A stretch of DNA of 64,000 nucleotides, from the NCBI GenBank assembly GCA_047495785.1, contig JBLDXI010000007.1, positions 806,001 through 870,000 on the forward strand, given 5' to 3'. The notes under the pieces are model-generated. The model saw only the letters and a list, made by a program, of their open reading frames with translations. It ran no database searches and was not told where the DNA came from. The DNA is from Lepidodermella squamata. Lineage: Eukaryota; Animalia; Gastrotricha. Every line of letters starts with the position of its first letter. Position 1 is the stretch's first letter. Shown here piece after piece: positions 1 to 64,000 of the stretch. Both the position numbers and the translations under genes were made by a program.

Positions 1-478
1 ATAACGCGAGGGATGGGGCTAGAAATGAGCCCATTTCAGCAGCTCCTGCTAGAGTGGCGGGCAGGGGTAGAAATAGCTCGAGGTCAGGCCAGAATTCGCC
101 TTCGCATCTCGAGAGTTTTTCTTGTCTCGCATCCCGGCGAACGACTGTGAAAATGAGGATGACAATTACGGCTGCCAAAATCAAATACTGATTTCGGGTA
201 TTGCAAAATAGGCGCAATCTGGGCCACATATCAAAACTTAGGGCCAGTTGCATGTAAATTGCATTCGGTCATCAATGAAAGTTCACATTTCTTTCACGCT
301 TGTTCCCTGATATATAGTAAGTCGGACATCAATTGGTGTGAATAGTTCTATTCAAATTTATCTCAATGCTAGAATGAATGTGGCCTTGTAATAATTTTCG
401 GTTGAATAAATTAAAACTCCACCTTAAAATGTTTACTGAAATTAATTTAATTTTTAGAATCTCGAAAAATTAATCGCA

Positions 479-1549
479 ATGAAGGGCATTATTTTCATAG
501 CTTTGTGCATTAATATTGTATCGTCGCAGATTTTAATGTTCGACGATCTGCTGAAGCTGCCTCGTCAGCCGATTCCAGAGAAAGACGATGATATAAAAAA
601 CTTGTACACGTGTTTACCCGGATGCGAACTTCAGAAGATTAATAATACCTCCTGGGAATGCCGTAGTAGCGCATCGCCGAAACACGAATGGTGGGCATGC
701 CCGCACAACGGTATGGCGCTGCACAAGACTTACGCATTGGGTGAATACAGTTCGAATGACGATAAGCCGCCCTATTTGAAGTATCCATCAACACTGCGCT
801 ACACTCGATTCGGCTCGCCGTTATCAACAGGTTTTGACGTGTTGCGGTGCCCTTATGATTCATTAGGGCGCCGCATGAAGCGTAACTCGAAGCTGGTATC
901 TTGGTTCAGGAATGACGGCTCAACGAACGGTGTCCCAGTGGGGCGAGATGGGAACGAAAATTATCCGGATATCAGACAACAAGGAGCAAGCCTGCTGATA
1001 TCGTCCGCGAAGAAAAGTGCAGCGTATACGGGTTATTTTTGCCAAGAAAGTAGCAGCAACAATAAATTATTCGAAGCTCATCTCGCGAATCCTGATTCAT
1101 TTTTCAAAGGTTGCAACTTCACTGCTGGACGAGCTGCATCTATTGAGGAACTGAAATACTTTTCGAACAATCGAATAACTTTTTCATGGGAAAAAGGCGA
1201 ACGAATTCGGAGTCTTTTCTATGTTATTGAATGTCAGTTCGGTATTATACGACTAGTCAAGCTGCAACCAGGCAGAATTAAACCATCGGTGATTGTCAAA
1301 TGGAGCAATCGCGATTTCATGGCGGAGGAACCAGGTATTAGTGTCGAATTGCAATATGAAAATCATCCTTGGACTTATTTCGCCGTAACATTGGATCCAC
1401 GCTTGCTAGTGATGAAGTACTTCATGCAGGAAGGCAGGACCTACGAATTTATTGCAAACATTGAAATCGTAGCAAATTTCATGAATTACGAATGGCCTAA
1501 TCAAGTGCGTTTCTTTGAGTTCTCGGCCAATTTTACCTACGTGACCTGA
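479..1549 (+). CDS. Secreted protein with a probable Ig-like domain, single exon
   Basis: 356-aa ORF with a hydrophobic N-terminal signal peptide (MKGIIFIALCINIVSS) and Ig-type spacing LRC...VSWFRN...LLISSA...GYFC; AATAAA at ~1586. Confidence 0.65.
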   Translation: MKGIIFIALCINIVSSQILMFDDLLKLPRQPIPEKDDDIKNLYTCLPGCELQKINNTSWECRSSASPKHEWWACPHNGMALHKTYALGEYSSNDDKPPYLKYPSTLRYTRFGSPLSTGFDVLRCPYDSLGRRMKRNSKLVSWFRNDGSTNGVPVGRDGNENYPDIRQQGASLLISSAKKSAAYTGYFCQESSSNNKLFEAHLANPDSFFKGCNFTAGRAASIEELKYFSNNRITFSWEKGERIRSLFYVIECQFGIIRLVKLQPGRIKPSVIVKWSNRDFMAEEPGISVELQYENHPWTYFAVTLDPRLLVMKYFMQEGRTYEFIANIEIVANFMNYEWPNQVRFFEFSANFTYVT

Positions 1550-1639
1550 TTAATTCTTATATTTTGTTTACACAATTGTTGCTAAAATAAATCTAGTCGT
1601 CTGTTATTTTACTATTGTTTTGATTTTGTTTATCGTCAA

Positions 1640-1721
1640 GGTAGCGTGGCCGAGTGGTCTAAGGCGCTAGATTTAGGCTCTAGTCTCTTCGGAGGCGTGG
1701 GTTCGAACCCCACCGCTGCCA
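1640..1721 (+). tRNA. tRNA-Leu(TAG), copy 1
   Basis: 82-nt cloverleaf GGTAGCG...CGCTGCCA, anticodon arm CTAGA-TTTAGGC-TCTAG, long variable arm, followed by a T-run Pol III terminator. Confidence 0.97.
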
Positions 1722-1790
1722 TCATTTTTTTCATTTTAATCTTCGAAAACTCAAAAACATTGATCCAGTGATTTATTACTTCTTCAGACA

Positions 1791-1862
1791 AGCAGAGTGG
1801 CGCAGTGGAAGCGCGCTGGGCCCATAACCCAGAGGTCTGTAGATCGAAACTACGCTCTGCTA
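1791..1862 (+). tRNA. Initiator tRNA-Met(CAT), copy 1
   Basis: 72 nt with A1:U72 pair, three G:C pairs in the anticodon stem and T-loop ATCGAAA, all eukaryotic initiator hallmarks; T-run downstream. Confidence 0.97.
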
Positions 1863-1981
1863 AATGTCAATTTTTTTTCTTTTGTCTTCACAGCTCACAG
1901 CAAGATGAATATGCTAAGCAAGCCGTTGTCTGTGTTTTTTTCAACTGCCGATGGGGGTCAGCGGCGGAAATCTATTCAACT

Positions 1982-2140
1982 AAACTTACCTGGCACTGGG
2001 ATGAACCGAGATCAAGAAGTCGGTCGCCCCAGGGCGAGGCGGGCCATTGCACTTCGGTCCGCTGACCCCTGCGCTCTGCCTCATCGGTGGAGTCGGGTGC
2101 AAAATATTTCACTTGGGTATCGGCGTTCGCGCCACACCCG
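1982..2140 (+). ncRNA. U1: U1 snRNA (variant; Sm site atypical)
   Basis: Starts AAACTTACCTGG (5' splice-site pairing), loop I GATCAAGAAG, CCCAGGGCGAGGC, loop II CCATTGCACTTCGG, GCTGACCCCTGCG, terminal hairpin GGCG-TTCG-CGCC. Confidence 0.93.
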
Positions 2141-2567
2141 TAAAATTAAGAAACAAAATCCACATCTTTGTCATCGCTTTTCTTGCGTTGTATTTTGCAA
2201 ATATTTTCATTCGCAACCGAGAGTAATCCGCTGCTGTGTTCCTGGTTGCTGTTTCAAAAACAGCAAAGACACGCAAAACGCGCCACTTCTCACTCTCGCT
2301 CGGGTTATTTTCATGCATTCCTCAAAAGTGTGAGAAAACAGTAAGGCAAACACTTTTGCTTTGTATAAAAGCAACCGGCGAGGCATTTTTCAACACCACG
2401 CAATGTTTTGTTGCCCTAATTATCTACCTCATCTTGTTTATGTTTGAAATTTTCCTGCTTATCACAATTTCTACTTGCCAAATTAGGAATGACTTTAATT
2501 CAAGTCAAAAATTTCTTTAAATAATGGTTGGCATTGAAATTCAGTAAATTTTCCCTATTATTTAGTC

Positions 2568-4046
2568 ATGTTTCGATATTATTGTCCTGAAAATTGCAGC
2601 CCAGCGGCTCCGGCTCCTCAGCCCGAGCCATCGCTGTTCGACCGCCAGCTCGTCATCAGCCGGCACATGGCTAAACTTCCTGCCAACTTGAAGCACAAAT
2701 TAGCCAGCGACAAATGGCGCTGCTTTGACCCAACTCCCGCTCCTAATTGCCACCTGCCACCCGTCGATATTTCCTGCCCTGACAACATGATATCCCTGCG
2801 TGAAATCGTCGAAACTGGCGTTCATGTTTTTGCCGGGAAATTTTTGTTATGCCGAGCAATAACGCCAAGCTTGAAAATGAGCGGTCTGCACACGGTTGTC
2901 GACGACCCGCCGGGAGAATTCGTCATCGATCTCATGATTTACAACCGTCGCGATTTAGAATCTATTCCGATTGGGACGATTTTGGCTGTAATGAATCCTT
3001 ATTTGAAGCTATCAAAATCTGGCTACTTTGCCATTCGATGCGACAACCCTGACGATCATTTCGTCGAGCTACCTGAGAGCGCCGATATTTTACAGCAAAT
3101 CAATTGGGAAAAGCCGCTGCCTTTTTCGAGTGAAGTTCCGGCTGAAACTGCCCCTGATAAAGCTGGAATTAAATTTTACGCTAACGGTAATTTCGAACGA
3201 GCTTTGGGTTGTTTCTCAACTGCGCTTGACCTGGCGATTTTGAAGAAATCAGCATCGAACCATTTGGCTAGGCTGTACTCGAACCGATCGGCTTGCTACC
3301 TCGCGTTAAACCAGCCTCTCCTCGCGCTTTGGGACGCTGATACCGGCCTGGAAATTCAGCCTCAGAACGAGAAACTTCAATTACGAAAGGTTGCCGCTCT
3401 TTATCACTTGAAGCGCTATGCTGAATGCTTGAGCTTTATCATCGAAGCAACGGAATCTTACAAGCTGGTCGAGGTTGGTTTGAAATGCCGGCGTTTTCTC
3501 GACGAAGCTGAATTCGGTATTTACGACCTGCCGGAAATTCGAAAGGAGGCTAAATTGGATCCGAAATTGGACCGTCATTGCAATTTCTTTGCGAAACATT
3601 ACATCGAATTTAGTAAACAGCCTGGTCTTGACGGTCGGAAAATCTTTGTCGCGAAACGCGCCATTCCGCCGGGGACGCTGCTGATCGCCGAAAAGCCGTT
3701 TTCTTTCGTCGAAAGTTCGGCTGAGAACGAGATTGAAGAATTAATTGCGAGTACTACGACTGAATTATCGCGGGCTGATGAGAAGATGCTGACGGCTTTT
3801 TTCGACCTTGGCGAAACTACTGACCCTGGAGCAGACATGAGTTTGGAGGTTAGGGTGCGAAAAATAGTTACAGCTGCGGCTTTTTTCTCCTTTGATGGAG
3901 TCGGTGTATGGCTGTCGCCGAGTTATCTTGTTTTAAGTGCAAATAATCGGGATATGAATTGTTTTCATCACTTCATTGGTCATTTCATGTTTGTTGAAGC
4001 TTTGAAATCTATCGCTCCTGGGGAGACCCTTCGATTCTGTAAATGA
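2568..4046 (+). CDS. TPR plus degenerate SET-domain protein, single exon
   Basis: 492 aa; TPR motifs (GNFERALGCFSTAL, LYSNRSACYLALNQPLLALWDA); SET N-part GRKIFVAKRAIPPGTLLIAEKPF and C-part ALKSIAPGETL; the NHSC motif is absent. Confidence 0.8.
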   Translation: MFRYYCPENCSPAAPAPQPEPSLFDRQLVISRHMAKLPANLKHKLASDKWRCFDPTPAPNCHLPPVDISCPDNMISLREIVETGVHVFAGKFLLCRAITPSLKMSGLHTVVDDPPGEFVIDLMIYNRRDLESIPIGTILAVMNPYLKLSKSGYFAIRCDNPDDHFVELPESADILQQINWEKPLPFSSEVPAETAPDKAGIKFYANGNFERALGCFSTALDLAILKKSASNHLARLYSNRSACYLALNQPLLALWDADTGLEIQPQNEKLQLRKVAALYHLKRYAECLSFIIEATESYKLVEVGLKCRRFLDEAEFGIYDLPEIRKEAKLDPKLDRHCNFFAKHYIEFSKQPGLDGRKIFVAKRAIPPGTLLIAEKPFSFVESSAENEIEELIASTTTELSRADEKMLTAFFDLGETTDPGADMSLEVRVRKIVTAAAFFSFDGVGVWLSPSYLVLSANNRDMNCFHHFIGHFMFVEALKSIAPGETLRFCK

Positions 4047-4207
4047 GCTGTAAATGACCCCTTCACAATGTTCGCCAATTAAATGAATTTTATTACGATT
4101 TTTATTACTGCATGATTAATATTTGATTCAGCAAATAAAGATGTTTACAAATTAGCTGACTTTTTCCATTTGCTGAAAGTTTCATTAATTTGCACGATCA
4201 ATCAACA

Positions 4208-4289
4208 GGTAGCGTGGCCGAGTGGTCTAAGGCGCTAGATTTAGGCTCTAGTCTCTTCGGAGGCGTGGGTTCGAACCCCACCGCTGCCA
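4208..4289 (+). tRNA. tRNA-Leu(TAG), copy 2
   Basis: Same sequence as 1640-1721, T-run after. Confidence 0.97.
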
Positions 4290-4365
4290 ATTTTTTTAAA
4301 ATAATTTGTGAATAAAAATTAAAAAATGTGTAAAGAAAAGTTTTTCAATGTTTTATTCTCAGACA

Positions 4366-4437
4366 AGCAGAGTGGCGCAGTGGAAGCGCGCTGGGCCCAT
4401 AACCCAGAGGTCTGTAGATCGAAACTACGCTCTGCTA
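4366..4437 (+). tRNA. Initiator tRNA-Met(CAT), copy 2
   Basis: Same sequence as 1791-1862. Confidence 0.97.
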
Positions 4438-4457
4438 AATGTCAATTCTTTTCTGCA

Positions 4458-4473
4458 CCCACCGCTGCCATCA
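4458..4473 (+). pseudogene. 3' remnant of a tRNA-Leu gene
   Basis: CCCACCGCTGCCATCA matches the 3' end plus trailer of Leu copies 1 and 3, and is followed by TTTTT. Confidence 0.6.
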
Positions 4474-4666
4474 ATTTTTGCCTTAATTTATAATTTCCAG
4501 AAGTTTCGTTTTGAAATTTCAGCATGACTTCTAAGCTAATGACTTGACAGCTGAGCAAACTTCTATCAAGTTTTGCGTGACGCAGTTAATTCCAGTAGCT
4601 TGGTTAATATTTTTGCGGGTTTTCATGACACAAGTGGACTGCCGCATGCCATCTTAATGTATCCAA

Positions 4667-4748
4667 GTCGCTATGCCCGAGTGGTTAAGGGGTCTGACTA
4701 GAAATCAGATGCGGTCTCCGCGCGTAGGTTCAAATCCTACTGGCGACG
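4667..4748 (+). tRNA. tRNA-Ser(AGA), copy 1
   Basis: 82 nt, acceptor GTCGCTA/TGGCGAC, anticodon arm TCTGA-CTAGAAA-TCAGA, long variable arm, G73 discriminator. Confidence 0.95.
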
Positions 4749-4977
4749 AACATTTTTTATTATCTTTAAATTCAATTATTTAAAATGTGAAATTTAAATT
4801 ATATAAAAGAGAAATCATTATTTTGAAGAGGAAAAAATGGAAATAAATCAATGAAAATATTCTGCGATAATTATTATGGTTTCTTAATTTTTTAAATAAC
4901 CTGAAAGTAATGAATATTCAGACGCTCAGAAAAAGCTCTCATTATGTAGCTATTCTCTTTTCCGAAAAATTGTTTTG

Positions 4978-7464
4978 CTACATGTTAGCTGGATCTCTGT
5001 TATCCAGGTTAGACCCTGAGAAAAGTGCCTTGGCAGAAGGGTAACAGGTAATCAGGCTCAAACTCAGCGAATAGATCAAGACTGAAACTGCGACAATAAT
5101 CTGCCGAAGCACTCCGGGTGCTACGATGAAAACGGCGCCAAAAGCACAACCGTACAGTGAAGCAGCGAAAATGATAGCTACTTGATAGAAACGCAAATCC
5201 AGCATGGAAGCTGATCGCTTGTTATACCGTAGTTTCATCGCGCAGAAAATGCCAACGATTAGTGGAATCGCATTCAAGCCGAATAAGGAGGCCGCCCACA
5301 CTTCCCCTGAGTTGCTTTGGCAAACAGTAACGATGCGCGTCGAGTATGTGTCGGTTGACTCATCGTAGGCAGTCAAAGGATTGCCAATCGGAACTTGGGC
5401 AGCTTTTAGCGGGTCAGATATCAACCACGCCAGTAATAAACAAAGATTCATCAGCAGGAAACATATTAAAGGAAGAAGGACCTCGCGGTTGTTAGTTTCA
5501 ATCGGCTTTGGAGCCGTTGGTACAGTGATAACGGACGATTTTCTCACCATAAGCGTTGCCTCAGTTTGCGGGGTGACTATTGACATCCGCCCAACTTGTC
5601 CTGTCGTGGATTGTAGACCTACAACTGATCCCATTCTGGGCATAGTCTGCAGGCTTGTATTTGTCGGTCGCGCCAATAGCGTAGACGACCTTCGTTGAAA
5701 GGAATTAAAGCTTTGCGTGATTAGCAGTGACTGTGTGGGAAGTTTCCGCTTGACTTGAAAAAGAACCATGCCCATGCATCCATGGAGCGTCGAAATTCCG
5801 AGTACAAGCATCACAGCCCTAGTGACGCAAGATCCGTCTGGAGAAGCGAGGTTATTCGGGAAAACAAATGCGACAGCTGATCCATTTAAAATCAAGCCAG
5901 ATGAGACGATTACTAAGCTGACGATGGCTATTGGCTTATTTGGGTTGCCGATTTCACTCCACGCAATTTTGATGAGAATAGAAAGTTGAAGCAACGAAAT
6001 TAAAAGCGCAAATCCAGATATAATGCCGAAAGTCAGCCATGAAATATCGACGAAAATAGTCAATTTCAGCGCATCATCTCGTGGAAAAAACCATGGAAAG
6101 TTATTGACGACTTGCTTAATTTCGTATGAATCTGCATTCAATGCCGAAGCGTTCTCCCGACAGGTTATAGTGCTTAGAAGCTGCAAGCCAGTTTCTGGAG
6201 TCCAACGGGTGACTATTTGATACTCAGTATCGAATTCCAGCCGTTTCGAATAACGGAAACGACCATGTCGAAGGTTCCAGAAGTCTATCTCGGCCGCGCT
6301 TTGATTGGTCGCCAACATCACCTCGCGCGGGAATTTTCGGTAATCTCTCAGAGACAGATTTTTGTTTCTTAGCAATTTTTCCGCTCCATCAAGAATAACG
6401 GCTCCATGCAGGGCTCTATCGTAGCAAATGTGGCGGAAATCATAATCAGGAGATCGATAATTATTTGTGTATTTGTCGAAGAGAACTTCGAAATCTCGAA
6501 CGGTGTGGCCGAGTGATGTTCGATCGTCGCTGTTCTCGCGTCCTGTTGCTTCGAAACCAGTTCCTATGTACAATGCTCGTTTTGATTGTTCGTAAATCAT
6601 ATCTTTCGTGCATCCTGGTGGGTAAGCTTCCGTCGCTATCGAGTCCGGGTTTACATAGCTAGCGAACTGAAATAGAAAGAAGTACTTCGGACCTTTGATT
6701 CCTGCCCTAAAAGCTTGACAGAGAAATCTGATGGCGGTTATTGATTCTGTCGCTTCATAGGTAAAAATTCGTATGTCGAGCTTCTTCAGCGCAGCCATGA
6801 CTTCATCGTTGAAATCAGGACTTGCCTCGAACGCTACAACTTCGAAACCTTCACTCGTCGCAATCTTGTGGAAAAGTAGAGCGGTTTCGAAGTTGAAAGG
6901 GTTCGTGTTAAGATTCATGGTTACTGCGATACGTCGCCATGGGGTCATTTTCTTGATGAAATGCATCCTTGAGTATAACGCCAACTCAGCAGAGCATCGA
7001 GGCCTGAAGATGTTGGGGTACAACGAACGCCGGGCTATCTGGGACGGAGCAGTGCAGGATGAAACGAGAGTTACCATGTTGAAATAGCTAGGCATCATTC
7101 CCCAACTTTTGCAACCTCCTGCTAGAAGCGGGCCCATGTTCAGTGGCGCAGGGTACAGACCAGGATCGAGCATGTCTTCCATTTTCCGAATATATTCTAT
7201 AGCTACTTTTGAGGCGAAGTTTCCACCAGGACCTTCGTTCGCGAAATCGAGTTCAATTTTGTAATCAGGTAGCAAATCTGTTCTGTTGTTAATGATGTCA
7301 ATAACCAATTGCTGGGAAGCCTTGCATAGCAAATTATCCCTTGGCTCGTATCCTGTGAACATGTTTATGGAAAGCAGTGACAACCTGTAAGGCTTCAAAA
7401 CAGCTTGAGCCAATGCAACATCAAGAAAGATCAGAATTGAAAATCGCTGCATGCTACTAAACAT
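4978..7464 (-). CDS. Class C GPCR, GABA-B-receptor-like (Venus flytrap plus 7TM, no Cys-rich domain), paralog A, intronless
   Basis: Signal peptide; INNRTDLLPDYKIEL and YPNIFR Venus-flytrap motifs; seven hydrophobic segments with WLISDPL and CQS..EVW. First in-frame ATG is 7464 (the ORF track starts at a TTG, 7500). Confidence 0.85.
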   Translation of the reverse strand: MFSSMQRFSILIFLDVALAQAVLKPYRLSLLSINMFTGYEPRDNLLCKASQQLVIDIINNRTDLLPDYKIELDFANEGPGGNFASKVAIEYIRKMEDMLDPGLYPAPLNMGPLLAGGCKSWGMMPSYFNMVTLVSSCTAPSQIARRSLYPNIFRPRCSAELALYSRMHFIKKMTPWRRIAVTMNLNTNPFNFETALLFHKIATSEGFEVVAFEASPDFNDEVMAALKKLDIRIFTYEATESITAIRFLCQAFRAGIKGPKYFFLFQFASYVNPDSIATEAYPPGCTKDMIYEQSKRALYIGTGFEATGRENSDDRTSLGHTVRDFEVLFDKYTNNYRSPDYDFRHICYDRALHGAVILDGAEKLLRNKNLSLRDYRKFPREVMLATNQSAAEIDFWNLRHGRFRYSKRLEFDTEYQIVTRWTPETGLQLLSTITCRENASALNADSYEIKQVVNNFPWFFPRDDALKLTIFVDISWLTFGIISGFALLISLLQLSILIKIAWSEIGNPNKPIAIVSLVIVSSGLILNGSAVAFVFPNNLASPDGSCVTRAVMLVLGISTLHGCMGMVLFQVKRKLPTQSLLITQSFNSFQRRSSTLLARPTNTSLQTMPRMGSVVGLQSTTGQVGRMSIVTPQTEATLMVRKSSVITVPTAPKPIETNNREVLLPLICFLLMNLCLLLAWLISDPLKAAQVPIGNPLTAYDESTDTYSTRIVTVCQSNSGEVWAASLFGLNAIPLIVGIFCAMKLRYNKRSASMLDLRFYQVAIIFAASLYGCAFGAVFIVAPGVLRQIIVAVSVLIYSLSLSLITCYPSAKALFSGSNLDNRDPANM

Positions 7465-8286
7465 AGAAATAGGAAAATGATTTTCAAAATTACAATCCAA
7501 GCTCGCAGGCCTAGATGAAGTTTTGAAAGCTTAATTCGATACTCTGATTTCCGGAAGTTCCGAAATATGAGAATTGTATAGCACTAACAGGGTCTGAGTG
7601 TCCCCAGTTTTGCAGCAACTCCGTCATTATTTCCTATCAAGCGTTGTAAATAACTGTAAAAACAGCTGCTCCATCATGAATCTGCGATACGGAAAGGATG
7701 AAAAACGAATATCTAATATTTTTATTTTCTACGATATAGAAAAGATTTATTGAAAAAGATGTTATAGATTTATAAAAGAGCTATAGAAAAGATTTAATGG
7801 CTTATATTGGTATTTTCAGACACCCAACCTTGGGTTTGGGAATACTTTTGGAAACATCGTTCCAAGTCAGGATTCCAAACAGTATGGACTCCTTTTTTAC
7901 GGCGCTGGACGTAATTTTAAAGTCCCGGTCCTGAGAACTCGCGGAATCTCCAGTGAATGACTAGTTCTGAAATCGATTAGAACTGCGGGTCCAACTTAAA
8001 AACTAACTGAATTTCCAGGTTCCTGGGCTTGACGATTCGGCAAATCGACAAAGTTTGGAGTTGGGCAAATTTCCACGTCCCATTTCTGGTTTTCGTATGA
8101 AATGAAACACATGTCTAAGGAAAAAGTATTTCTCACCCTAAACCTAACCCTAAACCTAAAATCTAAAAAAAGTACGAGCAGCCATTCTGTTGAAAAAAAC
8201 ACTCCAAATTATTTCTGAATATTTTATTACTCTCCAATTTTGGCACATTATTCGGCCGACTACATACAAAATACATAGCATTTATT

Positions 8287-11200
8287 TCAATAAATATCAA
8301 ACTGATTGCTCGGAATGCAACTGTTACCAAGGTAGATAAGCGGCACGAATAATCCAAACGGTATAATGATGGATAGAAACAAGCAAATTACGAATGTTAC
8401 AAAGTCTATTTTAAACGCCACCTCCATCCAAAGACACGCATTCCGCTCCTGCAGGTGCTGCGCAATCGGACTCAATTCGCTGTTCCGCCGGGTCATCCTT
8501 CGCCGGTACTGACTGCTGCGCGGGTTGTAGTTGACAACATTGTCATTATCGCGCTGCCGCCGCCGCCGACGTCGGCGATCCTCGTCTTCCTGCTCCTGCC
8601 GCCGTTGCGCTAGTTGCTGCTGCTCCAACTGCCGCTTATGCATTTGTTCGTGAAGGCGCGGCGACAGCGCCGGAAGCGTTATGATACGGTGCACTTTGTT
8701 AGGCCTCAGCTGCAAATTACTCGCTGATTTGAACTCACGTGCCTGCAGCATGTTGTCATTGCGGCAGCCCTGCCCGCCTACCGAGCACGTTTGACAGCCC
8801 GGAATCTTGCAAATTGCAGCCCGGTAATTGTTGCCCAATTTCGGCGTTGTTTCAACTTGACCTAGACTATCACTCGAATGGCAGGACGATAAGTCGTCGG
8901 CTATCACGGCGGCGTTTTCACCTGCTGCTGGCGAGATTTCGTCCTCGAGCAGCGTGTCGTCCGATTGTTTAGCCGCGAGGTCGCCGTTCGCGGCTGCCGG
9001 GCTCGTGGTCTGGTGTTGCCAGTTGTACATGATGTCGGCCTGGGCGCTGGCGGGTCGCATAGGCACCATAGGAATGGCGACATCGCCAGTCGCTAGTTCG
9101 CTAGTACTAGCCGGCTGTTGTTGGTCCGGTGTTCGGGATGAGCATTCGCTGCATTTAAAGCCCTGGTTTATCGCAGCGTAGTTGCTCAGGCGGCGCGAGT
9201 GTCCGGTTCCGTTGAGCATAGACACATTTTCGCAGTAGTAACATTTCGTGGTCGGTTGATTGCCTGAAATAATAGAGAAAAAGTGAATTTTCATGAACAA
9301 TGATCAATCACCGAGTTCCAGTCAAGGTAGCGTGGCCGAGTGGTCTAAGGCGCTAGATTTAGGCTCTAGTCTCTTCGGAGGCGTGGGTTCGAACCCCACC
9401 GCTGCCATCATTTTTTTCATTTTGGTCTTCGATAACTCAAAAACATTGATTGAGTGATTAATTACTCCTTCAGACAAGCAGAGTGGCGCAGTGGAAGCGC
9501 GCTGGGCCCATAACCCAGAGGTCTGTAGATCGAAACTACGCTCTGCTAAATGTCAATTTTTTCTCGAATTTTATCATCATTGTAACAAATTGGGAGAAGA
9601 TTACAAACTAAAGCAATATCTCACAAATAAATTTTGATTTCATAACAAATAAATTTAAAAGTCTCAAGGTGACCTAAAATTTCATTTTCAAGCTATTAGT
9701 CACCGACTTCAAGAGCTAAAATAAATCCAAAAATCAATGATTTTTCCTATTGGGTGGGCCAAGTGCGCACATTAAACATAGGGTTCCAGCGCTAAATGTG
9801 AGACTCTTCCCTAGAATCTCAACTTTTTTGTTATCATGCGTAACCGATAGACCTTCATATTACGCGTATTTCGCGCTATGAGCGGTCAATTTACGAATTA
9901 TACTTCATCCTATAGATCCGATATCGATTCCAAGTAGCGATTTCACAAATCAGTGATTTTCCCGATATCAGCCTTCTTGGAACCCAACATCAAAGCTACG
10001 TAGAAAAATTATTGGACACCCTGTAGCTAAAATGTAAAATCCTAGGATCAAGGAGGGCATCAGTATTGATGAAAGATTTAGTCCCAGGAGATTTAGTGCT
10101 GGAACCTCATTTCTAGCGGTGCAAATATTATGACCCATTAATATCGATAACAATCGGAACCAACAATGGAAAACATAATGGAAATCGGTGGCGACAGATA
10201 ACAATCTCGTAAATGAGAAGTCGAACAGAAGTTTTAAAAAGTGCATCAATGTTGATCAATGCACTCAAATCTCATTCCAACTTCAGAAAAATGTGGTGTT
10301 TAATCTGAGAAAAAATAATATCACGATTTGCGAAATTAGACCTGAGCTTGGAATGCCGAACGTAAAGGAAAAAAACGATATTTTGAACCATCCTTCTACT
10401 CAGAGATATATCGCAATTGTTCTACGCAATTTTTAACTCGAAATGTTATTCCGAACTCACCTAAAAGTGGAATATTTTCTTCTTTCGGATGAATAGCCGA
10501 ACTTCGCTTCGTTTTTTTAAGCAGGCTACTTCGAGGCGAAAAAACCGGAGATTCACACGCGCTTTCCCGAGGCTTTGCTTTCGTCTTTTTCGCACTGCGC
10601 CGCCTCGACAGGCAGATCTGTTCGGCCTCCTCATAGTTCGGATGGGTGGTTGGCAATTCGTGCCACAGCAGCGGAAACGGCTTCATCATTCGAAAAAGCC
10701 ACCATGGCGGCGGTTCTTGGAAGGTTCGAAAAAACCGCTCGATGATGACTGATTCGAAAATGCCTATGGCCGATGTGATGATGAGAGCGATGATGTACTT
10801 GGACAGCGCAGTAACTGCGTCGCTAGTTTTCGGCAACTCTTCAGTGACGATAGTCTGGAACACGACTAGGGTGAGTAAATTAGTTGTGCTAAAACCGATT
10901 CTGTCGGCAGTTGTATCCGTGGAACTGATCCAGAATACTGATAGTTGAATGAGCGATAAAGTTGTACACTATTTGAAAAAAAATTAAATTTCGAAAAATC
11001 ACCATAAATCGAAACTTACTGGGAAGATAAGATTCACTAGAATAAAATTAATAAAAAAAAATCGAAATTTAAGAATAAATTTTATTCGAAAAATCTTACC
11101 GACGTAAAAGGTAACTCGCCGTTTCACAGTGATATCGAATCGAACTCGGGTGAAGGTTTCATTTGTGAAGTACGTTTGGTCATAGGTCTATCAGTTCAGC

Positions 11201-12483
11201 AAGAGGGAGTACAAAATGGGTTCAACATTGAGGCTTAAAATAATTTTTTCAAAGGCTTGAAACTAAAGGTTTTAGGAAAAAATCGAATTTATTTCTATTA
11301 AGAGTTGAAAAAAGTGGGGCTAAAAAGGGTAAATTTAAACTCACCGTTGACTGTAAATCACAAATAACCCACAGCTGAGAGACAAATGCTTTGTCGAGCT
11401 AAATTAAAGCAAAAAGCTAACTTTGCTAATTTCGTCAGGTGCGAGTTCTTTGCGTACCAAAATGTCGCTAAGACCGTCGAATGTCATCGACTTATGGTCA
11501 AGCGACCAGCTATGAAAAAAAATTCGAAAAAAATTACAACCCCATAATGTCGTAAAAATAGAACGGCTTACCTCTCAAATTCCAACGAGCACTGAATTGT
11601 CCCGAAAAAATAAAATAAAAATAAAAATCGCCGCAGGGCAGAAGCGATAGACAAACCCTTTGAACGTCGAAAGGGAAGGTAAATAGCTTGAGGTCTAGAC
11701 CGATCAAGACAATATTTAATCGCAGACAAATTAACGAATTTACTCACCGCACCACGTTCGCGCTGTCCCAGTTGGAACATATTTCATCTAAACCCCGAAA
11801 AATTAGAATTAATTGAGACGAGATGAGGCGACTTACGTTCCCGTTTGAAGTCAACTGAACTTGAAATTTCGAATGTCTCGTTATACCATATAAATGATCA
11901 GCGCTATTAATCATCTGCTCAGAAAATTAGGTCAAAAACTGTCGCGGAAAATGACCTCAAATCACAAACCGCAATATCGGGTAGTCCTATTTGTTCTGGG
12001 TCTAAAGATACTGAGGTTATATTGTCAAACTCCGCCGGATCCCTAGAAAATAGAGTAGGAGCTACGATGAGATGAAATGAGAACGCGCGTACCATGATAA
12101 TCTGGCATCGTGCCATCGAATGAAAATCGCTATTACAGTCTCGAAAATACCTTCCTTCTCTACCTTAAAAATTGAAAAATTCGGGTAAATTTCGCGACTG
12201 ATCGAGTCTGGCTTACTGTTCCTTTGACTTTGATGAGCAAAACATCTAGATTAACGATAAGCGGCCGAACTATAGAAGCCGCTCTGTGGTAGCGTGAAAA
12301 CAACCGCCAGATCAACTGGTGGACTATCGAGTAATTATTGTGAGTATGCGTGCCGGGCGCCAGAGATGAATCCCACCCAGTCGGTGTCATCGACATTTGG
12401 TCGCCGGTGATGAGCACAACGCAGAGCAACATCAAAATCGACGAGATGGCGAGTAATTTGATGAACAAATAAGTCGCCGCCAT
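8287..12483 (-). CDS. Cys-loop ligand-gated ion channel subunit, nAChR/5-HT3-like non-alpha type, 13 exons
   Basis: Manual splicing gives RWHDARLSWDPAEFDNI, LPDIAMINSAD, Cys-loop CDLKLFTFPFDVQRC, FESWSLD, KRRVTFYVVNLIFPC, M2 ADRIGFSTTNLLTLVVF, ELPKTSD and M4 VAFKIDFVTFVICL. All introns GT-AG; last intron 9264-10460. Confidence 0.9.
9326..9407 (+). tRNA. tRNA-Leu(TAG), copy 3 (intronic, antisense to the channel gene)
   Basis: Same sequence as copy 1; lies in intron 9264-10460. Confidence 0.97.
9477..9548 (+). tRNA. Initiator tRNA-Met(CAT), copy 3 (intronic)
   Basis: Same sequence as copy 1; the Leu-iMet spacer is also homologous to that of cassette 1. Confidence 0.97.
9751..10150. repeat. 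Dispersed repeat family, copy 1 (probable non-autonomous transposon)
   Basis: Colinear similarity to 42537-42912 (CCAAGTG, TAGGGTTCCAGC, CCGATATCGATTC, CGATTTCACAAATCA, TGCTGGAACCTCA). Confidence 0.75.
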
Positions 12484-14976
12484 CCTATCGAAGGCGACCC
12501 AGAAATAGCACAACAGCAATAAAATTGTTTAATTAAAATCGTGATATAAAGTTCGGCCTCATCCGATGCATTTTTCGCCTAGAAAAAAGATGAATAAATA
12601 TAATATACCTGGGTGCGTAACATTTTGAATATCCAGGAAAATTAATTACCTATAAATTTATTTTTAAGGGTGAAAATTGTGGAAAAATTGGGGTTTGCGA
12701 AAGTCACGCATCGCGAAATTTATGATTATTCCGCGTCGCTCAGTGCCCCACACCACATTTAATTGCGGCTTGCATGGTGTGGTATTGATTGGCAATTATG
12801 ACTATATATAAGTCACACCGGTGGTGATTTGCAACTGGAAGACAGAATAATAAAGGCGCTCGAGCTATCCCGCGGGATGTCCTGCGCAAGCGCGTTCGAT
12901 CAGCAGCTTAAATAGGTCTGTTTATGACGCGATTCTCGCATTAAATGCGCTGTATGACTGCTGCTGATGATGATGATGATTTCCCACACCATACACAGCA
13001 CAGCCTATTCCAAAGTTGTTGAAGTCTGTAATTTCTCGCGTGTTATTTCAAACCGTAATTGCAGGTCAGTTGTGGTGCATTTCGCGGCTCTGTGTAATGA
13101 CAACTGCTGAATAAAATAATGCGCGCCGACAATACAATTCTGACGCGCGTGACTGCCGTGGCAACGCCATGGCTTCCTATCACCGATACATCTCGCAGAT
13201 GATGGAAAATACCAAGTTCAATGTCGTTTCGATAAAAATAAGCAACAAGGGATAAAAATAATCACGGTAATTTCCGAGAGTTTCACATTACGTCTCATAT
13301 AGAGACCAACTTTAATGCTGTTTTTTCAGAATATCTAAAATACAATGCAGTGAGCCCCAACTTTCGACGCGAAAAATCAACTGGTCAATTTTGCGGCTAA
13401 AAATCAATTAATATACTAATTTACTAACAGACAGTTAACAAGTGAAAAGTGGGGTTTGGCGAAATTTTGACATCGTGCGATTTTGATGTCGCTTTCAAGA
13501 ACGATAAACGAGGAGTCGAATGATATCAAAAAGAGGATGCTAGTCATCAGAGTTAGCCTGTAAAAAGTGCGCCTAGAAATAGAGTTTTTATTGCCTCAAT
13601 TAATAATCCCCCATCGCAATTTTTTTATGAAATTTTCTAATGTGCAGTCGACCAATTTTAAGGTAATCTGAGAACAGAAATTTCGCTGAATATTCGCAAA
13701 TTTGGTGGAATCAAGCTAGTGTCTCCACATCAATCTGAATCGGTAATACTTTTACGCGACACTTTGGGGTTTCCCCTTTTTTAAGCAGGATAGGATCCTC
13801 CTAGAGGTCTGAAATTTGGAAATTTGAAATTCTCATGAAAAACTCACTAGGAGCATCTTGGAATCCAAGAATCCTTCAAGTCAACACAATTTTTGCGAGT
13901 TGCTGGAAAATAAAGAAAATTTTTCAAACCTCACTTTTCACTTTTTACCGGGCAATTGGTTTATCCTATCGTACTAGATTGTTCAACATCGAGATGGCCC
14001 GATTCGGGTGACAGTAGGCATTCAAGAACGAAGGGTGACTGCTATGTACATATCATATAAGAGGAATTCTCTAAGGAACCCAAGCCGGACTAGCTTTTCC
14101 GGCTTGGGTGATAAAAGCGCAGAAATTAGGGCACTTAAGAAGCAGAGGAAGTTTCAAGTTGACGCCTTTTCACGTAGTTACAGTGAAAGTTGCGTAAACA
14201 AGAGTCGTCTAAAACGGAATGTCTGTAGCACGGACAGTTTTTCAGTGGCTCTTGCAGATATTTTGGCTCGATAGGTGATTGTTTTGACTGGACGTTTTTG
14301 CCTGCCCCTCAGTCCGTTTTATATAATTTTCACTGAATATTCGGAAAGAGCCTCGCTAAAATTTTGACGATCGACTATAATTTTGAAATTTAATACGACG
14401 AAATTCTGCGGAATATCTATATCAAGCCTTCCGAATTCCGATTTTGGTAGGATTTAGCAGAAAATATTCGACACTGGGTATATTTTAAGAATGATGCCGA
14501 AAGTTAGAAGTGTGCGGTTTTTCTCTGTTGAAAAAACGGATACATGTCGCTATGAAAGAGACACAAATCTGGCTACAATGCTCGATAATTGATATTATTT
14601 ACAACTATTTACCGCCGATTCAAAAACACCGCGCAAGTAATGCCATAATATTGAGTACAAAACATTGAGTAGCGGCTATCGAGAGCAGTACAAATGGACG
14701 CACACACCGGTGTTGTACATCCCGAATAACAGAATAACACCTTGATACACGTCTATGTTTTTCCTCACACCCTATAGATAACAATCCGAACGACCTGTAA
14801 GTTCCGCCGCTGGACACGCTCCAAAAATGACCGGATGAATGCATTTATTTCCAAGCTCAATATAATCGATGGAATGTTACTTATAATAAAAAATTGCCTC
14901 ATTTCTCAAACTCAAAACTCAGGAATTTCAACAATGGTAATAGCTTTATTATCGCAGTAAAAAATTAAAAAAAAAA

Positions 14977-16314
14977 TCATATGCAAGTGTCGTTTTGTGT
15001 CACATAAATTTCGTCGAGTGACAGAAAATTCGAAAGAACGCGAGGCAGATCGAGGCTTCGAATCGCAGCCGGGCGACTTTTCGGTCCAACAGGAAGCCGG
15101 CTCAGCACAACAAATCGGCAACAATGCTGCAGCGAGAGCGGAAATTTTGCGCGGAAAAAATTGCGAAACTTCATAATAGGCTCGATCTGCTCCTCCGAGT
15201 AAGGGTCATACACGTGTAAAGCAGCACGGCCGGCGGCGTTGGGTAGGTACAGGCTGGACTTGCGGCGGGCACAGATTATCATATCTGTGACAGCGTCTAG
15301 CCGGCCGAATAACTGTAGAGAAGCCCCTTCAGATTCAGGCGTTGAGCGGAAAAACGTGGCCAGGTGCGATACAAACCGGCCAAAAGCCAGCGGTTCATTA
15401 CGAAATTTCGCCCCAGCTTTCAGAAGGGGGACAACGCAGTGGCGAAGAATAGCCGCTGAGGCGTTGTAGTCACCCTGAACTTGTTCAGCATGCGCGTGGT
15501 GCATAATCGCGGCCTCGAATGATTCGTACAGGCACAAATCGATGTCTTTAAGGCAGCTGGTTGATTGATTTTCCATGGCTTCAACCAAAATTGCGACAGA
15601 TTTCGGGGCTACAACCGCTAGGCCTGACAGGTAATGCAGCGGCGTCGACGGGTTTGTGTAAATAAAATCATCGGCGAGATTCAAAATTTCAGTACCGAAG
15701 CGTTTGTGATATTCAAAAATTATGCGCGTCAATGAATTTGCGAGATTTTTCTCGTCGTGCCTACTTTGCGCTAGGCATTCTTTAATGGCGCCAATTACGC
15801 AATGCCCGGGTGCTGACGTGGTAGCGCCAAGGTCTAACAGCATCGCAACACCTCGATCGAATAGCGAAAATGTGGCAACTTGAAGCAGTGAAGTCATAAT
15901 GCAGGATGGTATTTGATAATTTTTCAAAACAGCTTCAAATTTTTCGAAATTGTAGCAATTCATCGAGCACCATAAAGCTATTTCCGAAGCCGGATTGAAT
16001 TCGGAACCAATTCCATCAATAATTTTCAACAAATCGCTGTAAACTTCAGTCGCCGCCATGCGGAGAGGCTTTTCGACCCAGATACTGCCATGAAGGTTAG
16101 GATCGACGATGTTGACGCAAAATTGCGACATGAAACAGCGCTTATCATCTTCGCCGGTTAAAAATTCGCCGCCGGGTATTTTCCGGTAATTTTCTTGAAG
16201 AGCTACCTTCAGCTGCGCGGCTGTTTTCTGCAGACCTTCGAAATAGCCGTCAGAATTTGCTACAACGCAATCGCTATCTCGGCAAATTGTTTTGTGGTAG
16301 TATTTCCAAGACAT
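14977..16314 (-). CDS. SOCS-box protein with degenerate ankyrin repeats (ASB-like), paralog 1, intronless
   Basis: 445 aa; C-terminal PLSLQHCCRFVVLSRL...LDLPRVLSNFL SOCS box; VAMLLDLGA and TPLHYL ankyrin-like motifs. Confidence 0.85.
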   Translation of the reverse strand: MSWKYYHKTICRDSDCVVANSDGYFEGLQKTAAQLKVALQENYRKIPGGEFLTGEDDKRCFMSQFCVNIVDPNLHGSIWVEKPLRMAATEVYSDLLKIIDGIGSEFNPASEIALWCSMNCYNFEKFEAVLKNYQIPSCIMTSLLQVATFSLFDRGVAMLLDLGATTSAPGHCVIGAIKECLAQSRHDEKNLANSLTRIIFEYHKRFGTEILNLADDFIYTNPSTPLHYLSGLAVVAPKSVAILVEAMENQSTSCLKDIDLCLYESFEAAIMHHAHAEQVQGDYNASAAILRHCVVPLLKAGAKFRNEPLAFGRFVSHLATFFRSTPESEGASLQLFGRLDAVTDMIICARRKSSLYLPNAAGRAALHVYDPYSEEQIEPIMKFRNFFRAKFPLSLQHCCRFVVLSRLPVGPKSRPAAIRSLDLPRVLSNFLSLDEIYVTQNDTCI

Positions 16315-16699
16315 GTGTGTGAGTTATAGACGCGGAAAAGAAGTGTTTCAGCTACAACATTGGTTGCTTGGTTTCTAAGGCCTGTTGCTCTTGCTATTGG
16401 CGTAGAATAGTTTTTACTGTGCCCATTCTCCCCAACATTATGCCGCCGCTACTATGTAATACTAACACAGTTTGAGTGACGACCACAGCGCTGGCGGCAT
16501 CCAATTCATAACGAGTTTGAACACACGAATTGTGATAATAAAAAGATGATTCGAATGCCAAAGGCTCGCAGCTAAGCCTTATATTATATGAAGCTGCAAA
16601 TTATTGAGCTGGGAATTTGAAACCGATCTTATACTAGCTCGAGTACCTTCGATTTAAACATTTTCGGGCGATGATGGTCAAATATACAAGCTGCTAGCA

Positions 16700-17381
16700 A
16701 AATCAATATTTTGAGTTTCAAACAACTTGAATTAAAACTATCGGAGCAGCGGCTTATTGTATACTGACACCTAATACGAGAGGCCTACTTCAAGAAGTTG
16801 TTTGCCAGCTGTAATTCAAAATCGATAATATCTATTGATCGAAAGGCGCACGTGAAGTCTCTGTTAGATTCTAGGACTGGGGGCAGGAAAAGAAACTCAA
16901 AGAACAATTGCCTTTATTCCACTCCTAGTTTCAGACAATTTTTTCAAAAAGCGTGTTGCTTTGTTTTGGACAACCCCAATAGAAAAACAGCCCCTCAGGG
17001 TTTCTTTAGGTTGAAGTCATTAACTGTTTACTTTTGTTAGCTGAAAAAGCCTCGGAATCAGCTCGATGAGTAGGAGGCGTTAGGCTGTTAAAATTTGAAA
17101 AATAATGCCCATCTAATAACCTATTATGAATACCTGAGCCCTTTAGCCCCACGCAGGCTTGCTTTCAACAAACAAACCGACTCAATTAAAGCGAAATTAT
17201 TCACGGAGCCAATAAAACCAAGATAGGATCCAGAAGAAGATGAAAAACTAGCCTGATTACATTTCTAAACGGCTTTAAAGCATCCACCTTAAAAATTAAC
17301 TCAACTACAAATTTGATTTAATTTCTGAACAAATTCCCTGATGATGGTTACAGCAAATAGCCGAAACGTCGGACGAATAAA
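16700..17381 (+). mobile_element. Degenerate 3' relic of a Penelope-like retroelement
   Basis: Broken RT-end-like YERPT...KAHVKSLL, an endonuclease-tail-like AFNKQTDSIKAKLF at ~17161-17205, then a hammerhead motif and AATAAA. Left boundary approximate. Confidence 0.6.
17335..17373 (+). ncRNA. Minimal type I hammerhead ribozyme (Penelope-type)
   Basis: TCC-CTGATGA-T-GGTTA(CAGCAAA)TAGCC-GAAAC-GTC-GGA: complete core, stem I TCC/GGA, stem II GGTTA/TAGCC, palindromic ACGT stem III. Confidence 0.8.
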
Positions 17382-17939
17382 CGCGTTAATCTTTGTCAAC
17401 AGGATTTATTCCGAATTTATTAGGAATTTTTCGATGAGTTTTGCAGCAATCGATAGGCCTAATGTGTGGAAAACTGTCCTCAGTTTCGTTAGGATCGGGT
17501 TCTCGAAAATTTACTGATTTTGAAAACTTCTCAAGTTTGGTGAGTGAAAGTACGATTTTTAGCCATTACCATGCCTTAGTAATCAGCATTTCTTGTATAG
17601 CCATTACATTTTTAGGTGTCTCAGAAATGAACTTTTCGCTGCCCAACTCTGGAACCCAGTTTCTCAGCAACCCTGATGGCTATGAGCCTCTCGCTTTGAT
17701 ATCAGCTGCAGTTTATTCTATTGAATTGATACGTTCCGGTTTAAAATTCGACTTATAAGGTAGAATTATTACATATTTACCCGACATTCTGAGGCAAAAA
17801 AGTTAAGGACAAAAACCCCATCTTTTAAAAACACTTAGGTACTTTACTTATCACCTGATTAATTGCACTGATTGAGGAATTTCAGAATAATAAAGGAAAT
17901 GAAAGCGGATGAAATAGAAAATAATTGAAAAAATTATTT

Positions 17940-20900
17940 TTAAACCAGACGATCAAGAGTCGATTCGTAGTCCGAAAAATTGATGTAATCGACCACACCT
18001 TGGGGCAGATTAAGATATTCCAGCGATTTGCGCCGAGTCAAATAGCCAATGCCAAGATTCCGCCAAACCACAACGCGACACAGCGCCATTAAAGATCGAG
18101 GGTAGACTCGTTGCAATTTCGACTTGAGATAATGATGAAAATCAGCGCCGCAAAATCCGAGCCCGTAAACGTTGTCCAAATGTTGCAGCCATTTATCAAA
18201 ATCAGCTATGGGCGGTCGAGACCCGGATAGGGCCGAAATTTCGACAAAAATCTTCAGCAAGAAATCAGCCCATTTTCGACTGCCAATCGAGTACCAAAGG
18301 CTTAGAAATAAGCAACTTAAAGGCGGGAAATCGTAAGAAAAAGGATTTCGGCTGATAACAGCTCCAGCTCTCAGTAACGGCAGTACGGCCGATTTCAAAA
18401 TTCTTGCAATTTTTTCTTTTCGCAATGAATTAGCCGCTAGAGATGCGACATCGATCAAAACTGTTTCGAGCGGCGTAGCTCGATCAAGGTGGAATAAATC
18501 GAATCGATCGATCAATCCGGATGTTAGCGATAGGCCGGAAGCTGGGGTCGATTCGATTAGGGTAGAGACAGCTTCGGAGCTTTTTAGGGCCAGATGGGCG
18601 CTATAGTGAAGAGGTATCTCGCCGGTATTCAAATCACGAGATAGGGTATCAGCTCCGAAATCGACAAGACTTTTCACCATTGAATCGACTTTCTTTGAAA
18701 TAAATTTTTCGCGGGTGAAACACTGATCGCCGATACTGCGGCGTCCATGGTTGCAGACCTGCGATGAGAAATAAAAAATAAAAATAAAAATAAAATAAAA
18801 AATAAAACCAGAAAAAATATCGTCGCCAGTAGGATTTGAACCTACGCGCGGAGACCGCATCTGATTTCTAGTCAGACCCCTTAACCACTCGGGCATAGCG
18901 ACTTGCATGCCTCTACACAAATATTTACTGCTCTTGTTGATACGACGAATTGGTTGGTCTTACTACGACCTCAACAACAATATACGTCGCACTCTTTGAA
19001 AACAGGAAATATAAAGTTATATATACCATGTGCGATGTCCAGTCTCCGAGACGAAAATTAACGGACAGTATTTGGTAATGCACAATGCACATCATCTTCT
19101 GTGCGATTTCAAGTTCGGATTTTAAATGTATGAGCAATTTGTATAACGCAGAGAAATTAGGTACATCCAGGTATCGAACGTTACATAATTTTCCAGTCGT
19201 TGTCCAATCTGTGCTTTCGCGTATAAAATTCGAAGACATTCACTTCAATAATATTGAAGTGAATATGACCGTCATAATATGATATAATATATAATAATAA
19301 TAATATAATAATATAATAATAATATAATATATATAATATATCATATTATGACGGTCATATTCACTTCAATATTATACTTAGCTATACTAAACCGCTTTGA
19401 CAAACCTCGAAATCGGTCCTACTTAACCCGAAGACGACTCCCTTTTTAATGAAATGATTCGGAAATACTACAACTCAATTTCACAAATGAGTCGTGGCAA
19501 CTGATTCCGACCCTTCTTCACGCGTTGGTCTAATTAAAACGCGAAGCACTCATTTGATGCTGGTTTTATGCTTGTTTCTATCAAATTTCAGGTGAAAGGT
19601 GCTGTGTGGGTACTTTTTGGGAATCAACTTATTTTTAGAATTTTTTTGCCGAATTTAGGAAGGCAGAGAATTCAATATCTGTCCACAGAGAGGCACTATT
19701 TGCTAGGTTAATGCTTTCAACACAAAAACAACGGCTTAATTTGAAACGAACAACTAGCTACGCGTGGATCTGCGCATCAGAAAATAGCAACTTAACGCTC
19801 GGACCACATCCGATGCAATATATGTATGGATAAATGCAGAAGAGGGACAGAAAAAGATCGACTATGTCGGTTGCTCGCACAACCCCCGAAGTGAGAACCG
19901 ATGCTTCATCATTATAGCCACCTAACAAGGCGCAAGCGAACTTCGTGATCAAAACTGACTTGGCAACAAGCTCAGCAGAAAATAAGTTCAAGTTTCCGGA
20001 TGAAAGGCACCCGACATACTCCGAAAAGTCTCACATTTCAACATTTTAAATCAAGACAGTCTAGACTACTGTTGATCTCGAGGACATACTTCTCCGTTAT
20101 TTTTACATTTTTGTCTCAGAAATGCTGCTGATAGTATTTATGTTTATTCAGCGAACTGTTTCGGCTCAAACAGTTTTCAAGCCTTACAGATTGTCGCTAC
20201 TTTCGATAAACGCTTTTACAGGATACGACCCAAGGGATAATTTGTTATGCAAGGCTTCCCAGCAATTGGTTATTGACATCATTAACAACAGGACAGATTT
20301 ACTACCCGACTACAAAATTGAACTCAATTTCGCGAATGAAGGCCCTGGTGGAAACTTCGCCCCAAAAGTAGCTGTTGAGTACATCCGAAAAATGGAGGAC
20401 ATGCCTGATCCCAATCTGTACCCTGCGCCATTGAACATGGGCCCACTTCTAGCAGGCGGTTGCAAAAGTTGGGGAATGATGCCTAGCTATTTCAATATGG
20501 TAACTCTCGTTTCATCCTGCACTGCTCCGTCCCAAATCGCTCGCCGTTCGTTGTACCCCAACATCTTTAGGCCGCGATGTTCTGCCGAATTGTCCTTATA
20601 CTCGAGGATGCATTTCATCAAGAAAATGACCCCATGGCGACGCATAGCCTTGACGATGAATCTCAACACAAATCCTTTCAACTTCGAAACCGCATTGCTT
20701 TTCCACAAAATAGCGACTAATGAAGGATTTGAAGTTGTAACGTTCGAAGCGAGTCCGGATTTCAACGATGAAGTCATGGCCGCGCTGAAAAGGCTCGACA
20801 TTCGAATTTTCACACACGAAGCGGCGGAATCAATCGCTGGAATACGATTTTTATGCCAAGCTTTCAGGGCCGGGATGAGAGGACCGAAATATTTTTTCCT

Positions 20901-23808
20901 ATTCCAGTTCACCAGTTATGTCAATCCTGATTCAATAGCGACTGACGCCTACCCGCCAGGATGTACAAAAGAAATGATTTACGAGCAAACTAAACAGGCC
21001 TTGTACATTGGGATCCCCGTTGAAGCTGTAGGACGTGAGAACAGTGATGATAGGACAACTCTTGGTCATACTTTAAGAGATTTCGAAGCTCTGTTCGACA
21101 AATACACTAACGGCTACAGATCCCCAGACTACGATTTCCGCCACATGTGCTACGATAGAGCCCTGCAGGGGGCGATAATTCTCGATAAGACGGAAAAGTT
21201 GTTGGCAAAGCAAAATCTATCACTGAGAGATTATCGGAAATTTCCGCGCGAAGTGATGTTGGCGACAAACCAAAGTGCAGCTGAGATAGACTTCTGGAAC
21301 CTTCGGCATGGTCGTTTCCGTTATTCTAAACGGCTCGAATTCGATAATGAGCCTCAAATAGTCACCCGTTGGACGCCGGAAGCTGGTTTGCAACTACTAG
21401 GCAAAATTTCATGCCGCGAAAATTCGACGGCGACAAGCGCAGATTCTTACGAAATCACTCGAATCGATAAGAATTTTCAATGGATTTTCCCACGAGATAA
21501 TGCATTGAAAAATACTGTTATTATCGATATTTCTTGGCAAATTTTCGGCATAATAGCGGGGTCAGCAATTTTAATTTCCTTTTTCCAACTTTCCATACTG
21601 ATCAGAATTTTGATGGCTGAAATCAATAACCATGACAAGCCTATCGCATTAGTAAGTATGGCAATTGTCCTAGCTGCCCTAAATTTGAATGGAACGGCTG
21701 TGGCTTTTATTTTCCCGAATGACCTCGCTTCTCCAGACGGATCTTGCGTCACTAGGGCGGTGATGCTTGTACTAGGGATATCGACGCTACACAGTTGTAT
21801 GAGCATGGTCCTTTTCCGGGTTCACAGAAATCTTCCGGCGCAAACGTTGCTAATGTCGCGAAGCTCAAATTTGCTTCAGACGGCGAATGTTTCGGAGCGA
21901 CCGACACGTACAGCTCAAATTCCTATCGGAAGGGCTTCGATAGTAGCGCCGCGATCTGTCGCGCCGACAAACGAATTATTGCCAACATATGCAGGCCAAA
22001 TACGGCGGGTGTCGGTAGTCAGCCTGCAAGGGGAGGCAACCACGCCTGTGAGGAGGAAATCGTCCGTCGTAACTATGCCGAACCCTCCCGAGCCGATTGG
22101 AACTAACAACCGCGAAGTTCTCCTACCTTCGTTATGTTTCCTAATGGTGAATGTCGGGGTTTTAGCGGCGTGGTTGATATCTGACCCCCTAACAGCTGCC
22201 GAAGTCGTGATTGGCAATCAACTGTATGATGAGCTAACGGACACGTACTCGACATATATTGGCACTGTCTGCCGAAGTAGTTCGGGGGAAGTGTGGGCGG
22301 CTGCTTTATTCGGCTTGAATGCGATTCCGCTGATCGTGGGCATTTTCTGCGCTTTGAAGCTGCGCTATAACAAGCGATCGGCATCTATGCCGGATTTGCG
22401 TTTCTATCAAGTAGCTATCATTTTCTCCGCCTCGCTGTACGGCTGTGCTTTTGGCGCTGTTTTCATCGTAGTGCCCGGAGTACTTCCGCAAATTATTGTC
22501 GCAGTTTCAGTTTTGATCTATTCGCTAAGTTTGAGCCTGGTTACCTGCTACCCAACTGCGAGGGTTCTGTTCTCAAGAGAAACAAGACGAACTTCGGAAA
22601 GTTCGCAGTTTTGACGAAATTGGCGAAAGGCTCGGTCTAAATCGACTCAAAACTTCATTGTACAACAGTTCTAATTCAAATTCAAATGTGCTCCCAGCCA
22701 ATAAAAACGCAAAAAAACAACAGATAACAAACAAAAAATATCTTCTTTTAAAATGAAAAATCAGGGTTCTAACATTAAGCACAAGATTTCTCCTTAATTT
22801 GTTTTTTTGAATTTTACACCTTCCCTTGAATCAAGTAAAAAATTAAAGCTACCAAGACCTCAATTTTAGGGGTGCAAATACGAAGACCCTTAGCTACAGC
22901 GTGTCCCATAAGTAACACAAGCAAAGAAAATACACGGAATAGGGTTCAGAAACTCTAAAATGAGAGACGAAGGCACATCTCACGGCCAGAAAATTTTTAG
23001 AAAAATTGAAAAATCACGAGAATAGTAATCAAGTGAGTCACGTTAATCGTTAATGGGATTAAAAAAGTTCGGAGAAATTTGGTCCAACCGGGTAAAATAC
23101 CGAATAGTACCGAACCAGTTACCATCGGGGTTTTGCCGGGTTTTCTCCGGAAACATGGAATATTTTCTCGGTAGGTTTATTTAAAAAATTGTTGAAATTC
23201 CTACAAAAATTTGCCAAATAAAAAAATTGTTGCGCAACTTCTGGGACACGCTGTATTACTAAATTTATTTTCACCTGAAATAGCGGAAAATAACGCTGAC
23301 CATCACCGATCGCCACATCTGCCGATGCGCCGTGAAGGAGGAGGATTCGAACCCCAGCATCGAAGTAGCACTCAATCGCCCGGTGCAATAGCGCCGCCAT
23401 CAGGCATTGCGGAATTTTGCCCTCCTTTCGCCGAACCAACGTCATCTCCAGCAAATAAGCATCGCCAACACTGACCGCATACCACAACAGCAACTCGAAT
23501 CGGCAGAATGACAACTCGGAGAATTGCATCAACTGATTGGCGAAAATGTGATAGGCTGAATACAACTCATTTCCGTTGACTTCCTTGACAGGTTCCAGTA
23601 TCAGTGTCTTCCCACCATGATTTTCAGGGGCTGCCAGCAGCAAACCGTGGAATGACTCGGTTTTGCAATCTTCTACTACTCCGATGTTGCAAACGCTTGA
23701 AGTCTTGTTCGGTTGATGGGCAAGGCTCGCGGTTTTATGAAGCCCTTCAAAATAGCCCGGTAGCGTAAAAACGCAATTTTCACCAAGTAAACACTGAGAA
23801 AATTCCAT
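17940..23808 (-). CDS. SOCS-box/degenerate ankyrin protein, paralog 2; exons 23808-23275 and 18758-17940 (450 aa)
   Basis: Phase-0 intron CAG|GTGAAA ... TCTCATCGCAG|GTC. The joined YFPLFQ|VCNHG aligns with the uninterrupted DFPIIRLCYDG of paralog 3. SOCS box PRSLMALCRVVV...LNLPQGVVDYI. Confidence 0.85.
18821..18902 (-). tRNA. tRNA-Ser(AGA), copy 2 (intronic)
   Basis: Reverse complement of 4667-4748, T-run downstream. Confidence 0.95.
19248..19375. repeat. 39-bp inverted repeat around a pure A/T spacer
   Basis: ATAATATTGAAGTGAATATGACCGTCATAATATGATATA (19248-19286) and its reverse complement (19337-19375). Confidence 0.9.
20122..22614 (+). CDS. Class C GPCR, GABA-B-like, paralog B, intronless, nested antisense in the intron of SOCS paralog 2
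   Basis: 830-aa ORF closely similar to 4978-7464 along its whole length; AATAAA at ~22700. Confidence 0.87.
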   Translation: MLLIVFMFIQRTVSAQTVFKPYRLSLLSINAFTGYDPRDNLLCKASQQLVIDIINNRTDLLPDYKIELNFANEGPGGNFAPKVAVEYIRKMEDMPDPNLYPAPLNMGPLLAGGCKSWGMMPSYFNMVTLVSSCTAPSQIARRSLYPNIFRPRCSAELSLYSRMHFIKKMTPWRRIALTMNLNTNPFNFETALLFHKIATNEGFEVVTFEASPDFNDEVMAALKRLDIRIFTHEAAESIAGIRFLCQAFRAGMRGPKYFFLFQFTSYVNPDSIATDAYPPGCTKEMIYEQTKQALYIGIPVEAVGRENSDDRTTLGHTLRDFEALFDKYTNGYRSPDYDFRHMCYDRALQGAIILDKTEKLLAKQNLSLRDYRKFPREVMLATNQSAAEIDFWNLRHGRFRYSKRLEFDNEPQIVTRWTPEAGLQLLGKISCRENSTATSADSYEITRIDKNFQWIFPRDNALKNTVIIDISWQIFGIIAGSAILISFFQLSILIRILMAEINNHDKPIALVSMAIVLAALNLNGTAVAFIFPNDLASPDGSCVTRAVMLVLGISTLHSCMSMVLFRVHRNLPAQTLLMSRSSNLLQTANVSERPTRTAQIPIGRASIVAPRSVAPTNELLPTYAGQIRRVSVVSLQGEATTPVRRKSSVVTMPNPPEPIGTNNREVLLPSLCFLMVNVGVLAAWLISDPLTAAEVVIGNQLYDELTDTYSTYIGTVCRSSSGEVWAAALFGLNAIPLIVGIFCALKLRYNKRSASMPDLRFYQVAIIFSASLYGCAFGAVFIVVPGVLPQIIVAVSVLIYSLSLSLVTCYPTARVLFSRETRRTSESSQF
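22897..23253. mobile_element. Tc1/mariner-type MITE
   Basis: 12-bp TIR CAGCGTGTCCCA/TGGGACACGCTG with TA on both sides; an inverted, diverged second copy lies at ~59270-59606. Confidence 0.8.
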
Positions 23809-23975
23809 AATTTCTACAATTAAAAAAAATCAAATTAAATCGAACAATAGGTATAGGTTGTATATAAGTGAGAAGATAAGAATCAGGATGTAACCGGAAA
23901 TCGATCACTATTCGAAAGTATTCAACTCAAGTTTGGCACAAAACACGCCGACCACCTTAATTGTTCAATGTCTCT

Positions 23976-25825
23976 CTAAGAATTAAGCATTCGCAGGAGG
24001 TAGTTATGCTCGCCAAAAATGAGATAATCGTTGATTGGTAAAGGGATTAGTCGATTTGGTGGAGAGCAGAGTTTCGAAATCGCGACGTGCCTAGCAATGT
24101 AACCAGCGGGGAGTTGCTTCAAGACAGTGCGTCGAGCTAGCTGGCGTAACGAAAGAGGGTATCGAGTTCGGATGTTGTCGAGAAAACGAAGCGCGTAACT
24201 ATTCCAGCCGATGAGCTCCAATCGCTTCAAATGATCACTGCACTTTTTGATATTTACAGAAGCACTTGCTCGCAGATCGACGATGAGGTCGAAAATGCGA
24301 CTCGGCCAATTTAAACCATCAATGCCGTGAACCAGCCAGCTTAACATACAAAATCTGACGATTGCACGAAGTTCTATAAAATTAAAAAAATATTACTAAA
24401 ATACCGGACGAGTTGAACTTGGAAAATTTTGGATTTGCAGGTGAATACAATTTTTTTTACATTTTTTGGTTTTGGACAGTATTAATTATAAGCTGATGAG
24501 AGCGATTTTTTTCTTGAATTGCTTAAAAATTCGACCCGAATTCGAGGGGCGAACCTCCTCACACCGCTGCATATGCAAATGGGCGGCCAAAGTAACATAT
24601 AATTTTTCAATTTTCACAAATAATATCAATAGGAAATTACCAAAAATGAGACAAAAATGAAAATAAATTAAAAATTAGCAGAAAAATCAGGAATGCCATT
24701 GCCAAAAAATTGTTCGAATTGTTCTTACGAAAGTTCATTTATAACCTACGAAAACAAGGTTTTGCTTATAGATATCACTCGATAGGGTATCATTAATGTT
24801 GGAAATTTCAACAACAAAATATTCTTACCCATATCACTTTTGGGACAGAATGGGTCGCGCTCCATTCGAACGCCACTACGCAACAGCGGCAAGACGGCTC
24901 CTTCTAGAATTCTAGCCACCTTGAAAGACCGATTCGGATCATCGCCCGCCGTCGCTAGAGCCGCATCCAAAAACGCAACTTCAATCGAATTCGCTTTGAT
25001 GTAGCCAAATTTACGCCTCAGCCGGGCGATGTAGTTCGAATGAAGATTCAGATAGCTTGCCGGGGTGCTCAGGATAATCAACTGTGAAGCATTCGCACTT
25101 CGAAGCGCAAGGTGACTGACGAAATGAATCGGGAGCTCACGCGATTTTGTCAGCGGCGTCGATAGAGTTGCGCCATTTTCAATCAAATATCTCAAGGTCA
25201 GGTCAACCGAATTCGACAAAGGGTTCCTAACCCGACCGTGGTTGTGATAGATCTCAGCATCGCGAATCGGAGCTCCGTCGTAACACAGTCGAATGATGGG
25301 GAAATCTCGAATTTTCGAACCAAGAGCTAAATCGGGCGAAACGCCATAGCGAAGCAGAAGCATGACACCCTCCTCAAATTTCGAGTCGATGCATCGCCTT
25401 AACAGCGCCGCTAAAATGCATTTAGGAATGACAAACGGATGGTTGTCCAGGGTTACTTTCAAATGTTCAGGCGTTCGGCTGCAAATCGAGCACCAGAGCA
25501 GAATTTCGATTCGACAATCAGCGAAACCAGGTGTGCTAGGCATTAAAGCTTCGATAATTTTTCGGTACAGGAAATGAGCTTCGGAGTATGACAGCCGTCT
25601 AGGTGAGTGGAGCAGCAAATGCGAATCGCGTAGGTCAGGGGAGGTCAGGGTTAGCCCGTCAAGTTCGCCGCTGTTTTTCGCTTCGATTACAGAACAGTCG
25701 GCACGTGAGCACATTTTACGCATGACCTCGCGATAGGCGTCCAGCGCTGTCGAACGAAGATCAGTGTCATAATTCTCCCGAGTGAGAGGACAACCAGGTT
25801 GGCATATAATATGCTTGTGAATCAT
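23976..25825 (-). CDS. SOCS-box/degenerate ankyrin protein, paralog 3; exons 25825-24829 and 24373-23976 (464 aa)
   Basis: Phase-1 intron G|GTAAGA...TTTTATAG|AA keeps the frame; SOCS box PLSLRQLARRTVLKQL...IPLPINDYL. Confidence 0.85.
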
Positions 25826-26100
25826 TGCGAAATTAAATTTCTAAGACAAGTTAGAAAAGAGAAAAACTAAAATCTATTTCGCAAATGTAACAAAGAGAAG
25901 ATGACAATTACGTAACAAAATATCAGCAAAATTGAAACACACTAAACAAACTTTTACACATCAAAAATATTTCTCTCTCAATAAAAATGATAAAATTTTC
26001 CAAAACAAAATATTTCACAGCATTAAGGAGGAATACTTAAAATTCACAAATTTCATTTTCTGGGTAAACAAATTAGCGAAAAAACAAATAAAAATCATTG

Positions 26101-27519
26101 TTAGATCATTTTTCCGACGTCAAGTTCGTCGAAATCGAGGTAGCTCGCCATGTTACCAGGCAATTGGAAAATCGAACTCAACCGAGCCGAACAACCAACG
26201 GGCAAACAGCGGAGGACAGCTCGCCGGGCGGTTGATTTCAGCGATCTCGGAAAAGCCGAGTTCAACTTTGCTAGCATTAAAAGTTCCCCTCTTGTGTCTT
26301 CGTCCACAGCTAGACCATCCGATTCATCAAATTTTAACCTACTAGCAGAGGTTCTAGTCATATCAGTCAAGAGTCGAGGCGAAAACAGTTTTTCTGGTTG
26401 AACTTGCCCTTCAATCAGAATTTCGAGAAACGAATGGGAAAATTTGTAAGACGGCAAGTAGTTCATTACTTTCCGAATCTTTCTCAGTTCGGTTGAGTTG
26501 ATAGCTAGCTGAAACCTAGCTCCAGCTCGTAACAAGGCTAAAAGGCCAAAAATCAACATTTTAGCTATCTCTTTCGCCTTGAAATGACCCGGGCGTTGGC
26601 AAAGCAGGAAGTAAAAGCTTTGAAAAGCTGCATAAAAGGGCGATTCCGAAGAATTGTGACAACAGTTTAGGAAGTCGCGACCCAGCTCAATTATCATCAA
26701 GGCGGCTTCCGGGCAAATTACAGCAACATCAACAACAAACCACATAATTTGAAATAAATTTCCATTTGAAATCGGGTTTTCAATCGGGTAAGACATGGGA
26801 AAAGGTTCGAATAAGGCCAACTCTCTACTTGCTCCCTGGCGAATCAGAGACATCAAAATTTTAGCGTGATTACGCGACAATTCCTCGTTGCATTCGATTA
26901 AACCTCGACCTCGAAGATTTTCCGAAAGTTTCCAGACGGCGAGATAAATCGGGCGGTATATACCGCGCCAGATAAAGACAGATACGTTGCCTTTTAGCAT
27001 AGCATCAACACCTTCGAAAAATCCGATTTCAATCGACTTCAAAAGAACTGAAGTCAGGACACATTTCGGAATAACATGACCGGCTAATATCAAAACCCTC
27101 CAAAGTTCCATCTCATTACAGGACTCAATTGTCATCGTGAGAAGAAGGTGAACCTCAGGCGAGTAGTCCGGAATCATTGTGTATCGATGACGAGATGGGT
27201 TTAGATCCGAGACTATAGAATTAATGGCGAATTTCCGAAAATTCACGAGAAATTCGTTTGAGCGAGGTCGTAAGAGATCCAAGTAAAAATGGCCTCCACA
27301 ATAGAATTTCCCGTCGACCCAACTCAGCAGCCTGTTCTCCTCCTCGATCATAGGCGCAGCCAGTGAAACGTTCATTTCAACTTGCTGTTCGAAAACGGGC
27401 GATTTCACGCCGAGTTGAAGAATTACTGCGTTGATGATCGGTTTCGCCTTGGCTAGAATCGATTCCCGAAACCCAGGATGAGACATCGGGCAAAAACCGC
27501 AACAATGGTTCGAAGCCAT
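26101..27519 (-). CDS. SOCS-box/degenerate ankyrin protein, paralog 4, intronless
   Basis: 472 aa; family motifs IPKCVLTSVLLKSIE and LLRAGA; SOCS box PRSLKSTARRAVLRCL...QLPGNMASYL. Confidence 0.82.
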   Translation of the reverse strand: MASNHCCGFCPMSHPGFRESILAKAKPIINAVILQLGVKSPVFEQQVEMNVSLAAPMIEEENRLLSWVDGKFYCGGHFYLDLLRPRSNEFLVNFRKFAINSIVSDLNPSRHRYTMIPDYSPEVHLLLTMTIESCNEMELWRVLILAGHVIPKCVLTSVLLKSIEIGFFEGVDAMLKGNVSVFIWRGIYRPIYLAVWKLSENLRGRGLIECNEELSRNHAKILMSLIRQGASRELALFEPFPMSYPIENPISNGNLFQIMWFVVDVAVICPEAALMIIELGRDFLNCCHNSSESPFYAAFQSFYFLLCQRPGHFKAKEIAKMLIFGLLALLRAGARFQLAINSTELRKIRKVMNYLPSYKFSHSFLEILIEGQVQPEKLFSPRLLTDMTRTSASRLKFDESDGLAVDEDTRGELLMLAKLNSAFPRSLKSTARRAVLRCLPVGCSARLSSIFQLPGNMASYLDFDELDVGKMI

Positions 27520-27618
27520 GATCCAAAAATGATCCTAAAATAACATATTCGAGGAAAAATGACAATTTATTACGAGCTTGAAATTCGCCACGCCAAATGA
27601 TAAATTGAAATGAATTAA

Positions 27619-28601
27619 CCCTTTAATGCCGGCAGCTACTTAGTTTATACAAATTGAGTATACTCATTGGGGAAAATTCACTCATTTTGAGTTAGCTAAC
27701 ATGCAACTTGTGTAAACTCAGTCTGGGAGGCGTTTTTCTGGCTTCTTGGCTTAGGCCGACTATACACACGTGTCACCTGAGTTTACTCATGCTTGAAAAC
27801 TTGTATAAACTCGCGCTTGAGTTAACACAGGAAGAGCGCAAAAATCACATGTATTTTATTCAAGATTTTACAAAATTGATAAAATTGATAAAAAGTTCGC
27901 GATAAAACAGCATGCAGTGGCAACTGGAACGTCGGCTTGCGGCGCAATATCAGCAGCGCAGGTAGACTTCGCGACCAGTTGTTGGCGAGCGCGCTTCGGA
28001 TCCACTGTAGGTACCGCTAAAAGAGGTTGACTTGCCATATTTGAAATAAAACTTAAAATATAAACTAAAGATGTGTGATTTTATGCGCTCTCCCTGTGCA
28101 GTTTATATGTCCGATCGTATGCATTATGAGTGAGCATTTATTATTGCGTAACTATAGAAAACGCATTACTGTTACGCAATGTTATGTTGCGCAACATCTG
28201 CCACGCCATGCGTGCACATCATGTCCTGAATTAATTATTTTCCCCACCAAAAATGAAAAAACGAGATATCGAAATAACTATAGGTGCATGAGTAAACTCA
28301 AGCGACAGTTGTGTTAATACAAAACTGTTTGCATCGATGCACACAAAATAGGCCGCCCGCGCGACCCCCGTGTCATATGGTCGAAATTTGACTGAGTTTA
28401 CACAAAAAGCAGGCGTACCCGTGATTTGCGCGCTCACCTGTGTTACGTAATCAACGCGGCGAGTCTGCGGTTTTCGGAATCGGGTAGTCCAGATGGCCGT
28501 CTAAAATTTTGCAAAGCCGTTTTTCCGGCATAAATCGGGAAGTATGAGAATTCAGGGTGAATAGCCGCAGTTTGAGTATACACGTTCCCGGCATTAGAGG
28601 G
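27619..28601. mobile_element. Non-autonomous piggyBac-type element
   Basis: TTAA on both sides; TIRs CCCTTTAATGCCGG / CCGGCATTAGAGGG (1 mismatch); recurring internal GAGT(A/T)(T/A)AC motifs; no transposase ORF. Confidence 0.8.
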
Positions 28602-28770
28602 TTAAAAAGTTCAATCTAACATTTAAAAAAAATTAGACATCTGAAGGTTTGGTTTAATCACAGGATTTAGCGTAGGGTGGATTAGTTTTCGAGCAAATCA
28701 ACAAAATCAGAACAACAAATGAATTTCACTTCATTCAATCTCACTTGTCCATGTTTTTGATTGCCAAGAA

Positions 28771-30650
28771 TTACGGTTTCGCCCCAATTTCCGGCGTTTT
28801 TCCCTTCCAATCAGGCAAAGTTGGGTCAGCTTTGTGTTTCAGAAGTAAAGCCACAACATCAGGTTGGCGCTTTTCGACCATGAAATGCAACGGGCGGGTG
28901 AATTCGGACTTCTTCAAATAAATTTTCACGTTAGGATCAGCACCAGCTTCCAGCAGCATCTTCACTCGATCGTATGAATCCTTACTTTTTCGAGCTCGTA
29001 AAGCCATTTCAAGAGCGGATTTGTTAGCTTTATTCAAGCGATTCACGTCAGCTCCACGGGAAATTAGACATTCCACAACGTCAACGGCCTTCGCAACCAT
29101 GAGCAACGTATTTCCCTTGTCATCAGCGTAGTTGACATCGAAGCCATTGTCAAGATATGCCTCGACAACTTCCGATTCGGCATAGCTATTGTCGCTAACC
29201 AAACCAAACAAGAAGGTCTTGCCTTTCCCATCGGCTGAATAAGCATCAGCCCCTCGAGATAACAGCAGCCGGATAGCGCTAGCGTTTTCTACCGTGACGG
29301 CATCTTCCAGTGCTCGTTTAGTGACTGGTGCGCCACGGTTGACAAATTCCGAAACGATGTGGCAACAAGCACCGGCTGAAATGACTTGATTGAAAAAGGC
29401 ATTTTCACTCTCTTTCCGGCAAACAAAATGAGGATATCGGTTTAGGACCATCTTCCATTCAGCCAGACGGGTAGGATCTTCCTCCTCGACAATGTCGAGA
29501 AGTCGCTTTTTCTGAAACAAAAACAAATAAAAATCGAATCGAGATAAAAATTTCAAGATACCTCAAGGTAATTTTTTGCCTGACTCGGGAAACAGAGTTT
29601 GAGAAATTGAAAATTATCTCCCGCTGAACCTCCGATGAACGCCACATTTTCCGGGAAGTTCTTAATTACTTCAACGCCGTTGTAGATGGTCTTAAAGAAG
29701 GGAAAATCAAACTTTATATAAAATAATTTTATTTAGATTTGACGCACTTTGACTTCAATCGACCCAATCGGGGCCAACTTCACATCGTAAAACATGATTT
29801 TTTGCTTCTTGTCCCCACTGCGAATAACGAGTGGCGCCTTGAAAACGTCAATGAACTAAAAAATTCGTCAATTATGAAAACATTAAGAAAATTGAAAAAT
29901 TGATACCTGTCTCAAGGCGGTTGAAATTCTAAGTAGCCAGAAACTACTCAGATTTTTGGCATGGGTCATCAATATTTGACAATTCATTTCTCCGCTGATA
30001 AAGCGAGGCTTTAGTTCCTGGATTTTTTTAATCCAATCTTCCATTGATACAGGAGGCTGCTCGAGAGCGAGCCTGCTTGAATCCCAAATGAGATCCTCAC
30101 CTAAGCTAACACAGATTCGATTGAATAGCGGCTCTTTTCTCAAAGCCGTAGCGAGATTTTTAAGAGCGTTGGGAACCGCTAGAAATCGTTGGCAAAGTTC
30201 GCGACCGAATTCGCATTTGATCAAACCCTCCCAAAGAATTTTACCACGCGTAATCTGAAGCCAGCTAGAAAAAATATTGCTTACAAAATTGTCCAATTCT
30301 GATTGAATACGTACCTCTTGCAAACTGTGGCACAAGTTAGAAAGAGCTCCTCCAATTGAAGATGGAGGAAAATCTTTGTCGACAATTCGGGAGGTAGCTT
30401 GGAAATGAAGTCATCGCAAACGATAGGCGTTTCATAACGGCATTTCTTCATTGCAGGCTCTTCGTTGTTATCCAGCAAATCTGTCAATAGAGGCATGGCA
30501 TCACTCCACGGGTCAATGTCATCCTGTGGGAAACATAAATAAAGAATAAAGAAACATATGGAAATGAGTTGAAGCAGTTACAAAGTCGTAGTTTTCGTCC
30601 GAAAAATCATTGCTGTCATCATCTGAGTCCCAGTCTTCGGAAAAGAACAT
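28771..30650 (-). CDS. F-box / middle domain / ankyrin-repeat protein, unit 1 (6 exons, including an extra acidic first exon)
   Basis: MFFSEDWDSDDD exon; F-box ISKLPPELSTKIFLHL...VCKR; exons splice in frame to the ANK exon (~29511-28771) with GADVN and GADPN repeats. Confidence 0.8.
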
Positions 30651-31141
30651 TATCTATTTATCAAAAAAGATTCAAAAACTTGAGTTATGCAAATGCTTGT
30701 TGTGTTATGACAAGAGTTGTCAAAATCTGTCAACCGTAGCCATCACACATTCAAAAGGGGGGAATCTTCAAAATTCAAAAGAAAATCGGCTGCAATGAAC
30801 AATTTAGGCCAGGGGACTTAGATCGGTAATTTTGAGGTTCGAAATCCCATTTTGAAACGTGATGTTCAGCCATTTTTCTTTCTATTATCAATAATCTAAA
30901 TAAAAACAACAATCCTGGTATTTGATGTCTTTGAGGTTTGAGTGACAGTTGAAAGAACGACATCAAAAATAATCACGAGTAATCCGTAAGTGAAGTCAAT
31001 GTGGCACAAACGAGTAATCCTAGAAGTTGCGTGCTTCACAAATTTATCAAAAATATGTACCACCAGCTTAGGTAAGTATGTAACTGCGTCACAAAGTGGG
31101 ACGACTTCGGCCCATACTATTGCAACTTCAAGAAATTTGGC

Positions 31142-33053
31142 TTATGCTGAGTTGTACAGCTTGATCAAACGATCAATTCCGGGTCGATTTCTCGTCAAAG
31201 CTCGATACCTATCTTCTCCCAATCGATCAACGGTGATATCAGAACAATCAGCGCCATTTTTCAGCAGATATTCGACCCGAGCTTCAGGTATCCGATAACG
31301 CAGCGCAAAATGAAGCGCGGTTAGGCCTGTGCTAGTCTTCACGCGAATATCAGCTCCATTTTTGACGAGATACTTCATAATATCAAGTGTTTGATTCTCC
31401 GCAGCATACATCAACAACGTTTTCCTGTCCTCATCAGCAAAATTGGCGTCCATTCCGTTATTAATGAATGCTTCAACAATCGGTTTCTGAATGTTTTTCG
31501 ATTTCATACAACTAAGAAGCACATTTTCATCATTGAATCTATCATAAACGCTAGCTCCGTGTTGCAAGAACAGCTTAACTGCTATAATATGATTACAATT
31601 GACAGCGCATTGCAAGGCCGCAGGTCCGATAAAGGCGCCTCTTCTGATGAATTCGAGCAAAATATCGCCTTTGACCATGGATGTAACAGCGAAATAAAGC
31701 TTAGTGTCAGCGAATGATTTGTAGGACCGAGGAACCAGCCCAGGTTCAGCATCTAAGATGGATTTCACAGCCTCAAGCCGGGAATTTTCATCAGAAAAGC
31801 TGTGCTTTTGCAAAGCCTCAATCAGCTTCCGACCCTGAATATTAAAAACAGGAAATTGTAAAAAACAATCCGAAATTATGATAATTTAAAAATACTGCTA
31901 GTCACTAATCATTGAATTAAATAAAATTCAAGTAAATGTATCATTTTTCAGTATTGAACAAAAGCAAACACCTTTTTTAGGCAGAATGAAAGGTTCAATT
32001 CGGCAATTCGGTTTGATAGTACAAGCATGTTTAAAAAACCGCGTTCGAGTTTCCTATCATGTTTCTTCTCTTCTCTATGGCTACGATATAAAAACGATTA
32101 GGTAGGAGTTGATCATGCCACAAAAATGAACCAACCATCTTATAAAAGTTGACCATACTTGGCATCACACAGCGAACATAATTCAACTGGCATGGAATAG
32201 TTGGAGCTATAAAAACCACGTCATTCGGATAGTCTTCAATTAGCCAAAAATCTCTTCGGTGAACCCAATCGAAAAACTAATTGTAATTGTAATTGTAATT
32301 GTAATTGTGGTAAATTGAAATGTACCACTTATATTTAATACGAACAGAAATTGAAAATTAACAGACCACCTCAGGCTGAATTGATCCCAGCAATTTTGCA
32401 TATTTATCATAGAAATTGAGCTGGCAGGGACCACAGCTAATAATTATAGGTGGTTTCAAATTATCCATAACCTATTAAATAGAAAGCTCAGCGATGCAAA
32501 GTAAATGAACTAGAAAAAATTAAAAAACTTCTCTGCATCGTCCCGGCAATCTTATTAGCCAATATTCCATATTATCAGGCCCAAAGCGAAAGCAACAATT
32601 TTCAGGGCGTCTCATCATATTCGCAAATATATCTGTAGAATATTTCGGCGCCTTCTTGATGAAATTTTCCATCGTTAATCTGAACCATGGATCACAAATT
32701 CCGACCATTTGGTTGAAATCACTGCACTTATCGTGGAAAATTCTTGAGTAAGCCAGCGCATATTTTAGAGAACTTGCAGAGCGATGTGAATTGCCAAAAA
32801 ATATTCGCGATTTATTGGTTCCGAATTCCTGAGCGATGAAACATTCCCAGAAGTAGTTGCCCGAAATAAAAGCGTGCCAGCTGAAAGAATTAAGTGAGTA
32901 AATTTCGCTAGATCCAAGCAGTAATTCCGACTTTTACCGCCTAGAAACAACGTTGTTAATCATGAATACTTCTTTATTGCGAATTCGAAGAAAAATATTA
33001 GCGACGACTTCAGGAGGGAGGGTTTCGATAATATCAAATCGTTGCAATACCAT
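31142..33053 (-). CDS. F-box / middle domain / ankyrin protein, unit 2 (5 exons)
   Basis: F-box IIETLPPEVVANIFLRI; exon 4 DYPNDVVFI...VMPSM; ANK exon starting GRKLIEAL. Confidence 0.8.
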
Positions 33054-33352
33054 CCTCCTCCATGATATTTTAATCGAACCCTAAGAAATAAAATCTGAGG
33101 TAAAAATTCATAACTCAAAATTTAATATAAAAAATCAAGTTTTTTATTCTTATAACGTCTTTTGGTAGTTGGCAATATCGAAGAGTTCACTGAAAAGCAC
33201 AGAGTTTTGAGCACAGAGATTCAAACAAATAAATTGCCGGAAATTTCGCAGTTTCCTATGTCGCTTTAAAACTAGATAATATCGGTAACAAATTCAAGTG
33301 AAAAAATCAAGCTTCATCAAGCAACAACAAACAATTTTTAGCACAAACTTAT

Positions 33353-35218
33353 TCAACGGTCAACCTTCTTCAGGATCTGAATAATTTTTTCATCGTCCTC
33401 CCCGCATGAAACCATTTCGGCAAGTTGCAACGGGGTCATATTGTCACTGTCTTTCAAAATTGGATCCGCTCCGAATTCCAACAGTAGTTTGACACCCGCC
33501 TCCGAATGCTTTAGAACCATGTGATGCAGCGGTTTCCTCGTCCTGGTAGTTGAAACTTGAATATCGGAGTTCGGATCGGCACCTTTCTGAAGCAACATTC
33601 TCAGTCGCTGCTCGAAATAACAATGGCGAAGTGCTGCATCAAGCGCTGATTGATTTGCGTCATTTCGTAAACGGACATCGGCCCCTTTTTTGATCAAATA
33701 CCGAATAACATCGATCTTCTGCTTTTCCATGGAAACCATGAGCAGCGAATTTCCATTCTGATCTTTTTGGTTCACTTCCAAGCCATACCAAACAAGAGTT
33801 TCGAAAATAGTGCAGGGTATAGCCTTTTCCTTGATAACTTCCATCAGGGCGTAGATTGTGCTCGAGTTTTTCAACAACTTAGCGGCTTCAAGTATTAGGG
33901 AGACAGCAGAACTGTTGCAAGCTGAGACTGCGGTCGCTAAAGCTTTGGGACCAACAGCCGCTCCTCGCTTCAAGAAACCACTTGTTATTTCTCTGGATAA
34001 TTTTTGCCGAATCGCCAGGTGAAACAGGGAATTCCCATTCTCTGAAACACGGTCTATCAATCCCGGTTGTTCGTCGAGGATATGAAAAATCTGGTCGGAA
34101 CGTTGATAGTAATAACCCTGCTCGACATCGAGTAAAGCCTCCAACTTTCGGCGCTTAAAAAATTTAAATTTAATTTCATCCAAGTTTAATAAACATTTGA
34201 AGAGAAAAATTACCGCCGAGATATATCGGGCTAAACTTGGAAACGATAAGCGAATTGAGCGCAAAGTGCAACGAGAAACGGATCCGACAAATCGAGAATT
34301 TTCAGGGTAAGCTTCGATCATCCAGTTAGGTTGTGGGTCAGTCTAATAAAGGTTTAAAGTTTAAAGCAACCGGAAAAAATAAGGATAAAAACGAACCTCG
34401 GGCTTGTTGTAACGCGCCAATTCCTTCATCTTTTCGTCGAAAAATGCGACGGAACATTTCTCATCGCAATCCAAGATAACGACAGGCTTCAGCTTATCCA
34501 TAGCCTGCAAATATTACAAAAATAATTTTGCAAAGCTTCCAAGTTTTCCCTTGGTCGTGCTAGGCTCAAATTTATGCTTCACTGCGGAATTGTTTATCTT
34601 TAGAAGAAAAATCTGAGTCAATCAAGTTAGCGATATACCTCTTGACACTGGGCTGGCAGTCTAGCAATCCACATATTAGCACCCTGGGATTTTTCAAACA
34701 CTCCGAAACCTTGTTTGTCAGAAACGCCACTGAGGAAATCTTGCTCATCATTCTCTTTGATTGCGCGATGAAACTCGTCAAATGTAAGATTGCTTTCAGG
34801 TAGAGCTGTGAAAATGTCCGACGCGAAGGCTGGTTTGAACAGCGTGTCGTTGATCAACGCGGATTGTAGGGACACCAGAGATTGGGGATCACACAGGAAA
34901 TTCCTAGACTTAGCAACGCCGAATTCGCGGATTATCAACTCTTCCCAGAATTTCCGGCTGCTCAAAAAAGAATGCCATCTGCAACAACAAAAAACGGAAA
35001 TGAGAGAACTGATAACCGAACAGCTTCAATTCATGTTTCACATTAATTTGAAAAAAGTGATACCTTTTAGATACCAGACGAAATTCGGCGATCTCGCTTA
35101 AGCGGAAACAAATGCAAATTTTTGCAATCACGTCCTCTGGCAGTAAGACCAACGGATCGTTAGATGTGGCGTCGTCTGAGGTAATTACGCGGCGTCGCTT
35201 TGATGGGAGGCTCGTCAT
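33353..35218 (-). CDS. F-box / middle domain / ankyrin protein, unit 3 (5 exons)
   Basis: F-box DPLVLLPEDVIAKI...VSKR|WHSF; exon 4 YPENSRFV...LSFPSL; phase-0 splice YISA|RRKL into the ANK exon. Confidence 0.85.
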
Positions 35219-35296
35219 TTTATACTAACAACAAAAATGTCTACAGATTTGAAAAAATCACAATGCAAAAAATGCCCAGATCGCCGAGCCGCGGGA

Positions 35297-36382
35297 TTCA
35301 GTGCTTTTTTGACACAATTTCTCCTTTGGGCCAAGTAACTTGGTAGGCCATGAGATATTAAACAAATAGATACCAAATGGATACGTTATTGTGTCTAACA
35401 AGAAAGATTCATTATTCATGGCAATCTAAAATAGAAACTGAGACTTAATTGTAAAAGAAACGGAACGTGAAATTAGAAAAAAGAAATTAAGGCGGATTTT
35501 TTAAGATTTAGAAGAAAACTTTGAAAAGAGAATAACAAGTTGAACGAGGAGCAGCCGCCTGGGGCACATGTTTTTCGCTAGTTCAGAGATTTCTCGCAAT
35601 AGGCACCCAAACATTAAATAGAGCTGAAATTAATAGAGCTCAGCATCGAAAATATGCACAATTCAACCCTCAATTCAATTTTCCAATGTAAAGCAATAGG
35701 CAGCCGCATTCATCGCGATACCGAGCGTGTAATGTTTAGCAGCATTATTATCACTATCTCGAAAAACACTTTTTGCAAACAGCAATTGGAAAACGATGAG
35801 CGAATCAGGCCGTTCTCCTCGCTTTCTTGATGTGTGCGTGCGTTTTATTGAAGGCAATAATAAACTCGCCGCACGAGAAATGAGTCTCGTGCACACATTA
35901 GAGAAATAGTAGGCGACAATTATAATTGGAACTCTTCGAAACTTCGTATTTGTTTCAACGTCACAAGTCTCAACTGTTTACTGTTGTAACATCGGCTGCT
36001 TGCACGTAAGATTGCAAATAACAACATAAAAAATCTGTAAGAAAAAATCAGAAAATAAACGAACATTCGAACTCACACCAACTGACGCGAGCTTCTCAAT
36101 GCATTTTCATGTTCTGATGACAATAAACAGTTTTACAGACCCCAGGTTTTTTTTGTATTTGAGTCGATTAACAACGGATTTTAGCTTTGCAGTTCAGCAG
36201 TAGCGAGACAGCAAGACGAAATGCAGCTAACGTGACATGCACTCGATTCTGATTTCCCGAATTTTCGCATTCGAGTACCAGCTACCCTTAAAATCTACAG
36301 TCACTGAAGCATATTTTCATTTCCATTATTTTTATTCAGGCTATCAACTAACTCCTCGATTATGTGACAAAAAAGCGCTGAA
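35297..36382. mobile_element. Possible non-autonomous TIR element
   Basis: Imperfect 20-bp inverted ends TTCAGTGCTTTTTTGACACA / TGTGACAAAAAAGCGCTGAA bounding a non-coding kb between array units; no TSD seen. Confidence 0.45.
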
Positions 36383-36645
36383 AAGAACTTGGTTGAAGAA
36401 TTGACTTTTATTTGACTATCAAAATTGTTACCGAGCTATCGACACGCCTTTTAGCTTGAACGATCGCCATCATTCAAATGTAGCACAAATTTCTAGGAGA
36501 AATAAGAAATCGAAGAGCCTTTTATTGCTGAGATATTTTATTCATTAGGTTTAAATGAACAAAAAAGTGAGGTATCAAAAGAAAAGCATATTACAATTTT
36601 TTATTGCACTGTAAAATGATGTACAAAAAATAGCAGTTTCAAGTG

Positions 36646-39600
36646 TCATATTCCAGGAATAGGGTGTGCGGTTAAGAAAGTTTCGCCTTTCGAGTCCAGA
36701 GCGTTAATATCAGCTCCGTGTTCGACCAATAGGTTAACAACAGCAATCTCCCGGCGCGAGTACATGACATGTAACGGAAATGTGAAATCCGCCCCTTGCC
36801 AGATCTTGACATTCGGGTCTGCCCCAGTCTCCAGAAGTACACGTATTCGAGCTCGATATCTAATTATCTTTTTACATCCAAGTGCAATTTCCAAAGCAGA
36901 TTGTTTGGCAGCATTCAATCGATTTACATCAGCTCCATAAGCAATACAGTGCCGTAAAGTTTCAACGTGGAAAGCTTTCGCAGCCAAGAGAAGGAGGGTG
37001 TCGCCATTTTCATCGGCCCAATTCGGATCGTAACCGTTGGCGAGGAATGCTTCGACCACTTCCGGGCTTATAAAATCGCGAATTCGAAGTGCATCAAAAA
37101 TAATTGGAACGCCTCTTGCATTGATCGATTTAGCGCTTACACCCAAAGATAGAAACAAAAGAACAGCAGCTTCGTTAGATTTGAAAGCCGCTCTTTCCAA
37201 GGCTTCCGGGCCATAAGCGGCTCCTCGATTGAGAAACTCTTGGATAAATGCAGCACTAGCACCTGATGATATGACTTGGCACAGTAGAGAATCGTTAAAT
37301 TCCGCACCACTGGATGATCGATTGATAAAATGAGGATATCGGCCCAAAGCATTTTTCAATTCGGACAAATCTTCCTGGCGCTTACATACCATATCGACGA
37401 TTCGCTTCATCTAAAAACTGTGATTTTAGCAGGTGAAAAAAAGACTGGGATCTCATACCGTCATTAAAGTGTTGCACGCGCTCGGAAAACTGAATCGAAT
37501 GTATTCAATGGTGTGAATGAAGGCGATGTATTTCATTCCATCGGGATAACTCCGCAGATGAGGGTCTTCCCAATCGCCATATCGCTAAGTGAACCGAAAA
37601 AAAATTAGCCCAGAATGTTGTTGAGAAAATCTGTTATTGTTCTTTCCCCATTGACACGCGATATTTCGATAGAGAAAAATTTAGGGGGCAAGAATTTGAA
37701 AACCCCATAATTTTATCCCTTACGCTTTTACGGAGAAAATATGTCCCAAAACTATCGCTTATGCTTTTTCTAGATGTCAAAAACCAAAAACCCCCTTGCA
37801 AATCGAATTTTATTTGGAATGAAAAATTGAATTTAATAGAATTAAATGAAGTTGAAAACTTTTGGCTCGAAACAATTCAAAATACGCAGCCAAGCGGAAC
37901 CGGTCGTGTTCGGCATTCGAATCAAGCTCAGTTCCAAGTTCCAGCCTTCCAAATAGGATTGCAATAACACGACCATTTTGTTCTATAATTAATAGTCCTC
38001 CTAATCAGTGGCTTATGCTCGATTTTTCACTTGTTGATCACTTGTTGCTATTGAATTCATTTTGAAATGTTATTCAAGTCGCCAAACATCAGCGTTGGCA
38101 CCTTGTTATCCTCATCTTTCGCCGCTGTTCAAAGGAGGGCTTCGAGGCAGCGATATTGCGGCCGATATTTCGGTATCTCCAAAGGTGCCAACGTTGGTCT
38201 CAATTTGCAACTTCGACCTGAAGCTTGCGAAACATAAGAAGAAAGAATCGCTGAAGCTCGCGAAGGAGTCTGGGATCCACAGTGTTTACCTCCCGCGAAA
38301 CATGTCGTTCGAACGAGCGGCTGTGTTATGGGCAGCTGGATTTACCAGCGAAAGCTCAAGTTGCCACCCGGCAGGTTGTACAAATCCGACTACGTCGTTC
38401 TTCGATCCCGAAGAGTGGCTATCCAGCCGAACGGCGACGTTTTCGTGATCTCGAGCTTCGCCCTGGCGGCAGGTAACGTCCATGACGCCGTCGCGTCCAA
38501 AAATATTCGCAACCTCGCTTCGCAGTTAAAAACTGGGTGGAGTTTCAAACAAAGCTTCGATATGTCCAGTTCTGACGAATCTGCAGAGCATGTTGGCTCG
38601 CCGAACAATCCGATTTTTTCGGGATAAAGCTGACGATACTACGACATCGCTAAGAAATTCGGAAAATACTAAAATTCATTGATCACTGTATCTCAGTTGT
38701 TGAATTTTAAATTTTAAAATTGCTCAATAAAATATCCATTTTTTTCGTAAATGCGTTGTTATTAAATCTGACTTTGCGAAACATTGAGTGTTTTCAAGGC
38801 GCAACAACTCAGCGCGCGACTTTATGGACACGATGCGCAATTTTGATGCGGCCTCTGTTCGAAAACCTTCGAAATGTGACCTGAGTCAAAGATTTAAAAC
38901 TTGGCATGGTCGATTTAGGGCGGCGCACGATAACAACAAGCAGTCTGGGACCAAGCGAATGACCGTCGAGTTCATGAAGCTCTGGGAAGAAATGTTTGCA
39001 GAAAAGCGGCAGCTTGATCCGGATTACGTTGAAAATGCTGGTTCTTCCGGATTGAAGATTGATTTCAGCGTGGCCGACGAAGAAGATTCGCTGGTTGAAA
39101 GGGATAACGATGAGGACGTCGAAGAGGCTATTGCCCGTGTTTCTAAGTTGCTACCACGGTCACGGACTTCACATCGCGGAGATATGTAATTTAGACACCC
39201 TGGGGCTGTAGTCACCCTACAATATTTTCTTTTAATATATGGTGGTTGAAATAGCTACCATTAGATAAAGACAGATAAAAATTCACCAACCGCAATTGGC
39301 AGCTGATTCAGCGCCGCATCATAGCACAACATGCCTCCGAATCCAGATAGTCCTGTGCAGTTGAAGGGAAGCTTCAGAATGTCTAGAACCTTAAAAACAC
39401 AACAAAATAGTTTAGAGCAAAAGAAATAAGTTCAAATTACCTCCAAGACTCTCGAGGGTATTTTCACAAAGGCATAACCGTAATACAAACTATCGTCTTC
39501 GTGTAAACAACAAAGGCCGAAAGATTCGTCTTGAAAAAAGTTCGGCTTCTTAGCTCGAATCACCGTCAAAAAGTCGTCGTCAGCAATGAAGTGATCGTCG

Positions 39601-40035
39601 ACATGGATGATAGTCGTGAAGGCAGCTGGCAATTTTTCGTACGGCTTCAAAAGCCAGACTTTTCGCAAAATCGGCTCGCATTTGAGGTATCCTCGAAAAT
39701 TTTCCAAGGCACCAGGCTTTGACAAAAATTTTCGCCCGTTTTCAGTTCCGAATTCTTGTACAATCAAATTTTTCCAAAAATTCGTTGAATCCGTTAAAGA
39801 ATACCATCTTCGTATTTACAAAAAAATAGAATGAACAATAAATTAGTAATAAAATAAACTATTATTACTTTTTGCTGACTAATGCACAGGAATAAAAGAT
39901 TTCTTCGAGGCGAATATACGAAATAATTTCAATGGCTATTTCGAGTGGCAGAACATCCAACGGATCGATCGCTGCATCGTTGCCAAAAGAATTACGCTGT
40001 TTTTTCACCACAGGTTCAATGTCATTGAAGTCCAT
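36646..40035 (-). CDS. F-box / middle domain / ankyrin protein, unit 4 (5 exons; ~1.7-kb third intron)
   Basis: F-box DPLDVLPLEIAIEII; exon 4 SYPDGMKYI...FSFPS at ~37584-37459; ANK exon 37410-36646. Confidence 0.8.
38062..39189 (+). mobile_element. Possible PIF/Harbinger-like relic (DDE fragment plus Myb/SANT-like fragment) inside the unit 4 intron
   Basis: AIQPNGDVFVISS...AGNVHDA resembles the Harbinger G-x-x-HD motif; RFKTWHGRFRAAHDNNKQSGTKR...FMKLWEEMF resembles the end of trihelix/MSANT domains. Frames are broken. Confidence 0.4.
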
Positions 40036-40569
40036 AAAAATAAATCTAGCTAAAAGATTAAACTGGTCTGCACAAGGGAAAAGTTTGAATTTGGGAAATT
40101 TCCAAATTTTCCAGCCAAAGCGAGGAAGTTGACTTAATTTCAGGCTATATCTTCAAGTCCTTGCTAATTATCAAATTCATTTATCAGTAAGGTGCCTCCA
40201 AAATTGGAAAAATCCACCATTTTGTTAACTTCAAATAAATTCGTCTGATGAATTTTGAAGCCAGGTTTTCAAAAAGCCATAATTACTAAAATAAATTCAC
40301 TTTGAAGTCGATTAATCAGTGAAAATTCATTCTCAAATAAGAGTGAGAACTAAGGTTTTACCAAACCCTTCTTTTCTTTTGCTACAGGTCAAATAAATAA
40401 ATAAATTCTCGGAAATATAAACAACAAATTCCTATTTTATTTAGCATTGACGTGAAAATAACGTAAGAAATGTAGAAAAATCGCAGTTTTCCAAGTCTCG
40501 CGCCCGAAAGGCTCTGTAAAAATGGACGTATCAAGCATTTATATCTCTAAAAAGCTTCGCCCTACGCAT

Positions 40570-41570
40570 TCATTCTCTAGCGATACCTTTCGCAACCAGC
40601 CTCAACATTTTCGCTTTCTGAAAACAAAAAAAAATAAAATTAATTCGACAGTAAAAGAACATAGGTATGATTGCTTGCTGTGATCACAGCTTTGGCGTGG
40701 CTAGGAAAGCCGAATTGGACAGATCTCAAGCTGCAACTGTTGTCGCTGCCGAAATATTTGGTTCCAACCGGGTAGTCGGCAAAAACCGTCACGTTAAAAG
40801 GATTTTCGGCAATCTACCGCAAAAACATAGATATATCGGGAAAGAAATCGGTGGAAAGTTACATCAAAATATCGGTGGTCGAGTACTTTCAAGTCACCGT
40901 CGTAAAATGTCACTTCGCCAATCGAAAAACAGTAAAAGATTAAGGGCGGCTTTAGAATGTTGACCGGCTGGCAGGGGAAGCAGACGAAATAAATCAAACA
41001 AAAGTCTAAATTATGAAACAGACCACTTCGATACTGCTTGGAATTTTCATCAGCCAAGACTTGTGCCACCCACTGAAAGCAACGCATTGATATTCGGTAT
41101 CATCGCAGAAAAACGCTGGGCTAAAATCGAGAGATTTCGCTTTTTCGCGGGGAGAAGTTCTCGGCGAGTTTGTTCTAGCTCGAGCGGCGGTCGCGATTGG
41201 ATAATATCTGAATATAGGTTCCGTAGTCAGGGCATTTCGAAAACCTTCCAAGGCTCCATTTATTCGAAAGAGATGCAGAGCAGGCTCTAGGCCAAATTCA
41301 CGAATTATCAACCGTTTCCACAAAATAGAACTTCTTGTAAATTGGTACCAGCTAAAACAAAGAGCGTTTGGCCTGCGAAGGTTATACTCAAGCTCTGATT
41401 TACCTTTTTGAAACAACGGCACAAGATAAGAACAAGTCCCTTGGTCGGAGATTCAAGAATATTTCAACCAAAATTTCCACCGGGAAAACAGACAAGGGGT
41501 CTATCAAAGCGGTATGAAGGGGAGGCTCAGTCGATGCAGGTTGGTATCGCTTGTATTCGATTTCATTCAT
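40570..41570 (-). CDS. F-box / middle domain gene lacking ankyrin repeats, unit 5 (truncated, possibly a pseudogene)
   Basis: Exons 1-4 are open (DPLSVFPVEILVEIFLNL; DYPVGTKYF...FGFPS). The last exon encodes only KAKMLRLVAKGIARE-stop, and only ~530 bp remain before unit 4. Confidence 0.7.
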
Positions 41571-41713
41571 TTTTATAATAAGAATCCTAAAAAATAAAAC
41601 CAATAAAACCCAACAAATTTATTTAATATGAAATAATCCTGAAAAATCACAGGTAAAAATGGCAAGTAAAATATTGGCCCAGCTTAATTATTTTCATCTT
41701 TAAAATAAAAAGT

Positions 41714-43943
41714 TTAGGATTTTTCGCCGCTTTCTCCGCTTTTCAATGCGCGCTGATTGAAGGCTAAGCGCTCGAAAAAACAAACGGCTCCAATAGATCG
41801 CCGCATGGCTCGGAAAACATTTTCGCCCACCCGTTCAGGGCTGAACTCGCTCGCATCAGCGCCACTTTTCAGCAGAAATTCGACTCGAGCCTCGGGCATT
41901 CGCGCCAGCAATGCACACCCAAGTGCATTCTGGCCATTGTTGCTCTTACGATTGACATCCGCTCCCTTTTTAACGAGATACTTAACAGCGTCAAGTGTTT
42001 CATTCTCCGACGCATGCATCAACAGTGTCTTTCCCTTCTTATCAGCGAAATTCACGTCCATACCGGCTTTGATGAACAATTCGATAATGCCTTTTGTTAC
42101 GCTCTTCGAAGCCATACAGCTGAGAAGAACGTTTTCGCCATTGAATTCGTCAAAGAAATTAGCGCCGTTTTGCAGGCAGAGGTCTACTGCAAAAGTAAGG
42201 CCAGTGTTGACGGCACAGTGAAGAGCCTCGGATCCAATAAAAGCACCTCTTTCGATGAATTCGCGCAGCATAACGCTTGGAGCAAATGAAGTAATAGCGT
42301 GACACAGTATGGAATCGGCGAATGAATCATTCGACCGATTAACCATGCCAGGTTCAGCATTTAAAATAGCCTTCAAGGTCTCCAGCCTAGCATCTTTATC
42401 ATCAGCATTCCAGTAGTCCAGTACAGTGTTTTTTAGTCGTCGACCCTGAATCATAAAACAAGATTATATACAAAAATTGAGTGTTATCCATTTAAGATAA
42501 AAATCTACAAATTCTCGAGAGATTTCTGATTTTAAATGGGTGTGCCAAGTGGGACACCATAAACTTAGGGTTCCAGCTTTCAATTCGATATTACAGCATC
42601 ATATTTGCCCAAAATATGGGTTTCTAGCCTCAAGGTTTCCCAGAATCTCAATTTGTTGGATTCATGCCTAACCGATAAATCCCATTATTATGCACTCTAT
42701 CGGCAGTCCTACGAGTTCCTTTAGCCTACGGAGCCGATATCGATTCGAATTTTCGATTTCACAAATCAATGATTTTCCCAATATCGGCAGCCTAGAAACA
42801 TCAACAAAAGAAAAAGCCCAAACCGTAAAGAATCGTGCTCTAGAACACTCAAATTCAATGCTGGAACCTCAATTTTATTTATGCACATTTTAGATCCGTT
42901 TTATACCGATAAGAATGTTTAGCCTTTTGCATAAATTTGATTATCATTATAATCATAAAATTAATGAACTAACCATCTGAAGAAATCTCGCCAAGCTGGG
43001 CATGGCAAAACGAAAATAACGCAAATTACACGGAGACGACGGGGCGATGTAAGCTACTGCTTCAGGATAGTCGTCGATAACCCAATATTCCTGTTCAGAG
43101 GGCTTCGAAGAAAACTAGATGAAAAAAAACTTCATTAGCCTATCGTCAAAATCGAAATAAGCAGACATTTGATTTGAGCGAAGCAAGCAATTTCAAGTCG
43201 CGATCGTAAAATCCAAGTTCGCACTGTTCGAAACCGACCAGTAAGGGAGGCTTTAAAATATCAAAAACCTGAGCAACAAATTGCTATTAGAATAATAAAA
43301 ACGAAAAAAAACAGATCACTGACCTCTTGAAATCGATTCGGTATTATAATCAGCCAATAAGCTGGCCAAAACCGCCCGTAACCAACACAACAAGGCTCAG
43401 GAAAGGGCAATTTTTCCTTCGGTAAATCGCACCAAAATGTATGCGCGCCTTTCAAATATGTTTCCATATTAATTATCTGGCCATCTTTCAACACCACTTC
43501 AACTTTGTTCACGGCTAGGAAGTCAGCGTAGCATTTCAGGTGGAAAATTCGGCTATCCTTGAGCGCCGGCTGGAGGATACTAAGAGAATCCGACAATCGC
43601 CGAGTTTTTTCTACTCCAAATTCTTTGGCGATTAAACGCTCCCAAAAGTAGTTGCTCGAGAGGAAAGCTTGCCAGCTGAATTAGAGAATGCAGTCAAGAA
43701 TCATCCAAGCGGAAAATGCCGTGCAACATACCGCTTACAGACGACGTTGCACATCAAGAAAATTTCTTTATTACGAAGAAGAAGAAAGATGTTAGCAGCG
43801 ATTTCGGGTGGCAGAGCTTCGATAAAATCGGACGGTTCACTTTCAAGCTTAGGCAGCTTCACAGCAATATCATTGAGTAGGAAAGTTCTGGTTGGATCCG
43901 TCGCTCCTCGCTTTAACATTGGTACTAGTTTCCACTGAGACAT
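41714..43943 (-). CDS. F-box / middle domain / ankyrin protein, unit 6 (5 exons)
   Basis: F-box FIEALPPEIAANIFLLL; exon 4 DYPEAVAYI...AMPSL; ANK exon starting GRRLKNTV. Confidence 0.83.
42537..42912. repeat. Dispersed repeat family, copy 2 (last intron of unit 6)
   Basis: Homologous to 9751-10150, same orientation. Confidence 0.75.
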
Positions 43944-44450
43944 ATTTTAACGCAATTTTTAAATGGAGGGCTAATAAAAAATAACGGTAATGAACAATAC
44001 ATAATTTAAGGAAGGAATTAAAGTGAAAAATTACACAAATTTGCAATTTTTACATTTTGCAGTTACGCTATTCGCTGTAAAACTTAAAATTTTGACCAAA
44101 AACCCCTCGAATAATTTCCAGATTTTTCGAGTTCGGAAAATTAATAGCCTAGAATAATAGGCTATATCGATAAAATACGGCAATGAGCATAATTTTACCG
44201 ATCTTTCTCGCTGGCTTATTGAAGCTCAAAATTTTCTGCCTTTTTGAAGGCGGATCGTCACTCAAATCCATAAAAAAAATGCCTAAAAATATATTGAACG
44301 TAGGTTCAATCTAAAGATGGCACAATTTCCTTTATTTTATACAAAAATCAGGTAAATCATCTGAAGTAATGAAAATTTGTTGGTTGAAAGGTTCAATATC
44401 ACAATTTTTAAATGTAACAGAGATGAAAACTGAATTCGTAAGAATATATG

Positions 44451-47400
44451 TCATTTGCGCAAGGACGAAACATGTTCAAAGATGTAAGTAATTTCTTGCC
44501 TGGTTTTACTGCTCATAAAACTTTTTTTAAGAACCTGGATAACCGTTAGGCGCTTGCTGTTTTTGATATTCGGATCAGCCCCATATTCCATCAGTAATCG
44601 AACCGCACTAGGTAGGCTCCGCTTGACCATGTAATGTAAAGGCCGCATCGTCACTGAATCTATCGTGATAGGAACATTAACATCAACGCCACTGTCCAGT
44701 AAAGCTTTTATTCGAAGCTCAGGATTCGAGCATTCGAGAGCTTGCTCCATAACACCTTCGCCATTCTTGTTTTTGAGGCCCAAATCCGCTCCCTTTGCAA
44801 TCAAAAACCGAACAGTCTCAATGGACTGATGCCTCAGGGCCAGCATAAGAAGGCTATTGCCCTCATTATCGATGTGATTTTTATCAAACCCAGCCGAGAA
44901 AAATGCTTCAAGGCACTGTTTCGAAACCTGGGCGTTCTTCAAATTATCGACAACGATGCTTTCTTCGGTTTTGTAGGTACAGTGAATATCGACACCTCGA
45001 GTAATGAAAAGTTTAACAGCATGTGTGTTGTTTCGGCTCAGAGCGCAGTGTAAAGCCCCGGGTCCAATCGCACAGCCGTTGTTCATCAGGGCGATAAGTA
45101 TCGGATTTTTGGCATCGTGCAAAATCGCGTATTCAAGCATCGAATCTTTGAAAAAGAAGTCACCAGGTGGGTTGATGAAAGACCGCTCCTTCTTGATGAC
45201 TTTTTGCAATTCAGGTAGCTTGAATCGACCAAGGTAGGACTGTTTGCCTGCTTCAATTCCTTGACATAATTTCCGACGCTAAAAAAAGAAAATTGCAATC
45301 TATCTTCAGTGTGAAACTGATGGGGCTGGCCAAGTTCAAACCCTCAATTTGAGACTTTATCGGTAAAATTTGCCAAAATTGGGGTTTCAACTTCATCGTA
45401 CTCCCTAAAATTTCAAAATTTTGATTATCAAACTGGATCGTGTCCCATAAGTACCGCAAAAATCGTGGATTCCCCCGTAGGTTCGATTTGTAAAAAAATC
45501 AGTCAAATTTCGCATAAAAAGTTTCAAAACGTTAAAATAGAAGGGTTTTACAAAATAATTGGCGAAGCAGTTGGGCTGGATCACCGATAACCTAGCAAAA
45601 CGGGTTTTCAGTAATTCTACTTTTACAGCAAATAATTCGTCAAATCTTTAATACTGTTGCAATTCTATTCAAAGACTGCCAATTTCTTCGATCGAGTTGA
45701 TGGTTTCCATTTTCTACATCTACTGGTTGGTCGCGGTCAAGCCGCTGATGACCAGGGCCACGGAGGAGGTCGAAGTGGCCCTTCTCAGACGAAAATTTAG
45801 AAGCATTGTGCTGTTTTCCCGCCGCGCAAAAACACCCCGAAGATTGTTTTTACCTGCAACCCTTGTCGAATCCTCGCAGCGAAGTTTGGTTTGCAAGAAG
45901 GCGCTTGGCGAACATAGCATTCGTAAAATGGTGAGCGAAATGATGTCAGAAAATGGATTTGAAGGCAAATTCATAAACCACTCGCTTCACGCTACTGCGG
46001 CCACTCGATTGTGCGAAGCTGGATTGAATGATGAAGAGATAAAGAAAGTCACGGGACATCGCTCCAAAGCTGTTCAGCAATACAAACGGGCTGTGCCACA
46101 GAAAATGGCCGCTTCATCGCATGGGATTTCGTCGGTTTCCGGAGAAACTTAAATGAAAGCCCTCATCTGAAAGATGGCATCCGTTATATGATTTTCGGAT
46201 GATAACACATGACTATAATTAAGATTTCACACTAAGACGACACTATGTTCCCGTTTTTTAGTCCTCAGATCTAGCGTTCATACATTATTTCTTACAGGTC
46301 ATTGAACACTCAACATGAATCTTTGCAAGAATTGCCTCAACTTCAATCGAACGAATCAGATCCGAATGGGTTTTGGATCGAGGAGCGACTACTCCACAAC
46401 CATGATCTTGCCATTCTCAACGATCTAACTGGCTGGGCCAATGATAGGATTATCGATGCTTTTCAGGGTCTTGCAAAAGTTGCCTTAAATCCGGTTGACG
46501 GGTTGCAGACTCCCCTGGTGGCCTACACTGAAATGGGCTTCGATGCGGCAGAAACGCAGGATGCTAAAATCCACCACGAGGGGCAACATTGGTTCACCTC
46601 CTCTACGTTGCATCACTATGAAGCCTATCATGTAACCTTATTACAGCTTTGGGACTCGTGACGCTGCAAAACAGGTCTGGGATTGCTACGAAAAAATGCG
46701 GCTTAACAACCAACTTGACGTGCTGATAATGCCGTCAGATCTCCAGAAAAACGGAAACGATTGCGGATTCTACGCAATGGCCAACCTCGCCGAAATTATG
46801 AGCGGCTGTGATCCCGCAAGTGTCACATTCATCTGCGACAGGATGCGTCAACATGTCATCACGTGTTTCGCAAAAATGCAGCTTGAACGGTTTCCAAGTG
46901 TCCCCCGTAACGGCCGGCGCGCAGCACCGAAACTTGTAACATTATCTTGTGAATATAATAACTAATCCCTAAACATTCTGTGATATCGAAAAGATAAGCG
47001 TAGACACATGGGTAAACCCATGTAGCCAATGAGGTTGGCCATTATGTTTACGGTGCTAAATGTCGCATTTAGGCGCTAAAATTAAAAAAAAATGACTTCG
47101 AACTCATCCGGCCAAGCTACCCCGCTTGGTCAAAATCGTTTCTACCTCCACAGAACCGAACGTGGTTTGTGGAGGTTTGATGGAGAATTCAACGGGCACT
47201 TTTATGGTACACACAAGTTATAGCTGAAAAGTCGAAGATTTTCGAGAAACTGTTTTTCCGGCTAAGTTACCCCACACCACGGTAATTAAGATTTCACACT
47301 AAGATTTCACGTATCGATTTAACGAATCAGTTATTTCTTTAAAACAGAAGTCTGAGAATCCCATAAAAGGGTCATATTTATAGTATATTGCCTGCTTGGT

Positions 47401-49092
47401 AATTTTAGTCAGCGGGCGGATTTTTCGTCAGCCGGCCTCAGGCTCGAGAAGATTTGTTGGACTGGCTTCGTCGGTTTTACGCCAATGTGGTTAATCAAGC
47501 TGGTGGGCTATTTTCCGAGAAGAGTCTATTGGCTATTCGTGCTGGTATCCAGCGCTATTTGACTGGTCCTGATGTTCACCGTGATATTGACATTGTTAAT
47601 GACAAGTTTTTTCTTCCTGCTAATCGAATTTTGATGGCCCGTTGCCAGCAAGAACGAGGGCCGGTTAGTAGGTAAAATCCGCCCCAGGTGTATAATAGGT
47701 TTAAAATAATTTTAGCAATCAAGAAATGAGTGTAATTTGCCATGGAAAAAATCCGGGTACGGCGAAACACTCATATTAAATCCGCCGGTCTGACTTAATC
47801 CGCGAACAATGATGAACACAGTAGTCGTCTAATTTTAAGACTCAGACGTTAAATACTACAAGTGGGTAATAATTCTGCATAACTAAGGGCGCAAATTAGC
47901 CACGCGACAGAAAAATTCGATATCTCCAAGGTTATTGAGGATAATTAATATTGGATTTTTCGAAGACGACGTTTCGGCACAAGCGGGTGCCATCATCAGG
48001 TCATCATCAGGTCATCATCAGGTCAGACGACAAAAGAGTTCGTCTGTACGCGCTAATCTTTTTACTTCAACTATCGAAAAACAAGTTAACTATCATTAAT
48101 ATTGGAAACCTCAATTTTAGGGGTGCAAATATTCGACCCAAAATAAATTTCATACCGAGAGCAGAACAGACGACAAACTTGGAAACACGACTCTAAGGTA
48201 CGCCAAATCGACAGGTTGAACGGGGAAGATGAATCTGGCTCCGGAAAAGTGGGTATCGTTGAACCAAACGTACGGACTCTGGCCTGCTCTATAATCGTCT
48301 TCCTTTGGAAAATGAAAAGGCAGCGTAAAATAAAACTAAAAAATCACAATTTCTCACGTCGTAACAAAGTTGCAGCAACCCTAGGTATTCCCAATTCGGC
48401 GCCAAGTAACACAGATGACACGGCTTGCACTCGAGAATTATTTCAGGGTTCAAAAAATCGAAAGCCTAGAAAAAACTAGTAATTATTCAACGATTTTCGA
48501 TACAAATTAACCAACCGCTTGGCATCTTTCCGGGATTCTGAGCATCCACCAAACATCTCCGCCAAAATATTTACCCGTCCTGAAGCAGTGATGCCCACTT
48601 TCACCGGACAAAAAATGCGGAGCCTTGTCGAAAACAAAGCGGAGAAAATCACTGACCGATTCAAAATCAGCGCCACTATTGCTAATTTGCAAGAACTCGT
48701 CGGTGTGATGCGGACTGAACATTTTCAGCTCTTTCAAACTCGAGTAAAAAGATTCCAGAGCTCCTTCAACGCTAAGAAACTGTCGCGCCTTTTCATTGCC
48801 AAATTCGAGCATAATCAATCGTTCCAAGAAATAGGAACCAGTCAGATATTTATGCCAGCTGGAATAAAAATTAATAAATTAATAAATTTTTCGAAAAATA
48901 ATTGAATTACCGTTTTGATACTAAACAGCAAATCTGGAAAATTTCTTTGTTCCTCAGACACAGGAAAATTTCGGCCGCGACTTCAGGTGGAAAGGCAGAC
49001 AAAGGGTCGACCCCTTCACTGGGTTCAACGGATTCGACGCGTTTTCGCTTGACTGATTCCTGCTTAGCAGGCCTGCCACGCTTTCGAGGCAT
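44451..49092 (-). CDS. F-box / middle domain / ankyrin protein, unit 7 (last intron 45279-48155)
   Basis: F-box DPLSAFPPEVAAEIF; exon 4 ends VVFPSLSSVLLS|GTATGA; acceptor TTTTTTTAG|CGTCGG gives in-frame RRKL into the ANK exon. Confidence 0.8.
45880..46152 (+). mobile_element. Crypton-like tyrosine-recombinase C-terminal fragment
   Basis: LGEHSIRKMVSEM...GKFINHSLHATAATRL...VTGHRSKAVQQYKR matches the H-x-x-R / GH / Y motifs of Crypton-A/DUF3504-type recombinases, with Arg replaced by His. Confidence 0.75.
46302..46965 (+). pseudogene. Ulp1-like (C48) cysteine protease fragments, transposon-type cargo
   Basis: WANDRIID, QHWF and QKNGNDCGFYA motifs split over two frames; bracketed by a 22-bp direct repeat at 46216-46237 and 47283-47304. 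Confidence 0.65.
47454..47675 (+). mobile_element. Crypton-like N-terminal fragment
   Basis: LDWLRRFYANV...G..FSEKSLLAIRAGIQRYL...IDIVNDKFF..AN matches the region preceding the recombinase core in Crypton-A/DUF3504 proteins. Confidence 0.65.
47965..48002 (-). ncRNA. Minimal type I hammerhead ribozyme (Penelope-type), copy 2
   Basis: Minus strand reads GAC-CTGATGA-T-GGCAC(CCGCTT)GTGCC-GAAAC-GTC-GTC: perfect 5-bp stem II and stem I GAC/GTC. Confidence 0.85.
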
Positions 49093-49160
49093 TTTTTCAA
49101 TTTCATTAAATTCCTAAAAAAATACAAAAAATATTTGCAGATGATTGACTTTATAATCTG

Positions 49161-51261
49161 TTAGGCAAAAGTTGCAAGCATTGTTTTCAGGGTATCCCCT
49201 TCATACAGCAGCTTAGCCAGTTGCATAGGAGTGCGATTTGTCGAATCTTTGGCATTGCGATCAGCGCCGTACTTCAACAACAAGCGGACAGAATCCACAC
49301 GACCCTTAGTCACCATGAAATGCAGCGGGAAACCCGGAAAATCGGTCAATTTCACATTCGGATCAGCGCCGCTTTGAAGCAGAAATTCGATTCTTTTCTC
49401 CGGCGGACGGTGAATAAATGAGTATTGTAAAGCCGTAGCCCCGCTTTTACTCTTGCGATTAACATCGGCACCAATTATGACAAGACAACGAACGGTATCG
49501 ATCGGCTGGGAGGCAGCGGCGATCATCAGCAGAGTTTCGCCACTCTCATTTGCGAAATTCACGTTTAAATCGTGTCTAATAAACTCCGGTACTATCTGCT
49601 TTGCAACGCGGCCCTTTCGCATGCAATTCATTAAAATGATTTCGCCATTTTCAGCCTGGGCGTAGACGTTGGCACCAAGCTCGAGGAAGAGTTTAACAGC
49701 GGCATGATTATGATGGACAATAACGTAATCTAGAATAGAATTGGAAAAGTGTGCCCCTCTATTTAGGAACTCAGCCAAAACTTCCTTTTTCCCAAGATAT
49801 AACGCATAGCTAAACATTGAGCCATTAAACACATCATTTGGTTGATTGATCAGGGCTGGTTCAGCATCCAGCAACGATCGCAACTCAGCCATCTGAGCAG
49901 GTGTGATGCCGCCGCGAAAAGACTCCAAAAGCGTCTCGCAATTTCTACGCTGATAGCAAGAGAAAAAAATAAAAAATAAAAAATAAAAATTTCATTTCAG
50001 AAATTAAAAAGGGTCCTCCTTTTAGCGGAACCAAATTTACGATGAGCGGAACCTAATTTTGTAGTTTTCTATTGGCCTGAAATCGCTTTTCGGATATTTC
50101 TTTCTGGTCAAGATTGGCAACAATAATTCTAGAAAAATCACCAGTAAGTTCAGCGCATCATTTTCTATAAGGCAGAGTGTTTAATTCAGAATTCATGATT
50201 CGCCTAAAATTCGTAGAATTATTCAAAAAATGACTCCTGGCATATTTCGACTTTGGTTCCGCCAAAATCAAATTCGGTTCCGCTCCCGTAAATTTGGTTC
50301 CGCAACAGTAAATTTGGTTCCGGTAAAACCAAGATATTCCGATAAAAAATAATAAAAAAATGCTCTTACGATTTTCAGCAGCTTAGATAGACTCGGCATT
50401 ACAATTCTGACATTGCGAAAGTAACAAAGCTCACTCGGGCATAGGAAGCGCAGATTTGTAGGGTAGTTAACGAGATGATAATAATCGGCTGCAATAGTTT
50501 GCAGCTCAGCCTGAAAATCAACAAGCATAACCGCAAAATTAATCCAATAATTTATTTCATACCTCTGATGAAGAAACACGACGAGAATTTTCGAAATTTG
50601 AGTCGTACAAGGAAAATAACACATTGTTCTCAGTTTCAACTAGTAACACGGGTTTTAGAACGTTGAATGCCTTAATGTAATAAAAATTAAGACAACAATA
50701 TTTAGTAAAATCAAATCCTACCTGGCTGCAACTTTCGGGGAATCTCAATAGCCAGCAGGTCACCGCGAAGGGTCCGTATTCGAGAAGCGCCGAGTGGCTC
50801 GAGTTGAGAAAAAATTCTGGCTTCCTAGTTTTAGCTGTAGCCTCGAATTCGGCCATGCAATCATGCTCGGTTTTGTCGGATTTATCGATAAATTCACTTT
50901 TTTTATTGCGATCGTCGCGGAATATTGGGTCAATTTTCAGAGCAGTTTTGAATGAACTCAACGCGCCGGGTAAACTCAAAAATTGCCGGGCTTTATCCGC
51001 ACCGAATTCGCGCTCTATCAAGCATTCCCAGAAGTAATCGCCCGATATAAAATCGTGCCATCTTCGAAAAATCATTCATTTAATACGAAAATAGCTTAGA
51101 AAATGAGCTTACAGCTTGGAGACAACATTCAAACAGCAGAAGACTTCGCGATTTCGGATGAGAAGAAACACTTTGGTTGTTATTTCAGGTGGTAATGCAG
51201 CCACCGGGTCGATTTCATCCGCCTTAAAACGCTTTGACGATGGGCCGATAAAAATATCCAT
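49161..51261 (-). CDS. F-box / middle domain / ankyrin protein, unit 8 (5 exons)
   Basis: F-box DPVAALPPEITTKVF; exon 4 NYPTNLRFL...IVMPSL; ANK exon from ~49949. Confidence 0.82.
50022..50325. mobile_element. MITE-like element with modular inverted ends
   Basis: GCGGAACC(A/T)AATTT twice at the left end and AAATT(T/C)GGTTCCG three to four times at the right end, in the last intron of unit 8. Confidence 0.6.
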
Positions 51262-51349
51262 ACATCAAAACTCTACAAAAATTTAAATTCGTAGAAAAAT
51301 GGGTAAATATAAGTCGAATGAAGTACGAAATACAGGAGAAATGAAAAAG

Positions 51350-53170
51350 TTATTTCGATGCGAAATTTTCCAAAATACCGATGATTCCAAGGTCTGGTTT
51401 CTCTTTGAACTCAATCTTGGCCAACTGCAGCGGAGTTAGGCGTTTGCTATTTTTCGCCTCCTTATCAGCCCCGTTTTCCAGCAGCATTCGAACAGCATCA
51501 GGCCTGGCCCGTTCAACCATTCGATGCAATGGCCTCATTTTTACGGAGTTCCGAACTATTTCCACATTAACGTCAATACCATGGTCGATCAACGCCTTGA
51601 GACGAGGTTCAGGGTGAATATATTCAAGAGCGAGATCCAACACAGTTTCGCCGTGTTTATTCCGCCGATTCATATCAGCCCCTTTGGCGAGGAAATACTT
51701 GACAGAATCGATGATTTGATACTTGGCAGAAATCATTAACAAAGTATTGCCGTCGTTATCCGTGCAATTCACGTCGAGGCCGTGTTCAAGGAAAGTGTCG
51801 AAAATGACCTTCGAAATCGTGTGGGTTACCCGCATGCCTTCAGCGAGCACATTTTCGCCGAGATACGTCGACTTAACATCAGCCCCGTGATCGATAAACA
51901 TTTTAACGGCGGTTTTGTGGTTTTTGCGAACAGCCAAATGAAGAGGGCCAGGCCCAGCGCCGTTTCTGATAAATTCGGCCAAAACGTATTTCGGTAATTC
52001 GAGAGAAATCGCCTCGCTAAAAACGGATCCGTAGAAGAACAAATCGTTTGGCTGGTAGATGAAGGACGGCTCTTCGCTCAAGATTGATCGAATTTGCTTG
52101 AGTTGATCAGATTTTTTGATATTTCCACCCTTGTTTTCGCAAGCAGCTATTAAATCTCGGCGCTAAAATGGTAAGATTTGAAAATTCAATATAAATAATT
52201 ATTAATTAATACATAAATCAGCATATCGACATAGCTTGGGAAAAGCACCCGAAAATACTTCAGCTTTCCAGTCGAATTCGAGCAGATAAATCTCAAACCA
52301 GGCGGATAATTGTCAATCACGAAAAATTCTGAATCCCATTCCTGAAATTAACTGTATTTTTATACATTTTTATTAATTTCACACTGGACTCAAAATTAGC
52401 ATTTTATAAATTAATTTAAAAATTTTCAAACCAACCCGGGGTATGTTTACGCTTGCGATACATTTGTATTTAGAGTCCATCAGAAAAACTTTGCATTGGC
52501 TAGATTTGACCAAAATAGTAGGCTGGAACGCATCAAAGGCCTGAAAAGTAAGGCTGAAACACAAATTTCCACTTGAAAGACTTCTAAAACCTGTTCGCAA
52601 GACGTTGGAATCCTCGCCAGCCAATAATTCGCGTCGAACATCTGACTTATTGCGCATCTGCGATTCTCATTTCCAGCCATGTAATGCGGCAATTTGTTAC
52701 AAGCCAACTGAATTAAATTTTTCACGGAATCCGGTTCAACGTATAGCCCTTTAAATTCTTCAAGCCTGTCGAATTGATCTGTCACGCAAGGGCTGAACAT
52801 TTGGTGGGTTGTCAAAGACTGGTAAAGCGATTGCGCTGAGCCTCCTGATGTCAAAAACTGTTGCACATGATCGCGGCTGAACTCGACCATCAAGAGTCGC
52901 TCGAGAAAATAATCGCTCGTTAAATATCTGTGCCATCTGAAAAAATAAACCGGAGATATTTGTCCAACTCGAATAAAGTTGGATATACCGTTTGGATACA
53001 AGGCACAAATTGAGAAATATCTCCTTGCTGCGAAAGCATACGAATATTTCCGCCGCAATTTCGGGCGAGAAAACAGATAAAGGATCGACCGATTGATAGC
53101 GCGATCGCTTGGCTGACTGCTCTTCAACAAGATTTGAGGAGCGTCGGCGTTTTCCAGATAAAGTTTTCAT
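51350..53170 (-). CDS. F-box / middle domain / ankyrin protein, unit 9 (5 exons)
   Basis: F-box DPLSVFSPEIAAEIF; exon 4 NYPPGLRFI...VLFPS; ANK exon starting RRDLIAAC. Confidence 0.83.
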
Positions 53171-53257
53171 AATATTTTCAACCCGATTTTGTTATGACGC
53201 GCATGAACGAGTATAAAAGCTAGACTCGCATAAGCGGGAAAAATTATGATTATACTA

Positions 53258-53419
53258 CAGGGTGGCCAAAAAATTCCGCAGAAGGCGAATTCGATGCGCA
53301 TCAGCTTTATGAGGAGTTTTATGAAGTAGAAAAATTTCAAGCATTCTTCTGCCAATGGAACTCCTCATTAAAATGATGCGCATCGAATTCGCCTCCTGCG
53401 GAATTTTTTGGCCACCCTG
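53258..53419. mobile_element. Tc1/mariner-type palindromic MITE (162 bp)
   Basis: ~60-bp imperfect TIRs beginning CAGGGTGGCCAAAAAATTCCGCAG; TA on the left, TG on the right. Confidence 0.85.
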
Positions 53420-54122
53420 TGGGGAAAGTGAAAGATGCTTGAGGAAAAATGATGACCCATTTAGAATAGCAAGAAAGCAATTTGAAATATTTACATTCTA
53501 CATGAAATTTAGACCCATTGGGGAAACAATGCGAGGAAATTATTACGTCATAGCAGAAATTTTATTTTTTGCGTAACAATGCTAGCCGCCCTAAAATACG
53601 CCTGCTGTCTGAAAACAGATCAACATGATTGAAAGGTAAAGCAAAGCGTAGAAAAATACCGTTTTCGTCATATCTTCGTAAATTTCTATTTAAAAAATTA
53701 ATTAGGAAAAATCCTAGAACCAAATTTTTCCCGAAAGAGCCGATTAACGGTTGTGTTTAATCAGCTGTATCTGGAAAACGAATTGTTCCAGCGCGAAGAA
53801 TCGTCAAACCACAGAAGAAAAAGTTATAATAGATGGGACCGATTCCGTAAAAAACCGAATCATCAAGTCTACCTCCATTGATATAAATCATTGATATAAA
53901 ATTGCCTAGGATTGAGTTTAAGCATGAATATCGATTCGAATAAGCCTGGAATCAAAGCCAGCTTTAGGCATCATTTAGGCGCAAAAATAAGTGGAAATCA
54001 TGGAAATCCCATGGAAATTAATCGAAATACTTGCAAATACACGAAATAACAAAAATATCACAAATTTCATAGTACACAATATATATAGAATGTAGAAATT
54101 ATCAAGATGTCATTGTCGAATT

Positions 54123-55776
54123 TCATTTGCCAGCAACAAATTTTCTTTTTAGAGTTTTTAGAATGCCGGGGAAGGGTATTGCGTAATCGAACGCTGTTTT
54201 TCCAAAGCTGTCAGCGAGATACGGATCAGCACCATGTTCCAAAAGCAATTTGACTCCATCCTCACTCATTTTATATATCATGTTGTTTAACGGAAGGTCA
54301 TCAATAGGCTTATTAGGATCCGCGCCGGCCTCAAGGAGTACCTTCATCCTGGGTTCGGGCTTTTGCGCCAGGGAAATTGCAATATTTAGCGCGGTTGCAC
54401 CTTCGCAGTTTCTGCTCGCCACATCTGCGCCTTGTTTGATCAAAAATCTCACGATACCAATCGATTGAAAACCAGCGGCATACATCAGCATCGTATAACC
54501 TTGTTTATCAGACGTATTAACATCGAACCCAGCCTTGATAAAAGCAGCGATTATCGCCTTAGAAACAGTCTCATAGTGGAGACTGAGCAGCAATAAATTG
54601 TCCCCCTTGCCATTAACCGAATCAGGACTGACACCATGAGAGAGTAGGAATTTCACGGCATCGGCATTGTTCGACGATAAAGCGGCCTGAAGAGCTGTAG
54701 GGCCATCGAAATAGGCACCGCGGGAATAAAATTCATTCAGCACGGCTACGGAAGCGTCTTTTAAAATCGCTCTGAAAAACATGGAATTTTTTAATTCTGC
54801 ACATGTATTCTTGCGATTAATAAGGCTCGGAGCTTCATCTAACAAGGCTCGAACTTGTTCTAATAAATTAGCGGGAGAGATGTCGAGTAATTCGCGCATA
54901 CTTTGACGCTAAAAATACGAAAATATAGTCGAATTTCAACAAAAATATCTCAGATTTCACCGCGTCAAGAAAAAGCGCCAAACTCGGAAAAACGATCCGA
55001 ATAGACTCAATTTTGCTCGACGAAGCAGAACCGATGAATCGAGTTCCGCTAGGATAATTATCCAAGAGCCAAACTTCACGCGCTTCACGATAAAAATCAG
55101 CCTACAATAATCAGACTTCAATTCGAAATTTTTTTGGGATGGAAATCAAACATGGCCCTTCACTATTTGCTTCAGTTTATTCATTTCAGCGTCGTAGAAT
55201 GAGATGATACTCGCGGCAATGCAATCTAACGCAATAACTGGTTTCAGGTAGTCGAAAACCTGGCATGCAAAAATTTTTCAAGATAAATAAAAAATCCTGG
55301 CAATTTAATTTTACCTGTGGACATCCGCCTGGCAATCCGACCATCCACCAATTTTCTTGGTCATTGATCATGAAAAAATTGTTGAACACTCGATCGTGAA
55401 CGGATTCATATGAATTGCGATTTAAAGGCCGAAATAACTTCGAGGTAGCCAGGGCATGGCGAAGCGAGTCGAGCGCCCCTCCAATTGACAGAAATTGGCG
55501 AGCTTTTTCTGGCCCGAATTCGAGAAAAATCAAGCTTTCCCATAGCAAATCACCTGTGATCAAATTGTGCCAACTGAGAAACAGAAATCCGGAAAATAAT
55601 CAAGGTTATTTTGCCATTTTATAAAACCTTTTTGACACGATACTGCAGATGAGGAAAATTTCGTACTGGCGTAAATTCAACAAAATTTCGACCATTATCT
55701 CTTTCGGCAGAAATTTAGCGGGATCGATTAAGACAGGCGGCTCATCCAAGTTGAACCTGCGTTTCCGACAAGCCAT
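54123..55776 (-). CDS. F-box / middle domain / ankyrin protein, unit 10 (5 exons)
   Basis: F-box DPAKFLPKEIMVEILLNL; exon 4 NYPSGTRFI...IVFPSL; ANK exon. Confidence 0.85.
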
Positions 55777-56144
55777 TATCTTATAACTATACGAAAAATC
55801 AGTCCGTAGTCTAAAATTGGTAATCAAGTAAAATTACACTAGAAAACTTGAAAATTCAAACAAGAGCAAATCAAAGCAAGTTTACTCAAGATCCTCGGCA
55901 TATTCTAAGTCGTCTTCGCCCATGAAATAAATCGCAAGGTATTCAAATTAGCAATGCTCCTCAAATCCGGACCAGAGCCAAGCAACAAATGAAAGATATA
56001 AATGTCAAGTTTAATCGCAATGTTAAGTTTTGGGTGTCGTTAAATGTATAGAAATACCGTGGAAATCAATCGAAATATTGGCACATATAAGAATTAGTTC
56101 ATAACAAATCGGTATAAGTATGGGGAGTCGATATCGTCAGAATA

Positions 56145-57823
56145 TCATTTGCCTGCAACAGCTTCCGTTTCCAAGAGTTTCAACAGGAACGGGTAGTCTT
56201 TCGCGCATTCAAACGCAGTTTTGCCACGGCTGTCAGTGAGACGTGGATCAGCACCGTGCTCCAAAAGCATTTTTACCCCGTCTTTGCTCCTTTTTCGTAT
56301 CATCTGATGCAGCGGAGGGTCATCTCTAGGATGATTCGGGTCCGCGCCAGCTTCCAGTAGAACTTTTATCCTCGGCTCGGGAATTTTCGTGATGCTCAAC
56401 GCAATATCTAAAGCACATGTTCCATCGCTACTTTTTAGCTTAGCATCGGTGCCTTTTTTGACAAAAAACCGGACGATATCGATTGACTGAGAGGCGGTCG
56501 CATTCATCAACAGTGTATAACCATCGCTATCGGCCGTATTAACATCCAAGCCAGCCTTAATGAAAGCATCGATGATAGTCTTGTTAGCCGGGCTTCGAGA
56601 GCGGAGATTAGCAACTAACAAATTCTCGCCAGCGGAATTCTTCGATTGAGCATCGGCGCCATGAGAGAATAGGAATTTCACGGTATTAGCATTGTTCGAC
56701 GACAAAGCAGTTTCCAGAGCGATTCGGCTATCGAAATAAGCCCCGCGAGAAACAAATTCTGTCAAAATTTCCTTGGACGCATTTTTCGAAATCGCCTTGT
56801 AAAATATCGACTTTTTGAACCGAATGCCGTTACCCTTGCGATTGATAATACCGGGAGCTTTGTCAAGCATGCATCGAACTTCGTCCAATTCAGGTGGGAA
56901 GTTGTTTTCGTTAAACAAATTGCTCAATTTGCGTTGCTGGAAATGCGAAAATATTATTGATTTTCGACCGATAATAATCAAAATTAAACCGTGTCGAGAA
57001 ACAGCGCCAAACTTGGAAACGCAATTCGAATATAATCAATTACGCCTGAGCTATCAGAGCCGATGAACCGTGTACCATCGGGGTAATCATCCAAGAGCAA
57101 AAGTTCAGTAGATTCATCGTCATCGAGAAAAACATCGTAATCTAACTGTAATATACATCAAAGTTGAGATAAATCTGACACATTTTTCGCCACCGAAAAA
57201 CTAACACTGCGGTCTAAATGCCCGAGTTTGTTCATTTTTGAGTCATAAAATGAGATGGTGCAATTGGGATCGCAATCCAGTACAATAACAGGTTTCAAGC
57301 AGTCAAATGCCTGTATAGTGAAAATTATTAAAAAAACACCCAAAAATTTAAAAATGTAATTTACCTGAGAACATCCCACCGGCAGTCCGACCAACCACCA
57401 ATCCTCTTCGAGATTGTACATATATAAATGTTTGAAAACCCGATCGCTAATGGATGCATATGAATTCCGAGTATGGTGCTGGACTAATTTGGAAGTAGCA
57501 AGAGCATGGCGAAGCGAGTCGAGCGCCCCTTCAATCAACAGAAACCGTCGCGCCTTCTCAGGCCCGAATTCGCGGTAAATCACGCCCTCCCACAGCAAAT
57601 CGCTCTTTATTACATTGTGCCATCTGAATAAAATCCAAGTGAAAGTTAAATTTCAAATTCAAATTATAGCAAACCCTTTCGAAACGAGGTTGCAGTTGAC
57701 GAAAATTTCAGGCAAGCGCAAATTCAAGAGAATTTCCACCATCACCTCTTTAGGCAGCAATTCGATAGGATCAATGAATACAGGGGGAATGTCCACATCC
57801 AACTTGCGTTTACGATTGGCCAT
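56145..57823 (-). CDS. F-box / middle domain / ankyrin protein, unit 11 (close duplicate of unit 10)
   Basis: F-box DPIELLPKEVMVEILLNL; shares GALDSLRHALATSKL, FPSLALFLD and the C-terminal VAGK with unit 10. Confidence 0.85.
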
Positions 57824-57995
57824 TATTTCACAAAATTCTAAAAAAACCAAATTATACAAATTAAAAAAATTAAAATATGAGCGATTCGGCAGGCCTTAGG
57901 TAACTTTATTTAATGCGTGGAAAAATCTGAAAAAAGCAAAACGAAATTTCTCAGTTCACTTGAAACTCATCCAGTTATTTGGCATGTTACACGCG

Positions 57996-59075
57996 TTAGT
58001 TGTTCGATATTTTGATGGCTTTTTCCAAGATTTCAATAATACCATTGTCGTCCCTGTTGATGTAGTAAATCTCGGCCAATTCCAAAGGGGTCAGATCATC
58101 GCTGCTCTTCAAATTCGGATCAGCCCCGTGTTCAAGCAACAAACGAATAGCATCCGGGCGGCCTTTCAGAACCATTTTGTGCAACGGCTTCAATACACGA
58201 GGCTTCTTTTTCAGTTCGTATTCCATATTACGACACAATTTGTGTTTCACTCTTCCATTGTGTAGCCAGCCACTCGATTCGTCGCACGCTTCGATTGGAG
58301 CATCTTTGGGGAGCTCCTTAATTCTCGTTGATTGGATATTACAATCAACATTCGGATCGGCTCCTTTTTCCAATATCAATTTCATCCTCGGCTCAGGTTG
58401 TCGATGATCCATGGCGAAGAGCAAGGCCGAATAGTCACCCTTATTTGACCCCAAAACGTTAGCTCCTTTTCCGACCAGTATCGAACAGTTTCGATTTTCT
58501 GAGTTTTCACGGCCGTCATTAACAGAGTGTTTTTCATAATAATCCGTCAAATTGACATCTAGCGCGGCGTCGATCAAAGCGTCGATGATTTTTGAGGAAC
58601 GCTTTTGTCATACAAAACTCTGAGGAGGCTATTAGCGATTTCAATTTTTTCGAATTTCAGAAGAATTCCATGTTCCAGTAACACATTGACCGCCGCAGGA
58701 TTCCCAACGGAGACAGCTGTTGCAAAATTTCGAGGATCAAATCGAGAAAAAATCGCAAAACTTCTTTTGGAATGTTCGGCCGATTGGCCGTTCGGAGCCG
58801 AATTCGCGAATGATTAGCCTTTGCCAAAAAATCGTGACTCTAAAGAAAATTTCCCCGCCTAAAATCAAGATAAGAGGAAAATTATCCGATAACTGAATAG
58901 TTGGATCGATAAATAGACCTTTCGCAAACCAGATTTCAACATTCAAACAGCTGGCGGTATTTAGATGAAGAAGTATCTCGATCAAAACGTCGCGTTGTAA
59001 GTGGGACATGGGATCAAAACCAGTTGCAACGTCCTCATGGGCACATCGGCCCTGTAAACAATCGCCCTCTTCCAT
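57996..59075 (-). pseudogene. F-box/ankyrin pseudogene, unit 12 (internal deletion plus frameshifts)
   Basis: F-box DPMSHLQRDVLIEILLHL and the start of exon 2 (FWQRLIIREFG) run into mid-ANK sequence (FATAVSVGNPAAVNVLLEHG) in another frame; exons 3-4 are missing. Confidence 0.75.
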
Positions 59076-59269
59076 TATCGATCCGCCAAATGATCAATTT
59101 TCAAAGTAGAATCTAAAAATCCCGTTCAGCAGAAAATTTGCAATGGGGTTAGCAAATCGGGAGAATCCTCTCCAATATAAAATGGTTTCATTAATAATGA
59201 TAATGCCTCCTGGATTGCATCCAGAAAATAATCGCTGAGAATCACGCCTAATCTCCTATTTCTCCCATA

Positions 59270-59606
59270 AGCTTATCCCCTAAGTCGCAAAACAATTTTT
59301 CAATTTTCTTAATTTATACCTACCGGGAGAATGTCCCTTCATTATTTGCGAATTTACTGAACAAATTTGCGGGAAAAAACCCGGAAACCCCCTGGCTCGG
59401 TAATTTTCGGCATTACAACCGGTTAGACCGAATTTCTCCGGATTTTTTTCCTCTCATTGACAAGTGGCATGCCTGATCATTCTCGTAGCATTATGCATTT
59501 TTTCAAGATTTTTCTGGCTGTTCTCCTCTCCTCTTCTCCTCTCATTTTACTTTCTGATCCCTTTTCCTTGTATTTTCTTTGTTTATGTTAGTTATGGGAC
59601 ACGTTG
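59270..59606. mobile_element. Diverged inverted copy of the 22897-23253 MITE
   Basis: Right end TGGGACACGTTG-TA; internal sequence matches the reverse complement of 22897-23240; left TIR decayed. Confidence 0.7.
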
Positions 59607-60096
59607 TATCATTCATATCGACCCGACTTCATGTTCCATTGCCGCTATCACTCAGCATCTCAGCAGTTAACTAGGACTCAAAGATTTCGGGAATTTTATA
59701 CAATTTACAACTGAAAAAGGGGAGCACAGGAACGAAAATCAGGAACGGTCATACTGCTAGTAGTAACGCCAACTATACGGAAAAATCCTAAATCTCTAAC
59801 AAATAGATTAGGCAAAGGTGTCTCAAGGCATTTTGTAAAAAATCGGTCGCTTTATATCAAGTTAAACCAGCGCATCCACTTGAAACTTGGATGAATCATT
59901 AAAATGCAAGAATTATAATCAGCCTCAAAAACCAACAGCACCTGACGTCGTAATAATTGTTGAATGATTGCCATCAGGTGCCAAAAACATCAATAAATTC
60001 GATTAAAATGTTTGAACGCAACCCAGTAAAATAGTGAATAGAATAATCATAATAATATTAGAATAAAACGATGAATAAAGATGAACAATAAATCGG

Positions 60097-61532
60097 CTAT
60101 AAAGTGCCTTCATGATTCGCGCCAGACTTTAACAATAAATTTTGAAAAGATTCTCCAATTTTGAGATCCACAGCCAGCTTCAACGCAGATTCGCCGCTGT
60201 TATTAACCGCGTTGACATTCGCGCCTTTCGATATTAAAAACGAGGCTGCTTCCAAGGATCGAGTTTTAACAGCAATAATTAACGGCGTGTTGCCAAAAGC
60301 GTCGGTTTTATTCACATCGGCGCCGTTATCAATCAGGAGCTCGAGTAGGGACTTTGAACATGGCTGGCAAAGCACCAACAACGGTTGGCCAGTTCCATCG
60401 ACCATATTCGCATCGCCTCCTTTCTCCAGAAAAACGGCAGTCGATGTCATAAAATGATTCCGAGTCGCAAAAATGAGTCCTTCCCTCAACAGAACGGCGT
60501 TGTTGTTGAAAAATACTTCCAAAATATCGCGATTTTGCTTCGAAATAGCCGTTGCGAGTGGGGTGTTGTCGAAACTTCGACTGAATAACGGAGCATATGG
60601 TTGGTAAGCCAATCGAGGATTCCTCCTTAAAATCGACTCAATAATTTGCACATCGCCATATGCTGCTTTTTGATTCAACGACCAGGCCTTGAAAATTAAT
60701 GCTAAATTACTGGAAAAGTCAAATAATGCAGAAACAAACAAGTTCAAGAGTTGAGCCAAAACTCGGCATGAAAAGTCGCATTTCGACCTTATTCACTCGC
60801 CTATCAGGAACAACAAAACGAGCCCCGCAAGGGTAAGATCGAAGGTACATCCACTCGCCATTATTCTAAAAATGTAGAAAAATTCCGCAAAATGCAACGA
60901 TAAAAAAGCTGGACCTACCAGCTTTGGCCCCAAAATATTCAGCTCTTCGTCCAGGTACAAAAAATTGTCGGTACCCTCGTAGATAGGCATTTTCAAAATA
61001 TCAAGTGCCTGAATTTCAAAATATTTTTCCATCACAATTTAACAGAAAGAAAACGAATTCTAACCTCAGGACAACGAGAGGGTAATTTTAGCATCCACCA
61101 TGACGCGTGATAACAAGTTCGAACACAGGCAATAGGCGACAAAGGGTCGTTAACAAATTCCGGGAAATGCGACTTGACGGCGGCAGTGAAATCTTCCAAC
61201 GAGCCATGACCATGAAAATCGTAAATAGTTCGGCGATTTTCAGGCTTGTAAAACGGCCGGAAAATTTTGTTATCGCAGAGATCCGCCCTGAGTCGATCCA
61301 AGGCGCCGCCGATACTCAAAAATTTAGCGGCTCGATCGGCGCCGAATTCGAATATGATGAAGCCTTCCCAAAAGTACCTGCTATCAATAAATTCGTGCCA
61401 TTTTCGGCTGACGGCTTTGCAAGTTTTGAAGATGTCTTCATTGCCAAGAAGTAGAAGAATACGAACGGCGATATGCGACGGTAGCCGCAATAACAGGTCT
61501 CTAGGGCATGCTTCAAAATCATTGGAGGCCAT
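60097..61532 (-). CDS. F-box / middle domain / ankyrin protein, unit 13 (4 exons)
   Basis: F-box LLRLPSHIAVRILLLL continues without an intron into WHEFIDSRYFW; exon SYPCGARFV...FMPSF; ANK exon starting AWSLNQK. Confidence 0.83.
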
Positions 61533-61734
61533 TAACTCAACTAAATTAATAATTAAAAAAATTGAAACAATAAGAAGGACTTTTCCAATTTTCATGGAAG
61601 TAAAAAAACTGATAAGTATTTAATGATTCCTCATTCCACAGTGGTAATAAGTAGTAAAAATGAAAGAAGCTTATACAGACAGGTCAACAAAATAATAATA
61701 CACCGTCAGATACAAACAAGCTCAACAACATTAA

Positions 61735-63407
61735 TTAGCTTCGAAAATTCTTCTGCGAATAAGATTTCAACAAATCAATGATATGGGACTCATTTGCATA
61801 ATAAACCGCGTCACTTCCGTCTTCGTTAACCTGACCTACATCGGCACCTCGGGTCAACAGATAGACAATCGAATCCATTTCGCATGATTTAACAGCTTTG
61901 ATCAGCAAAGTATCGCCTAATCTGTCGATTTCATTGATATTCGCCCCATGTTCAACCAGCAAATCGAGAGAAGACGATCGAAATCCGTGGATTTGATGGA
62001 AAAGTCCTTGGCTCAACAGAGACAGCCCATCAATAGCTCGAGCATTAGGATCGCCGCCATTTTTCAAATAAATTCTCACGACTTCGGTCGAATTGCGCCG
62101 AAGCGCATAAGCGGCAGCATTTGGGGTGATAACTCCGCCATGATTGCATATGGACTCGAGAATTCTGTAGTTATTCCGCCAAACTGCATGAGCTACAGGG
62201 CCGTGATTAAAGCTGAAATCGCCATGAGATTCAAGGTTGAAATCGTAAAATGGCTCCAAGCCATAAGCAACAACAATTTCAGGGTCTTGCTGAAGGATTT
62301 CATTAACACCATTCTCGAATCCGCGAGAAATATTTTTACACAAATTAAATCTCTGCAAAATGAAAAACGTAAAAAAATATGAAAAATGGGTTCATTACAT
62401 ACCATTGAGTTAATTCGAAACAGACTTGGGAGAACAAATCGCAGAGAGAGTCCTATTAAATCGTGGCTCCAGGCTATGAATCGAACGCCAGTTGGATAGT
62501 CAGTAACGCCTCGGAACAAATTTAGAGCGTAACGCTGAGCTGTATCGCTTAATGGAAACTACGTTTCACGAAAAATTGAAATTTCCTCGAAATTTAGAAA
62601 AAATGACAATTACCGTGATTTTTTGAAGTTCGCGCAAATCTTTATCAAGTAAATAAATTGACCGATCGCTACCCATGACCATCAAAACTTTGATTTGCAT
62701 AGGAATTCGCAGGTCATCAATAGCCTTAAATATTCTGTTCTTGAAAAATATTTCTGAAATAAAAATGCAAACCTGATATAGACCAGATGGGATTTTGTAG
62801 AGCCACCAGCAATTGAAGTGTTCTTTATTGCTGACAAATAGCTGGTTGATATCAGCATCATCTCGCGTTGTATGTGGAAATGTTTCAACGGTGACGCGCA
62901 AAAATTCAGCCAAGCTCGGGTCACTAGACCCATCGGTGTCTTCGGCGGTGTCACGGTAATTCTGTGACGCGAAAACTACGGTTGCTTGCTTTTTCGAGGC
63001 TTTGTCCAAGAAATTGGGCCGAAAAACTGCCCCGAATTGCAACTTGGATCTCAACTGATGAAGAGCAGTTGCTGATGACAGAAATGTCCTAGCCCTAGCC
63101 GAATCAAATTCTCTAAAAACCAGGTCTTGAAAAAAGTAATCGCTGGCTAGATAGGCGCTCCATCTAAAATCGAAAATTCATTTCGAATAATTTTGAAAAT
63201 TTGTGCAGAAAATACTTACGCTTTACAGACCAACGAACAGTTGAGGTACAAATCAGAATTTCGGACCAGCAAAAATATGTGCTTTCTCAATTCCGGAGGT
63301 AGAGCGAATAAAATATCGAACGATTCCGAATGATCAAAATTTGACGACTTTGAAGGCGGAGAATCAGGGTGACAAGCATTCGAGATGCTACGCTTTCTAT
63401 TTTCCAT
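61735..63407 (-). CDS. F-box / middle domain / ankyrin protein, unit 14 (5 exons)
   Basis: F-box ILFALPPELRKHIFLLV; exon 4 DYPTGVRFI...VLPSL; ANK exon starting RFNLCKNI. Confidence 0.83.
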
Positions 63408-63575
63408 CAATTTCAGTTCAGTGGTAAAAATCAGTTCGTCATTTAAAATCAATCTAGGCATAGGTAGAGAGTGAGCGCTTTATTCAAATTATAACATCGA
63501 AATGAGCATATTATGATAAAAATTCTTCGATTGCACAAGAAAGCTCAACAATTGATTTGAAAAAGTAAAAAATGA

Positions 63576-64000
63576 TTACTGGTTAGTATGAGATTGCAAA
63601 AGCTTCCGAATTTCATCCTCAGGATCCCACTTAATCGCGTAGTCCAACGCGGTGCAACCATCCGAATCCTTGACATTCACATCAGCTTTGCGTTTCAACA
63701 AAACCTTGATCGCTTCTGCATTACGTCGCCTCGTGGCGATGATCAGCGCAGTTGATGTAGCTCCTTTGCCAAGACTACACACCGTATTCGGATCGAGACC
63801 AGCTTCAAAAATGGCAGCGTATCGGGAAACAGGAGCAAAATTAAGCATGTTTTTTCCTTTCTTGTTGACGCGGCTCAAATCAGCCCCGTGGGACATTAGC
63901 GCCCGTAACGGGTCAATTATCGAATAATCCGCAGCTTTCATAGCCAAAGTATCGCCATTTACATCAGTCTCATTAACGTCAGCCCCAGCAGATATCAGAG
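63576..64000 (-). CDS. Ankyrin-repeat last exon of unit 15 (gene continues beyond the window)
   Basis: GADVNETD, TALIIA, ADVNVKDSDGCTALDYA; same strand and spacing as the other units. Confidence 0.7.
   Translation of the reverse strand, partial: LISAGADVNETDVNGDTLAMKAADYSIIDPLRALMSHGADLSRVNKKGKNMLNFAPVSRYAAIFEAGLDPNTVCSLGKGATSTALIIATRRRNAEAIKVLLKRKADVNVKDSDGCTALDYAIKWDPEDEIRKLLQSHTNQ

Follow-up and report, generated by a model that had tools for sequence, protein, structure and literature searches.

What kind of gene family lies behind a long run of F-box and ankyrin genes in the gastrotrich Lepidodermella squamata, and does it make up a fast-evolving recognition system? The window, by which we mean the whole stretch of 64,000 nucleotides that was analyzed, contains genes in which an F-box, an intervening domain (X) and ankyrin repeats are combined, next to SOCS-box genes. 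A sequence-only reading had taken the locus for a diversifying set of ubiquitin-ligase adaptors. The architecture and splicing of the genes, the homology of X to the FBA domain, the array's size and age, and its selection regime were established, and the genes probably constitute a lineage-restricted, tandemly expanded family of SCF (Skp1-Cul1-F-box) substrate receptors, which would derive from an FBXO2/6/44-type gene and form an old, stable repertoire.

The array, its exons and its SOCS-box neighbors

Searches with tblastn and exon HMMs identified 15 F-box/X/ankyrin units in the window (28,771-64,000), every one on the minus strand in head-to-tail order (Table 1), in agreement with the sequence-only reading, which had counted at least 15. 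The array proved real but larger than described there, as it continues for 90 kb past the window end, up to C7:960,170. The whole array comprised 46 HMM groupings over 125 kb, ~43 of them units, all on the minus strand and all keeping the order of exons E1 to E5. All five exon blocks were in open frames in 9 of the 15 window units (U2, U3, U5, U7, U8, U9, U10, U12 and U13). Birth-and-death products, which had also been proposed, were present. The region of the pseudogene U11 at 58.4-59.8 kb had no depth in sequencing run X1. Units 16-21 were colinear with units 36-43, indicating block duplication.

Table 1. Features of the window (positions are those of the window)
Feature	Coordinates	Strand	Description	Support
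S1	14977..16314	-	Single-exon SOCS-box gene, 445 aa, degenerate ankyrin-like helical-repeat region	SOCS_box 33.6 bits
S2	17940..23808	-	SOCS-box gene; N-terminal exon 23119-23808, C-terminal exon 17940-~18614	SOCS_box 27.1 bits
Class-C GPCR gene	20122-22614	+	Antisense, within the long S2 intron	7tm_3 and ANF_receptor
S3	23976..25825	-	Two-exon SOCS-box gene (24746-25825, 23976-24347)	SOCS_box 18.9 bits; aligns to S1
S4	26101..27519	-	Single-exon SOCS-box-like gene, 472 aa	SOCS_box 17.8 bits; aligns to S1 over whole length
U1	28771..30496	-	F-box/FBA-like/ankyrin unit, weak E4	Exon HMM; Ank Pfam E 1.4e-17; phase-2 50-nt intron 30265-30314
U2	31142..33053	-	Complete, ankyrin end shorter	
U3	33353..35218	-	Complete; single open frame holds E4 and E5	
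U4	36646..40035	-	1.9-kb insertion in intron between E2 and E4; E3 undetected	Exon HMM
U4b	40640..41570	-	Truncated: E1-E4 only, ankyrin exon absent	
U5	41714..43943	-	Complete, ankyrin end shorter	
U6	44451..49092	-	2.9-kb insertion in intron between E4 and E5; weak E3	Exon HMM
ORF in U6 insertion	45697-46152	+	Phage_integrase family; one of the plus-strand ORFs of the insertion	
U7	49161..51261	-	Complete	
U8	51350..53170	-	Complete; closest paralog, unit 18, lies at a distance of 56 kb	
U9	54123..55776	-	Complete, short E2	
U10	56145..57823	-	Complete, short E2	
U11	57996..59075	-	Decayed pseudogene: X domain lost, ankyrin part frameshifted	Reading frames; split/partial HMM matches
U12	60097..61595	-	Complete, first intron lost	Pfam F-box-like 29.4 bits; run X1 joint 60867/60922 at E3-E4 intron
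U13	61735..63461	-	Complete, five exons: E1 to 63220, E2 63163-62773, E3 62724-62614, E4 62558-62403, E5 62352-61738	
U14	63576..64000	-	Ankyrin exon of next unit; cut by window end, remainder reaches extended coordinate 67,756	

Each unit consisted of five exons, not two or three. E1 encodes a basic N-terminus and the start of the F-box, E2 the end of the F-box and the first part of X (X1), E3 and E4 the parts X2 and X3, and E5 six to seven ankyrin repeats; X thus spans three exons and ~200 aa, not ~110 aa. A phase-2 intron of 50-85 nt interrupted the F-box at the same position in the 12 units of the window that have retained it, and was followed by phase-0 introns. It was lost in U12, so that E1 and E2 share one ORF there, and U11 is decayed. 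Splicing was examined in assembled contigs of one run, X1, which is only presumed to be RNA and covers three units only. In U13 these contigs skipped 63164-63219 and 62353-62402, giving joints at 63163/63220 (56-nt intron) and 62352/62403 (50 nt), both GT-AG on the minus strand; E3 was joined to E4, with a loose end at 62614 matching the E4 start. The run X1 contigs show a single spliced transcript, and an intronless paralog, L012 (L012:2788-4125), carries F-box, X and ankyrin repeats in one ORF (Pfam F-box-like, E 3.9e-7; Ank_2, E 1.3e-21), supporting the earlier proposal that F-box and ankyrin repeats belong to one product.

The F-box of U12, the only window unit in which it is unsplit, exceeded the Pfam cut-off of 24.3 bits (PF00646 / PF12937), and that of L012 scored 30.2 bits. 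Against F-box proteins in the PDB, the family profile matched FBXO44 best (E 1.7e-8), with FBXO6 at 1.2e-7. Ahead of the F-box, 33 of 42 units carried three K/R within four positions, often as MPPRKRKN; this N-terminus resembles a nuclear localization signal (NLS), and the proteins may be nuclear. Pfam assigned E5 to Ank_2, Ank, Ank_3, Ank_4 and Ank_5 (E 1e-13 to 1e-29). The genome contains two copies of Skp1, and the array proteins are predicted to bind Skp1-Cul1 and to recognize substrates through the ankyrin module, the FBA-like module or both.

The four SOCS-box genes that adjoin the array, S1-S4, were confirmed, each with a degenerate ankyrin-like region. S1 and S2 scored above and S3 and S4 below the Pfam cut-off for SOCS_box (PF07525, 23.5 bits), and the two pieces of S2 aligned to S1 residues 1-~215 and ~225-445. 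Pfam detected no ankyrin repeat in S1-S4. Alignment of the S-family profile to the array ankyrin exon with hhalign gave 83.7% probability (E 8e-6, 104 columns), and the AF2 model of S1 was a helical repeat (pLDDT 68.8) that matched ASB9 at only E 0.17 (probability 0.95). We regard S1-S4 as real SOCS-box genes that are weakly ankyrin-like. They are of the general type of ASB proteins, the CRL5 receptors with ankyrin repeats and a SOCS box, but differ from them in lacking Pfam-detectable ankyrin repeats and in having their own Cys-containing N-terminal region. Across the genome the SOCS family had at least 96 matches, and both array ends were flanked by its members. Given how widespread SOCS genes are in this genome, adjacency alone is no sign of the joint two-cullin system that had been suggested.

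Domain X and the FBA family

Profile comparisons identify X as a divergent, FBXO2/6/44-type FBA domain. We compared it by hhalign with the canonical FBA genes that this genome carries (PF04300, E 1.8e-45). The comparison including the F-box gave 97.9% probability (E 5e-13), and that of X only with FBA only, the F-box being removed from both, gave 82% (E 1e-5, 97 columns); reversed and 20 column-shuffled controls reached at most 0.9%. E3 alone matched FBA at 85% (E 6e-6), and E4 matched at E 1e-3 at a colinear DYPpGvR motif, so that the shared profile includes the DYPxGVR strand. No similarity to FBA was found by hhalign in E2, the first half of X. In seven family members the Pfam FBA model had no match up to E 1, and when the genome was scanned with PF04300, only the canonical genes on contigs C74 and C9 were recovered, with no member of the array family.

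The fold was modeled on L012, a distant intronless paralog, not on an array gene. The AF2 model (pLDDT 79.5, pTM 0.73) contained helical insertions in the sandwich. Its four best Foldseek matches were to FBXO44, Fbs1 and Fbs2 (E 3.5e-5 to 7.8e-4), and its best two in VIA-align were Fbs2, at Z 6.5, and the isolated sugar-binding domain of Fbs1, at Z 6.2 (rmsd 3.9, 114 residues). In the ESM Atlas, the second among the matches listed was a chordate F-box/FBA cluster (TM 0.43/0.41). These matches of the distant-paralog model to FBA, with Z of 6-6.5, are "middling" on the tool's scale, and their TM-scores were 0.25-0.43.

FBA-type F-box proteins form a small family of ligase receptors that sense glycoproteins. 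As in FBXO2, FBXO6, FBXO17, FBXO27 and FBXO44 (Fbs/FBG, PF04300), the F-box of the array genes is followed by a helical linker and then by a putative beta-sandwich, and within the PDB this family gave the best matches to them in sequence and in fold, the fold being that of the L012 model. The glycan-binding loop of Fbs1, the Y-W-K region near the C-terminus to which chitobiose binds, had no equivalent in the array family, as profile alignments stop before it, at FBA position 177 of 204. That end precedes the canonical "VDTQGW.GH.GAKF" segment of this genome, and in family members a short strand that ends on (W/L)PS follows. These alignments suggest that X is a sugar-blind FBA relative. The array genes differ further from Fbs/FBG in their C-terminal module of six to seven ankyrin repeats and in number, with ~43 tandem copies versus a handful of genes. 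The architecture had been placed outside the standard animal classes; since X is a divergent FBA domain, the family instead most likely derives from a standard class (FBXO2/6/17/27/44) with ankyrin repeats added, not from an unrelated design.

Other ligase adaptors resemble the array genes in part. In ASB proteins, too, ankyrin repeats are the likely substrate-binding arm, but these carry a C-terminal SOCS box where the array genes have an N-terminal F-box for the Cul1 system. Legionella AnkB, ascomycete F-box-ankyrin proteins and the ANK-PRANC proteins of poxviruses and parasitoid wasps likewise combine an F-box-type Skp1 handle with ankyrin repeats, yet they lack an FBA-like domain between the two. 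In ANK-PRANC proteins the ankyrin repeats are N-terminal and the F-box-like PRANC C-terminal, the reverse of the array and L012, where the F-box comes first in every unit. Among the ESM Atlas look-alikes were ankyrin clusters of ascomycetes, labeled "F-box domain-containing", and one of a poxvirus; beyond generic domains, no sequence relationship of the array family to the Legionella, ascomycete or PRANC proteins was found.

Within the genome, a sister branch of ~25 intronless F-box/FBA-like genes without ankyrin repeats occupied contig C11, in addition to the ~43 array units and a few dispersed copies, and paralogs were present on at least 10 other contigs. A Pfam F-box-like scan of the genome gave at least 78 matches, which included the C11 genes and few of the array units, in which an intron interrupts the F-box. 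As the scan misses most intron-split units, the family is likely to represent a large share of the F-box genes of this genome, which also contains other expanded E3-adaptor families. A search of 1.84 billion representative proteins with a profile of exon E2 gave no homolog, and we found no description of the F-box/FBA/ankyrin architecture in the literature.

Age, selection and competing explanations

The sequence-only reading had proposed a diversifying recognition repertoire against intracellular pathogens or transposons, with a positively selected ankyrin face and acting jointly with the SOCS genes through two cullins. A large tandem array with birth-and-death products, the very high divergence between copies (pairwise identity of 31-48% by exon), the other expanded E3-adaptor families and an NLS-like motif that would suit surveillance of nuclear invaders speak for such a role, as does the precedent of F-box expansions in nematodes (FBA2/FTH) and plants (FBA/FBK), which likewise form large tandem arrays with pseudogenes and fragments. 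Those expansions include numerous young copies as well as substrate-binding domains under positive selection. Here, in contrast, the duplicates were all old and under purifying selection: the closest paralogs had dS of 0.6-1.4 and dN/dS of 0.19-0.37 across exons, and young duplicates were absent, with a highest ankyrin identity of 76%. Canonical ankyrin binding-face positions gave a dN/dS of 0.24 and framework positions 0.21, showing no excess at the binding face in tests that, with dS near saturation, are low-powered for site-specific positive selection. In close pairs it was the linker/X1 exon, not the ankyrin exon, that changed fastest, and the genome-wide spread of SOCS genes makes their adjacency weak evidence. 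The labels "diversifying" and "defence" therefore lack support, and the uniform purifying selection is what the sequence-only reading had itself named as an argument against defence. As the copies are old and conserved, nothing in the array points to an arms-race role, and we consider that explanation unlikely; they suggest instead a stable repertoire of distinct receptors.

It is also improbable that the proteins are not cullin-dependent degraders at all, either because the F-box only tethers Skp1 in non-SCF complexes or because they are nuclear ankyrin scaffolds or decoys. Only two Skp1 genes stand against the at least 78 F-box-like matches, and the known ligand loop is lost from the FBA-like domain, both of which speak for such a role. 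The F-box exon, however, was the most conserved part of the gene (mean identity 48%, dN/dS 0.07-0.25), and the family profile matched bona fide SCF receptors. That the array is foreign DNA, from an integrated giant virus or a symbiont, or an assembly artefact is already largely refuted and hardly credible. The pairing of ankyrin and F-box is typical of poxviruses, giant viruses and Legionella, and the poxvirus cluster among the look-alikes fits this origin, but spliceosomal introns were conserved in fixed phases, GC content equaled that of the flanks, and both the paralogs on other contigs and a canonical FBA relative reside in the same genome. DNA-run depth was also even (~100) across the stretch, which lies on a 4.66-Mb contig.

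A rebuilt class of probable ligase receptors

A family of probable SCF receptors thus remains our preferred explanation. Its proteins would run from a basic, NLS-like N-terminus through the F-box, a helical linker and a divergent FBA-type beta-sandwich without the FBXO2 glycan loop to six to seven ankyrin repeats. Most likely, an F-box/FBA gene of the FBXO2/6/44 type gained an ankyrin exon, and duplication of single units and of multi-unit blocks would then have produced ~43 units in 125 kb; as a repertoire of distinct receptors, the copies appear to be stable rather than fast-evolving. It is a long shot that more than 40 nuclear-targeted SCF adaptors, each with a glycan-blind FBA domain and an ankyrin arm, make up with the other expanded E3-adaptor families a ubiquitin-based system against nuclear proteins of foreign or selfish origin, for example from viruses or transposons.

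In this lineage the FBA scaffold would have been stripped of its sugar loop, fitted with an arm of ankyrin repeats and multiplied, which offers an example of a ligase receptor class rebuilt and expanded in one lineage. With its more than 40 related receptors, the array provides natural material for studying how FBA-like and ankyrin modules may share substrate recognition, and it cautions against assuming immunity whenever a family of adaptors has expanded.

Gene structure of the F-box/X/ankyrin units

Six-frame ORF prediction combined with Pfam placed four SOCS-box genes (S1-S4) and, beyond them, a recurring trio of ORFs (a small F-box-like one, an unknown one of ~110 aa and an ankyrin one of ~230 aa) on the minus strand of the window, which is eukaryotic sequence with a GC content of ~0.41 and no strong change along its length. 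A tblastn search of the window with one copy of each part as query detected 14 blocks for F-box/X and 15 for ankyrin repeats, and every block was on the minus strand. The sequence-only reading had put the units at 15 or more and the SOCS-box genes at four, and both counts were correct.

Base-by-base reading of unit U13, together with contigs assembled from sequencing run X1, showed that U13 is a five-exon gene (E1-E5; see table). The RNA label of this run is a guess, its contigs lacking introns as cDNA would. The contigs omitted exactly the first and the E4-E5 introns of U13, both of which are GT..AG on the minus strand; another contig, ending at 62614, went on into the first letters of E4, and a further joint was found at the E3-E4 intron of unit U12. 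Depth in this run fell between U13 and U12 and was zero across pseudogene U11. Exon HMMs built from the window recovered the ordered series E1-E5 in almost all units, and a phase-2 intron of 50-85 nt was located at the same F-box site in the 12 window units retaining it, U12 having lost it. Since this structure assigns E2, E3 and E4 to a region of ~200 aa between F-box and ankyrin repeats, the ~110-aa block previously taken for X covers only the first third of the real X.

Two groups of intronless relatives bear on the architecture. A dispersed 446-aa paralog on another contig (L012) contains E1-like, E2-like and ankyrin parts in a single ORF (Pfam F-box-like, E 3.9e-7; Ank_2, E 1.3e-21), which is independent proof of the F-box/X/ankyrin architecture. 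On contig C11, ~25 intronless genes of 250-330 aa encode an F-box, an FBA-like X and an acidic, often Cys-ending tail; they carry no ankyrin repeats, indicating that X is a domain in its own right.

Ahead of the F-box, 33 of 42 units encode a basic cluster in which three of four positions are K/R, frequently in the form "MPPRKRKN", and this cluster is retained despite saturating divergence. It resembles a classical monopartite nuclear localization signal, so the proteins may be nuclear. The 200 nt upstream of the 42 units yielded only AT-rich words when searched for a shared promoter motif.

X as a probable divergent FBA-type domain

Searching 1.84 billion representative proteins with an E2 profile found no homolog, the two matches (E >7e-5) being spurious, and word-indexed searches with S1, a canonical FBA gene and the F-box/X part of L012 returned nothing. 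An ESM Atlas feature search recognized the ankyrin and F-box parts and nothing else. The Pfam FBA model (PF04300, the domain of FBXO2/6/17/27/44) did not match family members.

AlphaFold2 was run on the F-box/X portion of L012, using an alignment of 63 paralogous rows (A3). An alignment that included the ankyrin exons (A2) was discarded because it misplaced these exons onto the F-box/X region, and A3 was used in its stead. In the model (pLDDT 79.5, pTM 0.73), the F-box helices lead through a helical linker into a domain of largely beta structure, which occupies residues ~105-260. Foldseek against the PDB ranked FBXO44, Fbs1 and Fbs2 at the top (E 3.5e-5 to 7.8e-4); lower ranks went to sugar-binding domains of Fbs1 in isolation and to further lectins of the galactose-binding type. 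Among 48,161 representatives, VIA-align returned Fbs2 (Z 6.5, 180 residues) and the lone Fbs1 sugar-binding domain (Z 6.2, rmsd 3.9, 114 residues) as the leading pair, and a chordate F-box/FBA cluster was the second listed row of an ESM Atlas shape search (TM 0.43/0.41). These scores, obtained with a predicted structure, are modest.

Because no database homologs were found, the profile comparison was built on canonical FBA genes of the same genome, which lie on contig C74 (PF04300, E 1.8e-45); three such genes formed the FBA side. With the F-box included, hhalign aligned 220 columns at 97.9% probability (E 5e-13), and with the F-box stripped from both sides the match spanned 97 columns at 82% (E 1e-5). 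Controls with reversed profiles or with shuffled columns (20 of the latter) reached at most 0.9% throughout. In exon-by-exon comparison of the array genes, E3 matched FBA at 85% (E 6e-6) and E4 matched at a colinear "DYPxGVR" strand (E 1e-3); E2 showed no similarity. The alignments ended short of the FBA segment in which the sugar-contacting residues of Fbs1 lie, and nothing corresponding to that segment is present in the family. X is thus very likely to be a divergent, probably glycan-blind FBA-type sandwich, and the family most likely descends from the FBXO2/6/44 class.

Extent and age of the array

Exon HMMs applied to the window, which spans C7:806,001-870,000, and to C7:870,001-980,000 on the same contig detected 46 groupings, each on the minus strand, or ~43 units within 125 kb with fragments counted. 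The tandem arrangement noticed in the window was thereby confirmed and enlarged, as the array runs on well past the window end. On the same strand, the stop of one unit often lay just 70-350 nt from the start of the next, taken as the first in-frame ATG. An inverted fragment consisting of E1 and the start of E2 was observed at C7 ~942,700, the array being otherwise uniformly minus.

All five blocks were in open frames in 9 of the 15 window units. Of the other six, one had a weak E4, two carried intron insertions of kilobase size along with an E3 that was weak or missing, one had no ankyrin exon, one was a decayed pseudogene and one was cut by the window end. A 2.9-kb insertion in an intron of unit U6 contains a Phage_integrase-family (tyrosine recombinase) ORF, suggesting that it may be a Crypton- or DIRS-like element. 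The intron insertion in unit U4 contains ORFs without a Pfam match.

Mean pairwise amino-acid identity was 48% for E1 (F-box), 43% for E4, 34.5% for E3, 34% for E5 (ankyrin) and 32% for E2 (F-box end and first part of X), and the closest pairs reached at most 76% in the ankyrin exon. Across exons, Nei-Gojobori estimates of dS for the 11 closest pairs started at ~0.5 and extended past saturation, with values of 0.6-1.4 in the ankyrin exon; dN/dS was 0.07-0.37 in every exon (0.19-0.29 in the ankyrin exon). Nearest paralogs paired units 16-21 with units 36-43 in colinear order, so part of the array stems from the ancient duplication of a block of several genes.

After an ungapped consensus scan had located the repeats, ankyrin codons were also sorted by their position in the repeat. 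The pooled dN/dS values were 0.24 at the canonical binding face (positions 2, 3, 5, 13, 14 and 33), 0.21 in the framework and 0.26-0.30 elsewhere, a crude comparison with dS near saturation. Within these limits, neither the closest pairs nor the pooled ankyrin codons gave any sign of young copies or of faster change at the binding face. The units had been described as diversifying, which these values do not support.

Coordinates of the array, its exons and neighboring features (window numbering unless a contig or locus is named; extended numbering continues past 64,000)
Feature	Position	Strand	Remarks
SOCS-box genes S1-S4	14,977-27,519	-	
Recurring ORF trio	28,771 to window end	-	
Array by exon HMMs	28,777 to extended 154,170	-	ends at C7:960,170
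U13 E1	ends 63220	-	
U13 intron 1	63164-63219	-	56 nt, phase 2, interrupts F-box
U13 E2	63163-62773	-	
U13 E3	62724-62614	-	
U13 E4	62558-62403	-	
U13 E4-E5 intron	62353-62402	-	50 nt
U13 E5	62352-61738	-	ankyrin exon
Stop-to-ATG gap	49092-49161	-	example
Stop-to-ATG gap	51261-51350	-	example
Stop-to-ATG gap	61595-61735	-	example
Inverted fragment	extended 136,695-136,924	+	
U6 recombinase ORF	45697-46152	+	
U4 insertion	37.6-39.4 kb	+	strand of ORFs
Class-C GPCR gene	4978-7500	-	
Class-C GPCR gene	20122-22614	+	inside S2 long intron
ORF with tRNA-like peptide	17940-18920	-	
ORF with tRNA-like peptide	1797-2333	+	
XK-related gene	L010:407-1969	-	Pfam E 6e-55
Two S1-type SOCS-box genes	L010:4461-9098	one per strand	with XK-related gene, C7:960,407-969,098
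Intronless paralog	L012:2788-4125		contig C24
C11 sister expansion	C11:1,331,890-1,358,706 and 1,533,134-1,573,074		L013, L020-L026

SOCS-box neighbors and genomic context

S1-S4 were mutually alignable along their length; S3 has two exons, and S2 is interrupted by a long intron holding an antisense class-C GPCR gene. By inspection, their SOCS boxes contain an S-L-x-x-x-C-x-x-x-(V/I) BC-box-like motif and an "L-P-x-x-(L/I)" box. The region preceding the SOCS box matched the array ankyrin exon by hhalign (83.7%, E 8e-6). The S1 model was a helical repeat (pLDDT 68.8) for which Foldseek returned chiefly generic helical repeats, the ankyrin domains of ASB9 and MIB1 being just weak matches. The description "ankyrin-like" therefore appears reasonable, not firm.

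The GPCR gene within S2 has a paralog in opposite orientation, both being intronless and encoding ANF_receptor and 7tm_3 domains in ~830-840 aa. Two ORFs contained an N-terminal peptide, "...GLTRNQMRSPRVGSNPTG...", of the kind that results when a tRNA-derived repeat is read through, which points to a putative tRNA-related SINE or tRNA sequence beside the last exon of S2. Just past the far array end lie an XK-related membrane protein gene and two further S1-type SOCS-box genes. S1 had at least 96 matches genome-wide, many of them on C7; the adjacency of SOCS and F-box genes is real, yet it would often be seen with two abundant families on one chromosome.

The 121-Mb assembly contained 61 matches to the E2 profile and two Skp1 copies, at C20:2439414 and C32:2552343. 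The Pfam F-box-like model had at least 78 matches genome-wide, many being C11 genes; few array units score with this model, as an intron divides their F-box. The F-box/FBA-like/ankyrin family likely makes up a large share of the F-box genes of this genome.

Full-text literature searches turned up no description of an F-box/FBA/ankyrin architecture. Ascomycetes combine F-box and ankyrin repeats without FBA. Legionella AnkB likewise has F-box and ankyrin repeats but no FBA, and in poxvirus ANK-PRANC proteins the order is reversed, with ankyrin first. The first interpretation was right in part, in that these are probable cullin-RING adaptor families of a design unusual for animals; no support was found for its diversifying part or for the defense role attached to it. 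The family is a variant of a known receptor class, and the very likely FBA derivation of X is the most useful new result.
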